A stretch of DNA of 64,000 nt from Carcharhinus amblyrhynchos (taxonomy: Eukaryota): assembly GCA_965287045.1 (NCBI GenBank), contig OZ336882.1, positions 73,780,001-73,844,000 of the forward strand, written 5' to 3'. Position 1 is the first letter of the stretch. Each line of letters starts with the position of its first letter. Of this stretch, positions 1 through 64,000 are shown piece after piece. The notes beneath the pieces were generated by a model. That model was given only the letters and a program-made list of their open reading frames with translations, ran no database searches and was not told the DNA's origin. The translations under genes were made by a program, and so were the position numbers.

Positions 1-76
1 TCGGTTGGACTTAAACCTGGTGTTGTCAGACTTCTTATTGTGTTTACCCCAGTCCAACGCCGGCATCTCCACATCA
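1..76 (+). mobile_element. 3' end of a Penelope-like pseudo-LTR/tail, cut by the window edge
   Basis: GTTGGACTTAAACCTGGTGTTGTCAGACTTCTTA...CCAGTCCAACGCCGGCATCTCCACATCA recurs at ~30250, 57650, 59220, 60830 and 63055. At ~30250 and ~63055 it follows GIY-YIG C-terminal coding sequence. Confidence 0.7.
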
Positions 77-2635
77 TGTGTGATCAATATGTAGGATTAT
101 TTAACATTAAGGGAGGACAGGTGGTATAGCTCTGTTAAAAGCAAGAAAATAGGCACAGTTCTGGGGGACAACCTTGGCGTATCAGATGTAGTGTCGATCT
201 AGGTGGAATTGACAAATACCAAAGTAAAGAAGACAGCAACAGGATCATGATATATTTCAGCGAAAAAAAAACACTCGGAGGAAACAGTTTGAATCAAGGC
301 ATAACAAATGCACGTAAAAGAAGAGCACATTAATCATGGGCGTCTTTAACTTTAAGACAGATTGGGCTAATCAACTTGGAAATGGCAGCCAAGATAATTA
401 ATTTATAAAGTGCATTGGGTAAGAATTTTTATTTAATATGGTAAGGAGCCAAAATAGCAATCAGGTTATTTCGGATTTGGTAATATATAACGAGCTAGGT
501 TTGATAAATGATCTCAAAGCTACGGATCCTCTTGGAAGGAATGATGACCATATAATACAATTTAACATTCAGCTTGAGTGTGAGAAAATAGGGACTGAAA
601 TATCAATGTTAAAATTAAAAGAAGGGAATTGCAACGTATAAGGATGGATTTGGCCACAATGGGCTGGACGTATAGATTAATAGGTGATACGGTGGATGAG
701 CATGACTGACATTTAGGGAGAAAATTCATGACTCTGAGCAAAAAACCTTCCCAATGAGGAGGAAGAACGACTCTACGTGGAGCATAAAAAATACACAAGC
801 TGCTCATAGGAATGCAAAGAGCAACACAAATCTGACAGAATAGGACAAATAAGAAGACCAACAAAGACCACTAAAATGCTTCTAAGAACAACAAAAAGGG
901 ACTATGAAATGAAACTTGCAAGGGACATAAATTCCAATATGAAGAGACTTTATGGTTATATAGAGGGGGAGTGACCGGTTAGCACTATTGGCCCAATGAA
1001 GGTTAAGGTTGGGAATGTCGAAGGTTAAGGTTGGGTTTGCGAAATTGGAGAACAGCTGACCGGGTATTTTGCTCAAATGTTTACAGTAGAAAAGACTAAT
1101 AGGTTGCTGGAAGTCCCATGGAAACCAATGGAGGATGAGGGACAGGGACTAAATAAAGTTAACTTAAGTGAATCATCAAAAATAGGGAAACGGATGCAAC
1201 TGAAACGAAATCCGTAGCGTTCCCATGCACACCTCTTAAAGGAGGTAGGAAAACACGTTTTCACTCACCTAACTACAATCTTTCACAATTCCCTAAATTC
1301 AGGATTGGTACACAAGGACTGGCAATTTACTCGAGTCACTCCGCTCTTTAAGAAGTGTGATAGAGGGAAACCAGAGAATTGCATGCAAGTTAGCCACAGT
1401 TTGAAGTTGGGAAATTGCTGGACTCTTTTTTTCAGGGATGTGGTACCTGACAAGTTTCAGTCAATCAGCGAGATTCAGCATGAATTTATGAAAGTTAGTT
1501 CATGTCTGGCGAAGCTCATATAATTCCCTAAGGAGGTGACACGGGCAATGGAGAGATACAAGTCGCTGATTATTGTTTTTATGGACATCTAGAAGGTTTT
1601 TGATAACTTTCACACAAGACATTCTTAGCTAAGGCGGAAAGCCATGGAATTGAATTTATATTCCTGGCATGGATTGGAAATTGGTTGAAAAAACAGAAAA
1701 CAGAGTGCCTAATAATCGAAAAGTAGTAAATTGGGAGGGTTGACGAGTGGCGTTTTCGGGCCTTTGGAGAATATTTACAATGTACAGTGACGACTTAGAT
1801 AATGCCGTAAAATGTCAAAAATCCAAATTTACAGACGGCACAAAATTAGGTAGCATTATAGACAGTATTACAGCATAGAGCTGTAACCGGGTATTGATGG
1901 ATTGGGTAGATGGACCAAGCTGTGATATGGGAATTTTAAATCAAACAAGTTTGTGGTTCTCAATTTCGGATCAAAAATGTAGAGCCGGGCGTTCTTGAAG
2001 GCCCAAGATTAAATTCAGTGAGTGTCCAACGAGATTTGGGAGTTCAGGTGCACGGCCACATGCAATTGCAGAAAATAATCGAGAAGGACAACGAATACCG
2101 CCCATCATATCTAAAGGGCTAGCATGTTGGGATGCAGATATTATGCCGTATTTGCATAAACACTAGCTAGAGCCCACTTAAAATATTGCGAGCAGGTATG
2201 GGCACCAGACCTCAGAAAATGATGGAGAAATGGTAACGTAGGGTTACAAAAATTACTTTGACTTCCGGTATTACGTTATGAGGAAAGATTAGACAAATTA
2301 AACTTTTTTTTGATCGAATTCAGAAGTTTCAGGGTTGGAGGCAGTAGAACGATGATCTAAAAATAGGACCTAGCTGTTCAGGAAAGATATTAGAAAATTA
2401 GTATTCTATGCAGTGAATGGTGAAGGTATAGAACACAGTCCTTCTGAAGAGGCAGTGGATGCTGGTTCAATTGGTAGGATTAAATATGAAATCAACAACT
2501 GTACAAACTGAAGGGTCATCAAGATATATGGATCTAGGCCAGGTACATGGAATTAGGTCATAAATCAACCACGCTCATATTGAACAGCGAAGCAGGCTCG
2601 AGTGGTTAAATAGTCTGCATATGTTCCTATGTTAC
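77..2635 (+). mobile_element. Old degenerate CR1 LINE (APE endonuclease-RT remnants and 3' tail)
   Basis: Fragments DPLGRNDDHIIQFNI and DWQFTRVTPLFKK; ends in a CR1-type tail (GTTCCTATGTT); many stops and frameshifts. Confidence 0.8.
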
Positions 2636-2851
2636 TAGAAGCTGATTTGACGCGGCTTTAACTCGCTGCCCACTCCAAAAAATATACAGGCGAGAAAAAA
2701 AAATCTTAACACCCTTAACAATCAATTCTTCTGCGTGTAGCCAGTCTTGCACCGGGATTTTTCCATGCGCTGGGGAACGGATGCATATCTCCCAGAGCCA
2801 CCCAACAGTCGCCGGTCAAACCACAATTGGTGGGAAGACAGGTAAATAATT

Positions 2852-3543
2852 TAAGAACATAAGAAATAGGAGCAGGAGTAGGCCATCTTACCCTTCGAGC
2901 CTGCCCTGCCATTCAATAAGATCATGGCTGATCTGTCGTGGCTCAGTTCCACTTTCCCGCCCTCTCCTCATAACCCTTAATCCCCTCGCTTATCAAAAAC
3001 CCATCAACCCGCGTCTTAAAAATATTTAGCGAGGCAGCCTCCACCACTCCAACGGGCAGAGAATTCCAGAGATTCACCACCCTTTGAGTGAAGAAGTTCC
3101 TCCTAAACTCCGTTCTAAACCACCCCCCCACTTTATCTTGAGGCTGTGCCCACGAGTCCTACTGTCCTTTCTGAGCGGGAAGAGTCTCTCCACCTCTATC
3201 CTATCCATCCCATTCATCATCTTATATGTCTCAATGAGATCTCCCCTCATTCTTCCAAACTCTAACGAGTACAAGCCTAGTTTATTCAGCTTCTCCTCAT
3301 AGCTCAACCCCCTCAACTCCGGAATCAGCCTAGTAAACCTCCTCTGCACTCCCTCCAAGGCCAAAATATCCTTGCGTAAGTGCAGCGACCAAAACTGCAC
3401 ACAGTACTCCAGCTGCAGCCTCACCAGTGCCCTGTACAGCTGCACCAAGACCTCGCTACTTTTATATTCAATCCCCCTTGCTTTGAAGGCCAGCATCCCA
3501 TTAGCCTTCCTGACCACCTGCTGCACCTGCAGGCTGGGTTTTT
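2852..3543 (-). mobile_element. Young CR1 LINE copy X, 3' part
   Basis: Minus strand encodes [12 protein letters not shown]...LEYCVQFW...RTEFRRNFFTQRVVNLWN; the (TTCTTATG) tail lies at 2852. Confidence 0.95.
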
Positions 3544-4459
3544 GAGGCAGAGAGTGGGGGTCAACGGGTGCTATTCGGATTGGCGGATGGTGACTAGTGG
3601 AGTGCCCCAGGGGTCGGTGCTGGGGCCTCAGCTTTTTACCACTTATATAGATGATCTGGAGGAGGGAACCGAGTGTAGAGTGTCGAAATTTGCTGATGAC
3701 ACCAAGATTGGGGGAAAGGCAAATTGTGCGGAGGGTGTGGAGGGTCCTTGTGCATGAGTCGCAAAAACCCAGCTTGCAGGTGCAGCAGGTGGTCAGGAAG
3801 GCGAATGGGATGCAGGCCTTCATAGCGAGGGGGATTGAATATAAAAGTAGGGAGGTCTTGCTGCAGCTGTATAGGGCATTGGTGAGGCCGCAGCTGGAGT
3901 ACTGTGTGCAGTTTTGGGCGCCGCACCTGCGCAAGGATATTTTGGCCCTGGAGGGAGTGCAGAGGAGGTTTACTAGGCTGATACCGGAGTTGAGGGGATT
4001 GAGCTATGAGGAGAGGCTGAATAAACTAGGCTTGTACTCGTTAGAGTTTAGAAGAATGAGGGGAGATCTCATTGAGACGTATAAGATGATGAATGGGATG
4101 GATAGGATAGAGGTGGAGAGACTCTTCCCGCTCAAAAAAGACAGTAGGACTAGGGGGCACAGCCTCAAGATAAAGGGGAGGCGGTTTAGAACGGAGTTGA
4201 GGAGGAACTTCTTTACTCAAAGGGTGGTGAATCTCTGGAATTCTCTGCCCGTTGAAGTGGTGGAGGCTGCCTCGCTAAATATTTTTAAGAAGCGGGTTGA
4301 TGGGTTCTTGATAAGAGAGGGGATTAAGGGTTATGGGGAGAGGGCGGGAAAGTGGAACTGAGCCACAACAGATCAGCCATGATCTTATTGAATGGCGGGG
4401 CAGGCTCGAAGGGCTAGATGGCCTACTCCTGCTCCTATTTCTTATGTTCTTATGTTCTT
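3544..4459 (+). mobile_element. Young CR1 copy Y1 (5'-truncated, internal deletion near 3740), inserted antiparallel into copy X
   Basis: [19 protein letters not shown] and the RT C-terminus (ORF 3651-4361); TTCTTATG tandem tail at ~4440-4459. Confidence 0.95.
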
Positions 4460-5157
4460 AAAAACCCAGCTTGCAGGTGCAGCAGGTGGTCAGGAAGGTG
4501 AATGGGATGCTAGCCTTCATAGCGAGGGGGATTGAATATAAAAGTAGGGAGGTCTTGCTGCAGCTGTATAGGGCATTGGTGAGGCCGCAGCTGGAGTACT
4601 GTGTGCAGTTTTGGGCGCCGCACCTGCGCAAAGATATTTTGGCCTTGGAGGGAGTGCAGAGGAGGTTTACTAGGCTGATACCGGAGTTGAGGGGATTGAG
4701 CTATGAGGAGAGGCTGAATAAACTGGGCTTGTACTCGTTAGAGTTTAGAAGAATGAGGGGAGATCTCATTGACAGGTATAAGATGATGAATGGGATGGAT
4801 AGGATAGAGGTGGAAAGACTCTTCCTGCTCAAAAAAGACAGTAGGACTAGGGGGCACAGCCTCAAGATAAAAGGGGAGCGGTTTAGAACGGAGTTGAGGA
4901 GGAACTTCTTCACTCAAAGGGTGGTGAATCTCTGGAATTCTCTGCCCGTTGAAGTGGTGGAGGCTGCCTCGCTAAATATTTTTAAGACACGGGTTGATGG
5001 GTTTTTGATAAGCGAGGGGATTAAGGGTTATGGGGAGAGGGCGGGAAAGTGGAACTGAGCAGCGACAGGTCAGCCATGATCTTATTGAATGGCGGGGCAG
5101 GCTCGAAGGGCTAGATGGCCTACTCCTGCTCCTATTTCTTATGTTCTTATGTTCTTA
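4460..5157 (+). mobile_element. Young CR1 copy Y2, tandem to Y1
   Basis: ORF 4471-5058 is nearly identical to the 3' part of Y1; TTCTTATG tail. Confidence 0.95.
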
Positions 5158-5849
5158 TGACTCATGCACAAGGACCCCGAAGTCCCTCTGTACTGTCGCC
5201 TGCTGAAGTTTTTCACCACGTAATAGTCCTTCCTACCATTATTCCTACCAAAGTGGACCACCTCGCACTTGCCAACATTAAATTCCATTTGCCAGTTCCT
5301 TGCCCATTCGCCCAGCCTATCTAGATCCTTCTGCAGACTCTCCACACCCTCCGTGCAATTTGCCGTTCCACCAATCTTGGTGTCATCAGCAAATTTCGAC
5401 ACCATACACTCAGTTCCCTCCTCCAGATCATCTATATAAATGGTAAATAGCTGAGGCCCCAGCACCGACCCCTGGGGCACTCCACTAGTCACCAACCGCC
5501 AATCCGAATAGCACCCATTGACCCCCACTCTCTGCCTCCTATTTGACGGCCAATCCTCTATCCACGCTAACACCCTACCCCCAACTCCATGCCCCCTTAC
5601 CTTCTGCAATAACCTCTTGTGAGGCATCTCGTCAAACGCCCTCTGAAAATCAAGAAAGACCACATCCACCGGCTCTCCACTATTCACCGCCCTAGCCACA
5701 TCCTCATAGAACTCCAATAAATTTGTCAGACACGACTTCCCCTTAACGAAACCGCGCTGCGTCTGCTCTATCAAGCAGTTCCCCTCAAGATGCCTCGCTA
5801 TTTCCTCCTTGATGACGGATTCTAACATTTTACCTACAACAGACGTTAA
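5158..5849 (-). mobile_element. Young CR1 copy X, 5' part (RT core)
   Basis: ORF 5139-5873 contains [18 protein letters not shown] and FADD. It continues into 3543-2852; TTAAGA flanks the whole element (2851-2856, 5846-5851). Confidence 0.92.
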
Positions 5850-5851
5850 GA

Positions 5852-6811
5852 TTTGAATCTTTTTAAAATGCATTTTAAATACTTTTTTTTAGGTAATCAT
5901 CAGGAAATTTCAGGTCCCAACCCAGCCAGAAGTATTTCATTCCGGCGGTGTCACCCGGAATGTGGGGAATTAGTCAGAACCGTGTCGGAATGAAGGTGGC
6001 GGGGGTGGGTGGGGGGGGGGGGGGGGGGGGAACCGTGGAATCGGGACCCACCACCGAGTCGGTAGTGGGGGCGTGGTGCTTCCTGCGCATTGGCACCCTC
6101 ACAGTACCAGCCTGTGTCCCCTGGCACTATCCAAAGGAAAAATGCACATGCACAGGGCACCTTGGCACTGCGCGTCAGGCATTGGGCAGTGCCAATGAGG
6201 CAGGGCCTATTGTGGATGGGGGCTAGGGGCAAGCAGTGAGGATGGGGAGAGCCGCTGCCACTCTGCAGCCAAGATTGGTCTGAGATGGAGGAAGGGCAAT
6301 GAGTGGGGTGGGTTGGGGGTGGTCTGCCGAAGGGGATTGGGGGGGCTGCGTCCGGGGTGAGGTCTGATCCAGAGCGGGGTCAGCGGGGGTCATCAGCCGG
6401 AGTGAGCAGTGTGGGGTATCACCATCGCTGTGGAGGGTGGGCTGTGCATCGGGGTGCTCTGAGGTGGGGGTCTTGGGGTCAGGGCTGGCCCAGGAATTGC
6501 TGTGGAGGCCTCAATCGGACCATGGGAGGAGGGGTCTGGAGGTGCAGCGCTGTGATGTCCCCGGGCTGGCCAGTGATCGTGCCGGCCTGCAAGCGGAGAG
6601 TCCGACAGATCGGGACCACTGCACATGTGCAGAGTTCCAGAACGGTCAGACTCCAGTGCAAATAGGACCCAACTCCCTGGGTTTTTAATGATATTCATGA
6701 CTGAGACCTCTACAGTGCAGGACACTCAGGTGCGAGGCTGAACTGAGAAAACAGTCGAGATTTAGAACAGTTCTCCAGTCAATTCAGCACTTTTTTTTTG
6801 AGAATCACGGC
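5852..6811. repeat. GC-rich interspersed repeat, probably a non-autonomous DNA transposon; left part at ~2640-2850, split by CR1 X
   Basis: Abrupt G-rich composition ending in GAGAATCACGGCC; a similar G-rich element at 48612-49166 ends in GTAAATACGGCCC. Confidence 0.4.
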
Positions 6812-6829
6812 CAATATTTCAAATGTGAC

Positions 6830-7880
6830 TTCACCAAGGCCTTGTATTTTTGTTGCACGCATCCCCGTACCTGCACACCAATCCTCCCGCAATGAAGACC
6901 AATATACCATATGTCTTCTTTACCACCCGCTGCACTTGCATGCTTACCTTCTGTGGTTGTTTACAGTGACACATGGATATTGCCCATCCATTTAGATAAT
7001 AATCCGCAACCCCATTTTGATTTTCCTGCTTGCGTAAACTAGGTCTCCACCAATGAAGGAAGGTGCCCCATACGTCTTCGTAAGGATTTTCTCTACTTGT
7101 CCCACTGCCTTCAGGGTCCTTTAGACATGCATGCCAATATCTCTCTGCTCCCTCTGGAACTCTGAACATCCTGACATACTACTGTTCTTGGTGTATTCTC
7201 TTTCCTTGTTTGAACATAAGAACATAAGAAATAGGAGCAGGAGTAGGCCATCTAGCCCTTCGAGCCTGCCCCGCCATTCAATAAGATCATGGCTGATCTG
7301 AAGTGGATCAGTTCCACTTTCCCACTTTCTCCCCATAACCCTTAATTCCCTTGTCTGTCAAAATCCTATCTACCTGTGTCTTAAATATATTTAGCGAGGT
7401 AGCCTCCACCAATTCAACAGGCAGAGAATTCCAGAGATTCACCACCCTTTGAGTGAAGAAGTTCCTCCTCAACTCTGATCTAAGCTGCTCCCCCACCCCC
7501 CTGTCTTATCTTGAGGCTGTGCCCTCTAGTCCTACTATCCTTTCTAAGTGGGAAGAATCTGTCTACCTCTACCCTATCCATCCCCTTCATTATCTTGTAC
7601 GTCTCTATAAGATCCCCCCTCATCCTTCTGAACTCCAACGAGTACTCCAAAAATGCATTACCCGGCACTTTTCATGATTAAATTCCATTTGCTGGTGTTC
7701 TCTTGTGCAAATTTACCCAGGGAATACTTGTTCAACATTAATTGGTAATAACTGATCAGAATTTTACCTTACACCATAATATTTAGGACATTAATATATA
7801 TCAGGAAGAGGGAGGATTCTAACACTTATCCCCGAGGAACAACTGAATAAACCTTCTTTCAGTCTGAATGTCACTTTTAA
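6830..7880 (-). mobile_element. Old CR1 fragment with a young CR1 3' end nested at ~7213-7645
   Basis: QVQRVVKKTYGILVFIA in the old copy; LEFRRMRGDLIETYK, ELRRNFFTQRVVNLWN and a tail in the young copy. Confidence 0.85.
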
Positions 7881-8119
7881 CCGCTAAATTCTGAACCAAT
7901 CTTTTGCTGACACTGAACTAATTTCGTACTCATGTTGATTCTGGGCATTTTTTTTTTTCATTTTCCCACTGGCTCAACCGTTGGTCAGAAGTTTATTGTG
8001 GAGAATGGAGCTAAATGCATTTTGGAATCTCAGACAAATCAGACCAACCACATTCCACTTTTGTTTTCATGCTTGGGTCCAGCATTCGTTGCTAATTTTC
8101 CTTCATTCCTGAGGAAATT

Positions 8120-8390
8120 TGAGAGTCAGCTACATTGCTGTCGGCCTGGAGTCACATGCCGGCTACACCAGGTAAGGACGGCAGATTTCCTCCGTTAAAT
8201 GGTATTTTTGAACCACATGGATTTTTACGATATTTGGCACTGGTTATGTGGTCATTATTAGGCTTTTAATTCCAGGTTTCTACTGAATTCAAATTTCACC
8301 ATCTTCTGTACTTTTATTCGAACCTGGTTGCACACCTTGGGTCTCTGTATTCTAGTTTATTGATAATAGCACTTCTCCAACCCCTCCAAT
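8120..8390 (-). mobile_element. SacSINE1-like (Deu-domain) tRNA-derived SINE
   Basis: GGAGTCACAT...CCAGGTAAGGACGGCAGATTTCCT and GAATTCAAATTTCACCATC; related copies at ~37100-37330 and 50520-50686. Confidence 0.6.
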
Positions 8391-9023
8391 ACTTAACTAA
8401 AACATGCTAAATGCAACTGAATTCTAATGAATTTTAATCTGATTGTTCATCAACAAATGTAAGTTGGCTTTCCATAATTAATATTCATGTTACCAATTCT
8501 GTTCTGAATGATTGTTTCTAAAAGCTTCCCAACATCGAGATTTACCTATCATGTCCAGAGTTGCTGAATTTATCTTGCTACCATTGGCTGAACAAAGGTA
8601 TTGCGTTTCTGATTTCCCCATCCTCTATCACAGCCTATGCAACTACCGGACAGATGCAAAGTATGGCCCATTTGCTCTACAATTTCAACCCTCACTTCCA
8701 CCAGTTTTGTTGGATCAATCTCCTCCCAGCAATTGCATGGCAGAGTTCAATATAAGTTCACTTTGTTCACGTACCAAATAATTGTGAACCAATATCCCAT
8801 TCTGCTATTACTTCACCACGAGCACGTTTAACTTTTAATGTATGATGTCTTCATTTGGCTGCAGCTTTCATCCAATGAACTGTGGAAACCCTTATTCTAT
8901 GACGATGTTGGTCAACTCAATTTGAGTTTGAATATAGATTAATAATTATTTACATGAACGAGTTTCATGTTCTTCAAGCAAGAGAGAATTTCAATCTAAG
9001 GTGACATATTGGTTCACATCAAT

Positions 9024-9964
9024 TCAAATGTTTCGCCTTGAGTTGGAAGTTTTACCTCCTTCATTATTGGCAAACCACTGAATCAATGTGCAGGGAGACT
9101 TCAACACCTTCTTCAGCTCCTCTTGGAATTTCCTCTGAGTTACTGCATAAATACACGTATTTGGGCAGGAACTCAAAAACTTCAACATTGTTCCAATTTC
9201 CATGGCGATATATTTAAGGTTTTTACGGTCACCTTGATAAGAATTGACACTTATAACTCTAGAAATTATAACACCAATGACAGACGGCAACCACAACAAT
9301 AAAAAACTGCCTGAAACAGCGAAGAGTAAGATGATAGAGTTCCTCCGCTTTTCTATCTCTGGGTCAGCGGTTTTCTCAGTTTTGTGAGACCCAAGTTTCC
9401 TTCGGGCTACATTTGCCAATATAATACGTCTAATTGTCAATGTATTAAACAAGACAATTAAAGTAAAGGGAAGCCAAACAAGCGAAAATATGTGAAACCA
9501 GAAGAACGCTATACCCTGAGGTGATGACAAAAACTCCACACTTGGCTGGCAACCCCACTGCACATTGTTAATTATTTGCTCAGGGTCATTTTCAACAAAA
9601 AATGGGATATCCTTCAAAAAGATCAAACCAGATAGAGTTGTTATAACGACAACTACATTTCTCTCAGTGCAATGTTTTGCTTTGAACTTCTGGCAGCAAA
9701 TTACTGCAAATCGGTCAAACGTAAAGAAGACAGTGAACCAAACAGACAAATCGAGTGTGACAGCGGCCATGTAGAGCACAAACTTACACACAGGAGTGAA
9801 GTGCAAAAATGAAAGTGTAAAATTGTAACTGAATATATGATATAACATTACATTGATAATCATGACCGATAGATCTGCTGTCACCATGGCAAACATGATT
9901 AATGAGATACATTTGGAAAGCCCACATTTTCCTCGGCAAAAAATCACAATGGTCACCAAGTTCG
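9024..9964 (-). CDS. GPR139/GPR142-like class A GPCR, gene 1, exon 2 (336 aa total)
   Basis: Open frame with 7TM pattern: AMVTADL, TPVC, FTFDRF, QWGC, DPEIEKRRNS, NTCIY. The acceptor TTCCTTTCTTTCAG (AG at 9966-9965) is phase 1 and gives P-A-N-L-V-T. Confidence 0.92.
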
Positions 9965-10086
9965 CTGAAAGAAAGGAAGAAAATTAGATAGTGTTCTAGC
10001 ATGTGGCGACTTAATTCATCCAAAAGATAACAAAAAAAATGAGAGAGCTAAAACTCAGTAAAAAGAAATAATTTGCAATGACTCAC

Positions 10087-10156
10087 CAGGAACACCAATA
10101 GCTGCTAGAATTGGATAGTAAATCTCTTTTATCAACAGGATAATAGGTTTCCCCAT
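10087..10156 (-). CDS. GPR139/GPR142-like GPCR, gene 1, exon 1
   Basis: ATG at 10156, MGKPIILLIKEIYYPILAAIGVP, then G|GTGAGT donor; 122-bp intron; homologous to exon 1 of genes 2 and 3. Confidence 0.92.
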
Positions 10157-10210
10157 CTTCTGTAAATGAAAGAATAGTGTAGATGGTAACATCTCTTAGT
10201 GCACATTGCA

Positions 10211-10261
10211 TTTATATATTCATCAATCCCCCAGGTAGTCAATTAGTGGAAGTCATCATTA
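10211..10261 (-). promoter_or_regulatory. Gene 1 proximal promoter: homeodomain sites, O/E-like site, TATA
   Basis: TAATGA 10261-10256, TAATTG 10245-10240, TCCCCCAGG on the + strand 10227-10235, TATAAA 10216-10211. Confidence 0.6.
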
Positions 10262-10699
10262 TCTTTAGTTATAGTCCTCTAACAAATAGATGTATGTAAT
10301 TGTTTAGCTCCTGCTGTTTGATTAAGAGAGTGCATTAACATTTTTTATTGCATATTTAAATAACAACGACAACAAAAATATGATAATATGTTGTGTTAGA
10401 TTACGAGCGGAAGGTAAACTTTACATTGTATAGTTAAACTTGCACTTTTGTTTATTTTGAGTAAATATATTTTGTTCATACTACTTACAGAAGTACCTCA
10501 TGAAGCACTGCAGCATGAAAAGTACAGATAGATCTTTTGATAGTAATTTGCTGTAACAATCTTACTCAAGATGAATTTGTTTCCTCAGAAGTGATAATAC
10601 TAATGACACTATAGTTCATCTCCAATTTGAGTGTTTTGCTAAATCTACACTGGAGTGGAGTTCGTCAGATTTGTAACTAATAACTTATTTATAAATCTG

Positions 10700-11010
10700 G
10701 ATGATTTGTTGAGCTAGAGAATGATATGGCCAAACTATTTGAGAGATTTGAATGTAAGCATACGGGTTTTAATATCGAGGCATTGCCAGGCCAGTAGCCA
10801 GTGTGGGTCAGCAAACACGGGGCTGATTGATGAACTGGACTTAGTTGAGGTGAAGTTCAAGGAAGCAGAATTTTGGATGGGCACTGATATATGTAAGGAG
10901 GAAGATGGCCAGATGGTCATTGGAATAGTCAAGTCTAGACTAAACCAACACATTGATGAGGGTTTCGGGAACAAATGAGTTGTGGAAGGATCAGACTTGG
11001 ACAATGCTTA
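10700..11010 (-). mobile_element. Ancient L2-like LINE fragment
   Basis: Homologous to 31350-31660 and 53330-53660 (GGAATAGTCAAGTCTAGA...GATGAGGGTTTC); minus strand reads SLDLTIPMT...IQNSA. Confidence 0.55.
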
Positions 11011-11019
11011 GAATGGGGA

Positions 11020-11632
11020 AGTATGGTTATTAATCTGATAACATTCAGTCTGTCTGTCTAAGATCATCCAGTTAGTCGGGGTTGTAGGGAGTGAAACAGA
11101 TGTCATGCTAGTCATCATTGTTTAATATTAAGATTGCTACTTTATCTGTAGTTCTGCAACATAGTTCCACTTGGGACATTTCACATTTCATTGCGATCAG
11201 AGCTGAACAAATGCCCCAGTCTGAGACAAAGGACTGACACCATTTTATAGCAGAAATTTCAGTTGGATCTTTTCCAAAAGGATATATGCTATTCCAGGAT
11301 ACATTAGTTTTAAGCATTCCCGACACTTGTTTCACTGAGAAGGATAAAGAATCAGTGAACATATCGTAGTGTCACAGTTTTCTGTTGTTCCGTTCCTGAC
11401 TCTCCAGTTCGCTATCTGTTAGTGAGGACTCGGTCACTCCTGTCGTCCATAATTCTGCTCAACTCCTGGATTTTAACACTCCGTGAACTGACAGCTGATG
11501 ATTCAAATTCCAATGCCAGGTTCCTGGCGAGTTCTCAGATGGCCTGTGCTTCGAGTGGGGACGATTCAATCATGATTATAGATTGTATTCAGTTCCATTC
11601 GGGACGTGATTCTTTGCATCTTGTAGTTGCAT
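11020..11632. repeat. Low-copy duplicated block, copy 1 (paralog at 31830-32462)
   Basis: Shares GGATTTTAAC...TGAACTGAC..CTGATGATTCAA..TCCAAT..CAGGTTCCTG, TTAATATTA.GATTG and the same L2 junction with copy 2. Confidence 0.8.
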
Positions 11633-12009
11633 CTGTCTAAATCAGGGATAGTTAGCACTGCTTTGTCAGAGCAAGGTCATGCCTAACAAATGTGTTTTAG
11701 TTTTTTGAGCATGTAACCAAGTGTATGGATGAGAGTAGTATGGTTGTTGTAGTTTACACGGATTTTAGCAAAGCCTTTGACAAATCCCACATGGGAGACT
11801 TATTAAAAAGACTAATGCACATGGGATACAGAGTGCCCTGATAAGGCACATCCATAATTGGCATATCAGTAGGAGACAGAGGCTGGTGACGGATGGCTGC
11901 TTTAGTGACTGGAGTCCAGTGACCAGGAGTGATCAGTGCTGGGACCCCATTGTTTGTCATTTATATAAATTACATAGATGACTATGTGGGGGATAGGATC
12001 AGTAATTAT

Positions 12010-12601
12010 ACCCCTTCCCCCCACCCCATGCTTGCCAGGTTCCCAGGCTGCGGCTTGTGCTCCATCTTGTGAACAAGGCTGCCTCAGTGGTTTCTTCATC
12101 GTTATCTCAAGACCGCAATCGTCCCACATCTTGACACCTATGGTTTGATTAGCAATTAGCTAACATACAGGCCATCACAAATAAGTTAACTGGCATACAA
12201 GGCAATGGGGCTGGTATAACAATTTTATGTTCGTACCTAACTCTATAGCATATAATATATCAGTACATAATACATAAATAGTACATAATAAATATATATG
12301 AAGGCATGCATGTAAGCTCCACTATGTTAAACAGAAGTCCACAATATTAAAGCCACAAAAATAGATACTAGCTGGGTCAGCCACATTCCTGAACACAGTT
12401 AGCTGGGAAAATCATAAACTTGTGTGCAGCAGGGACAGTTACTTTCTTATCTGTCTGGGATACATGAAAACAAGTCTTTCATCTGTCTGGGATATATGAA
12501 AACAAGTCTTACATCTGTCTGAGATACACAAAAACAATTCTCAATATTCTTTTTACAAATCTCTAAGTATTACAGAGTCCATTAACCCATCCCCTACTTC
12601 A
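12010..12601. mobile_element. Partial LTR related to the solo LTR at 61050-61697; contains a 32-bp x3 tandem repeat (12449-12542)
   Basis: Ends CATTAACCCATCCCCTACTTCA versus CATTAACCCTCCTCCTACTTCA at 61697; unit ATCTGTCTGGGATACATGAAAACAAGTCTTTC. Confidence 0.5.
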
Positions 12602-12845
12602 ATAATAAATCAAATCAAATTAAATATATCAATAAGATGGTCAAATGGACAAATAAGTGGCAGATGGAACTTTACCCTGAAAAGTGCGAGGTGATGTATT
12701 TTGGGAGGAGGAGCTTGACAAGGAAGTATACAATGAAAGGTCTGATAATGGAAGGTTCCAAAGATCAAAGGGAACTTGATGTGTTTGTCCATGTATCTTT
12801 GGAGGTGAAAAAGGCAGGTTAATAGGATGGTGAAAAAGGCATATG

Positions 12846-14376
12846 CCTTGGTGATTATTTTCCAAACGTTGCTGGATTCCGGGGAAGTGCCGGAAGATTG
12901 GAAAACGGCTAATGTTACGCCATTGTTTAAGAAGGGTGGCAGGCAAAATGCGGGCAATTATAGGCCGGTTAGTTTAACGTCTGTTGCAGGAAAAATGTTA
13001 GAATCCGTGATCAAGGAGAAAATAGCGAGGCATCTTGAGGAGAATTGTTTGGTAGAGCAGACGCAGCACGGTTTCGTTAAGGGGAAGTCATGTCTGACGA
13101 ATTTATTGGAGTTCTATAAGGATGTGACTAGGGCGGTGGATAGAGGAGAGCCGGTGGATGTGGTCTTTCTTGATTTTCAGAAGGCGTTTGACAAGGTGCC
13201 TCACAAGAGGTTATTGCAGAAGGTCCGGGGGCATGGAGTTGGGGGTAGGGTGTTAGCGTGGATAGAGGATTGGCCGTCAAATAGGAGGCAGAGAGTGGGG
13301 GTCAATGGGTGCTATTCGGATTGGTGGTTGGTGACAGGTGGAGTGCCCCAGGGGTCGGTGCTGGGGCCTCAGCTATTCACCATTTATATAGATGATCTGG
13401 AGGAGGGAACTGAGTGTATGGTGTCGAAATTTGCCGATGACACCAAGATTGGTGGAATGGCAAATTGTGCGGAGGGTGTGGAGAGTCTGCAGAAGGATCT
13501 AGATAGGCTGGGCGAATGGGCCAGGAACTGGCAAATGGAATTTAATGTTGGCAAATGTGAGGTTGTCCACTTTGGTAGGAATAATGGTAGGAAGGACTAT
13601 TACTTACGTGGCGAAAAACTGCAGCGTGCGATGGTGCAGAGGGACCTCGGGGTCCTTGTGCATGAGTCGCAAAAACCCAGCCTGCAGGTGCAGCAGGTGG
13701 TCAGGAAGGCGAATGGGATGCTGGCCTTCATAGCGAGGGGGATTGAATATAAAAGTAGCGAGGGCTTGCTGCAGCTGTATAGGGCACTGGTGAGGCCACA
13801 GCTGGAGTACTGTGTGCAGTTTGGGTCGCCGCACTTACGCAAGGATATTTTGGCCTTGGAGGGAGTGCAGAGGAGGTTTACTAGGCTGATTCCGGAGTTG
13901 AGGGGGTTGAACTATGAGGAGAGGCTGAATAAACTAGGCTTGTACTTGTTAGAGTTTAGAGGAATGAGGGGAGATCTCATTGAGACGTATAAGATGTTGA
14001 ATGGGATGGATAGGATAGAGGTGGAGAGGCTCTTCACGCTCAGAAAGGACAGTAGGACTAGAGGGCACAGCTTCAGGATAAAGGGGGGGGGGGCGGTTTA
14101 GAACGGAGTTGAGGAGGAACTTCTTCACTCAAAGGGTGGTGAATCTCTGGAATTCTCTGCCCGTTGAAGTGGTGGAGGCTGCCCCGCTCAATATTTTTAA
14201 GATGCGGGTTGATAGGTTTTTGATAGGCAAGGGGATTAAGGGTTATGGGGAGAGGGCGGGAATGTGGAACTGAGCCACGACAGATCAGCCATGATCTTAT
14301 TGAATGGCGGGGCAGGCTCGAGGGGCTGGATGACCTACTCCTGCTCCTATTTTTTATGTTCTTGTGTTCTTATGTT
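12846..14376 (+). mobile_element. Young 5'-truncated CR1 LINE with a nearly intact RT domain
   Basis: ORF 12827-14101: [46 protein letters not shown]; frameshift in a G-run; CATATG direct repeat at 12840-12845 and 14377-14382. Confidence 0.97.
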
Positions 14377-15469
14377 CATATGATGCACTCACCTTTCATC
14401 AATTGGGGTATAGATTATAAAAGCAGAGAGGTCATGATGAAGTTGTATAGAACTTTGGTGAGGCCACAGCTGTAGTACGTCTGCTGTTCTGATCGTCACG
14501 TTATTGGGGGGACGTCAATGCACTGGAGGGGGTGCAGAGGGGATTTACTGAGGTGCTGCCTGGGATGGAACATTTAAGTAATGAAGATAGGTTGGATAGT
14601 CATAGGCTGTTTTTATTGGAACAGAGGAGACCTGATTGAAATGTTCAAGATTATAAGGGGGAATGATAGGCTGGATAAGGAGCAGCTGTTGTAGGGTTAG
14701 TTACGAGGGGATACAAGTGGGGGATGGGAGGTCTGGGGATGATTTGAGGAAAAACCTTTTTTACTCTGAATGTGCGGACAGTCTTGAATGCATTGCCTGC
14801 GAGGTTGGTGGATGCGGGATACCTCACATCCTTTTAAAAATTATCTGGATGTTTACTTGGCACACCATAACATTCAAAACTGTGGGCCTAGTGCTGGCAA
14901 GTGAGATAAGGTGGGCAGTTCAGGGCATTTCCTGCATCGGTATAGACTCGATGAGCCAAGGGGCCTCTTCAGTATTATAGTATTTTTAGATTATTTGCAA
15001 AATAATTTTGGAAATGGCCCCCTTCTTCTTTTGTTTCTCCTTAACTCTGATACCTCCAAATAGCTCAGATTTACTAAAATCGATTACAAATACTATTGTT
15101 GACTATGCTGTCTTCACCCTTTCAGGCAGTGAATTCCAGCGAAAGAATCGACTGTTTCAAAACAACTCTTCCCAAATATTCCTTGCTATCTTAGGACGTT
15201 TCTATCTTCTGGTTTCCCCCTCTTCTCCCAATAGTAAAATAACATTATTTGAATTTACCTGAGCATGCCTTCAGCATTTTGAACTGCAACAGCAAGCCTC
15301 ACTTAACTTCCTCTACTAGAAGTAAAACACTCCAGCTTCCCATACTTCCCACATAATTGTATCTCTTGAAGTATTGTAATAAATCTCATCTGCACTGTCT
15401 CTAGCATCTTGTCATATTTCCTAAAGTATGATGTCTAGAATGTGTGATAATACTCCAGCTGGGCCAGCA

Positions 15470-15995
15470 TGTGTGCAGGAAGTGGCTGCAGATGCAGCTC
15501 CTGAAAGCCGAGGTTCCAATATGGAGCAGTGGTTGGGGACAATACGGAGCGTCCGTGAAGCTGACGGAATTGTGGGATGCACATACAAACAGTTGGTAAT
15601 ACCACAAGCTCAGAAACCACGCACAGAAAGCGAATGGTTGACAAACAGGCAGAGCAAAAGGGCAATGCAGGCAGTGCAGGAAACCCTTGTGGCCATTCCA
15701 CTGAGGACAGACACATCACTTTGAATATTGTTGGGGGCAATGGCCTCATTAGAAAGCTGTGATAGCCCAACTTTTGAACCACAGTCAGCTCTACTGCACA
15801 GGAGAGAAGGATAAAGTGTGTGAACGCAACAGCTACAGGGAATCGAACTATAAGGGGAATTGACGGTCATTACTGTGGTGGCAAACGAGACTCTCGGATG
15901 CTATGTTGGCTCCCTGGTACTAGGGTCAAAGATTCTCAGAGCGGTACAAGGGCATTCAGAGGATAAGCGTGAATAGCCAGTCATTGTTGTACACA
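15470..15995 (+). mobile_element. CR1 ORF1 (coiled-coil / SGNH-esterase) remnant
   Basis: EQWLGTIRSVREADGIV and RGIDGHYCGGKRDSRMLCWLPGTRVKD. Confidence 0.7.
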
Positions 15996-15997
15996 TT

Positions 15998-17585
15998 CAA
16001 GAACAAAGAACAAAGAAAAGCACAACATAGGGACAGGCCCTTCGTTGCTCCAAGCTTATGTCGATCACGATTCCCTAACTTAAACAAAAACCTTCTGTTC
16101 TTACTCAGTCCATGTCCCTCTATTCCCTCCCTAATCATGTACCCACCCGGATGCCACTCCAATGTTACTAATGTGTCTGCTTCCACAACTTTCTCTGGCA
16201 ACGTGTTCCAGGCACCAACCACTCCCTGCATGAAAAACTTACCCCGAATATCTCCCTTAAACTTCCCCCCGCCTCACCTTGAATCTTGTCCCTTGCATTT
16301 TACACTATCCACCCTGTCTATGCCTCTGATAATTTTGTAGACCTCTGCAAGGTATCCCCTCGGCCTCCGTGTTCCCAGTGACCACAATCCTAATTTATTC
16401 AACCTCCCCTCATTGCCAAAACCCTTGAGACCAGGCAACATCTTGCTGAACCTTATTTGCACTCTCTCCAAAGTTTCTACGTCTTTCTGTAGTGCGGTGA
16501 CCAGATCTACACACAATATTCCAAACGTGGCCTGACTAAGGTTTTATATAGCCGCAGCATGATTTTCCAACTCTTGTACTCAGTGCCCCGTCCAATGAAG
16601 GCAAGAATGTCATATGCCTTCTTAATCACCTTGGCCATCTGCATTGCCATGCTTATGGAAAATTGGGCCTGCATGCGCAGATCATTCTGTATGTCATCGT
16701 TCCTAAGGATTCTGCCAATTGCAGTATAATTCACATCTAAATTTGATCTTCCAAATTGCATCAGATCTCAATTTTCGGGATTAAATTCTATCTGCCATTT
16801 CTGAGTCCAAGTTTCCAATTTATCTATATCATGTTATATTCTCTGACAATCTCTGGCATTATCTACAACTCCACAAATCTTCATGTCATCCACAAACTTA
16901 CTATTCAGGCACCCATTCTTCCTCCAAATCATGTATATATACTACAAACAATAGAAGTCTCAGCACTGATCCCTGCGAGCGCCAGTAGTTACAGATCTCC
17001 ATTCTGAAAAACACCCTTCCATTGCTACAGAGTCTTCTATTACCGAACCATTTCTGCATCCATCCAGCTAGCCCAACCTGAATCTCATGTAATTTTAGAT
17101 TTTGCACCAATGCACTATACGGTGCTTGTCAAACGCCTTACTCTAGTCCATACAGACTACATGCATAACCCTTCATCAATTGTCTGATTACCTCGTTGAA
17201 AAAACTCAATCAGTTTGATAGGACATGATCTTCCCTGTGCAAAACCATGCTGCCCGTCACTAATTAGTGTTTTTTTCTAAGTATGCATATACACTGTCCC
17301 TCAGTATCTTCTCCAAAAGCTTTCCCACCACTGAAGTCAGGCTCCCATTTGATAATTTCCTGGATTATCTCTGCTCCATTTCTGAAGCAAGGGAACAGCA
17401 TTGGCTATTCTCCATTCCTAGGTAACCTCTGCTGTGGCCAAAGAGGATGTGATAATATCTATTAAGTCCCTCACTACTTTTTATTTAATCTTGCCTCCTG
17501 CAGTAACCTGGGATAGATCTCGTGCATCATCGGGGGCTTGTGTATCTTAATGCAATTTAGATACTCAACACTTCCTTCTTCGAAA
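15998..17585 (-). mobile_element. CR1 LINE, degenerate RT and 3' tail
   Basis: KKAYDILAFIGRGTEYKS...LVRPRLEYCV; tail AAGAACAAAGAACAAAG on the + strand at 15998. Confidence 0.9.
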
Positions 17586-19082
17586 TAACTATGCCAATGA
17601 CGTAGCTAAAAAAAAATGAGGTCCAAAAGTTGAATATCAGGAGTTAGAATGTAAATTGAAAAGCAGAACATCAAAATTAGTGAATTCAGGATTAACACCT
17701 ATGCCACGTGTTAGTCAAGGTAGCAATTCTAGGATATATAAAAATATTAGGATATGTCATCTGTTGCAGATGCATCAATATCGCAATAAAACAAAAAGAA
17801 TTTTTTTCACTTTAACCGGGTGCTCGATTTTGGGTTTTTTTTTCGTGCAGAGTTTGTAACATCTGATCACCTGGTGGCAGTCAGGATATAACAATGGACT
17901 GCAGACCACCACAACTTCCTCCCACAGCTCACACGCCCAGGGACCACATAATACTGAAGCAAAATTAATGTTGTGTGCTAGTTTTCACCCACAGATTTAT
18001 ACCACTTTCCAGAATTTTTCCATGCTTTTTGACTAATACATTATTATCCTTGTTTCGTAGCAACTTTCACAGGCAAACTTCACAGCAGCAGGCTTCTACA
18101 GATAACTATGATTATAGTTTCAGATCATACTGTTGCAGTAATATGATCTGTGTGATATTCATTGATCAGTGTGCAAGAAAGATGGACATTACTGAAGTTT
18201 TAATATCTCAAAGCAGAAAACGCTCACAGGCTCTACACATGCAGGCCCCAGGCAAATAGTCAATTCGATCCATAGCTCACAACATGAACATACTGGCCGG
18301 ATTTTACCAGCACACTCTCCACTGTCCTCGCCGGAATCGCACAACCCTCGGGCAGATGTGCCGGTAAAATTACACCTAAAGAATTGAAAGTAGCAAGAGG
18401 AATATGTGGCCCAAGCCTTCAGTTATATTCCGCCACTTAAATTAACAGCCTCTTTCATTACAATTCGTCACCTTATTTGTAATTAAATCTTTTTTTTTAA
18501 TTCAGAAACAAAGCAGGAATCTGAAAACAGTAGGGGCAGAACAATGGAGAGGGATAGAGATATTGGAAGACAGAAACGAGAGAGAAAGAACTAAAGAGAG
18601 AGGCAGTTGCTTCATTGTTCAGTCAATATCAGCTTACAAAACACAATCTCAGAAACATTTACAGGCTTCTGGGGAATGTACGGAGTGCGAGGCTAATTCG
18701 TTGTTTTTATCAAAGAGATAATGCAAGCATGATGGACCGAATGACCTCCTGTGTTGTAAGATTTGGCCACCTTTCCCTTTACATGGTTATATGTCATGGA
18801 ACAATGAATTGTTAAATTTATTATATATTCACAGTAATCATTTAAAGTGGCAGAATCTGAGTAACCATTAGAATGTGATGAGACTCCACTGTATCTCGGA
18901 TTACGATGACCAAAATACTGTAAATAAGGGACAGGTCAAGCTGAGTAATGTAATGGCAATGCCTAGCAAGGGACAATTTCAATCATTACTAAGGAAAACT
19001 CTGTATTGGAAGGAAAAACTGTGACTGCAACATTGTTGCAGGGAAAGCAGTAAAAACAATGGCTAAAAACAATTTTTAGCAG

Positions 19083-19160
19083 ATACTAGAATCATAAACC
19101 AAAAGAGAAAATGCTGGAAAATCTCAGCAGGTCTGATAGCATCTGCAAGGAGAGAAACAA
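19083..19160 (-). mobile_element. Penelope-like terminal repeat fragment (second family)
   Basis: AGAAAATGCTGGAAAATCTCAGCAGGTCTGATAGCATCTG; also at 22042, 28817, 40912 and, reversed, ~63550. Confidence 0.6.
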
Positions 19161-19644
19161 TGCCTGGCAAACACGCAGCGATTAAAATAAGAGATCCTTG
19201 AGAGACGGGTGTAGGAATAACACAGATATCTCAGAGGATTATAGATTGGAGCAGATTAAAGTTATGGGATTACCATTTGATCAGGAGGACGTCGGCACAA
19301 TGTGCTCGAGACCTACCGTGTCAGAATGATTTTTGCGAGGGCAAATTAGTGCTGCCAAGCCTCCAGGTTTGGCTTGGAACCTCGAGGGATTGTAAATCAA
19401 TTTCAAAACATTGCTATGTGCAAATCTGGAAAACATGCATTCAGGATATTAAAATGTTGTTTAAATTTTTAAAAAATCTCTTTTTCAGTCATAAAAAATA
19501 TTGAAAATTGGGAGTGAAAACCTAAGGTCATTAATTTTGGTAACGGATCTTTTAACTTTCCAATTGACGTAGGAAGTTACCATGATGCATGATGTATGTG
19601 TTTGGCCAATTAGCGGATGGAGCAGGTAACAAATGGTAAAGTCA

Positions 19645-19830
19645 TAGAATCCCTCCGGTGCAGAAGGAAACTACTTGGTGCATCAGCCGGCACCAAAAAC
19701 AATGCCACTAGTATCCTATCTCCATATTCCCATATATTTAATCTGCTAACCCCATTGACACTAAGGGGAAATTTACCATGAACAATAAACCTGACCTGCA
19801 CATTTTTGATAATGTGATGAAACCTCAAGG
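19645..19830 (-). mobile_element. HE1-type V-SINE, partial
   Basis: CATAGAATCCCT tail and V-domain sequence GGGGAAATTTACCATG...ACCTGCACATT. Confidence 0.65.
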
Positions 19831-20255
19831 AATACAGTTGAATGGTTGAATTTTGCAATTTGACTCAGGAATCCCTTCATATCATCGTGGAAGATGTAAG
19901 TGCCCATTCGATAGCCAAATCACATAAAAGCTATCATAGAGCACAAGTCTATGCCAATTTCTAAACAATCCATCAACTATTTTCCAGAAGTACTCATAAA
20001 TACTTTATACATTTAGTACAGGATTGACAGCAAATTGTGGAATTCCAGATTGTGTCAAAGATTAATGTCAATTGGATGAACAAATGGATGGAAGGGCTCA
20101 AATTAATATTTCATTTTAATAATATTTTAATAATACAGTAAGACCGGTTGCCTGAAAGTCAAGGTTTCACTTTCCATTTGTATGTGTAAGTACATTATTT
20201 TTCCAATATTAGCGTTGGCTTTGTATTTTAATCCAATGTGTATTTAAATGATGTT

Positions 20256-20566
20256 TGGTACGGTGGCATTGTGGTTAGCACCGCTGCCTCACACTGCTAG
20301 TGCCCCAAATTCAATTCCATTCTTAGGGCACTGTCTGTGGAGTTTGCATTTTTTTTCTCTGTCTGCTTGGGTTTCCATCAAGTGATCCAGTTTCCTCCCA
20401 CAGTCCAAAGATTTGCGAGTTGAGTGGGTTGGCCATGATAAATTGTCCCTTCGTGCTGGGGGATTAGTAGGGTAAATATGGGGTTAATGAAATAGGGAAG
20501 GATCGTTGTTGGTGCAGGTTCAATGGACCTGATAACCACCTTCTGCACTGTAGGGTTCCATGATTG
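20256..20566 (+). mobile_element. HE1-type V-SINE directly upstream of the gene 2 promoter
   Basis: tRNA-like head GGTGGCATTGTGGTTAGCACCGCTGCCTCAC, V-domain CCTCCCACAGTCCAAAGAT, CR1-type tail. Confidence 0.85.
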
Positions 20567-20570
20567 ATGT

Positions 20571-20618
20571 TAATGATTACAGGTTTGATTCCCTAGAGTC
20601 TTGCTGCATGTATAAATA
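20571..20618 (+). promoter_or_regulatory. Gene 2 proximal promoter: homeodomain site, O/E-like site, TATA
   Basis: TAATGA 20571-20576, TCCCTAGAG 20590-20598, TATAAATA 20611-20618, ATG at 20686. Confidence 0.6.
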
Positions 20619-20685
20619 TAGATTCCCTTTCATTGTCTCATCAGAGTCTTTCAACTCCTACAGAAGCCTTTGACTCTCGGAGAAA

Positions 20686-20755
20686 ATGGGGAAACCAACT
20701 ATTCTGCTAGTGAAAGAGATTTACTACCCTATTCTCGCAGCTGTGGGTTTTCCTG
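20686..20755 (+). CDS. GPR139/GPR142-like GPCR, gene 2, exon 1
   Basis: MGKPTILLVKEIYYPILAAVGFP, then G|GTGAGT donor at 20756; 369-bp intron. Confidence 0.92.
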
Positions 20756-21124
20756 GTGAGTCATTGTAACCTGACTGTTGTTAATCTTCCTGTTTACATC
20801 CCACACAGGTTAAGAGAACATTTCCTCACGTTGTTAGCATTCTCTGCTGGATAGTTACCGAAACAAAGTTGTAAACCATGTCTTCACAATTTTTCTTTCT
20901 AAAAATACCATCATATAATATTTCCTGAAGGTATTAAGATTGTAGTGGATTTCAAGCAGTTTTGTAACCCAGTGCAGAGCGAAACCTGCAACAGCTTAGT
21001 AACTGTGTGGTTGGGTTCCTATTTGTTATAACACCTTTTTTTTTCAAATAGTCTCTGCAAATTTCTTCATATTCCTTTCAACCAGATATTGAAACATTAT
21101 TTGTTTTCTCTATCTCTCTTACAG

Positions 21125-22071
21125 CAAACGTATTAACAATCGGTCTTGTGTCCCAGGGAAACTGCGGCCTATCCAAATGTATCTCTACTTATATGGTAGC
21201 TATGGCAACAGCAGATCTCCTGGTCATTATCAACAATATAATGATATATTATATATTCAGCTATCATTTCCCGTTTTCATTCTTGTCGCAGACGCCTGTC
21301 TGCAGGACCAATATATATATGACTGCTGTCACGATCGATTTGTCTATTTGGTTCACAGTATGCTTCACATTTGACCGATGTGTAGCAATTTGCTCCCAGA
21401 AGGTTAAAACAAAGTACTGCACCAAAACTGTTGCAACCACCATTTTAACTGCCGCTTCCGTCCTGATTTTGTTAAAGAACATCCCGGTTTTGTTTGCATA
21501 TGAACCTCAGCACATAATTAACAAGGTGCAATGGGGCTGCCTGTCAAGCGTGACTTTTTTTTCTTCATCTCCGGGTGTAGCGTACGTCTGGTTTCATAGC
21601 GCCTGGGCAGTATTGGTCCCTTGTACTTTAATTATTTTGTTTAATTCTTTCACTGTCCGACGCATATTTGTAGCCAATAGAAGGCGCAGAGGCCTCCTGA
21701 GTCACAGGAGTGGAAATCACGACGATTCTCAGAAAGACAACAGAAGGAAATCCATCATTTTATTATTCACCATATCTATCACGTTTATATTGCTCTGGTT
21801 CACACATGCCGTGACTCTAGTAACTACCAGACTGACAAACAGTCTTTATTATCGAGGCGATCGCACTACCCCTGCATATATCGCCACTGAAATCGGAGCT
21901 TTCCTAAAGTTGTTGAGTTGCTTTCAAAATCCATGTATTTATGTAGCGACACAGAGCAAATTCAGAGAGGAGTTGAGAAATGTGATGGAATATCCATGGA
22001 GACCAATTTCCAAATTTGTTGAAAAATACAGATCTAAGAATAAAAACAAAATACTGGAATCTGAAACATAA
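21125..22071 (+). CDS. GPR139/GPR142-like GPCR, gene 2, exon 2 (338 aa total)
   Basis: Acceptor TCTCTCTTACAG (AG 21123-21124), phase 1; ANVLTIGLVSQGNCGLS, YMVAMATADL, TPVC, FTFDRC, QWGC, NPCIY. Confidence 0.93.
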
Positions 22072-22206
22072 ACAGAAACTGTTGGGAAATCTCAGCCGGT
22101 CTGATAGCATCTATGGAGAAAGAATAGAGCCAATGTTGTGAATCTGGATAATATTTCAGGATCTTCCGGACTGGAGACGCTGGGTCTATTCTCTCTCCGC
22201 GGATTT
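22042..22206. mobile_element. Penelope-like terminal repeat with a partial inverted copy, overlapping the gene 2 stop codon
   Basis: TGGAATCTGAAAC...GGGAAATCTCAGCCGGTCTGATAGCATCT matches 28836ff; GAGAAAGAATAGAGCCA can pair with TGGGTCTATTCTCTCTC. Confidence 0.65.
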
Positions 22207-22581
22207 AAGGAATCAATTTTAACAAATCGCCCTTCAAAATCTGAATTATCGCCTATTTCATCCATCTTAGAACGCCTTAATCTGAAAATTGGTAAAGGTT
22301 ATGTTCCATTACAACCGCTCTTTTGATGCAGGCATTATTTTTCATTTCCCAATTTTTTTTTTAAGTAAAGATAACACACTCTCCTACATGTAGTCATTTC
22401 AAACTCAAGAATCAAAAAATAAATGGTGGTGGCCTTCAGCGGCTGTGTCGCGCATAACAGAAGAATCCACTGCATATACTAATATCGAGCAGGTCAACTT
22501 AAGATCGCGAGAAAGTTCATCTGGTGCTGAAGCAATATACGGGTTAGTGGTGGCCGACCTTAATAATTCTCCCGGTACTTT

Positions 22582-23039
22582 GATGAGGAGAGGCTGAATA
22601 AACTAGGTTTGTACTCGTTAGAGTTTAGAAGAATGAGGGGAGATCTTATTGAGATGTATAAGGTGATGAATGGGATGGATAGGATAGAGGTGGAGAGACT
22701 CTTCCCGCTCAGAAAAGATAGTAGGACTAGGGGGCACAGCCTCAAGATAAAGGGGGGGCGGTTTAGAACGGAGTTGAGGAGGAACTTCTTCACTCAAAGG
22801 GTGGTGAATCTCTGGAATTCTCTGCCCGTTGAAGTGATGGAGGCTACCTCGCTAAATATTTTTAAGACGCGGGTTGATGGGTTTTTGATAAGAGAGGGGA
22901 TTAAGGGTTATGGGGAGAGGGCGGGAATGTGGAACTGAGCCACGACAGATCAGTCATGATCTTATTGAATGGCGGGGCAGGCTCAAAGGGCTAGATGGCC
23001 TACTCCTGCTCCTATTTCTTATGTTCTTATGTTCTTATG
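22582..23039 (+). mobile_element. Young CR1 3' end
   Basis: ORF 22609-22938 and TTCTTATG x3 tail; same subfamily as X/Y. Confidence 0.95.
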
Positions 23040-23904
23040 TAAAACAGCTTTGACAAGTGATTAGTGTTTAACTTGGCGAAACAGCCCATACATTGTGCAC
23101 CCTTGTGATGTTTCACTCCTTCCATCCCAACTATTGAGCCAAAGTCGTGAGTTGATGCTAACCACTATCTCGCACTCGACAGTCAGTGGCGTGCACAGTG
23201 ATAACGGGGGCAATATTACTGTCATTTTGGATTAATAAATTTGACAATGTAGTGAAGGAATGCAAAAATTAATGGTTTGGCATAAAACTATTATCAATGT
23301 TGATGATATAAAAATAAACCTCTGCCCAATTCAGGAATGTATTTATAGCTTGGTGTTCAACTTAATATTTGCACCCAAATAGAATAATTTGCAGCTAACA
23401 TCTAAGGCGTTTGAACATTCTATGAAAAAGCTGAGAATAAATTGTAACTTTCGGTTTTTATTTTCGTGATCATCTTGCCTTAATCTGTGAAGAACGTCGA
23501 GGAGCAGAGGGCATTGGAATGCAACTAAAAGTTGAATATGGACATCCAACACTATTGTCTTGCATATCCCATACTTCGAAAGTGAAGTTGCCAGAGGATA
23601 AATCCATAAAATGACAAAATAAATTTACATTTTACAGACATTGGCTTAGATCACAAACATAAGAAAGTGATAATAAATCCTTCCAAATCAGTTGCCCGGC
23701 CCGTGTTAACATACACCATATCTCCTCTGCTATCAAATGCCTTATTTTCACTGAGAAAAATGCAAAAGCTTTCCAGCAGGAATGGAAAACCTGCGGGCTA
23801 GTGAAAATGAGGAACTGAAATGAATAATATAAAGGCAGGGATGTAATCGGGTAAATACGAAATTATCCAACTTGGTAGGAAAAAAAGACAAGTTCGGAGC
23901 ATGT

Positions 23905-24237
23905 CATAGAATCACAGAAAGCCTACATTGCAGAAAGAGGCCATTTGGCCCATCGAATCAGCACCGATCACAATCCCACCCAGGCCCTACCCTCTTATCC
24001 CTGCATAGTTACCCGCTGATCCCTCTAACCTACGCACCTCAGGATAACAATGGCCAATTTTAGCTTGGCCACTCAATCTAATCGCACATTTTTAGACTGT
24101 GGGAGGAAACCGGATAACCCATAGAAAACACGTGCATACAGGACAAGAATGCGCAAACTCCACACGGGCAGTGACCCAAGCCGGGAATCAACCCAGCCGG
24201 CAACTGTGAAGAAGCAGTGCCAACCACTGTGCCACCT
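23905..24237 (-). mobile_element. HE1-type V-SINE
   Basis: GACTGTGGGAGGAAACCGGA...CAAACTCCACAC...AACCACTGTGCCACC. Confidence 0.85.
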
Positions 24238-25429
24238 CTCTTGACTGTTGAGAGTTTTGGATGTGTTTAAGTCCTAACGGACCTGGTTGTAATCATTCAC
24301 GCGTCACTTAAAGCTGACGGGATCAGTAAACAATTAAAAAGGGAGGCGTCATTTTAGCTTTTAGTGCAAGTGGATTCGAGTAAAACAGTAAATAATTGCT
24401 ACTGTAGTTTTTCACAGACCTGATGTGACTGCAGTTGGACAGTTACGTACAATTTTGACCTCCTTAGATTAGGCAGATTGTATTTGCCAGAGAGGGAGTG
24501 CACTGAATGTCAAGTAGATGCTTTCAGTTCTCCGTGGAGAAATGAAAGAAGGCCAATTTCCCTAGCCCATCAACGCATTTGAAAGTTCAATCCCTTCGCC
24601 TGCCCACCCACTTGTAGTTCGAAATTTTTGATAACCTCTCTTCGCATCAAACTATTTCAAATGCGTTCCAAGTATTCATCACTCAAGACCAAAAAGAACT
24701 TCCTCAGAAAGAAGGGTTGTGCATGTTGTTTATTGTTGTCCTATATAAAAAAAATAAAATTGTTGAGTCAGATGTCCTGTTCCATTGCAGTGAAATTTCA
24801 GCTAAAGTAAACGATTGGGTCAATGAAGATAGTAAAAGCGATGGACTAGCCAGAAAATTCCCTTTTTGTGTAGAATTCAGCTTCTTTTTTTTTACACAGC
24901 CTGATGAATAAAGTTGAAAGTGAAACACCCCCTTTCTTTTTTTTTCAAAGGTGAAGGTCCAAGTCTCTTTCATTCACTCAGTTCTGGCAACCTTCAAAGG
25001 TTGTGACCCAAATATCCTCTGAACAGAAAGGGCAAGTTCGTCGGACAGGGAAACTTTTATTTTCTCAGAACAGATGGATGGCACCACAATCACTTTGCAA
25101 TTACATTGACCTAATATGACAATCCGGTCCAAGGGCAATTACAACAGATTTGGAGACTTGTCTAGATCAGACAATGAATCTCATTTTGTGTATGCCCTCA
25201 TGTCCTAAAATTGAGTGCACATGGCATATCGCAGCATCTAGTGGTCAGAGAAAATAACTGACAATTGGTTACATCCACCCATTTAAGGGACTTGGAAAGT
25301 TAGTAACACTATTCGATTATAATTGTCTTTTTTTTATGCTTATGCAAAACTACTTAGTAAGTAAGGTTTCCAACGTTGTGGACTGCCACAGAATATTGAC
25401 TCATCATGTCTCACTCACTTCACTAGTCA

Positions 25430-26215
25430 GAGCATGAAGGAGCAGAACAATATCAAGGAAATCCAAACAGGGAATGAGCCATACTAGACTTGGGATTGGG
25501 GAATGAGCCAGGTCAGATGATTGATGATTTAGTGGTGGAGCATTTTGGGTTTAGCGAACATAAATCCATAAGATTTCGGGTAGTCAGGGATGAGGACAAG
25601 AGTGACTCTTGGGTAGATGCGCTTAAGTGGACGAGGGCCAGATACATACAAATTAGACAGGAACAGGGAAATGTGGATTGTGAACGGCCATCTAGTGACA
25701 AATCTGACATATAGGAGGCTTTTAAAGTTGATTTATGCGCAGGACAGACATGTCCCCGTAAAACTGAAGAGTGGCCTTGGAACCGTGGATGACAAGGAAA
25801 ATTGTAAGCGTATTCAAAAGGATAAAACATGCGATAGGTATAGGCATCTAAGAAGTGACGAAGCCTTGATAAGTATAATGAAATTTGAAAGGAACTCAAA
25901 CGCAATAGTAGGAGGGTTAATTGGGGCTGTGAAATGTCTTTAGCAATATGGGTCTAGGAGAATCCAAATGCGTCTTATGCATATACGAAGAGCAAGATGG
26001 TAAGAAGAGAAATAATAGGCCCAGTCAAGGTCAATGGAAAGACGTTATGCGTGGGAGCACAAGTAGGCGAGTTCCTTAATGAACATTTTTTATTGGCATT
26101 CACCAAGGAGAAGACATGACGGATGCTAACGTCAGGGATAGGTGTGTGAACGCTTCAGAGAATGTCAATTCTCAGAGTCAGAGAATGTCAGAGAATGCCA
26201 AGGAGGACGTGTTGA
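25430..26215 (+). mobile_element. Degenerate CR1 (endonuclease/linker region)
   Basis: LGNEPGQM...EHFGFSEHKSIRF. Confidence 0.75.
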
Positions 26216-26510
26216 ATCATGGAATCCCTACAGTGTACCAACTCTCCGACACAGAATCTTTTCCAGTCACTCTCCCCTGCCCTGTATGTGTACTCCATAG
26301 ATTCACCATGGCTAATCCACCTAACCTACTCATCTTGGAACATTAATTTACTGTGGCCAATCCACCTAGGCTGCCTACTTTTGAAATGAAGGAAGAACTG
26401 GATCATCCGGAGGAAACTCACACAGACAATGGATAATGAGTAAGCTCCACGCAAACAGTCACAAAATTTCGGAATTGAACGCCAGTTTCTGGCGCTGTGA
26501 GGCAGCAGTG
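26216..26510 (-). mobile_element. HE1-type V-SINE
   Basis: CCGGAGGAAACTCACACAGACA...CTGGCGCTGTGAGGCAGCAGTG. Confidence 0.8.
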
Positions 26511-27430
26511 TCGACTTCTTGTATAGATTAAAGCCCCTGCCATTTTCATTGACACACTTACAAGCACTCTAGCAAATTCAGTCCTGACTAGCACGGTTGT
26601 AAACCATCCTGCTTGTAGATGTCTCCTCTCAGCCAGAAAATAAGCCAATACTCCAGTAATATGAAAACCTCCCCCGACGCCCTTACTTCAGCCATGTATT
26701 CATCTGATATATGCTGTGATTTCTCCTCTGTACGGCAGTGACATTTTGACTAATCCTGAAATCACTACGTTCTAGGTGCTACTTTTCATCTGACTTCCTA
26801 ATTCACTATGTTCTGCTTTTAGTACATAATGCATATATTTTACATATGTCATTTATACCGACTTGTACCACTACAATGGGATGTTCGCCCTCACCTTTAA
26901 GAATGTCATGTAACCGCCCTGAGACGTGCTTGACCTTAGCAGCAGTGAGTCAACATACCTTCCTTGCCACCACAGTGATACCTAACAGTTGGCCAACAAT
27001 TAAATTCCCCAAAGCTGTTGTATTTCCATAACCTTTACTCCTCTCCTGTGCAGAAGACCCAACTGTTGTGCCACAAACTGGTCTGTGCCTGCCCTTCCAA
27101 GAGAGGCTATTTCACTCAACGGTATGTAAAACTGTATATGTGTTTTCCAGGGGACTCGCCCCAGGAGATACATGAACTGCCTGCTTACTCGTCTTCTTTT
27201 GCTTGGTCACCCATTCCTTTTCCAGCTTCTGGAGGCTGCCTACGACCCTATAAGTGCTATCCTGTCAATCCCCATCTCGTGGATGCTCCACAGTGTCTGA
27301 GCCGCCGATCCGGATCCAAATCCCGGGCTTCCAGTAGTGCACATAATCTGGCACCTGGGAATGCAGTGTTCCCTGCTGCCCACGTCGCGCATGCGGAGCA
27401 TACCAGAGATTTGAGCACTTCTGCCATGGC
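26510..27430 (-). mobile_element. Degenerate CR1 ORF1 / start of ORF2
   Basis: LVCSACATW (ORF1 zinc-finger-like) and esterase-region remnants. Confidence 0.55.
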
Positions 27431-28949
27431 TAACACTTTTTTAGTTAAGATCTTTGAATGATGCTTAATTGCATTTGATATGAAATTTTCTCTCGTGCTC
27501 GTTACAAACCAAAGATAGTCTTTTACATAACTAACCCACAAACAATAAGCAAGATGTTAGAAAATAATTATGCATCCCTACCCACCACTTACCAATCAGC
27601 TCCATCTCTTGCAGCCTCTATTCCTGCAGCAGGACGCCATCATCCTCTGAAGCTTACGATGTTAGAAAGCCAACAAAACAAAATCACATCTCCCTCTTTG
27701 TACCAAATTCCCTCTGGGCTCTACAATCCCAGATAATCAAACTCGCTTTGGTTGTGCTTCACCCAAACTTTACTCTCTCCCAAAACTCGTGTCCAAATCT
27801 CAGTGATTATATTCTGAGAGGAAGGGATGTATTTTCCTTGCTTCAATATGTGAACAAATTAACACGTTCACAGTTCAGAGCACCGTACGTACCAGTTTGC
27901 AACTGTTCTAGAAAAGCTCAGTTCTGACAATAGACACCTAACTTGGTTACTTTAATTGACTCGACCCATATGTCCCTGGGCATGCAGGTTGTTTCTACAA
28001 TGTTCTGAAACATCCTGCATCAGATGCTAAGTTAAAATGGCCTTTTGCTTCATGTTAGTGCATGGTTTTGTTGGTATTAAAACCAAAGTAAACATAGACA
28101 TTGCAAAATTGTGCATTCAGTTTAAATCTGTGTATTGGTGATTCAGAATAGAATCATATCGAATCCGCACGTGGGAGAGCAGGAATGCTGATCCATTTTA
28201 GTCACCTTATCATCATAGGACAGCCTCCTCCTGCCGGGGACTAATCAGTGAGTCTTTGCTGTGCCGGATGCAGTTCATAGATATCCTGCCTTCAATACGG
28301 AGGTCAGAATTGCAAACAGTAATCAAGACACAATTTCATCTAAGTCTTCTGTACTTGTAGTAAGACTTGTCTGGTCTTGAGCACTAATCCTTCTGCTATG
28401 AAGGCCAACATACGATCTGTCCACTGGAAAAGAGATGTATCAAGATGAGGTTATGAACGTTTGAATGCAAAAGCAACGTGAAGATATAATGAAAGAAACG
28501 GGACAAAATCAAACCAGCAAAACAGCAAGTTGTTTGTTGAAGAGAGTGCGAAGCATTCATACCGAAATTCAAGGAAGAAAACACGTTAGCTCATACAGCA
28601 GTTTAGAAATAATGAAATAGATCTTTCCACCTATAGCTTGTATACCTTGAATGGTAAACTGCTTGTTGAAGTGAGTGCAGACGATTTAACATTTCTCTGT
28701 AGACATGAGCATTTCATTAACCTGAGGCCAAACAGTAAGAAATTCCCTTTGTCTGGAATTTATCAGCGTCGCCTGACCCACGAAGTTCCGCTGACACTTG
28801 AAAATATATTTGATCGAAGCAAATTACTGCAAATTCTGGAATCTGAAACCAAAAGAGAAAACAAAAATGCTGGGGAGAAAAATCAGCAGGTCTAGCAGTA
28901 TCTGTAAGGAGAGAACAGAACTGACTGTTCAAGTCCTTTGTCAAATTAG

Positions 28950-30410
28950 CCACAGTACAATAGAGGGGAAATTTCTGGAATGCGCATGGGATGATTTTCT
29001 GGAGCAATATGTTGCCGAACCAACAGGGAAACAGGTCATCTTGGACTAGACGTTGAGCAATGAGAAATGATTAGTTGTCAATCTAGTTGTGAAAGAACCC
29101 TTGGGAACAAGTGACTATAATATGGTAGAATTCCTTGTCAAAGTCAAAGTGACGTAGTTCATTCTAAGACCAGGGTCCTGAATCTCAACAAAGATAATTA
29201 TGATTGTATGAGGCATGAGTTGACCATGACGGACCGGGAAACATTGCTGAAAAGAAAGCCAGTAAGCAGGCATTTAAAGAAGGAATAGGTGAACTCCAGA
29301 AGTTGCTCATTCCTGTTTGGTAGAAGAGTGGCCAGGGAATTGCAGCCAAACTATGGCTTACAAGGGAAATTAGAGATAATATCAGATTCAAGGAAGAAGC
29401 ATACGACTTGGCAAGAACAGGCAATAGCCCTGAGGATTGGGAGCAGTTTAATTTCAGCAAGTTGGACCAAGGGATGGGATGGGAAAATGGAGTATGAAAG
29501 CAAGTTAGCAGGGAACATAAATGTCGAATATAAAAGTTTCTATAGATATGTGAAGAGAAAAATATTGACAAAAACGAATGTAACCCCTTACAGCCAGAGA
29601 TGGGACAATTCAGAATGGGGGATAAAGAAATGTCTAAGTAATTACATGTGTGTATTGTTTCAGTCTTCACCAAGAAAGGCATGAATAATGTACTAGAAGT
29701 GCTGAAGGAAACATATTTTATTGAGGAGCTGAAAGAAATTAACATTAGAAGAGAAATGGTTTGCAGAAATTGATGGGACTGAAGGTGGATGCGTCTCCAG
29801 AATGCTTAAGGGTGTGGCCCTATAAATAATAGTTATACTTTAAAAGAACTTTAACTTTTAACTTTTAAACAACCTTCACGGCACACGACAGCACAGAGTA
29901 GCTTAGCAGGGATTGATAGCCAAGTTCCGCACACATGAAGACGGCCTCATCCAGGATCTTGGATTCATGTCACACTATTTGTAACCTCCATAACTTGCTT
30001 GGGCTTGCAACATCTCACTTACTGTCCTGTCTGGAGACAATACTCATCTCTTTAACCTATAATAAATATTATCTCCACTCACATTGTCTGCACTTTTAAG
30101 ACTTAACTAGCTGTAAAGACTTGCATTCTAATCGGTGTTCTGTAAACTAACTGTGTGCCTTTACATGTCTGTTTGTGATCAGAACTCCCCACTCACCTGA
30201 CGAAGGAGCAGCGCTCTGAAATCTAGTCGTGTTTGTTGCCAAATAAACTTGTTGGACTTTAACCTGGTGTTATGAGACTTCTTACTGTGTTCAAAAAGGG
30301 AGGCAAAGAGAAAGCAGGGTGCTATAGTTCAGTGACCCTAACGTCAGTATTGGGGAAGTTGCTCAAGTCGATTATCAAGGATTTCATAACACGGCATTTG
30401 GAAGACATAA
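28950..30410 (+). mobile_element. Degenerate CR1 interrupted by a Penelope fragment
   Basis: FLEQYVAEPTGKQVILD, EYESKLAGNI, FKKGGKEKAGCYSSVTLTSVLGK. Confidence 0.85.
29866..30290 (+). mobile_element. Penelope-like element 3' end: GIY-YIG C-terminus plus pLTR with a degenerate hammerhead core (30191-30230)
   Basis: LIAKFRTHEDGLIQDLGFMSHY; CTGACGA-A-GGAGC-AGC-GCTCT-GAAA. Confidence 0.85.
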
Positions 30411-30801
30411 CCGGCCATCCCTTAGGGTTTTCGCACAAGATTGCTGATTACTGTTTCTCGTTAGACACTACCTAGTTTTAGAATGTTTTGTTTTTTATCT
30501 GATGGTTCTTCAACGCATCGTTAAGAAAAAATCCCGAATACGCTCTATGAATACCTCCTAAGCCTATTCGCTCAGAGGGTATTAGGAATTTGGAATTCAC
30601 TGCTTCAGCGGATGGTGCAGGTAAGGACCCTCATAATATTTTTAAAAATATATATTTAGATGCACTCTTATAAAGCCAACTGATACAAGAGCCAATTGCT
30701 TGAAAATGGGGTGAGATAGGTGGGTGGTTCGCCTTTGAGTGGCACAGACGTGATAGTGAAGGGCCTTTTACTGTGTTGTGCAAATCCATGATTATATAAA
30801 A

Positions 30802-30890
30802 TGCGATGACCAGGAATTGAGCCTGTGTCAACTACTTGAAAGACAGCTGTGCACAGCACTGAAGTTATGCTTACCACTATATTGCAATGA
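30802..30890 (-). pseudogene. Degenerate tRNA-Gly(TCC)-derived pseudogene with an internal ~18-nt duplication
   Basis: TATAGTGGTAAGCATAACT[dup]GTCTTTCAAGTAGTTGACACAGGCTCAATTCCTGGTCATCGCA followed by TTTT aligns to vertebrate tRNA-Gly(TCC). Confidence 0.7.
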
Positions 30891-30939
30891 CTAAGTAAAA
30901 GGAACATTAAAATACTGAAATGATTCAAGTCAGTTGAAA

Positions 30940-31660
30940 CTTGAAACAAAGCAGTGTTGATGCTGAGCCAATGAATTTATTAGGTAAGGTGACAATAGCA
31001 TGTCTACAAAAGTAGATTGGAAGGAGCCACTTAAGGGGGAAAGGGTGTAAGACAAGTGGAGAGGTTTAGGAAAGGAGTCAACATTTTTTGGCCAAGTTGA
31101 ACGCACGGTAGTCAACCTGAAGAGATAAAAATTGGGAATACAGAAGATGGCAGAGCAGTAGAGAACTGGAAGATTTGTTGGGCTGAAGGAGGTTACCAAT
31201 CTGAATCTGGTTACAATAGGGGTACCATACGCATACACACGGGTCAAGGTAGGTGTAGGAAAATGCTTTGTTAAGTTGGCGGCGCGGGCTCGTTGGGCCG
31301 AAGGGCCTGTTTCCCGTGCTGGGGTTGTTCTTTGTTCTTTGTTTGTTCTTTGTTCTACAGAGGCAAGGAAGAAATTATAAAGATATTTGAAAGAAAGGCT
31401 GAGGATTTTAAAATGGATGCATTGCTATGCCAAGAGCAAGTGTAGGTAGTCTAACAAAGGGGTGATTTGTGAACCGGACTTGGTTGAGGTGAAGTTGAAG
31501 GCAGCAGGATTTTGGATGAGTGCAGGTATATGCAGGTTGAAAGATGGGAGGGCGCTGGAGAACACTGGAATAGTCAAGTATGGAGTGAAGGACGGCGTGG
31601 ATAATGGTATCTACAGCAAATGAGCTGAGGCAGGGCTGGAATTGGATGACGTTTAGAATG
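30940..31660 (-). mobile_element. Ancient L2-like fragment, with short CR1 tails inserted at ~31200-31355 and 31661-31830
   Basis: Homology to 10700-11010; tails contain GGGCCGAAGGGCCTGTTTCC. Confidence 0.55.
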
Positions 31661-31829
31661 TGTCTTTTGAAATGTATTTAGATTGTTACATGGTTACGAT
31701 AGGTATAGTGGGATATGGGCCAAATGCGGGCAACTGGGATTAGCTTAGGGATTAAAAGGGCGGCATGGATAAATTGGGCCGAAGGGCCTGTTTCCATGCT
31801 GTAAATCTCTGTGACTCTATGACTGTATG

Positions 31830-32462
31830 TAGAAGTATAGTGTATTTATGTGATAACGTTTCATCTGTCTATACGATATCAGACACTTCCGTCAGAAGTT
31901 CTCTATTAAATACTTGTAAAATATAAGTTAATATTAGGATTGTTACCCTATCTGTCTCTCTGGAATACTGCATCAATATGAGATCTTTCATAGATTACTG
32001 TAATGAGAAGCTAAACGTTGAGGCCAAGGGCAGAAACCTTTTAAATCTGAGATTTGCCCATTTAAGAGCCTCGTTTGGAACAAATTTTGGCAGAATATTT
32101 GGAAGCATAACAGGGCATTAATATCAATCATTCATGTCCCTGGTTTCACTGAGGGGTACGAAGTATCTGTGAACAGAGTGGAAGTGTCACAATTACTCTG
32201 TTGCTGACTCTCCTGCTCTCGGTCTGCGACTGAGGACTCTGTCTTCTACGAAATGGGTTTTCCCGATTCCGTCCCATTCCCGGATTTTAACGTTGGATGA
32301 ACTGACGTCTGATGATTCAAGCTCCAATATCAGGTTCCTGCTGAGATCGCAGCTGGACTGTGGTCGAGTGGGAAGGATTCAACAATGATTAAACAATGAG
32401 CTGAGTTTGGTAACCGTTTCACACCTGACACAGCGGAATCGATGTGTCTCTTCCTAGTTACA
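31830..32462. repeat. Low-copy duplicated block, copy 2 (paralog at 11020-11632)
   Basis: Visual alignment with copy 1, same orientation. Confidence 0.8.
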
Positions 32463-32989
32463 GTGAAACCCAGAACGAGCGAGAACACGGAGGCTTTCTG
32501 CACTTTCCACATAACTGTAGTTCCCCCATCTATTCTACAAAATCCATTCTGCACTACTCTTGTAACTTGTCAGCTTTCCTATAATATGTGTCCGAATAGG
32601 GCACTACTCCTTCAGCTGGACTCTGAAAGGATCAGCATACCTTCCCTGATTTTGTATTGCAATCCCGTTTCTGATTTCTAACTCAGTGTGCGTTAGGAAG
32701 TTTGAAACGAACACACTGATTATTGTTGTCCACCAAATTGGTCATTCTTATAGATTCACCCAATCACTGACACAGAATAACCATCTGCACTCGCTCCCTG
32801 TTACATAGCAACACATTGAAAAGTCCATTTCCAGTTCTTCCGTTCCTATTGTAAAGGAATAACACCCGAACATCTACACCATTTTGCTTTACCATCTGAC
32901 AGATTGAGGGAATCAGGTCCAAGATAACCTGTAAGAAAGCCAAATTACAACAAATAACAATTTGTTTACTCACCCAGCAGTTAATTATT

Positions 32990-34845
32990 TTACAGACCTC
33001 TCTAAGGTCACCCCTCAGCCTCCTACGCTCCAGAGAGAAAAGTCCCAGTCTGTTCAGCTCTCCTTATAACTGAGTCCAACAAGTCCCGATAGCATCCTAT
33101 AAATCTTTTGTGTACTCTTTCTAGGTTACCAATATCATTCTATAATAGCGTGACCAGGATTGCACACAGTGTTCTAAGTGTGGCCTTACCAATGTCCTGT
33201 ACTAATTCAACAAGATGTCCCTGTATTCAGTGTTCTGACCCATGAAACCAAGCATGCCAAATGCCATCTTCCCCACTCAATCCACCTGTGACTTCACTTT
33301 CATGGAGCTATGAACATGTACACCACCCGCCTCCCGAACCCCCGCCGCCCCCACCGAACTCTTTGCTCTGTAACTCTCCCCAGTGTCCTTCCATTACCTG
33401 AATAAGTCCTGCCCTGGTTCAATCACCTCACATTTTTCTAAATTAGACTCCATCTGCCATTCTTCAGCCCATTGGCCCAATTGGTCAAGATCCCGTTGCA
33501 ATTGGAGACAACTTTCTTCACTATCCATTATGCCATCAATCTTGGTGTCATCTGCAAACTTAATAACCATACCCCCTACATTTTCATCCATATCCTTAAT
33601 ATAAATGACAAATAACAATGGACCCAGCACATATCCCTGAGGCATACTGCCGGCCACAGGTCTCCAGTTTGAAAAAAAACTCTCTACCACCACCTTCTGG
33701 CTTCTCTCAGGAAGCCAATTTTGTATCCATTTAGATACCTCACTCTGGATCCCGTATGATTTAACTTTTTTGCAACAGACTACCATGCGGTACCTTGTCA
33801 AAGGCCTTTCTAAAGTCCTTCTGCACTGCCCTCATCTACCTTCCTGGTTACCCCTTCGAAAAACTCAATCAAATATGTGAGACATGATTTTCCACTCACA
33901 AAGCCATGCTGAGTGTCCTAACGAGTCATTACATCTTTAAATGCCTGTAGATTCTGTCTCTCAAAATACCGTGCAACAACTTAACCACCACAGACATGAG
34001 ACTTACTGGCCTGCTGTTCCCAGGCTTTTCCCTGCAGTCCTTTTTTTAAACAAAGGCACAACATTTGCCACTCTTCAATGTTCAGGCACCTCACCCATGA
34101 CTATCGATGATTCAAATATCTCGGCTACGGGACCCCGCAAACTCCTCCCTAGCCTCCTTCAACGTCCTGGGATACACTTCATCAGTTCCCAGAAATTTAT
34201 CCACCTTGATGCGCTTTACGACTTCCAGCACCTCCTTCTCTGTAATATGTACACTCCTCAATACATCACTATTTATTTCCCCAATTTCCCAAACATCCAT
34301 GCTTTTCTCAACATTAAATATTGATGAGAAATATCCATTTAAGATGTCACCCATCGCTTGTGGATCCGCACATTTTGCCATCCTGATTTCTCTCTTAACT
34401 CTACTCCTACACCCTTCCAGAGATTCACTTGATCTCAGCTGCTTATGCATGTCATGTGTCTCTTTCTTCTTCTTGATCAGGGCCTCAATATCCCGGGTCA
34501 TTCAGGGTTCCTGACTTCAGCCAGCCTTGCCCTTCACTCTAAGAGGAATGTGTTTACCCTGAACCCTAGTTAACACACTTCTGAAAGCATGCCACTTACC
34601 AAACATCCTCTGCTTTCCCAAAGACTTCTCCAATTAACTTTTGAAAGTTCCTGCTTCATACCGTCAAAATAGGCCTTACCCCAATTTAGAATTTTTACTT
34701 CTGGGCCAGGTCTATTATACACCATAGCTATCTTAAAACTAATAGAATTATGGTCACTGGTCCCAAAATGATACCTCATTAACATTTTTGTCACTGACCA
34801 TTCTTTTTTCCCAAGAGGACATCAAGTTTTGCTCCCTCTCCAGTC
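32990..34845 (-). mobile_element. CR1 LINE, EN-RT fragments
   Basis: [31 protein letters not shown]. Confidence 0.9.
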
Positions 34846-34969
34846 ATTATCATTTAGCCTAATTTAGCCCCCCTACATAAGCAATAATCCATTTTATTCG
34901 TTTAGCTGAACTTCCAAAATTTAAAGATGGCAGATACATCTGAGAATATAATCACTCTACTCACTTTCT

Positions 34970-35023
34970 TAATGAATGATGTTGCAACTTCGATATCCCC
35001 GAGGTGATTTCACAGGATATAAA
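34970..35023 (+). promoter_or_regulatory. Gene 3 proximal promoter: homeodomain site, O/E-like site, TATA
   Basis: TAATGA 34970-34975, TCCCCGAGG 34996-35004, TATAAA 35018-35023, ATG at 35110. Confidence 0.6.
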
Positions 35024-35109
35024 TGGCAGGCTTATGAAATATATCAGCTCAGAAGTTTATACAGAGCAACATCCTGCAGCGTGAAGCAACACATCAGTGT
35101 AGGCTGAAA

Positions 35110-35173
35110 ATGTTTCCAATTGATATGGCTGAGAAAATTTTCTACATGATTCTTGCTATCATTGGTGTTCCTG
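35110..35173 (+). CDS. GPR139/GPR142-like GPCR, gene 3, exon 1
   Basis: MFPIDMAEKIFYMILAIIGVP, then G|GTAAGA donor at 35174; 2744-bp intron. Confidence 0.88.
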
Positions 35174-35789
35174 GTAAGAGATTTAATGCACTGAAGTTAC
35201 GTAAATCTGTGTGTGAGATATACCCTGGCTTTGTTCCCTCAGAGACTGTGTAGCATGCTGATCTAGTGATCACCAAAATTCAAATGCACTTTCACTGAGA
35301 TTATTTCATGAATTAGCAGATCCAATAATCCAAGTGGATCTATAATGTGCTGATCTGAATAAATATTTCTGTTGAATTCTTATGTCAATTAAATGTATTA
35401 CATGCATTAGCATCCCTTCACAGAAATAAGTGCTGCAAACTTGAATACCATATATTGGCTGTGGGTAACTAGCCAGAGTGGATTAACAAATGTGTGTGTT
35501 CAGAATAATACAAATCTCTGTATTACTAGGGAATCAATATGTGTCGGGTTTTGCTAATCGTAACTGAATAGCCAGATTGGAATATCTGCCTCCGGTGAAT
35601 TGCATTGCAAGGAATAGGTGTCAGTGGAGATTTTTACTGAGTTGCGATAAGTAAACAGAGTGTAAGGTATCAGCACAGTGACCATGCATTACTGGGCGTA
35701 TTTGTCACTCTCGAATTGTACGCTGTATTCGTAAATCTCACCCAGCATTGCTGCTGTTTATATTCCTATACACTCCAGTACCTGGAGCA

Positions 35790-36150
35790 AGTTTCCCTTC
35801 AGCTCCCACCATTACACTTTCCGAGATCACAACCACTCCTTCCATATGAACGAGACTTGCTTTAACTTCTCACAATTCGCTAATTAATTGTGTTGTCTAC
35901 TTATGATGGAGTCTCCTGTATATTACGAGAGGAACAAAGATAGATTGGGTGCCCTTCATGTTGAATTCGTCCGCTCAGTCTGAAAGCGTGACACCGACCT
36001 TCCAATCACTTGTCACTTGAACTATAAATCCGATACTTTGATCACTCTGCCCCAGATCACCCATACTTTGCATCTGAAACAAGAAGCGACGTCTATTTTT
36101 CAATGAAACGCTTTTTGACTTTCTATTCAGCAGTGGGCTCCATATTGTAA
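35790..36150 (+). mobile_element. Degenerate Penelope GIY-YIG endonuclease fragment in the gene 3 intron
   Basis: Pieces LLYI...RLG...RSV*KRDTDLPITCHLN. Confidence 0.55.
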
Positions 36151-37099
36151 ACACTGGTCCAAGTTTGTGGGACGGGCTCTGCTGGAAATGGGCAATGATT
36201 ACACGAACGTCAACTGGGGGAGAGGAGGAGGGAAATGTCACGAGTGGTGGTTTTGAATGGATGGTTCCCTATTGATAGAAGGATTACAGGTTAGTCAGCA
36301 TTCCTGGGCACTAATACCATTCTCAATCACTTGTTAAGGCTACTAGGGCCGTCTCACATTTTCTGCATTCCCGCTTCGCACCTGCTCTGTTATTCTGCTG
36401 AAAATATTTACCTATTCTTTTGGGCAAGTGTCTGCTTCTCAAACCTACGAGGACAGCTCTCCTCTACCTGAGCAAACTCGAAATACTGATAAAGGGGCCA
36501 AGTGCACTTATGATTAAAAAAACAATGCGGCTCCTGATCAGCAGGCTGTGTCTGGTACCGAGTAAGTGAAGCTGCTTAGATTTGTCGGCGGGTGTAGTGA
36601 TCCTTTGTGAGGGAACTGTTCCGAGGCGTTTCATGTTCCGAGGAAGTGCGGTCTGGCTTCGGGGTACGCGGCGTTTAAAGATGAGGGTCACATCTTCAGG
36701 GGGATCTTATTGTTAGAGATTTCTGACGCTGAATACTGTCTGATACGTAAGGATGAGGGTCTAATCCTGAGCAGAAGCTTATTGTTAGCGATCTCTGGCA
36801 GTGAATGATATCTGATATGATAAGGGTGGGGGTTTGATTCGAAGAGGATTTGATTTATTTGGGATATCACCTTGTGGACACCTGATTCGTAGGCTGCCTT
36901 ATCCTGATGGAGTCTAGTCCGGAGCAGATCTGACCCTAAGAAGTGTCTGATCCTCAGGTAGCAGCTTTTCAGATGCTGAGTGTGACATGTTTCCAGAAAG
37001 GATGTAGGGGCCTGAAAGTATTCTGGTCCTCAAATGGGCGTGATGCTGTTGGGTGCCTGAACTTGAAGAGTTTCTGACGCTCAGGGTAGTAGTGTCTGT

Positions 37100-37330
37100 A
37101 ACCCCAGATTGATTGCAATAGAAGGCATTCTTCCTTAAAGGACATTGGTGAACCAAATGTCTTTTCTCACCATTTTTTCAGTGTTTCATGGTGGCGTTAA
37201 TGAAACTAACCACTGCATTCCAGAGCTATTAATGTAAGTCATATTTTATCGTCTGCCACCATGTAATTTGAATACCATCCCATAGTTATGTGGAATAATA
37301 GTCCAGTGGTGTTACACTTACTCATCTGTC
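37100..37330 (-). mobile_element. SacSINE1-like SINE
   Basis: TTCCTTAAAGGACATTGGTGAACCAAATG...TCTGCCACCATG..ATTTGAA. Confidence 0.6.
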
Positions 37331-37917
37331 TTACTCACCACCTACTCTCTTCTCTCTTCTGGGGACACCTTGCCGTCAGGAGGGTCAAAATGCATTATTT
37401 TTTTCCTATCATGGAGAGCCATCTGATTGTGGGATTTGGATATTGATCCAGAGATTCCAAGAATCGTGAACTGGTGTTCAACCATAGCAAGGGTACAGTC
37501 CATGAAAGAATAGAATCCTCAGTGAGAAGATGGAGAGTTCATGTTTGCGTGGTGTAGGGAGAATGACTGTTGCAATTCCAATCCTTACTGTGAGTCTGAT
37601 TGGGAAGTTCAGTTGATCAAAATGCAATCTGTATAACACATTAAACCAGAAAATCAAATGAAACCTGATTAAATTTGCCAACCAGTCTCCTGGACTGCTT
37701 GTCAGACTGATCCTTAAGTCTGACTTGCTTACCTTGCAGTGGAAGAGTTGGGACTGTATAGGGATGTGGGATGGGATTTTTTTTTTCAAATATTGATACT
37801 CTGACTCTTGTCCACTTCATTCGCTTCTGTTGATAATGTTCTATCCTTACTGTCTATGGCAGCCACGAAAATGTTTGATTAACAACTTCCAGCATTTTCT
37901 CCCTTTCTCTCTTGCAG

Positions 37918-38864
37918 TCAATTTACTGGGAATTGTGATCCTGTCCCGAGCAAAATGTGGTCTCTCCACCTGCACAACCCGTTACCTAGTAGCCATGGCA
38001 ACAGCGGATCTACTGGTCATTGTCATTCAGGTGGTACTAAACTATGTCAATCCTTATTACTTCCCAGTGACTTTCCTGGAGATCACCCCTGTGTGTAGTG
38101 TTCGCACTGCCTTTGCTGTTGCTGCCACAGATTGCTCTGTCTGGTTCACTGTCACTTTCTCCTTTGATCGATTTGTAGCCATTTGTTGCCAGAAGTTGAA
38201 AACAAATTATTGCACCAGTAGAACTGCAGTTTTGGTTCTTGTAACAACTGGCATTCTCCTCTCTCTAAAAAACATCCCTTACTATTTTCTATATGAACCT
38301 ATAGTGCTCATCAACAATGTACCATGGTTCTGTATTCAAAAGTCAATCACTTTAACTGACGGTAGATGGGTGGTTTTTAATTGGTTTAGTAAGATTTTAA
38401 CTCCATTACTCCCATTTGCATTAATTTTTTTGCTCAATGCTCTCACGGTCAGATACATTTTAGTGACCAGTCGAGTCCGTAAGGGACTGAGGTCTCGGAG
38501 TAATGGAGAAAATCGCAGTGACCCAGAGATGGAGAGCAGAAGGAAGTCTGTGATTTTACTCTTCTCCATTTCCGGCACCTTCATCCTCCTGTGGTCAATT
38601 TATGTTATAAATTTCTTATATTATGTCATTAGAGCATTAGTTTCCTACACTGAATCCGAATATACATTTCAACAAGTCGGGTTTATGCTGCAAAACTTAA
38701 GCTGCAGCACAAATACTTTTATCTATGGTGTGACTCAGTCCAAGTTCCGAGAAAACATCAAGAAGGTGCTGAAGTATCCGATCACATCAATTACTAAATT
38801 AGTGAATAAAGAAAGAACTACTGAGATAAATCCAGAATCAGGTCCCCGTGTTCTCAGTACATAG
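37918..38864 (+). CDS. GPR139/GPR142-like GPCR, gene 3, exon 2 (336 aa total)
   Basis: Acceptor CCCTTTCTCTCTTGCAG (AG 37916-37917), phase 1; VNLLGIVIL, KCGLSTCTTRYLVAMATADL, FSFDRF, PWFC, DPEMESRRKS, NTFIY. Confidence 0.94.
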
Positions 38865-40911
38865 ATGGAATATTTATTCACAAATTCCCAATCAATAGAA
38901 AACGGAGTGCATGGCATCAATGGGCATGATGTGATGGCTGCAGGCGTGGGTACAGCCACCGTCACCATTGATTTAATTCCCAGCCAATCAGAAAGCTCCA
39001 TCCAACAACTGAGTCAAACTGGAATACATCATCCTAACACTGACATTGCTATCAGACGATCATGGAGTTTCATCCCTTAAGGCACAGCTGCCTAAACCAA
39101 TCATCAATCTCCCACGGGGAGAAAGAGGGAGAATGTAAGAGAGACCGGGGCTAGGATGAAAGTCTGCGAGAGAGAGAGTTTGGGACACTGAGGAGAAGTG
39201 ACAGAGAGTGGGTGTGAGGGAGAGATTGGGAAAGGGATAGAAACTGGGTGAGGGAGAAAGTGGCGGGAATCATCAGTGAAAATTCAAACCTCGGATATTA
39301 TGGTGGAGAAATGGTCATTGATGAAGCAGCTGAAGGTGGGTGGGTGACGAACACCGCCTTAAGGAGATGTAGCAGTACCTGAGTTTCAACTGGGGCATTG
39401 AGGCTTCAAAGGTCCCGCCCAACCAATCGATGACTGTCTGCACCTGGCCAATTACAACAGGACCTGACTGCCCTTCCGACCTGACAACCACTCCACTGAT
39501 TCCCTTGCCCAATTCCTCAACCGTGCTCCAGACAACCTGATTATGCCCTCGACATTAATTCACTACTCCTACATTGCACAGCTTCCCAATTACCAGACTG
39601 CTCAGATCCTTCAAACTTACGACATGACGATCACCATTCTAAATATATATCGCAGCTTGGCTAAACATCTGACCGGCCTCCTCTCATCCCTGACCTGACT
39701 ACCCCATCGTAAATTATCCAAATACCCTTCAAAACCAGATCTTCGACCATGCCCTCGAACTGACTAATCTGCTCAACTATCCTACTGCCCACCCAATCTA
39801 ACCAATTACTCACCCAATGACACCTTTAAAAATACCTGACTACTCACCTGAATAGGCAGAATTACCCCTCTCATCTCCTGCACTACTCTCCATTCACAAT
39901 CGTATTCTTTCCTGATCCGACTATGACTCTCAGCTGTGTTACCAAACTCCCAACGAGTCGGTTTAGAGACCACCCTTTGAAATTGCCTCACAGCTTTGAG
40001 AAATCTCGTACGCCATTCAAAGGACATTATAATCACTGAAACAGGGACAAACAGAGAATTTCAAGCTCGTTGTTACTAAAGGGGCCTTAATATCTGCATC
40101 TCATACCTGGGACTACACATCTCTATTTCAAAAGTCCATCATTAAGGGAAAATGGACTGTATTTGTATCTTTATAAAACTTACTCCATTCAGCAAAATAA
40201 TTTGATCTAACCTGACAATCACTCCCGGAAAGAACATCCTCAATACGAATGGTGATTCTTTCAATGGCAGGTGACTGGGACACCATAAGCCATCATAGAA
40301 AGGCCAAACCAATACACCAGGTAAAGCTCTCTTTTGAAGTCCTCATGGAGGAATGAAGTCAAATGAATTGAGGGGCTATTTCGAAGTCTTTATCTTCAGT
40401 TGTGAAATGAGAAAAAAATAATTTCGATAATCTAACCCCACATGGAAAGAACTCTGACAGAACAAGCTACCGGCCATAATCTCTTAACATCGAACGAACA
40501 ACTTCTGACGTCTCTGACCATCAAATACCAAGAAACCTCTGTAGAGGCACATCATCATGCGACATCCCACACTTTAATGGAACATTGTTTTCCCCAACTT
40601 GGGACGGATGCAAGCTGAACGCTTCCATGAAGCAATCTCCCTCTAAGTTTTGACATTCAGAACTTAGATCTCATGTTGAGTAATGTTAATGTCCATGTGT
40701 TTTTTTGCCTCACAGCGCAAGGGACCGGGTTCGATCCCCGGCTAGGGAAACTGCACGGTAATATTCCTGCAGTGTTTAAGTAAGCCCATCTGTGACAAAG
40801 AACCAACTGGTAACTTATTTGGTGAATCTGTTTTTTTCTATCTCGTACTGCTGTGTCTTTGAACTCACATGAATGTCTCTTCACATTCTGAATAAACAAA
40901 TATGATGATTT

Positions 40912-41011
40912 CAAAAACAGAAAATGCTGGAAAATCTCAGCAGTTCTCACTGTTTCTGTGTAGAGGGGATAGAACCAAAGTTTCGAGTCTAGGTGACCCT
41001 TCATCAGAGAT
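40912..41011 (-). mobile_element. Penelope-like terminal repeat (second family) with a hammerhead core
   Basis: Minus strand CTGATGA-A-GGGTC-ACCTA-GACTC-GAAA, followed by the repeat seen at 19083, 22042 and 28817. Confidence 0.65.
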
Positions 41012-42189
41012 CATAATATTCTGATTTTATCAGCGTGAGCGTTTGGTGCGAATTACTTGAATCTGACAAACTGAGGCATTCGTAGCTCAGAGGAATTAAC
41101 AATTCAACCATTTGAACCACAGAATGTCATTGAAACAGTGAAGAATTCCAGTTTGTATCTCTTTCTAGTGTGTCCATAGGGATCCATAAGTTCCAAATAA
41201 GCCAAAATCTGACCGAAAAACTGGCAAGTCCAGATTTAAGAAAATGGAAAATCCTAATTTTTAGAATGAATTAACTGGAAAACAATGGAAATGTCTGTAG
41301 CTGTATTATATCAGAAATAAATTACCACAGCACACTTTCTTTCAAAAGCAATACTAAACGGCAATTTTTGGTGTACAATTATGGATTAAGCAAGGAGAAT
41401 TAAAAGGCAAAACAGCAGAATCGCTAAGAACAGAAAAATTGAATGTCATAGCCGTGGAAATGCAATTAAAGCACGTAGATGGTGAATAGAAGTGAGTCAC
41501 TCCGGCTGCAGATAAGGAATGTCGTTCCCACTTATTAACCAAAATCGGTAAACAAAGAGGTTATCATGACACACGATCATTTCCTTCAGCCAGCTTCAGG
41601 ATGTAAAAGATCAACGTAGCTTAAGTTTCAGCAGAGGGATATGGGCGTTCAGGAGGCTGAATAGAGATAGAAATGTGGAGATAAGAATTGGAGCTCTAAA
41701 AACGGGAAATTTAGTTCACAGCTCAGTGGGAGAAAGATTAGACAAATGGTGGAACATTATCTCTACTTGGTAACTTCCCAAAGTTCTCTATCCCAGAGCA
41801 AAGGGCTCAAGCCCTTAAATACAGATGTTCCGTTCTCAAACTTCAAGAGAATAATAAGGAATACTTTACAGGATATTTTATAAACAAGGTAGGACAGTTA
41901 AAATGGGGAAAATAATTCCCCATAGCTGTGAGGTAGGCTGCAAGAGGTATATTCAATGTTGATGCATGACATGTACACTAATTATAAACAGACTAAGGCC
42001 ATCCGTGCTGCTGATGAAATAGTCCTGAAGACCTATCACCCGAAATTATGAAACACTCACAAGAAACGCGTGCAGGCAGACATAGAGTTTGCACGTCTGA
42101 AGAAAATTCTGTTCTGCTCTGTTTGTTTTTTTTTAAACGTAGCACATCTGTGAGGGATTGTGTGAATTGACCTTGCTGGAGGAAGTTCA

Positions 42190-44560
42190 AAACCGCTCAT
42201 CCTTCAATCTAAGAATTCCTGGAATGTGAATGAATTTTTCTTTTGGACGAATAAGTTGAGGAACTAACCAGAGGACAGATCATCCTAGACTGGGTGTTAT
42301 GCAATGTGAAACGAATGAATCGCTGTCTAATTTTGTGAGGCTCCCTGGGGATGAGCAATCATAATACAACATGATTCTTCATTGATGTGGAGAGATGTCA
42401 TTAATTTGAGACCATGGTTCTGAGTTTATAACAAAAAGCAACAATATTATAAGCCACAGTATGAGTTGATGGATTGGAAGACACAACATAAAGTTCTGAT
42501 GCTGGATAGGTAATGGCATACATTCAAAAAACTCATGTGAACTGCAACAACTGTCCATTCCTGTCTGGTGCAAAGATAAGATCTTTGACCAAACTTACAA
42601 GAAAATTTTCAGGTAGTACTAGATCCCAGAAAGAAGCACAAAATATTTAAGATCTGAGGATTGGGAGTATTCAGTAAAGGATGACAAAATGATTAATTAA
42701 GATTCGGAAATAGAGCACAAAAGCGAGATGGTAGGGAACATGACAATGGACTGTAAAAAAATGTATATATGTGGACAGAAGAAGGTGAAGGGGAATGTAA
42801 GTCTCTTTACAGTCAGGAACAAGTTAAGCAATAAATGGGGGAACATAGATGAGACCAACTAATTACATTCTTTGGCTCTTTCTTCATAAAGGAGGTCACA
42901 AATCATATATCAGAAATGTTGTGGAACACACAGTTTAATGAGAGTGGACTGAAGGAAGTTTGTATAAGTGCAGAAATGATGTTGGGGAAATTGAGGGGAT
43001 CGAAGGCTGACAAATTTCCAGGACCTTATAACCTAAGGAAGTGGCCCTAGAAATAATGAATGCACTGGTGATCTACAGATTCTAGAAATTCTACAGATTC
43101 TAGAAAACATCCGCAAATTTTGGAATAGTTAATATTTAACTATTCCACTATTCCACCACACTATTTAAATAAGGTGAAAAAAGAGAACACAAGGAATAAT
43201 AGACTAGTCAGCCTATTGTGTTGATATAGGGAAAATGCTGGACTCCATTACAACAGAATTGATAGCAGACGACTCAGAAAAGTTTGAACAGTTTGACAGT
43301 CAGCGTGGATTTACAAAAGGGGAATCATGCATTATAAATCTACTGAAATTTGTTGAGGATATAACGATTATTGTTTTAGGCGGACCCAGAAGATATTGTT
43401 TAGTCAATCTTTCAGAAACTTTTCGACAAAGTTCCACATAAGGGATGTGGAACTTTGCAAATGTAAAGCACATTGGATTGGGGTAGTGCATTGAGATGAA
43501 TAGAAAAGAGATTGGCAGATGGAACAAAGAGTAGGAATGATTTTTTTTGTGAATGTGAGGCAGTGATTAATGGGGTTTCACAAGGATCACTGCTAGGACT
43601 CCAACTATTCACAATACCTATCAACAATTTTGACGAGGGAACTGAATGCAATTTCTCCAAATTTTCAGGTGGCTCACAGGTAGATGAGGATGTGAAGACA
43701 AGGTGAGTGAGTGGGCAGAGGTGTGGAAGATACAGTATAGTGTGCATAATTGTGAGGTTATCCACTGGGGTAATAAAATATGGAGAGCATATTGTTTCAT
43801 GAATGACTCTAAATTGAATGTGCAACGAGAGCTTACATTCGATCACTGAAAGTAAGCATGCAAATTCATCAGGCGGTAATGAAACAATTGGTATATTGAC
43901 CTTCGTAGCAGATGGATTTGAAAACAGGGTCAGACATGCCTTGCTGAATTTATCCTTGGTGAGACCATACTCGGAATATTATGGGCATGTGTGTTCTCGT
44001 TATATGAGGAAGGAACTTCTTGCCAAAGATGAACTGCAGCAAATATTTACTAAACTGATTCCTAAATATTACTGAACTGGTTAAGGAGAAATTTAGACGG
44101 ATTATGCTCCCTGAAATTTACAAGAAGGAGGAGGGATCTCATAGAAACCTATAAAATTCTAACAGGGCTAAACAAATTAGATACCTGGATGATGTTTCTG
44201 ATGGTGGTCGTGTCCAGAACTGGGGGCCCTATTCTAACAGCACGTGGTGAATCTTTTAAGATTGAGATGAAAAGAAACATCTTCAACCAATCCTGCGCGA
44301 CTCACTACCACAGAAAGCAGGGGCCAAGCAGCTGCCAGAGAGGAATTATGTCTGATTCTTGGGGCTAAAAGGATCAAAATATATGAGGAGAAACCAGGAA
44401 CAGAAATCAGAAGAAAAATGTATTTAGGGAAGATAATAATTGTTTAATTGTTCAACGGAACAAAGGTTTGTCAACCATGATCACAATGAATGGTGGAACA
44501 GGCTCGAAGGAACAAATGGCCTACACCTACTTCTATTTTCTGTGTTTCTATTTATCTATA
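42190..44560 (+). mobile_element. Old degenerate CR1 LINE
   Basis: QRGFTKGESCIINLLKF, GVSQGSLLGLQLFTI, LVRPYSEYY; 3' tail at ~44480-44550. Confidence 0.85.
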
Positions 44561-44652
44561 GGCTTTGCAGCTCAGAAAGGCAATTTAGAAACCGTCCCCC
44601 CAAAACCACTGAAAAGACCAGTAGCGCGAAATGTATCACAATGTATCACCGC

Positions 44653-44702
44653 ACCCCCCCCCCCCCCCCCCACACACACACACATACACACACACACACA
44701 CC
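44653..44702 (+). repeat. poly-C plus (CA)n microsatellite
   Basis: Directly visible. Confidence 0.95.
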
Positions 44703-44837
44703 AAGTATGGTTTTCCATGAGTGGCCCAGCGACAGAAAATAAATCAACGAAAAATTTCATATGTTTGGCCTTCCAGTATTTTACCTGGATGCTAACCCGA
44801 ATTATCTGAAGAAGTATATTTCACTGCACTGGAACAC

Positions 44838-44930
44838 AGAGGTGAACACAGTAAGAAGTCTGACAACACCGGGTTTAAGTCCAAACCAGTTTATCTGACA
44901 GTAATCCCACAAGTTTTCGGAACACCGTTT
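44838..44930 (-). mobile_element. Penelope pLTR fragment
   Basis: AACACAGTAAGAAGTCTGACAACACC...AAGTCCAA is the reverse complement of the 1-76 family. Confidence 0.7.
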
Positions 44931-45387
44931 TCTGCGGATTGTTAAAAGAAATGGAGCAAGAAATAAACAGCTTTCGCATTCCTTTAACTTCTCGATCTAC
45001 GTTTCATTTAAAATGTTACTATATCACTACAAGTAAACTATTGCGGTACTCCTCAAAATGTAATAGACCGTTATTATTGTTTTACATTTATTGTATTTCC
45101 CCATAACTACCTTTGTTCCGTTGTAATTGAACAATTATGATCTTCCCTAATTTCGCTTTTCTTCTGTTTTCATTACTTTATATGCCAATATTCTATATTT
45201 TCTTGTTTATTCTCCGAATTCACATTGTCTATGATACGCAGCTCGCTTTCTGACAACACTATCTCCTCACTGACTGCTCTGATTCCCCATGTTAGCTGAT
45301 ATTATCAGTGGCATATTCTATCATCCCACATTTACAATGTTGCCATCACTACCCATCTCGGAGCAAATTTACCTGGGTCCTTCTCTT

Positions 45388-45640
45388 AGTAAAATGTTGC
45401 CCCAGCTCCACCTCCTACCCTTCCTTCTCTGCATGTTAATACCACAGCTCTATTCCGTTATCCCTCTGTGTGACGTTCCACCCCAATTATAGTCTCCAAT
45501 CCACCTCTGTAAACCACCACTCAAGCTCTGTCCTCCCATCCTTTTCTGTAAACTACCACCCCAGCTCTAACCTCCTATCCCTCTTTGTAAACTACTACTC
45601 CGACTCTATCGACTATCCTCCTCTGTGAGCTACCACTTCC
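45388..45640 (+). repeat. Degenerate ~39-bp minisatellite, about 6 units
   Basis: CTGTAAACTACCACCCCAGCTCTAACCTCCTATCCCTCT-like units. Confidence 0.65.
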
Positions 45641-46839
45641 ATCCTCCTAAGCCTCTCCAAACTCCTTACATATTTTGCCTTTTCTTCCCGAATTGTAGAC
45701 TTCCTTCCATAGTTCTAGTTTCAGTCTCAGCAGTTAGTGTTCAACTATTCATATGGAAGTGGAAAAGATGCAGAACTCATTCGACGTTGACTCCATTACC
45801 CTCCAAAGTCAACGTTCTATTTTACAGATGGGTGTTAATCCCATCACCTGGAGTTTTACCTCTGAATTCAGAGAAAGAGAGAAGATCCTGCAATGTTTCA
45901 TCCTCGAGTCCATGCACCACAACTCTGATGTCTCCAATGGCTATCCTGTTCACTGTGTTATGTCTAATCTTTAGGGTTACCCATGATGACATCAGCCAGA
46001 AGTTCAATTGCTTCTGTGGTCAAATTATTTGCTCGTTTACTCCTAATAAGAATATTTAGTCTACTCTAAAGTATCCCCGCGCCCCCCGCCACCCCCCCCC
46101 CCCCCCGCCCCCATCCCTTGAACTTGCCCCTCTCTGTTACCGTGGACAGGAACTGGGATTTGTATCACATATAAGCACGCGAAGGAATCGTTATGCATGA
46201 AGGTGATTCCTTATATTATTTTCCAATATCTGCAGCACACTTACTTCCAGAGTTTAATTCGGAGGAGAAAGGTATGGAGCCTTGTGATGCTGCAGCTCCA
46301 TCCCTTGATTCCCAGGGCTGCCCCTTGTGAAGAAGAGAGACACATATTTATTCTGCACATAAATTGTAACCATGGATAGATAAAAGTGACTTGTGGAATA
46401 CTGACATTGTTCAATCTACCAGTGCATGAAAAAGAGGCCACTAAATCTTGATCAGATTCTCAGCAGGACTAGCAGCAAAGTAATTGTAAAGTGAGATCTC
46501 ACAACTTTCATTTTTTTTTATTTGTTCAGAGATATGTTTTACACTATTGTCCATTCCTTATAGTGCATGAATTGAATGTTTGTTATGTTATTTCATAAGT
46601 TGTTCCCCCTGAATTCCAGTTATGATTGGTAGTTGAATATTCTACCTATGCTTATTTTGGATGTTTCACACCATCCCTGGAGGTAGTTGGATCCATCAGC
46701 ATGCTCTTCCTTTTTGTTCTAATATTACTGATCTAGCTTCAGAACAAATATTCAGTGACAAAAGATACACAACTAAAATAAGACTTAAAGTCTTGGCACT
46801 ATCCCTAAATATTGATAAAAAGGGGCTATTTGTTCTTTG

Positions 46840-47450
46840 GGTAAAACGTTTTGTTTTTTGTTCTAATTGGCTTCTGAATATGACTGATTCAAGGTATTCA
46901 CAATATAAATAAATTAGATGAGGGAACTAAATGCATTACCTCAAAATTTTCAGATTGCTAAGCTGAGTGGGAGGGTGAGCTGTGAGAAGGTTGCAAGGAT
47001 GATTCGCTGTGGTTTGGGTAAGCTGAGTGAGTGGGCAAGTGCATGGAGCATGCAATATAATGTGGATAATTGTGAGTTTCTCCAATTTCATTCCAAAAAG
47101 AGGAAGTCAGATTATTAGCTGATTGACTGTAAATTGGGACAGGTAAATGTACATCCAGAACAGTGTGTCCTTGTACACCAATCACTAAACATAATTACGC
47201 AAGTGCAGCAGGTCGTAAAGAAGGCAAATGGAATGTTGAACTTCATATAGACAGCATTCAAATAGCAGAGCAGTAATGTCTTGATGTAATTATACAGGGC
47301 CCTGGTTGACAAGGGGATTAAGGGTTATGGGGAGAGAGCGGGAAAGTGGAACTGATCCACTTCAGATCAGCCATGATCTTATTGAATGGCAGGGCAGGCT
47401 CGAAGGGCTAGATGGCCTACTCCTGCTCCTATTTCTTATGTTCTTATGTT
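46840..47450 (+). mobile_element. Old CR1 RT fragment ending in a young CR1 tail (47308-47450)
   Basis: LSEWASAWSMQYNVDNCE; TTCTTATG tail. Confidence 0.85.
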
Positions 47451-48611
47451 GTGAGTGAGGGGCAGAGATTAAGACGAGTACGTGTGCAAGGAAGATGAAG
47501 GGAATAGTGAGCATGAGGTTGAGGAGTCTGCGTGAGTGTGTCAGAGTATATATGTAAGTGAATGAGTGAGTGAGAGAGAGAGAGGGTTATATGTGCGAGG
47601 GAGCGTTTGAAGCGTTTGTGTGGGCGATCGTCGTGTGAGTGAGCGACTGAGAGTGTGCACAAATGTTCAGTTCATTCTGGTCTGAAGCATGTACAAACAC
47701 TGCATCAAGGTCTGGATTGGAATGCCTTTTTTTAAGGAAGGGATAAACTCTGAGCCAACAGCGCCGTCACCTGGATAATAATTTTTGTGATAAAAAAACT
47801 CACAACAGTAACATAGCGCAACTATGAATCACAGGGATCGTTAAAGATACGAAAATGATACAAAATTGAATAGAAAGAAACGTCCAGAATATTACAGTTC
47901 GGAAAAAGAGGAACTAAAGCTGATAAGGACAGAGAAAAGGTGGTATAGTTTATGCCACCACAACCTAATGACATAAACAATGTGTAAATGTTTGTCTAAA
48001 GTTTGTAAATTAAAAAAAAAACTAAGTCTGAATGTTCACCCGTTAGATACAGGGAAGTCTGCATGACAATTAATAAATGTTTCTCAAACATCGAGAGCAA
48101 CATGAAACCAAATGTTTGGTGGAAATAGGAAACATGCAAAAATCAGCTTTGGAAGTTGGAAATAGTGGAAAGAGTGTGACAACCATTCACAAAACTAAAG
48201 AAGAGCAAAACTCCAGCCATGGCAACCCACATGGGCTGTAATGTGAGAGATGAATTGGACATTGTTGAAAGCCCTGTCCATCGGCTTGAAAGGATTTTGT
48301 AATGGCAGGGGAAGGATCCAGTTGTTGTGGCCCATGTTGGGACAAACAACATAGGCAAGACAGGGCAAGATGACATGTTTGGGGACGAGCAAGCACTAGG
48401 AACTAAATTAAGGAACAGGTCCTCAAGGCCCAAAAATAGATGTGATCAGGACCACGCTCAAAACGAACACCACAAAAGGTCTAGACGTCCAAATTTACCT
48501 GCAATTCCTCCATTACCATTGCTTTCGCCCATCCAGATTCGACAAAAGTCTGTTCCAGGCGCTTCAGCTTCTGAAGAGGTAAGTTCAGAGGTTTCAGTGG
48601 CTCTCTAACAC

Positions 48612-49166
48612 AGGCCGATGGTGGGGGGGGCATGGGTCAGATCATTCCACGCTGGTGAGGAAGGAAGAGGGATGTGGACCTTCTCATTATCTGGTGGGGG
48701 AGGGGGAGCGAGGGGGGCAAGGAGGCAGGTCAGACGTATCTCGGGTGCGGGAGACGAGGGACGCCAGATCATTCTCTGAGGGGGGTGGGTGGAGGAGGAG
48801 GGTCAGATGGATCTCTGGTGCTGGGTGGGGAGGGGGCAGGTGGGTGCAGGGTTGGATAAGGGGGATATTACGTTGTGCGGGTGGGGCATTGCCTGTGGGG
48901 GCCATCGTTCCCCGGCCATTTTTCATGGCCCAGGAGCAATGTGGCAGAGGATCATTTTTCAAATGTTACTGTCCATGTGCCATTGAAGGTTCCGATCGGA
49001 GCAGCAAAGTTTCCGGTGTAATAAGCCCTGCCCACAGGGCGATTCAGATTCACAACATTCACTTCAGGCTGAGTGCATACAGGGGCACCTCAGAACAGGG
49101 TTGACAAGTCAGAACTGAATCACGCCCTGATTCAGCACTGAGAATCAAAATGGTAAATACGGCCCA
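48612..49166. repeat. GC-rich interspersed repeat, probable non-autonomous DNA transposon
   Basis: G-rich body; terminus GGTAAATACGGCCC resembles those at 6811 and 18296-18376. Confidence 0.4.
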
Positions 49167-49189
49167 AAGAGTCAAAGATTAGCAGTCAG

Positions 49190-51050
49190 AGGAGTGTAAT
49201 GTTACAGAGAAGGAGATGCTGCAAGTCTTAAAGTGCATTAAGGTAGATAAATCCTCAGGACCTGATGAAGTGTATCTCAGGATCATTGTGGGAGGCTATG
49301 GGGGAAATTGCGGATCCCCGAGCTGAGATATTTGAATCATCGACAGTCACGGGTGAAATGCCTGAAGATTGGAGAGTGCCAAATATTGTGCCTTTGTTTA
49401 AAAAGGGCTGTGGGAAAAGCCTAGGAATGACAGATCAGTGAGCCTCACATCTGTGGTGGGTAAGTTGTGGGAAGGTATTTTGAGAGACAGGATCTGCAGA
49501 CATTTAGAGAGGCAGGGACGGATTAGGGACAGTTAGTATGGCTTTGTGAGCGGAAAATCATGTCTCACAAATTTGATTGAGTTTTTTGAAGGGGTGACCA
49601 AGAAGGTAGATGAGGGCAGTGCAGTTGATGTTGTCTACATGGACTTTAACAAGGCCTTTGACAAGGTACTGCATGGTAGGTTGTTGCTTAAGGTTAAATC
49701 TCACGGGATCCAGGGTGAGGTATCTAAATCGATGCAAAATTGGCTTCTTGACAGAAGCCAGAGGGTGGTTGTACAGGGTTGATTTTCAAACTGGAGGCCT
49801 GTGACCAGCAGTGTGCCTCAGGGATCAGTGCTGGGTCCACTGTTGTTTGTCATTTATATTAATGAATTGGATAAGAATATGAGATATGGTTAGTAAGTTT
49901 GCAGATAACACTAAAATTATAGTGGACAATATTGTGGACAGTGAAGAAAGTTATCTCCAATTGCAATGGGATCTTGATTAATTGGGCCAGTGGGCTGACG
50001 CATGGCAGATGGTGTTTAATTTAGACAAATGCAAGGTGATGCATGTTGGTAGATTGAACCAGGGCAGTGCTTACTAAGTTAATGGTGGGGTGTTGGGAAG
50101 AGTAACAGAACAAAGAGACATAGGATTACGCATTCATAGCTCCTTGAAAATGGAGTCACTGATGGACAGAGTGGTGAAGAAGGCATTCGGCATGCTTGGT
50201 TTCATCGGTCAGAACATTAATGTACTGTTAAAAGAGGTCAGAGTAAGGCTGGAATAGGGAATGTTCTATATACCACATAAAGAGACAGGCATAACTGGGA
50301 CCCACCCTCACTTGAAAGAAGTATAGAAATTGTTGTGTGACAGAGGAGAATGGTGCTGGATAGGGGATTCTTCAGGCATGTTTTTGAAGAAGAAACAAAA
50401 AGCTCTCAGATCAGTCTGGTGCGGAATCGAGGTGTAGAGTAATTGAACATCGATGGCAAGGAGGAGGCTGTTTGGGATAGAGAACTGAAAGTGGTTGACA
50501 GAGGGATGTGATTGATGAGCACTATTATCGCTAGATAATTAATCCAGAAACACAGCTAACGTTCTAGGGACCCCGGTTCGAGTCTTGCCATAGCAGCTCG
50601 TGGAATTCAAATTCAATAAAAAATATCTGGAATTATGAATCTACCGATGACCATGAAACCATTGTTGATTATCAGAAAGACCCATCTACAAGTATGTACA
50701 GAGCAAGAGGATAAAAATTGAAAGAATAGGACATATCAAGTGTGACGATGGGAAGGTTTGTATAGAACCGGTAGAAATAGCAGAGGTGCTCAGTGAATAC
50801 TTTATTTCAGTATTCACAGTGGAAAAAGGATCTTGGTGGTTGTAGTGCAGACTTGCGGTGGACTGAAAAGCTTGAGGATGCATTAAGAAAGAGGATGTGT
50901 TGGAGTTTTTGAAAAGGATCAAGTTAGGTAAGCGGCCGGGACCGGATGGGGTATACCCCAGGTTACTGTGGGAGGCGAGGGAAGAGATTGCTGAGCCTCT
51001 GGTGATGATCTTTGCATCATCAATGGAGACAGGAGAGGTTCTGGAGGATG
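49190..51050 (+). mobile_element. CR1 RT fragments (49190-50220, 50690-51050) with a SacSINE1-like head at 50520-50686
   Basis: [12 protein letters not shown]...[20 protein letters not shown]. Confidence 0.85.
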
Positions 51051-51929
51051 AATAGCAAGTAGAGAGAGAAAGAGAGAGAGAAATTAACAGGGACAGGTGA
51101 TGGTGAGAGTTTGGGAGTGCGTTGGAGAAAGTGGCAGTGAGGGGAAACAAAACAAGGGAGGGGAATGTAAGAAAGTGTGAGAGATGTGGAAGGATAGTGA
51201 GGGTTGTTACAAAGCAACAGTGTGTAAGAGTGGGATATTGTCAGAGACGGAGAGGGATGAGGGTGCTGGGAGGGGAGGGGAAGAGGTTAGGCGGATGAAA
51301 GGAGTGAGGAAACAGGTGGGATTGCTGTGAAGATGATAGCATGAACCGTCCAGGGACTTGTGAGGGAGATGTCTGAAAAAGGCCTGAGACAAGTAAAAGT
51401 AGAAAGTGTGGGATAGAGAGAGAGAGATAGAGAGTGGAGGGGCAGGGAGAAAAAGTTGACTTAATTCCTTTCATGTTATCAAATATTCCATCCCCACCAC
51501 AGATGTGTTATCAAACAAATTATTTGCACCAAGCCATGGAGATTATGAAATGAATTTTCAAGAGTCTGTTACGTGACAGAACAAGAGGGGTTGAGAGGTT
51601 TGCAAGTAGAATTTCAGAGTTGTTCAATCAAAGAGCTCAAAACTACATTGGCAAAATGGTTAAGAAATGGAAAAAAAATGAGAGAACGCTGTTAGGTGAA
51701 CAAATATCCTGTTGGATTATAAGGGCTGAAGCAGGATAAACATATATACAGTTTTCTACTTGTTCAAATGGATGCAGGGACAGGAAGTGTGGTAACGGCT
51801 GATGGAACTTAAAAAGATAGGGGACATTGGAGGGCTGAAGCAGTTTGCAGAGATGGGAAGAGTTGAAGGGAATGCAATGGGTTACAGAGTTAGCAAGTAT
51901 TGTTCAGCATAGAGCAAATTATTAATATT

Positions 51930-53310
51930 AAGTGGATTATAGATTTTGGGGATATTGCACAAGAGATTGTTAGCTAAAGTGGAAGCTGATGGAAATGAAG
52001 TTGACACAGATGGGAACTTGGTTGAGCAACAGTAAACAGAGAATTGTAATAATGTTTGAGTACTAAAATTGGGAGGATTTGACTAATAGCGTCCCGTAGG
52101 GTTCTATCTTGGGGTCTCAATTATTTACAATATGCAAAAACTGCTTAGATAATGGCATAAAAAAACTCAAATACCCAAATTTATGGATGGCACAATTGGG
52201 CAGCTTTGTAGATCATGTTGAGGACAGCATAAAATGACAACAGCTTTTTTGATAGATTTGGTAAATTAGGTAAGTGGTAAATGGGTTTCAATCCATCCAA
52301 GTGTGAGGTTATCCAATTCAGATTGTAGAAGGATAGAGGAGTGTTTGTTTTTTTCAGAAGGGACAAAATTAAATTCAATGGATGTCCAACAAGATTTGGT
52401 AGCCCAAGTGCATTGCTTGTTAAAATACCACGAACAGAACGCTGGTCTTCGTATCTAAACAATTCAAGAATAGGGATGCAGATTTTATGCTGCAGTTGTA
52501 AAAAACTAGTTAGGCTCCACTTAGAATATGTGAGCAGGTTTAGGTACCACACCTCAGGATTTTTTTAAAGTTTATTTATTAATATCGCCAGTAGGGTTAC
52601 ATTAGTGCTGCAATGAAGTTACTATAAAAATGCTCTAGTCACATCACACTCCAGCGCCTGTTCAGGTACAATGAAGGAAAAATTAGCATGATAAATGCAT
52701 CTTACTAGCACATCTGTCGGACTGTGCGAGGAAACCACAGCACCCGGAGGAAACAAACAGAAACACGGGAAGAATTTGCAAACTCCATACATACAGTCAA
52801 CAAAGGCTGAAGGACCCAACCTGGTTCCCTTGAGCTCCATGCGGGGCGTTCAATGCAAGTTTGCAAGAATGATAAGTTAACCCTTGAAGTCCAGATAAGA
52901 AGAGAGATTAGACAAATTATGCCTTTGCTCTCTCAAATTCAGAAAGTTGAGAGGTAAAGTCTACAAAATATTTACAAGGAAGGACAGAATGCATAAGGAT
53001 TGTCTGCTTCCACTGGTTGAGGGGTCTATAGTCTACAAATTATGGCCAAACCGTTCAGGAGAGATATTAGAAACATTTCTACACACGGAGAATGGTGGAG
53101 GAGTGGAACTCTTCTTCAAATGTCAGTGGACCATCGTTCAGTTATTAGTTTATTATGAGATAGACAAATGTTTAGTGAGTAGGTGTATCGAGGGTTAGAG
53201 GCCTAAGGCAAGTACATGGAGTTAAGCCACAGATCAGCCAGGATCTAATCGAATGGTGGAGCGGGATAAGGGGCTGAATAGCCCATTCCTACATCGATGT
53301 TCCTTTGTTC
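51930..53310 (+). mobile_element. Old CR1 with a nested minus-strand V-SINE (~52565-52830)
   Basis: CR1 RT and 3' tail remnants; SINE shows AAAGTTTATTTATT tail and GAAACCACAGCACCCGGAGGAAAC. Confidence 0.75.
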
Positions 53311-54666
53311 CAAAGATAGGGTGGAGCTGCAGTGCTCTGGAAGTTTAAAGATACATAGAGAAGTGAGATCCTGGTGGGTTTTGAAAGCAAACATAAGCGT
53401 ATTTAATTTGAGATATCAATAAAAATGAAAATGTGTATCGTTGTGAGTAAAGAGAATGCTTGTAAAATGGGATTCGGTGCCATTTTAATCAGAATTTGAT
53501 GCAGCCGAGGTTATGGAGGGTGGAAGTCGGAGACTGGTCATCATTGTGTTGGAATAATCGAGTCTGGATGTAGCAATGAAATGGATGAGGGTTACCACAG
53601 CGAATATACTGAAAGAGGGAGACAGTCAGGCAGCGTTATTGAGATGTAAAAGATGGCGTTGCAACTATACGATTGGGGGCTAACTATCAGCTGTCTTCAC
53701 ACCGGAAAAGAGAAGAAAGCAGAAACAGTTTTCAGAGGGTGGGGCTGCAGATCATTCACCAACTAAGGCTAATAGTCTCCTCCAAATAAACACACTTTTT
53801 TCTTCCCTCGATTTATCTGACCTCTTCCTCCGCCACTACCTCACGCTGGCTGGCAAACTCCGCCACCGGTCTCTGCTGCCCACCCATGCCCCTCGCTGGG
53901 CTTGTCCAGATGTGACAACGAAGACATCTAGTCTTGGCCTACAGTGTTGGAGGAGATGTGGGGAGAAGGGGGCTGGTGAGAGAAAGGCAGATTCCAGTGA
54001 CAAATCTGGAGAATCGCAATGGCCAGAGATTCAATAAATTGTTGTTATCAGTTACTACCTAGATTGACAAATTATACATTGTCAACAAGTGTTTTCCAAC
54101 ATCACAGTGTTCTTCCTTCGAAGGATTTTTTTTGTTGACAAAATTTGAGAAGCTGGGAATCGAACTAGCAGAGATATAGGAGAGACTGTGTCTGATGCAT
54201 CCCTTTCTAATCTTCAGGCCTTTTCTCTGACTATCCTCCTGGCTTCTTAATGTCCGCTCCTCCAAATGTCAATTCTTGTCCCTTGGTCACTACTTTCCTG
54301 TCCGTTGATTCCTCCTGTTAACTTACTTCCTGGGATTCGCATGCCATCTCTCACCATTGTTCCACTTCCCTTTGTTTTGTGTGACTCCGACTGCAGAGTT
54401 ACTGCAGGTCGTCCAAAAGTTTGATTGTGTTTGTCCCACTGCACATTATTGTGTGGCATTGCTTCTGCTCACTTCTGTCCGGTCCTCTGAATGCCTGTCC
54501 TTGCTTCTGATTCGCTATTCTTCTAAGTATAAGATACCTGCTGCTAATTTTGTTATGACCCCTCTCTCCCTGTTCCCTCTGAGCCATTGTTGAAACATTC
54601 AAGATGTTTCCTGCTTCTCCAGGCCCTTTTGCTCTGGCCCTCCTGTGTTTTTTTGCCACTTAATAC

Positions 54667-55509
54667 TTATTTATTCTTTATTGATTTGACAAGTAATGTA
54701 AATGGACATTTTACTACATTCTTCAACTGCTCTCTGAATTTCGACTGAGTCACCACGTAAATCAGTGTGTTTGTGCAGCAACTTAAATTCTGCAGCATGT
54801 ATGTGACATTTTCAAAGTTGTAAGAAGAATAATCATCTAAGTGATCAAGAACATCAAAAAAAAGTACACAAACCAGAGGAGTATGAAACTGCCCGATATG
54901 GTGAAGAATAAAATGATAGACTTCCTTCTGCTCTCCATCTCTGGATCACCGTGATTGTCTGCTCAGTCCTTTAAGGATTCTATTGGCTATTAGAATATGC
55001 CTAACTGTCAGAGCATTGAATAACAAAATTAAAATGAACAGGAGCAATGGCATTAAAACTTTCTCAAAATATCCAAATCCAATCCATCTAGGGTCCCTGA
55101 AATAACTAGGCTTATTACTACAAAGCCATGGTACATTATCAATAATCCATCTTGGTTTAAATGTAAAGTAGATGGGAATATTTTTTAAACACAGCAAAGT
55201 GCCAGTTGTTCCTAGGACCACAGATGCAAGCTTGGTGCAGTATTTAGATTTTAACTTCTTACTACAAATGGCGACAAATCGGTCAAAAGTGAAAGTGACT
55301 GTGAACCAGACAGAGCAGTCTGTGGCTGCATGCAGCATAACATAGCGAACAGTACACACAGGAGTGATTCTCAGGAAATTTGGTGGGAAATAATAATCAT
55401 TGATTCGGTTCAGTATAACCTCAGTGATAATGATCAGGAAATCCGCCACTGCCATGGCCACCAGGTAGTGAGCTGTGCAGATGGAGAGGTCGCACTTTCC
55501 ACGACACAA
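54667..55509 (-). pseudogene. GPR139/GPR142-like GPCR pseudogene (gene 4)
   Basis: LCRGKCDLS, YLVAMAVAD, FTFDRF, PWLC. A 14-nt deletion in ICL3 gives TGA at 54946; a second frameshift lies in the T8 run (54856-54863). The C-terminus MLQNLSCCTNTLIYVVTQSKFRE ends at TAA 54667. TM1 and exon 1 are missing. Confidence 0.92.
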
Positions 55510-55511
55510 TT

Positions 55512-56305
55512 GTCGGGCTCCCAGCTTTTGGCATCATAAAGAGTTTAACATACCAGCAGCCCCGGATTCAAAATCCAATAATGAACTGATAGATTTGGCA
55601 GTGAAACACCATGTCCCCAAACCGCGTGTTGCATTACAGCATTCCAGCTTTAACATGGCAAATACACTTTCTGGGGAAGCAGTTATGGAAATCTTGATCA
55701 GATTGCAGAAGTTGTTGAAACACTTGGGTATGGGCTAGCACTTCCTGAAATGTTAAGAGACCGCTTAGTATGTGGAATAAATAATGGAACAACTGAAAGG
55801 AAGCTAGTGATTGAGCCAAATATGGATATTAAGAAAGCCATAGAACTAGCCTTTCTGATGAAAATGCAGAGGATGGGTCTCAGGGGCTTCAGGGATCCAC
55901 AGACAATACTGTCCTCATCCGTGGAGGCCCCTCTACCACAGAACCAAGTCATCAGCTGATAACACTCATATTTCCAATTTGTTGACAAAGAAGGACATTT
56001 GGACAAGGAGGCGACGAGATTCCAGAACTGGATGGGAGATTTTTTTTCCTCCCACAGTGCAATGAAAAGCAAGCACATCTATACTGTACTTACCGTCATA
56101 AGGTCTGCCTCAGGCAAGGCTAACAAAACTGGCAAAATGCCCAAACCAAAGGGTGAAGTCACCTCAAGACAGGGCTTTGCAAATTTATCAGCCAGAGGAT
56201 GAGGAATTGATGCAATTAACTTGCATTGTTGCACCCCAAGCGGCCCCAATCCAGATTCAACGCCAGCTAAATGCCAGTCCCTGGATATGGAGGTAGGCAC
56301 AGGTC
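55512..56305 (+). mobile_element. Gypsy/Ty3 gag-protease internal fragment, degenerate
   Basis: MLRDRLVCGINN...KKAIELA (gag) and LDMEVGTG (degenerate DTG protease motif). Confidence 0.8.
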
Positions 56306-56379
56306 TCAAAGGCCCAGGTATCTCTCCCTCTCTCTCCCGCTCTTTCCTCTCCCCTCCTTTCTCCCTCCAGAGCACCCCA

Positions 56380-57550
56380 TTCACTCCACATTAAGGGGAG
56401 CATGCCTCCTATCATGTTCCCGCACCCCCGCCCTTCCATTTCATGAGTCACATCATTATCACTGGCTGGGTGTAGCACTTCCCTAAATGGCACCATCTTT
56501 GCAGGTGGCAGGGTTCTTCAGGGGCTGCCGCTACACCGTTACCCTTTCAATTATTGACCACTTGCCTGGGGGTGAAGTGTTACACCCACACAAACATGAC
56601 CATCAAGACATGCATAAAGACAGTGCCCAGGGTTCTCAGCCCCTTGGTCATTGTCACTGCCTCAAAGATGAACGGCAAGACCATATTATTTTCAAAGGCT
56701 GAGCAGACAGTCTATCTTGCCCTTGAAAAGGGGCTCATGGCGGGTTGGGTCTTTCTGGTCATGGACTCTTCGGAGACCAGTGCCCAAGGATTTAATACAT
56801 ACAATGCCCCACCCTTCAACCCCATAGATCTCCTCCTCCCCTACCTCCATGAACTGGGGAAGATTAAATCCAATGTGTTCCAATTCCAAACAGCCTGAAG
56901 GAAACCTCCCTCAGGCACATCTACTCCATCCGCAACCAGGTTTTCATCTGGCTAGCCCAGGGAGGGGGGTAGGCGGGGGGATAGGTGCACCTGGAAGGGA
57001 GGCTTCAATGTTGCCCATGCAGGGTTCAAATACTGTCTTCTGGTTGACAGGCAGTGTGTGGAGCCAGACACTCAAGGAGGTGGGCGACGCTTTACCTGCC
57101 TCCAAAGCCACTGATGTCATTGTAGCAGTCCTAGCCCAGAGGCTTGCTCCATCCAGAGCAACTTTGCACCCCAGTTGCATTCCTTTATAGATCGCCAGGG
57201 AGGCTGCAGGGGTACATTGTCACTTGGGTCTCTGGGTGGTGGTGGTGGTGAGGAGGGCCTCCTCGTCTTTCCATTTCAGACGCTAGCACTGAGCACACCT
57301 GTCCCACAACCAGAGGTTTCTCCGGACTCCCAGGGTGACCAGATGTCTGAGACAAAGCATTATTCTAAGTTGCCAATGCCCTCTGAGCCAGAGACCAGAG
57401 AGTTACCAAAAGAGAGCGCCTTCTGCATCGTTCCTGGGGCTAGTTGGTAGGTCCAAGCTGCCTGACATACTCACTACCGTAGTAGACTCAGATCTGTTGA
57501 CGGCCCAGAGGATGGCTGCTCGATTGTGGACACAGGGGATGATTTGGAGT
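56380..57550 (+). mobile_element. Tx1/L1-clade ORF1 fragment
   Basis: GVKCY...IVTASKMNGKTILF...ALEKGL...NAPPFNP.DLLLPYLHELG resembles Tx1-type ORF1 proteins. Confidence 0.65.
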
Positions 57551-57641
57551 TAGTGAGACCATATGACATAGGAGCAGAATTAAGACACTCAGCCCATTGA
57601 GTCTGCGCCACTATTCAATTACGGCTGATATTTTTCTCATC

Positions 57642-57890
57642 ATGTGGATATGCTGGCGTTGGACTGGGGTAAACACAGTAAAAAGTCTGACAACACCAGG
57701 TTTAAGACCAACCGATTTATTTGATAGTAAATTCACTAGCTTTCGAGGTTACCTTCTTCGTCAGGTAAATGGAGAGTTCTCTCTCCATTTACTCTCCATT
57801 CACCTGACAAAGAGGGTAACCTCGAAAGCTAGTGAATTTACTATCAAATAAATCAGTTGAAGTTAAACCTGGTGTTGTCAGACTTTTTAC
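57642..57890. mobile_element. Fold-back Penelope-derived mini-element, 13-bp TSD
   Basis: TATTTTTCTCATC at 57629-57641 and 57891-57903; inverted arms of about 100 bp. Confidence 0.9.
57731..57770 (-). ncRNA. Minimal type I hammerhead ribozyme motif
   Basis: ATTTAC-CTGACGA-A-GAAG-GTAA-CCTC-GAAA-GCT-A-GTGAAT: stem I, core, stem II, palindromic AGCT stem III, CUA cleavage triplet. Confidence 0.7.
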
Positions 57891-59076
57891 TATTTTTCTC
57901 ATCCCCATTTTCCTGTCTTTTTCCCCATAAACCCTGATCCCATTTTTATCAAGAACCCATCTATCTCTGTCTTAAAGACACTCAACGGCCTGGCCTCCAC
58001 TGCTAGTGCAGTAAAAAAGTTCCACAGATTCACCACTCTCTGGCTGAAGAAATTCCTCCTCATCTCCATTTTAAAGGATCATGCCTTTAACCTGAGGCTG
58101 TGCCCTCTTGTTCCAGTTTTTCCTACTAGTGGAAACATCCTCTCCATGTCCATTCTACCCAGGCCTCTCAGTACCCTGTAAGTTTCAATAAGATCCCCCC
58201 TCATCCTTTTCAACTCCAACGAGTACAGACCCAGAGTCCTCAACCGTTCCTCACATGACAAGGTCTTCATTCCAGGGATCATTCTTGTGAACCTCCTCTG
58301 GATGCTTTTCAAGGCCAGCCCATCCTTCCTTAGATATGGGGCCCAAAACTGCTCACAACACAAGAAATGGGGTGTGGCCAGAGCCTTATACAGCTTCAGA
58401 TGTACATCCTGCTCTTGTATTCTCTCGACATGAATGCTGACATTGCATTTGCCTTCCTAATTGCTGACTGAACAATCTTAAGAGAACCTTGAACAAGGAC
58501 TCCCAAATCCCTTTGTGTTTCTGATTTCCTAAGTATTTTCCCATTTAGAAAGTAGTCTATGCCTCCATTCCTCCTTCCAATGTGCATACCTTCAGTTTCC
58601 CCAGAAGTTTCTCCAGTGTGATGGCAACTACACCCATCTGTGTTCCCTGACTCTCCTGGAGTTCCGGCATCCCACTGGTGTCTTCCACTATGAAGACTGA
58701 TGCAAAGCAACTATTCAGTTCCTCTGCTTTTTCTTTGTTTCCTATTATTATTTCTGCAGCCTCATTTTCCAGTGGTCCAATGTTTATCTTTGCCTCTCCC
58801 TTAGCTTTTATATATTGAAAAAAAAAACTCTTCTCAGCTTCGTTTATATTACCAGCTAGCTTAAACTTATATTTCATCTTCTCCCCCCCTTAATGCTTTT
58901 TTAATTGTCTTCTGTTTGCTTTTAAAGGTTTCCCAATCCATTGGTTTCCCAGCAATCCTTGACACTCTGTATGCTTTTTCTTTTGCTTTTATGCTGAGCA
59001 ATGCACACCCCCCCCCAATCATGTCAGTTAATGGCAGAGGACGTCATCCAACACGACTCTGTGCCCCTCTTCCATG

Positions 59077-59294
59077 AAATAAGTCTCACAACAGCAGGAT
59101 TAAGTCCAACAAGTGTATTTGATAGTAAAGCTACAAGCTTTTGGAAATGCTGTTCTTTGCACACACCTGACAAAGGAACAGCGTTTCCTAAAGCTTGTGG
59201 CTTTACTATCAAATAAACTTATTGGACTTTAACCTGGTGCTGTGAGACTTCTTACTGTGTTTACTCCAGTCCAACACCGGCATCTCCACATCAT
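59077..59294. mobile_element. Older fold-back Penelope-derived mini-element
   Basis: Inverted arms around ~59160; decayed hammerhead CTGACAAAGGAACAGCGTTTCCTAAAGCTT; imperfect flanking repeat CCCTC..CCATG. Confidence 0.8.
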
Positions 59295-59947
59295 GGTCCC
59301 TCCCCCATGGCCGCACTCGCAATCTGGTGCCCCTGGAGAGGGCACCATTGAAGGCTTCCATTTCCGTTAGGCATTGTAGGAACTGAGGCGTATTGTTGAC
59401 TGTCTTAAACACATTTAGTTTTAATGCTTTAAGTTTCCTTTCTGCTCTGTTATTCTTTCAGCTGATTCCCTTCTTTGGGGACTGCCCTTCTTGTTTTGTC
59501 CCTTAGTTTGTATAATTAAGTTCAATTCATTTATCCAGAAAGAAAGTTGGGACTTGTGCATTTCCACCATGGAGTAGTGGTTTTATTTCATGTTTATCAA
59601 TACTGAACCTTTCCAGTCAGACTCTCTGAGTTATTATACAATCTTATGACCAGGTCAGAACCATTCCAAGGTAACATAATAATTTTATGACCCTCTCCAG
59701 ACTTGTAAGGGAACAATACTATTTAGATGGAAGTTCAACTTCATAAATTTCCACTTTTATTAAATTCTGTGACCACTTCCACAAATTTGTGAGGTGCCAG
59801 TGTTACTTACATATCAGGGTTCAAAAAAATCTGTTTTTATTGACGTCTATAAGCCCTGGGCTACGTCATACTATACCCAATGTGGATTGAAACTGATTTT
59901 TGCAAAGAGAATCTTTTTACGAATGATGAGTCAAGATATTTACATAC

Positions 59948-60190
59948 CCTGACTAAAAGCAGTAAAACAGTACCTTTCTTTCGGCACTGATCTGCAATCC
60001 TAGGCACTTCATTGTTTGTGGAGAGAATTTTGGCAACTTCCTTCCAAGCTTTAGATTGTATCTTTCTCAGTGGCTTTGATTTTCCACAGTGAAAAACATG
60101 GGTCTTCCTTTGCTCCACTTCACATAATAACATGTCCAAATACTTTTTAGGTAAATTCTGAGTGCTTGTCTTCTCAGCTGGATTTTCAAA
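59948..60190 (-). mobile_element. Myb/SANT-like (trihelix) DNA-binding exon, probably Harbinger/PIF ORF2 remnant
   Basis: LDMLLCEVEQRK...AWKEVAKIL...R.ADQCRKK followed by AGG|GTATGT; 5' side cut by a CR1 tail. Confidence 0.7.
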
Positions 60191-60821
60191 GAACATAGAA
60201 CGAAGAACAAAGAAAATTACAGCACAGAAACAAGCCCTTCGGCCCTCTAAGCCTGCACCTACCATTCTGTTCAACTGAACTAAAACATCCTACTCTTCCG
60301 GCGACCACATCCCTCTATTCCCATCCTATTCATGTATTTGTCCAGACACCCCTTAAAAATCACTATCATATCTGCTTCAATTACCTCACCCGGCAGCAAG
60401 TTCCAGACACCCACCACCCTCTGTGTAAAACAAAAACTTGCCTCGTACATCTCCTTTAAACCTTGCCCCGCACTTCTTAAACCTATGCCCTCTAGTAATT
60501 GACTCTTCCACCCTGGGAAAAAGCTTCTATCAACCCTGTCCATGCCCCTCAGGATCTCGTACATTTCTATCACGTCACCCCTCAACTTCCATTCTTCCAG
60601 TGAGAACAAACCAAGTTTCTTCAATCTCTCCTCAAAGCTAATGCCCTCCATACCAGGCAACATCCTGGAAAATCTTCTCTGTACCCTCTCCAAAGCTCCA
60701 CATCCTTGTGGTATTGTGGCGACCAGAATTAAACACCTTATTCCAAGTGTGGCCTAATTCAGGTTCTATAAAACTGCAACATGACTTGCCAATTTTTAAA
60801 CTCAATGCTCCAACCAATGAA

Positions 60822-61030
60822 GTGGGTATGCCGGCGTTGGACTGGTGTAAACACAGTAAAAAGTCTGACAACACCAGGTTTTAGTCCAACCTATTTATTT
60901 GATAATATACTCGCAAGCTTTCGGGTTAGCCCCTTCGTCAGCTGACTCTCCATTCACCTGACGAAGGGGCTAACCCGAAAGCTTGCGAGTATATTATCAA
61001 ATAAATAGGTTGGACTAAAACCTGGTGTTG
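60822..61030. mobile_element. Young fold-back Penelope-derived mini-element, 13-bp TSD, perfect 75-bp inverted repeat
   Basis: TCCAACCAATGAA at 60809-60821 and 61031-61043; arms 60867-60941 and 60958-61032 are exact reverse complements. Confidence 0.93.
60952..60990 (+). ncRNA. Minimal type I hammerhead ribozyme motif
   Basis: ATTCAC-CTGACGA-A-GGG-GCTAA-CCC-GAAA-GCT-T-GCGAGT; the same core occurs on the minus strand at 60909-60941. Confidence 0.7.
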
Positions 61031-61049
61031 TCCAACCAATGAAAGCAAG

Positions 61050-61697
61050 TGTTGTAGGTAAAAAGACACCTCTGAGATTATTAGTGAGTCAAAATACAGT
61101 AGGTTTGATTTCCAAAGCTTTTGGGACAGACCTGACCCCTAACAATGGTTTACCAGGCTTCTCACTGAACACAAATAATTGTGGGTATTTATACATCATG
61201 ATTCTCAGCACCAGTCATGATGCAAACACTGGTATCAGTTAGGACTCACAACATTTCCATTTCTAGCCAAGATGCAGCCCTTGGCTTCAACCAGGACTTG
61301 CAGCCTGTCTGACAGCTTCAATCATGATGCAGGCATTGGTACCATTGCGAATCACAGCCTGCCTATCGGCTTCAGCAGCTTCTCCATTGAAGTAACTTGT
61401 GTGGTCGTGGCTTCCCAGCAGGAGTCCTCGCATTCTTACATCTGCAGCATTAAGTATGCTTAACTAATACGAACAGGTAAGGTTTGCAATGTCTGCAAAA
61501 TAACATTCACATTTAACTATCTGTCTTTAAGGAAATGAAAGTTAATGAAAGGCATGAACAAGTAAGGAAAAAAAAATAATTTATATTGATGCCAGGAGCA
61601 GTACAAGCTTGAGGTGATCAGCCATGAGGAAGGGTTATGTTTGTGATATACGCTAGGTACAAAATGTATTAAATTCATTAACCCTCCTCCTACTTCA
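61050..61697. mobile_element. Solo LTR (648 bp)
   Basis: TG...CA termini, imperfect terminal inverted repeat TGTTGTAGG/CCTACTTCA, 5-bp TSD GCAAG (61045-61049, 61698-61702). Confidence 0.85.
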
Positions 61698-62314
61698 GCA
61701 AGCATGTCGTATGCCTTCTTTACTATCTTCTCTACCTGCGTTGGCATTTTCAGTGACCTATGTACTTGTATACAGTTTCCTGTGCCTATCAATATTCTTA
61801 GGGGTTCTGCCATTTACTGTATATTTCCTATCTATATTAGAGCTTCCAAAGTGCATCACCTCAATTTGTCCAGATTAAACTCCATCTGCTATCTTTCCAC
61901 CCAAGCCTTCAACCGATCTATATCCTGCTCTATCCTCTGTTGGTCCTCATTACTATTCGCAAATCCACCGACCTTTGTGTCATCCACAAACTTACTGATC
62001 AAACCAGTTACATTTTCCTCCATATCATTTATATACACTACAAACAGCAAAGGTCCCAGTACTGATCCCTGAGGAATGCCACTACTCACAACCCTCTATT
62101 CAGAAATACACACTTCCACAGCTACCCTCTGTCTTCTATGACCGAGCCCTTTCTGTATCCACTTTGCCAGCTCACCTCTGATCCCATGCGACTTCACCTT
62201 CTGCACCAGTGACCATATTCTAAATTAAAATATATAAACACTTTTAAGCATTAAAATGACTTGCAAAATGTGGTACACACTTAAATGGTAGCTTCAGATT
62301 TAAAATAATAACTA

Positions 62315-62612
62315 GGGCAGCACAATGGTTTGTACTGCTGCCTCACAGCACCAGGATCCTAGGTTCCATTCCTGGCTTGGGTCACTGTTTGTGCAGAGTC
62401 TGCACGTTTTCCCTCTGTCTGTGTGGGTTTCCTCTGGGTGCTCTGGATCCATCTCAGTCTGAAAGATATGCTGGTTAGGTGCATTGACCATGCTAAATTC
62501 TCTCTCAGTATACCTGAACAGGTGCTTGTGTATGGCGACTCAGGGATTTTCACAGCAACTTCATTGCAGTGTTAATGTAAACCTACTTGTCACACTAATA
62601 AATAAACTTTAA
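62315..62612 (+). mobile_element. V-SINE with HE1-like head and V-domain and an alternative tail
   Basis: ACTGCTGCCTCACAGCACCAGG...GGGTTTCCTCTGGGTGCTC...AATAAATAAACTTT; same type as 52565-52830. Confidence 0.8.
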
Positions 62613-62771
62613 ATGTATGCTCTCGTATAAATATTAAATAATAGACATCTTCAAGTATAAAAAATAAAGTTGTGAGCATTTCACAAAAGAACAAAAAAAA
62701 GTTCAAAATTCCAACTTGCCTTCAAAACAGTTGTGATACCTATTTTTTCTGCGGTCTTCAATTAAAAAAAA

Positions 62772-63126
62772 ATGAGGATGGCCTCAACCAGGATCTTGCT
62801 TTCAAGTCATACTATCTGTAAACCCCATGAATTGCCTGGGCTTGAAAAATCTAACTAACTGTCCTGGCTGGAGACAATTCACATCTCTTTAACTTGTATT
62901 TAACCCTCTTTCACTCATATTGTAAAGACTTGATTACCTGTTAAGACTCACATTCCAACCATTACCTTATAATTGAGTTTGTGTCTATATATGTCCTACT
63001 TGTGAACCAAACCCTTCACTCACCTGATGAAGGGGCAACACTCCAAATAAAACTTTTGGACTTTAACGAGGTGTTGTGAGACTACTTATTGTGCCTATCC
63101 CAGTCCAATGCCACCAACTCCACATC
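62772..63126 (+). mobile_element. Penelope-like 3' end (GIY-YIG C-terminus and pLTR; hammerhead partly deleted)
   Basis: EDGLNQDLAFKSYYL*; CACTCACCTGATGAAGG; homologous to 29935-30290. Confidence 0.82.
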
Positions 63127-64000
63127 TTTGTATTGAAGACAGAGAGATTGTATCATAAAGATTTTTTAAACTCTTTTTGCTATTCATTTAGAACAGTGAA
63201 TCTTTTTGTTATTGACCCATTTAAAGTGTAATTTTATTTTCATGATTAGAGATAAGTATTATTTAATATGTGTAAATGAACAAATGAATATTCCACTGCC
63301 TCTACTCACTGCAGTTAGAGCAGAATAAAAGGTGCATAAATAATTAAGTATAAATACCTACTTATCATTGGGGCAAGGAAGCTCATGTTAGTGCTGTCCT
63401 ATTAGTTTTGTTCCAGAAATTTCAGTGTAGCACTTCACTCTTTGTCATCCCTATCAATTATACACAACCTCCACTCTCACAATATATATCCTGTCCTATT
63501 TCCACTGTCTTCATCTTGACAAAGGGTTATGCTGATTCAAACTACTGGCTCTATTCTCTCTCTACAGATTCTGTCAGATTTGCTATTTTGTTTCACATTC
63601 CACCAGTATTTTGTCTTTACCTAAGGAATGGTTGGAGATACTGCAGTTGATCTCTTGGGTCCAAAGGGGAATAAGGGGATATCAGACAACGTCAGATTTA
63701 AGTAAGGTAGAGAAAGGAAAGTGTTATTTAGTCAGTAATTAAGAAAATGAACATTCAAATTTAAGATTGCAATACAGTCTAAGCATCTTCAGTGAAAATA
63801 CATAATTTTCTCCATTATTCCTTCTTCATCTCATCAAAGTCATTACAGAAGAGAAGACCATTTGTCCCATCGATTCTATTCCATCACGCTGCTGGAATAA
63901 GGGAGGCACTGGGACCCATTCAGTTCCAGTGCCTCACTAAAATCCCCATTGCTCTGCAACTTTATGTTTCACAGGTTTTCTTCGTTTTGAAATCATTCAT

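Follow-up and report, generated by a model that had tools for sequence, protein, structure and literature searches.

The 64,000-nt stretch of the Carcharhinus amblyrhynchos genome analyzed here (the window) contains, between positions 9,024 and 55,509, a cluster of three intact receptor genes and one pseudogene, g1 to g4, lying on the minus, plus, plus, and minus strands. The intact genes have a common architecture: a first exon of 64-70 nt is joined to a long second exon across a GT-AG, phase-1 intron at the position GxP|xN. In g1 (minus strand), exon 1 (10156-10087, 70 nt) runs from the ATG to GxP and a phase-1 donor and agrees with catshark N-termini, exon 2 (9964-9024) carries most of the 7TM coding sequence including the stop (Pfam 7tm_1, E 7.6e-18), the intron is 122 nt, and the product has 336 aa. 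In g2 (plus strand), a 70-nt exon 1 (20686-20755) and exon 2 (21125-22071; 7tm_1 E 3e-20) flank an intron of 369 nt and encode 338 aa, and in g3 (plus strand) a 64-nt exon 1 (35110-35173) and exon 2 (37918-38864; 7tm_1 E 3.6e-16) flank an intron of 2744 nt and encode 336 aa. The predicted exon 1 peptides agree with the N-termini of public shark gene models, for example g1 with catshark P0228. The pseudogene g4 (55506 to ~54667, minus strand) is a 5'-truncated exon 2, its extent given by homology. A 14-nt deletion relative to g3 at ~54960 causes a frameshift with a stop shortly downstream, and additional indels fall in TM6-ECL3; a search of the window found for it neither the end of TM1 nor an acceptor, an exon 1, or a promoter. 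The intact genes pass the curated Pfam 7tm_1 cut-off, and the g4 fragment scores 30.0 bits where 30.5 are needed.

The four genes fall into two subfamilies: A (g1 and g2), with the motifs QWGC and KEIYYPILAA, and B (g3 and g4), with PWxC and ATDCSVW. Amino-acid identity is 52% for g1-g2, 45% for g1-g3, 46% for g2-g3, and 61% for g3-g4 (over 180 codons); dN/dS among the window genes is 0.26-0.35, at dS values of 0.8-1.8 that are near saturation, and g3 is predicted to form a 7-helix structure (pLDDT 91). Gene number, product lengths, mixed orientation, the exon-intron architecture of g1-g3, and the two motif-bearing subfamilies all agree with the original prediction for this locus. A tblastn search found no fifth paralog in the window, an Rfam scan of the window gave 0 matches, and among 79 other open stretches of at least 95 aa the four over the Pfam cut-off were all RVT_1. 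About 31% of the window is self-repeated, and LINE fragments are present.

The four are members of a large class A GPCR family: the aligned members have the 7tm_1 domain and R3.50 without exception (102/102 each), C3.25 in 100/102, and the ECL2 cysteine in 98/102. Homologs with E ≤ 1e-3 numbered 1880 of 4636 and 1961 of 3333 candidates, counted as 90%-identity clusters and including some non-family GPCRs. Among the matches listed, 240 of 240 come from sharks or rays, representing 16 species, and at least 89 distinct members are from Heterodontus francisci; family size is probably ~100 genes in some species. In the tree, from which, as from every alignment, five weak distant matches were excluded, the two subfamilies form separate clades (SH-aLRT 98.7 and 100), each with rays and sharks, and there are species-specific blooms. 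Gene g1 clusters with catshark P0228 and P0230 and g2 with Mustelus P0121 and S. torazame P0122 (SH-aLRT 99.4 in both cases), and P0357 is a deep-branching, divergent representative. The window cluster, the listed homologs, and the tree all display the clustered, diversifying family with birth-and-death turnover that had been predicted. Judging from the homologs and the tree, the family is elasmobranch-wide, predates the shark-ray split, and is not special to the C. amblyrhynchos genome. We found no published account of a GPR139-like expansion in cartilaginous fish in a search that covered mainly the open literature, though one may exist, and terms for the family name are absent from the supplements of PMC11372145 (4 files), PMC13188829 (8 files), and PMC8455134 (12 of 24 files). 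Literature and searchable supplements likewise yielded no expression or ligand records for any family member.

Automatic annotation labels 229 of the 240 matches listed as 'probable GPR139' type, and 1 of the 240 as GPR142. The name arises because GPR139 and the family have in common GxPxN in TM1, an SxW-T motif in TM3, W6.48, and, in most members, the lack of a proline at 7.50. GPR139 is also the best match among solved structures (41.7 bits with g3, 80.8 bits with the family profile, 24% identity in the fold alignment). Redundant extra copies of the GPR139/GPR142 type, acting in the brain or in endocrine tissue as sensors of an endogenous neuropeptide or of aromatic amino acids, would fit this agreement by sequence, profile, and fold, as well as the presence of W6.48 in 101/102 aligned members and of H5x43 in g1 and g2 (28/102 across the family). 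However, the fold search places GPR139 barely ahead of other peptide receptors (E 1.1e-8 vs 2.2e-8), and the agonist site is poorly kept. At the five GPR139 residues implicated in agonist binding, F3x33, H5x43, W6x48, R6x51, and N7x38 (PMC5430874), g1/g2/g3 have A/A/V, H/H/S, W/W/W, S/H/Y, and T/A/F, and few alignment columns of the family vary as much as those of F3x33, R6x51, and N7x38. By these residues, most of the GPR139 Trp/Phe pocket is not retained. Unlike GPR139, the family also has many paralogs per genome, and most of its members lack the TM6 proline.

The nearest non-expanded relative that we found, by profile comparison, is a conserved non-mammalian gene also called 'probable GPR139' (P0349 in coelacanth, P0386 in catshark), hereafter the sister gene. 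The family profile scores 172-228 bits against 28/28 of its members, ~100-150 bits closer than GPR139, and hhalign aligns the two groups over 307 columns with E 1.7e-55; both have the same short N-terminus and a cysteine-bearing first intracellular loop. On this measure the family members are not GPR139 orthologs, a conclusion that rests on profile scores because GPR139 lies outside the tree, which took in no named GPR139, GPR142, TRHR, OR, TAAR, or ORA sequences. The sister gene is apparently single-copy (one cluster per shark, in three sharks among the matches listed) and is possibly GPR210A or B of PMC6504862. Fishes, amphibians, turtles, and squamates are its hosts among the best 120 of 145 matches; the ~86 of these rows that name an organism include neither birds nor mammals, and mammals are equally absent from the organism-naming rows of the family matches listed. 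Its pocket is fixed, with Y3.33, Q5.42, R6.51, and D7.36 invariant in 28/28 members, and the persistence in sharks of such a conserved single-copy relative alongside the expansion is a further argument against redundant GPR139-type copies, which we regard as very unlikely. The original derivation from the amino-acid sensors GPR139 and GPR142 as such is not upheld, given a closer third gene and the replacement of most GPR139 agonist residues.

Variation within the family is concentrated in the putative ligand pocket, defined here as 31 positions from a generic class A list by linear numbering instead of measured geometry. Mean entropy across the whole family is 2.12 at the pocket positions vs 1.53 at 52 other TM positions of the extracellular half (p=0.002), and among 20 H. 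francisci paralogs it is 1.14 vs 0.56 (p=0.0015), whereas the sister gene, whose overall divergence is similar, shows the reverse (0.74 vs 0.96). Pocket identity is lower than that of the rest in 942/946 pairs of subfamily B and 969/1128 pairs of subfamily A, compared with 1/378 for the sister gene; in subfamily A alone the pocket excess is not significant (p=0.32), with p=0.047 among 15 Pristiophorus paralogs. Of the 31 pocket residues, g1 has 27 in common with its likely ortholog P0228 and 12 with its paralog g2. A pocket that varies among paralogs and is conserved between orthologs is found here, with a significant excess in the whole family and in subfamily B.

A putative promoter of similar layout lies upstream of each intact gene. 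That of g1 (10261-10210, minus strand) has TAATGA at 10261-10256, TAATTG at 10245-10240, an O/E-like site at 10237-10228 (one mismatch to YCCCNNGGGR), and TATAAAT at 10216-10210; that of g2 (20571-20617, plus strand) has TAATGA at 20571-20576, an O/E-like site at 20590-20599 (two mismatches, fitting a TCCCyngrg core), and TATAAAT at 20611-20617; and that of g3 (34970-35024, plus strand) has TAATGA at 34970-34975, an O/E-like site at 34997-35006 (one mismatch), and TATAAAT at 35018-35024. A putative distal element of g3 (34776-34849, plus strand) consists of two TAATGA-type sites (34776 and 34844, reverse strand) around an O/E-like site at 34809-34818, and this pair forms with the proximal TAATGA the window's only TAATGA triad within 206 bp. 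In 3/3 intact genes, TAATGA stands 40-48 nt above TATAAAT and the O/E-like 10-mer ends exactly 11 nt above it. Both motifs accompany 4 of the 122 TATAWA sites in the window, all in the g1-g3 promoters (g1 counted twice), and dinucleotide shuffles reproduce the pattern in 4, 0, and 2 of 3000 cases, in a partly post hoc test of three predicted promoters whose motifs were spotted by eye before thresholds were set. Among random 150-nt windows, 47% contain an O/E match with at most two mismatches, and none of the three upstream regions matches the strict EBF palindrome; beyond 10-nt matches, the 1-kb regions upstream of g1-g3 otherwise have nothing in common on plain alignment. Proximal O/E and homeodomain sites, as expected of olfactory receptor genes, are present in 3/3 intact genes, the O/E sites being imperfect. 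Such sites are a feature of OR promoters and enhancers in mammals, and V1R promoters likewise carry O/E-like sites (PMC8213819, PMC3247239, PMC3247230).

Family size, turnover, and pocket variability name no organ, and a non-olfactory chemoreceptor repertoire, used in taste buds, solitary chemosensory cells of skin or gill, other sensory neurons, or gut sensing cells, has to be weighed. Many sensory neurons of placodal origin use homeodomain and EBF factors. In catshark, expression of several V2R and OR genes is highest in non-nasal organs, and the OR genes are partly expressed in spleen (PMC11979771). However, the best-documented cases of TAATGA paired with an O/E site are olfactory and vomeronasal receptor genes. 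The octamer motif, which is linked to taste and solitary chemosensory cells, is absent from the three 200-nt upstream regions, and we consider a non-olfactory chemosense unlikely. The splenic OR expression is also compatible with an immune family of pattern- or peptide-sensing leukocyte receptors that diversify against microbial ligands, like FPR or MRGPR, as are birth-and-death evolution and a variable pocket. Hypervariable pockets are typical of immune receptors too, and EBF, a B-cell regulator, is active in B cells and in many other neurons. Against this, the three upstream regions contain no PU.1, NF-kB, or octamer motifs (one ISRE-like match lies at -521 of g2), and a shark immune single-cell atlas, where naming may differ, has no GPR139-type names in its 4 searchable supplements; an immune role seems to us decidedly improbable. 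A family without sensory function, amplified largely neutrally in repeat-rich regions or expressed in the gonad alone, would suit the repeat content of the window and the death of one copy in four, but this reading sits badly with the dN/dS of 0.26-0.35, the retention of subfamilies and probable orthologs across sharks and rays, the concentration of variation in the pocket, and the retained promoter motifs, and we give it the least credence of all.

Considering the gene structure, the breadth of the family, its conserved scaffold and diversified pocket, and the common promoter motifs, we think that the window genes are one cluster of an elasmobranch class A GPCR family that most likely, with some room for doubt, serves as an odorant-receptor repertoire. 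The chemosensory role in the original prediction is in this way partly supported, by paralog number, species-specific blooms, the hypervariable pocket, and the OR-type promoter motifs. The family would have arisen through duplication of a conserved non-mammalian cousin of GPR139 and GPR142. TAATGA may be bound by an Lhx2-like LIM-homeodomain factor, and the site 11 nt above the TATA box by one of the O/E (EBF) type. Under this scheme only some olfactory sensory neurons would express any given gene, and in sharks these cells would be of the Go/TRPC2 microvillous type. Each paralog might recognise different ligands in the water, either peptides or small polar molecules and not Trp or Phe in particular, and signal via a common G protein through conserved intracellular loops, with the repertoire turned over by duplication, pocket divergence, and losses such as that of g4.

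The known olfactory receptors of sharks bear on this proposal in several ways. The catshark has only 34 V2R genes and 4-9 each of OR, TAAR, and ORA (PMC10116579), and even these OR, TAAR, and ORA genes are for the most part expressed in non-nasal tissues (PMC11979771). The earlier argument that sharks otherwise lack receptors for amino acids is weakened: olfactory neurons of the catshark express V2R/OlfC genes, and amino acids activate V2Rs in teleosts (PMC10116579), so that V2Rs already provide one account of how sharks smell amino acids. These neurons are apparently almost all microvillous and V2R-expressing (PMC10116579), which leaves no obvious vacant neuron class for the family. By published survey counts, cartilaginous fish have ~10-50 olfactory receptor genes although their olfactory organs are large, which has been read as discrimination traded for sensitivity; the count took in four canonical families only (PMC10116579), and the whale shark genome paper reported a paucity of GPCRs in cartilaginous fish (PMC8455134). 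The fuller proposal, whose prospects we judge evenly balanced, is that this is a fifth, independently evolved olfactory family of sharks and rays, co-opted from a GPR139-related receptor, with Lhx2/EBF-type promoter logic as in mammalian OR genes, in some species larger than OR, TAAR, ORA, and V2R combined, and hidden under the name 'probable GPR139'. If so, the view of sharks smelling with ~10-50 receptors would be wrong, and an unrelated receptor family would have recruited the same olfactory promoter logic. With its diversified pockets, at least 89 distinct members in one species, and OR-type promoter motifs, the family makes the small-repertoire puzzle directly testable with existing catshark RNA-seq. 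Under any of the rival explanations, too, the genes represent a large expansion of vertebrate GPCRs that is uncharacterised and carries the wrong label.

Like the vertebrate families of OR, TAAR, and V1R/ORA as well as V2R/OlfC receptors, this one has clustered paralogs, pseudogenes, a variable pocket, and homeodomain and O/E promoter motifs; unlike vertebrate olfactory families, its window genes lack Asp at 3.32, and it has a coding intron in TM1, whereas ORs are usually intronless. Membership of OR, TAAR, V1R, T2R, V2R, or Srw was rejected by profile, the family being class A and not class C: at E ≤ 0.01 the OR and V1R Pfam models match 0/102 members, Srw matches 0/102, TAS2R matches 1/102 (E 0.0047), Srx weakly matches 16/102 (best E 4.3e-6), and TAAR1 reaches only 21.8 bits. 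Among language-model neighbours are mollusc, nematode, and arthropod clusters with Srw (39-76% of members; scores 0.96). GPR139 is reportedly related to MIP, proctolin, and FMRFamide receptors (PMC12208981), and srw reportedly may derive from peptide receptors (PMC3963977); the link to invertebrate srw-type receptors is at most one of parallel co-option from the same broad receptor group.

Translating the window in all six frames and running tblastn over it recovered four GPCR coding regions that are related to one another; a fifth paralog was not found, and the original prediction's description of the four-gene cluster proved accurate. The three intact genes, g1 (minus strand), g2, and g3 (both plus strand), are spliced across GT-AG, phase 1 introns (122, 369, and 2744 nt) to encode 336, 338, and 336 aa, and their predicted N-termini agree with those of public shark gene models. 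When the entire window was scanned for exons that run from an ATG to a GT and end in GxP, five turned up: the first exons of g1-g3, a shorter in-frame variant of that of g3, and one unrelated exon. The pseudogene g4 (minus strand) has no 5' part and carries a 14-nt frameshifting deletion near 54960, followed by further indels. The genes g1 and g2 lie head to head, g2 and g3 in tandem, and g3 and g4 tail to tail. Pairs of window genes have dN/dS values of 0.26-0.35; that the family consists of neutral or gonadal copies seems to us the least probable of the alternatives. Downstream of g3 (38865-40400), there is no AATAAA or ATTAAA within 1.5 kb, in which g1 and g2 differ, and the 3' UTR of g3 may be long.

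At a threshold of E<=1e-3, exon 2 of g3 matched 1880 of 4636 candidates and exon 2 of g2 matched 1961 of 3333; these are counts of 90%-identity clusters, among them some GPCRs from outside the family. The 240 listed matches, at 51-73% identity, all belong to sharks or rays, with 16 species represented (89 from Heterodontus francisci, 40 from Pristiophorus japonicus, 29 from Heptranchias perlo, and the rest from other species), although in a few cases the entries may be isoforms of a single gene. Public annotation already includes the family but names it misleadingly, GPR139 being the automatic label of 229 of the 240. After clustering at 50%, 113 representatives at E<=1e-30 all ranked above the first identifiable gene outside this expansion. 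Trees of 131 and 69 sequences contain two subfamilies (SH-aLRT 98.7 and 100), A with g1 and g2 and B with g3 and g4, with rays in each and with visible species-specific blooms; g1 and g2 each group with carcharhiniform genes (SH-aLRT 99.4 for both), which makes a carcharhiniform shark the probable source of the window. In catshark, the closest relatives of g1 and g3 are on contigs of the same length, and in S. torazame this holds for relatives of all three intact genes, which suggests that the cluster is old and mixed.

Among solved structures GPR139 ranks first but weakly (41.7 bits for g3, 80.8 bits for a 102-sequence family profile), and it also leads a fold search by a marginal amount. The best distant match led not to GPR139 but to a separate conserved gene, here called the sister gene, present in coelacanth, sturgeon, teleosts, amphibians, turtles, squamates, and three sharks with one cluster each; about 86 entries among the 120 of 145 matches listed name an organism, none of them a bird or mammal. 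All 28 sister-gene sequences compared reach 172-228 bits when scored with the family profile, and the sister gene's own profile scores only 97.7 bits against GPR139. The simplest reading is that the expansion would derive from the sister-gene lineage, a third one beside GPR139 and GPR142, a relationship that rests on scores because GPR139 and GPR142 are absent from the tree. The sister gene may correspond to the GPR210 described in PMC6504862. Two of its members, P0389 (zebra shark) and P0487 (tree frog), are named as TMEM183A isoforms, a hint that the sister gene sits in or beside TMEM183A in a conserved position, which could anchor its synteny. A further receptor, P0357 (339 aa), reaches 241 bits with the family profile and 173 with that of the sister gene, and in the tree it falls between both groups; its place may be at the base of the expansion.

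The argument that these genes descend from amino-acid sensors is not supported, because among the GPR139 residues that PMC5430874 implicates in agonist binding, W6.48 alone is kept family-wide. We compared variability in alignment A1 (three window exon-2 products, 10 unnamed representatives, and 89 of the 240 named matches, left from 91 of 310-345 aa with an intact N-terminal motif after two with odd starts were removed) and in A2 (28 of 120 listed sister-gene matches), taking 31 pocket positions from a generic list for class A receptors, set before computing, against 52 other extracellular-half positions. The most variable transmembrane columns of the family are 3.33, 3.32, 3.29, 2.65, 7.39, 6.54, 7.35, 6.51, and 5.39. 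With p-values that are descriptive because related sequences are not independent, entropy at pocket versus other positions is 2.12 versus 1.53 in the whole family (p=0.002), 1.47 versus 0.84 in subfamily B (p=0.002), 1.14 versus 0.56 in 20 H. francisci paralogs (p=0.0015), and 1.23 versus 0.88 in 15 P. japonicus paralogs (p=0.047); in subfamily A overall the excess is not significant (1.39 versus 1.18, p=0.32). In the sister gene, by contrast, the values are 0.74 versus 0.96 (p=0.16), at a similar overall divergence (mean identities 0.56 and 0.55). This difference points to an ancestor with a fixed ligand and an expansion that would have many ligands; redundant GPR139-like receptors of endocrine or brain function are a very unlikely alternative description of the family. 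In A1, cysteines in intracellular loops 1 and 2 are near-invariant (g3 exon-2 residues 14, 19, 90, and 99, in 102, 98, 99, and 99 of 102 sequences) and are possibly lipid-modified or metal-binding, and the TM6 and TM7 prolines are missing in most members.

In every intact gene a TATAAAT lies 60-92 nt above the start codon, with TAATGA another 40-48 nt above it, and the best match to YCCCNNGGGR, the published consensus for O/E-like (EBF-type) sites, ends exactly 11 nt above the TATA box in all three, with one, two, and one mismatches in g1, g2, and g3. In mouse, the motifs recognised in the enhancers and promoters of OR genes are TAATGA and O/E-like sites (PMC8213819, PMC5608512). Among 122 TATAWA sites on both strands of the window, 10 have an O/E match (<=2 mismatches) and seven have TAATGA; the four with both are all promoters of g1-g3 (g1 twice). 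In shuffled sequences, scored with a longer O/E consensus instead of YCCCNNGGGR, the counts were 4, 0, and 2 of 3000 for the three promoters. Unanchored, all three motifs occur in 0.74% of 6384 sampled 150-nt windows, real promoters included, and g3 has the sole TAATGA triad within 206 bp in the window; an O/E site at <=2 mismatches is common by itself (47% of windows). The comparison concerns three genes with imperfect matches and unmapped transcription starts, and the motifs were noticed before testing. Candidate copies of the extended homeodomain motif of OR enhancers, each with one mismatch but with TAATGA intact, lie at 15746-15756 (minus strand), between the divergent g1 and g2, and at 6681-6691 (plus strand).

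The features of the DNA are observed directly, whereas the binding of factors, the cell type, the G protein, and the ligands are inferred. Judged from sequence, the family is probably an odorant repertoire whose members would each be active in a subset of the olfactory neurons. Counting against this, nearly every catshark olfactory neuron appears to be microvillous, and V2Rs are expressed in the catshark olfactory neurons (PMC10116579); catshark OR, TAAR, and ORA genes have their highest expression mostly in organs other than the nose, and the top 50 genes of the catshark olfactory library include no GPCR (PMC11979771). Service in another chemical sense is a less probable reading, and a role as immune sensing receptors is less probable again. 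The cluster works like an olfactory receptor family, yet by sequence it belongs to none of those known, and we give about even chances that the family is a fifth, possibly the largest, shark olfactory family. A literature search reaching mostly journals outside subscription found no paper on the expansion; in the parts available, a GPR139 review does not mention sharks (PMC12208981), the zebra shark paper does not mention GPCRs (PMC10620051), and the whale shark paper instead reports a paucity of GPCRs (PMC8455134).

Outside the GPCR genes, the window is made up of LINE fragments and other repeats, with a self-repeated share of about 31% and no Rfam match. Reverse-transcriptase fragments (Pfam RVT_1) at 3380-3754 (plus strand), 5142-5888 (minus), 12809-14098 (plus), and 33397-33831 (minus) belong to one LINE family, which we take to be CR1-like, and LINE 3' ends that are nearly identical to one another occur around 2852-5849, 7212-7645, and 22583-23040. 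A weak Myb/SANT-like domain match at 59864-60289 (minus strand; E 0.0037, below the cut-off) is possibly a Harbinger-type transposon remnant. A dispersed repeat with internal inverted similarity, at 57638-57897 and 59078-59295 and also at 1-78, 29935-30293, 44841-44922, and 60817-61032, may be a SINE or MITE.

Follow-up and report, generated by a model that had tools for sequence, protein, structure and literature searches.

Mouse odorant receptor (OR) promoters are AT-rich and carry proximal O/E and homeodomain sites together with an enrichment of TATA (PMC3247239, PMC12547500), and they precede a very large and clustered G protein-coupled receptor (GPCR) family. In the Greek Island enhancers, a composite Lhx2-Ebf motif places TAATTG directly 5' of a degenerate EBF palindrome at a spacing that matters; the motif is a mark of enhancers that promoters carry less often (PMC5608512). 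Cartilaginous fishes have 6–13 OR, 3–5 TAAR, 2–4 V1R and 8–43 V2R genes, the V2R/OlfC receptors being clustered class C GPCRs with that number per species, and their olfaction has been explained as sensitivity at the expense of discrimination (PMC10116579). A paucity of GPCRs has likewise been described for this group (PMC8455134). GPR139 and GPR142 are aromatic amino acid receptors, each present as a single copy, with four defined ligand residues, F3.33, H5.43, W6.48 and N7.38 (PMC5430874).

The DNA analyzed here, a window of 64,000 nt from the shark Carcharhinus amblyrhynchos, contains three genes that an earlier note had described as intact receptor genes sharing an OR-type promoter of TAATGA, an O/E-like site and TATA. 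All of these motifs were confirmed in position and strand, and the genes are intact, with spliced proteins of 336, 338 and 336 aa for genes 1, 2 and 3, respectively. Gene 1 lies on the minus strand and has a forkhead-type site, TATTTGTT (10281–10288), approximately 70 nt upstream of TATA, followed by a homeodomain-type TAATGA (10256–10261) and by TAATTG (10240–10245), which is located 2 nt ahead of the O/E(EBF)-like site (10227–10237, with TCCCCCAGG at 10227–10235). This site starts 21 nt ahead of TATAAA (10211–10216), itself 60 nt upstream of the ATG. Exon 1 (coding, 10087–10156) comprises 23 codons plus 1 nt and ends in a phase-1 GT donor, and exon 2 (9024–9964) completes a protein that matches Pfam 7tm_1. 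Gene 2, on the plus strand, has TAATGA (20571–20576), the O/E-like site TCCCTAGAG (20590–20599) 21 nt ahead of TATAAA (20611–20616; 75 nt upstream of the ATG), a coding exon 1 (20686–20755, splice model) and exon 2 (21125–22071). Directly upstream of its core promoter, a high-copy interspersed repeat (20240–20565) is inserted where paralogs have the forkhead site. Gene 3, also on the plus strand, has GATGTTGCAA (34978–34987), a clade B type site which we take to be C/EBP-ATF-like, the O/E-like site TCCCCGAGG (34996–35007) 22 nt ahead of TATAAA (35018–35023; 92 nt upstream of the ATG), exon 1 (coding, 35110–35173; 21 codons plus 1 nt) and exon 2 (37918–38864). Its TAATGA (34970–34975) is probably incidental and was found in none of the 8 closest paralog promoters. 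The three promoters could not be aligned pairwise, as previously judged by eye (global scores of 0, 1 and 3; shuffled null median 2, maximum 9). A fourth family copy on the minus strand (54667–55533) is a pseudogene consisting of exon 2 only, split over two reading frames. Neither an exon 1 nor the promoter module was found for it within the window. Across two DNA contig sets the orthologous gene 3 promoter was ~95–97% alike, too close to gauge motif conservation, and the joint between exons 1 and 2 of gene 3 was not found among the 15 joints listed for four aligned contig sets. One of the aligned sets, which we guess to be RNA, contained only paralog fragments at gene 3.

Judging from their sequences, genes 1–3 are part of a family of class A GPCRs related to GPR139/142 that has expanded in elasmobranchs and numbers at least 1,400 copies in this genome. 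The family pattern gave 1,432 exact matches in the shark genome vs 1 control match, and the same genome held 3 strong OR matches and ~37 V2R-cluster matches. The phase-1 TM1 intron, located after codon 20–24 in family genes, is identical to that of GPR139 and GPR142, and intron and tree placement together put the family in a larger GPR139-like superclade. The best PDB match was also of the GPR139/GPR142 type (E 1.7e-9). Orthology to GPR139 or GPR142 was rejected, since the family forms a separate clade (support 100/100) and the true orthologues lie elsewhere in the genome. The Trp/Phe ligand site is not retained: W6.48 alone is conserved, in 36 of 39 members, and F3.33 (5), H5.43 (9) and N7.38 (2) vary. 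Membership in the ORs was rejected: only Pfam 7tm_1 and not 7tm_4 was matched (4 of 4 proteins), ORs were distant in the tree, and the coding region is interrupted by the phase-1 intron rather than intronless. In the trees, the nearest relative was a third single-copy gene, GPR139-like and present in jawed vertebrates other than mammals (coelacanth XP_005988539; support 96/94, with a bichir lineage), possibly one of the 'GPR210' orphans (PMC6504862). The alternative clade of the family with GPR139/142 was not formally rejected (p-AU 0.055). The third gene resembles the family in its 24-codon exon 1, in the motif that closes this exon and in its intron; in contrast to the family, it is present as about one gene per species among those listed and as one copy in this genome.

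Within the family, the outer, ligand-facing side had an identity of 34% compared with 62% for the inner, G-protein-facing side, with dN/dS values of 0.40–0.47 and 0.22–0.32, respectively. The ligand-facing regions are hypervariable and under purifying selection. The N-terminus is short and contains a glycosylation sequon in 1 of 63 members. As a large, clustered birth-and-death family with a variable ligand side under purifying selection, the family has the traits of a chemoreceptor repertoire. In the literature, we found no description of the family and no report of olfactory expression of its genes, although they are annotated in many shark genomes.

The promoter module was analyzed in 63 non-redundant family members. 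TATAAA was present at −112 to −55 from the ATG in 39 of the 63 promoters, with 0–2 occurrences in each of nine other 58-nt windows, and 11 promoters had no TATA-like anchor. Allowing up to two mismatches, TCCCNNGGGA started at −25 to −17 from TATA in 24 of the 39 promoters vs 13 of 840 background TATAAA sites, and it was found in 1–2 of 39 in four shifted windows, the windows for the motif counts having been picked after viewing the data. The O/E-like site occurred in 34 of 52 promoters (shuffled mean 0.9, maximum 4) and at the fixed position in 17 of 28 promoters of a stricter non-redundant set. When up to two mismatches to the O/E core published as TCCCyngrga (PMC3247239, Table 1) were allowed, 20 of the 28 promoters in clade A matched, as did 22 of the 24 in clade B. 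An initiator-like YCA peak was observed at +28 to +33 from TATA, and because no splice acceptor precedes the ATG, transcription probably starts ~30 nt past TATA. A start at a distant upstream exon, the outcome named beforehand as fatal to the shared promoter, is unlikely, as a strong acceptor ahead of the ATG was found in 0 of 63 promoters; the weak acceptor of gene 1 scored 5.7 vs a true median of 19.6. No TATA was found within 700 nt upstream of GPR139 or GPR142, nor a TATA/O-E module within 420 nt of the ATG of the third gene, so that the module was absent upstream of all three single-copy relatives within these stretches. Among 22 family members set aside, mostly with a long N-terminus, it was found in only 2. 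A genome-wide search with the module alone gave 18 matches vs 12 in the control and thus no overall excess; 7 of the 18 were family promoters, 3 of them new to the sample, and the search is informative only through this concentration on family genes. Since all copies share one ancestor, the motif counts show conservation and not independent gains. The module is a real, conserved predicted core promoter common to the family.

The palindrome itself yielded the de novo motif TCYCMNWGGAGA, for which binding by EBF is predicted. A spacer of 2 nt was best, with 34 of 52 promoters, while spacers of 1, 3 and 4 nt gave 24, 29 and 28, respectively (local shuffles ~2). NFI, STAT and BANP-type readings of it were rejected. 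It is quite improbable, in our estimate, that the promoter is real but its palindrome is read by another factor, e.g., of the AP-2 type, or that the module is uninformative on cell type and travels with duplicates expressed in brain, testis or elsewhere. The near-equal scores of the 3- and 4-nt spacers are in line with another factor, as are the enrichment of an AP-2-like pattern (29 of 52 vs 4.7) and the rarity of perfect sites (0 of 39 and 1 of 52 promoters), and GPR139 is itself a brain gene; the outer TC..GA bases of the motif, however, suit EBF above AP-2. In the 28-promoter set the motifs hold a fixed spacing although the flanks no longer align, which argues for selection and not hitch-hiking.

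Further upstream, a forkhead site was present in 23 of 52 promoters and a C/EBP-ATF-like site in 15 of 24 promoters of clade B, the clade of gene 3; both had been overlooked in the earlier motif list, whose O/E and TATA entries held up. TAATKR occurred in 21 of 52 promoters vs 8.7 after shuffling, and in 26 vs 20 in upstream windows. This homeodomain signal is modest and mostly confined to clade A (15 of 28 vs 6 of 24 in clade B), and TAATGA/TAATTG is not supported as a general hallmark of these promoters. Family-wide enrichment was seen for TATA and the O/E-like site; TAATGA is a weak component, found in 8 of 52 promoters, mostly in the clade of genes 1 and 2. As the full triad of TAATGA, O/E-like site and TATA was likewise seen in only 8 of 52 promoters, its presence in all three genes of the window is partly luck. 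TAATKR lies 2 nt ahead of the O/E-like site in 8 of the 33 promoters examined for clade A, that of gene 1 included. This arrangement resembles the Greek Island composite, with the differences that it is located in promoters and that the gap is 2 nt vs 1 nt in a single mouse instance, the Sfaktiria probe (PMC5608512). With a 1-nt gap in 0 of 33 clade A promoters, a composite at the stereotyped mouse distance was rejected.

EBF is also active in B cells, in stroma and in other kinds of neuron, which weighs against an olfactory reading, and EBF1 paired with a forkhead factor is typical of B cells. An expansion of immune receptors, i.e., pattern sensors of the B lineage or granulocytes comparable to FPR or MRGPR and driven by EBF1, forkhead and C/EBP factors, would account for the C/EBP-like sites of clade B, and pathogen sensing would also fit diversification on the ligand side. 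Moreover, the spleen is the top expression site of some shark ORs in the data reported in PMC11979771. We consider such an expansion rather unlikely: in the 52 promoters none of the octamer (3), PU.1/ETS (3), RUNX (3), IRF (2), NF-kB (1), FOXO-type TGTTTAC (0), GATA or STAT motifs was clearly enriched, and TAATTG abutting the O/E-like site in clade A is a pairing of neuronal type.

Compared with mouse ORs, the earlier proposal of a common OR-type promoter was borne out for a conserved core whose TATA and O/E-like parts fit the mouse hallmarks, namely proximal O/E enrichment and TATA with a predicted start ~30 nt downstream; its homeodomain component is clade-restricted. In the shark family the O/E-like site is fixed ~22 nt ahead of TATA and most members have TATA, in contrast to the TATA-type site of 39% given for mouse (PMC3247239, PMC12547500). 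The shark promoters also add forkhead and C/EBP-ATF-like sites, neither term occurring in the main text of PMC3247239; they abut coding exon 1, an intron splits the coding region, and the proteins are not ORs. The V2R promoters of this genome, which belong to known shark olfactory receptors, also have O/E-like sites in the proximal region (6 of 13 non-redundant promoters vs 0 of 13 distal), in favor of an olfactory reading, and they have TATA near the ATG (12 of 19). Their layout differs: the fixed O/E-TATA spacing was found in 0 of 12, which weighs against that reading, and forkhead or C/EBP-like sites were not enriched. ATF5 and C/EBP-gamma act on V2R promoters, which carries no evidential weight here. 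The three ORs of this genome had no module in 1.4 kb, and they are unusable as promoter controls because the stretch is short and at least 2 of them have an acceptor directly before the ATG.

The differing V2R layout, a forkhead site that is commoner than the homeodomain site and not named in the main text of the mouse study, and a repertoire signature that names no organ could also be explained by chemoreceptors of other sensory cells (taste buds, solitary chemosensory or skin cells, ampullae of Lorenzini, gut sensors) using a code of EBF, forkhead and homeodomain or bZIP factors. An octamer, expected in POU2F3-dependent taste or tuft cells, was found in only 3 of 52 promoters. Repertoires of more than 1,000 genes are typical of noses, and the olfactory grammar documented in the mouse studies is O/E plus homeodomain plus TATA. 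We consider receptors of this kind unlikely.

The chance that this GPR139/142-related family, with its compact, predicted EBF-type promoter, is a chemoreceptor repertoire likely used in olfactory sensory neurons is in our view about even. The family probably represents a set of chemosensory receptors that has been overlooked; it may serve the nose, and its genes may be wired into olfactory sensory neurons. In the promoter, a forkhead-type site is followed by a homeodomain-type or C/EBP-ATF-like site, the O/E-like palindrome and TATA. Under the olfactory reading, an EBF dimer would bind the palindrome at a distance of two helical turns upstream of TBP, with help from a LIM-homeodomain factor (clade A) or a bZIP factor (clade B). 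Each small gene has its own promoter, so that tandem duplicates would remain capable of expression, which is also the case for other arrays of olfactory receptors, and the shark neurons expressing the family would be microvillous. For a combined brain and olfactory library of catshark, no GPCR is among the 50 top genes (PMC11979771), which weighs little against olfactory use because single receptors are rare transcripts. A more far-reaching proposal, to which we give a little less than an even chance, is that a distinct family of olfactory receptors, larger than the mouse OR family, evolved independently in sharks and rays. It would have arisen when a GPR139-like orphan gained an EBF/TATA olfactory promoter, then grown to well over 1,000 genes and become the main repertoire of the shark nose.

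Regardless of the tissue of expression, a single GPCR family with 1,432 or more copies in this genome contradicts the view of GPCR paucity in cartilaginous fishes. If olfactory, the family would add to the classes of olfactory receptor in vertebrates and would show that a receptor can enter the olfactory program through the gain of an O/E-TATA promoter; if most of shark olfaction depends on it, keen smell in animals with only a few dozen known receptors would no longer be a paradox. Relatives of the family are annotated across sharks, rays and skates, and in sharks some family genes already carry the label 'probable GPR139'.

The three intact receptor genes of the window (genes 1–3) belong to a family of more than 1,400 diversified GPR139-like receptors that have a common olfactory-type core promoter, in animals believed to be poor in olfactory receptors. 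In each gene a short coding part of exon 1 (21–23 codons plus 1 base) is followed by a phase-1 intron of 122, 369 and 2,744 nt, respectively, and a long exon 2, giving spliced proteins of 336, 338 and 336 aa. A fourth copy at 54667–55533 is an exon-2 remnant split over two frames, for which a search found no exon 1. Pfam 7tm_1 was the sole domain match in all four window proteins, and GPR139 was their best-matching solved structure. Long ORFs with reverse-transcriptase-like translations, several of them near-identical copies, lie at 3000–5900, 12600–14400 and 22500–22950; judged by eye, these are presumably CR1-type LINE remnants.

A 26-nt TM3 pattern had 1,432 exact matches in the genome, against 1 for its reversed control, and caught 65 of 83 sampled members, which suggests a copy number of about 1,800, including pseudogenes and any haplotig duplicates. 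By comparison, ORs gave 3 strong matches to 7tm_4 among 20 listed, and V2Rs ~37 clustered V2R-type matches among 52. Exon 2 was open for at least 280 aa in 59 of the 80 loci picked by exon-2 similarity, a sample biased to high scorers. Mean identity over 741 pairs was 34% in the extracellular and pocket regions and 62% in the inner regions, with dN/dS (outer vs inner) of 0.47 vs 0.32 in 21 close pairs and 0.40 vs 0.22 in 23 more distant pairs. These sequence comparisons point to genes that are functional and have diversified on the ligand side; the dN/dS values do not prove positive selection.

For the promoter analysis, 170 loci were taken, 90 through exact matches to an exon-1 donor pattern (135 in the genome, 0 in the control) and 80 via exon-2 similarity, hand-picked for spread among 252 matches listed. 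A profile search located 153 exon-1 ends (151 distinct), and 129 loci had an ATG 20–24 codons upstream of that end and sufficient flank; 22 members with a long or missing N-terminus or a short flank were set aside. Collapsing similar promoters left 63 non-redundant ones (51 at a stricter cut). A TATA-like anchor was present in 52 (39 exact TATAAA), and the remaining 11 were excluded from anchored counts. Because windows were set after data inspection and members share ancestry, p-values overstate independence.

TATAAA lay within −112 to −55 of the ATG in 39/63 promoters, versus 0–2 in other windows and 4 on the reverse strand. An O/E(EBF)-like palindrome started −25 to −17 from TATA in 24/39, compared with 13/840 background TATAAA; at fixed TATA distance it was seen in 17/28 of the strict set, and shifted windows gave 1–2/39. 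Among anchored promoters, 34/52 carried it against 0.9 in 300 dinucleotide shuffles, with start positions peaking at −23 to −21; de novo discovery recovered TCYCMNWGGAGA. The 2-nt spacer of EBF was best but not unique (34, vs 24, 29 and 28 for 1, 3 and 4 nt). TRTTTRY, which we take to be a forkhead site, occurred in a single orientation in 23/52 promoters (vs 3.9), peaking at −80 to −70. Between these two sites, promoters of clade A (including genes 1 and 2) carried TAATKR (15/28), and those of clade B (including gene 3) DRTGTTGCAA, presumably a C/EBP–ATF site (15/24; clade A 3/28). TAATKR stood 2 nt ahead of the O/E site in 8/33 clade A and 0/30 clade B promoters. An initiator-like peak followed 28–33 nt downstream of TATA, and no member had a strong splice acceptor ahead of the ATG. 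Searched genome-wide, the module alone gave 18 matches versus 12 for the control; 7 of the 18 were family promoters, 3 of them new to the sample.

The earlier note had proposed an odorant-receptor-type promoter of TAATGA, O/E-like site and TATA for genes 1–3. All 11 of its motifs were found in place (10211–10261, reverse strand; 20571–20616; 34970–35023), and the promoters were indeed not alignable (pairwise scores 0, 1 and 3; null median 2). The observation thus held and could be extended, while its olfactory interpretation was supported in part: the exact triad occurred in only 8/52 promoters, and none of 8 close paralogs shared the TAATGA of gene 3.

In mouse, O/E, homeodomain and TATA sites are described as marks of OR promoters (PMC3247239, PMC12547500) and an adjacent Lhx2–Ebf composite as a mark of OR enhancers (PMC5608512); the shark homeodomain–O/E composite is 1 base longer than the single mouse instance compared (PMC5608512). 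V2R promoters of the same genome had TATA in 12/19 and O/E-like sites more often proximally than distally (7 vs 1 of 19; non-redundant, 6 vs 0 of 13) but, unlike the family, none at a fixed TATA position (0/12). There is about an even chance that the family acts in olfactory neurons. Shark olfactory neurons are reportedly microvillous throughout, expressing V2Rs predominantly and no ORs (PMC10116579), so an olfactory role would place the family in microvillous cells. Action in other sensory cells is unlikely, and action in immune cells slightly more so. Of 34 motifs scanned as a panel, those of lymphoid and myeloid type showed no clear enrichment, and the E-box CAGSTG was enriched (11/52 vs 4.0). 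Another cell type or role is the least probable reading.

True GPR139 and GPR142 are located elsewhere in the genome, one gene each, and share the TM1 intron of the family. In trees the family formed one clade (support 100) distant from ORs, nearest to a third GPR139-like gene and a bichir lineage (96/94), with amphioxus 'GPR139' next (83/78); a clade with GPR139/142 was not formally rejected by topology test (p-AU 0.055). Orphans 'GPR210A/B' from gar, coelacanth and fishes have been named in this neighbourhood (PMC6504862); the third gene may be one of these. The third gene is conserved and apparently single-copy, and is present in sharks, bony fishes, amphibians and reptiles. Among the four residues that contact the ligand in GPR139 (PMC5430874), the family retained W6.48 alone. 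Cysteines at the TM3 start and in ECL2 are conserved in the family and absent from shark GPR139 and GPR142, which fits a family that is sister to these genes and not derived from them. The module was not found upstream of GPR139, GPR142 or the third gene; hence the expanded lineage probably acquired it, provided that these genes do not start further upstream. Upstream of GPR139 (exon 1, L238), TAATGA occurs twice and an O/E-like site with 2 mismatches once, and there is no TATA. The third gene (G000:C22:47735232-47746000; L282, L283; intron ~9 kb) lies between family clusters at 43.7–44.1 and 49.3–49.4 Mb of the same contig, possibly the ancestral locus.

Named homologues of two divergent members (best 120 + 120 of 2,003 and 195) were all from sharks, rays or skates, most commonly labelled 'probable GPR139'; none among these listed was from a chimaera. 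Public annotations already contain the genes, although the name they carry is a borrowed one. No description of the expansion was found in the literature searched, largely outside subscription journals, and term look-up found no mention in the searchable text of a 2025 GPR139 review, the catshark sensory genome and whale shark papers, PMC12294341 or PMC13113109. GPCR repertoires governed by O/E promoters are a known kind of system; the family itself and its promoter grammar appear new.

Two of the 22 set-aside members carried the module. L003, L008, L009, L026–L028, L135, L142, L144, L159 and L160 have a long exon 1 and extended N-termini (in L026–L028 with repeated WNxT/S-type glycosylation units), mostly without the module, and may have a different expression site. 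In gene 2 and its paralog L033, a high-copy repeat ~45–55 nt upstream of TATA (at 20240–20565 in the window) displaces the forkhead site, offering a natural test of its need. Several members (L055, L059, L062, L064; C13:80.3-81.2 Mb) have GC in place of GT as splice donor after exon 1. Long-loop class A GPCR genes form a second, unrelated cluster at G000:C9:99.7-101.4 Mb, where they alternate with genes of a family cluster.
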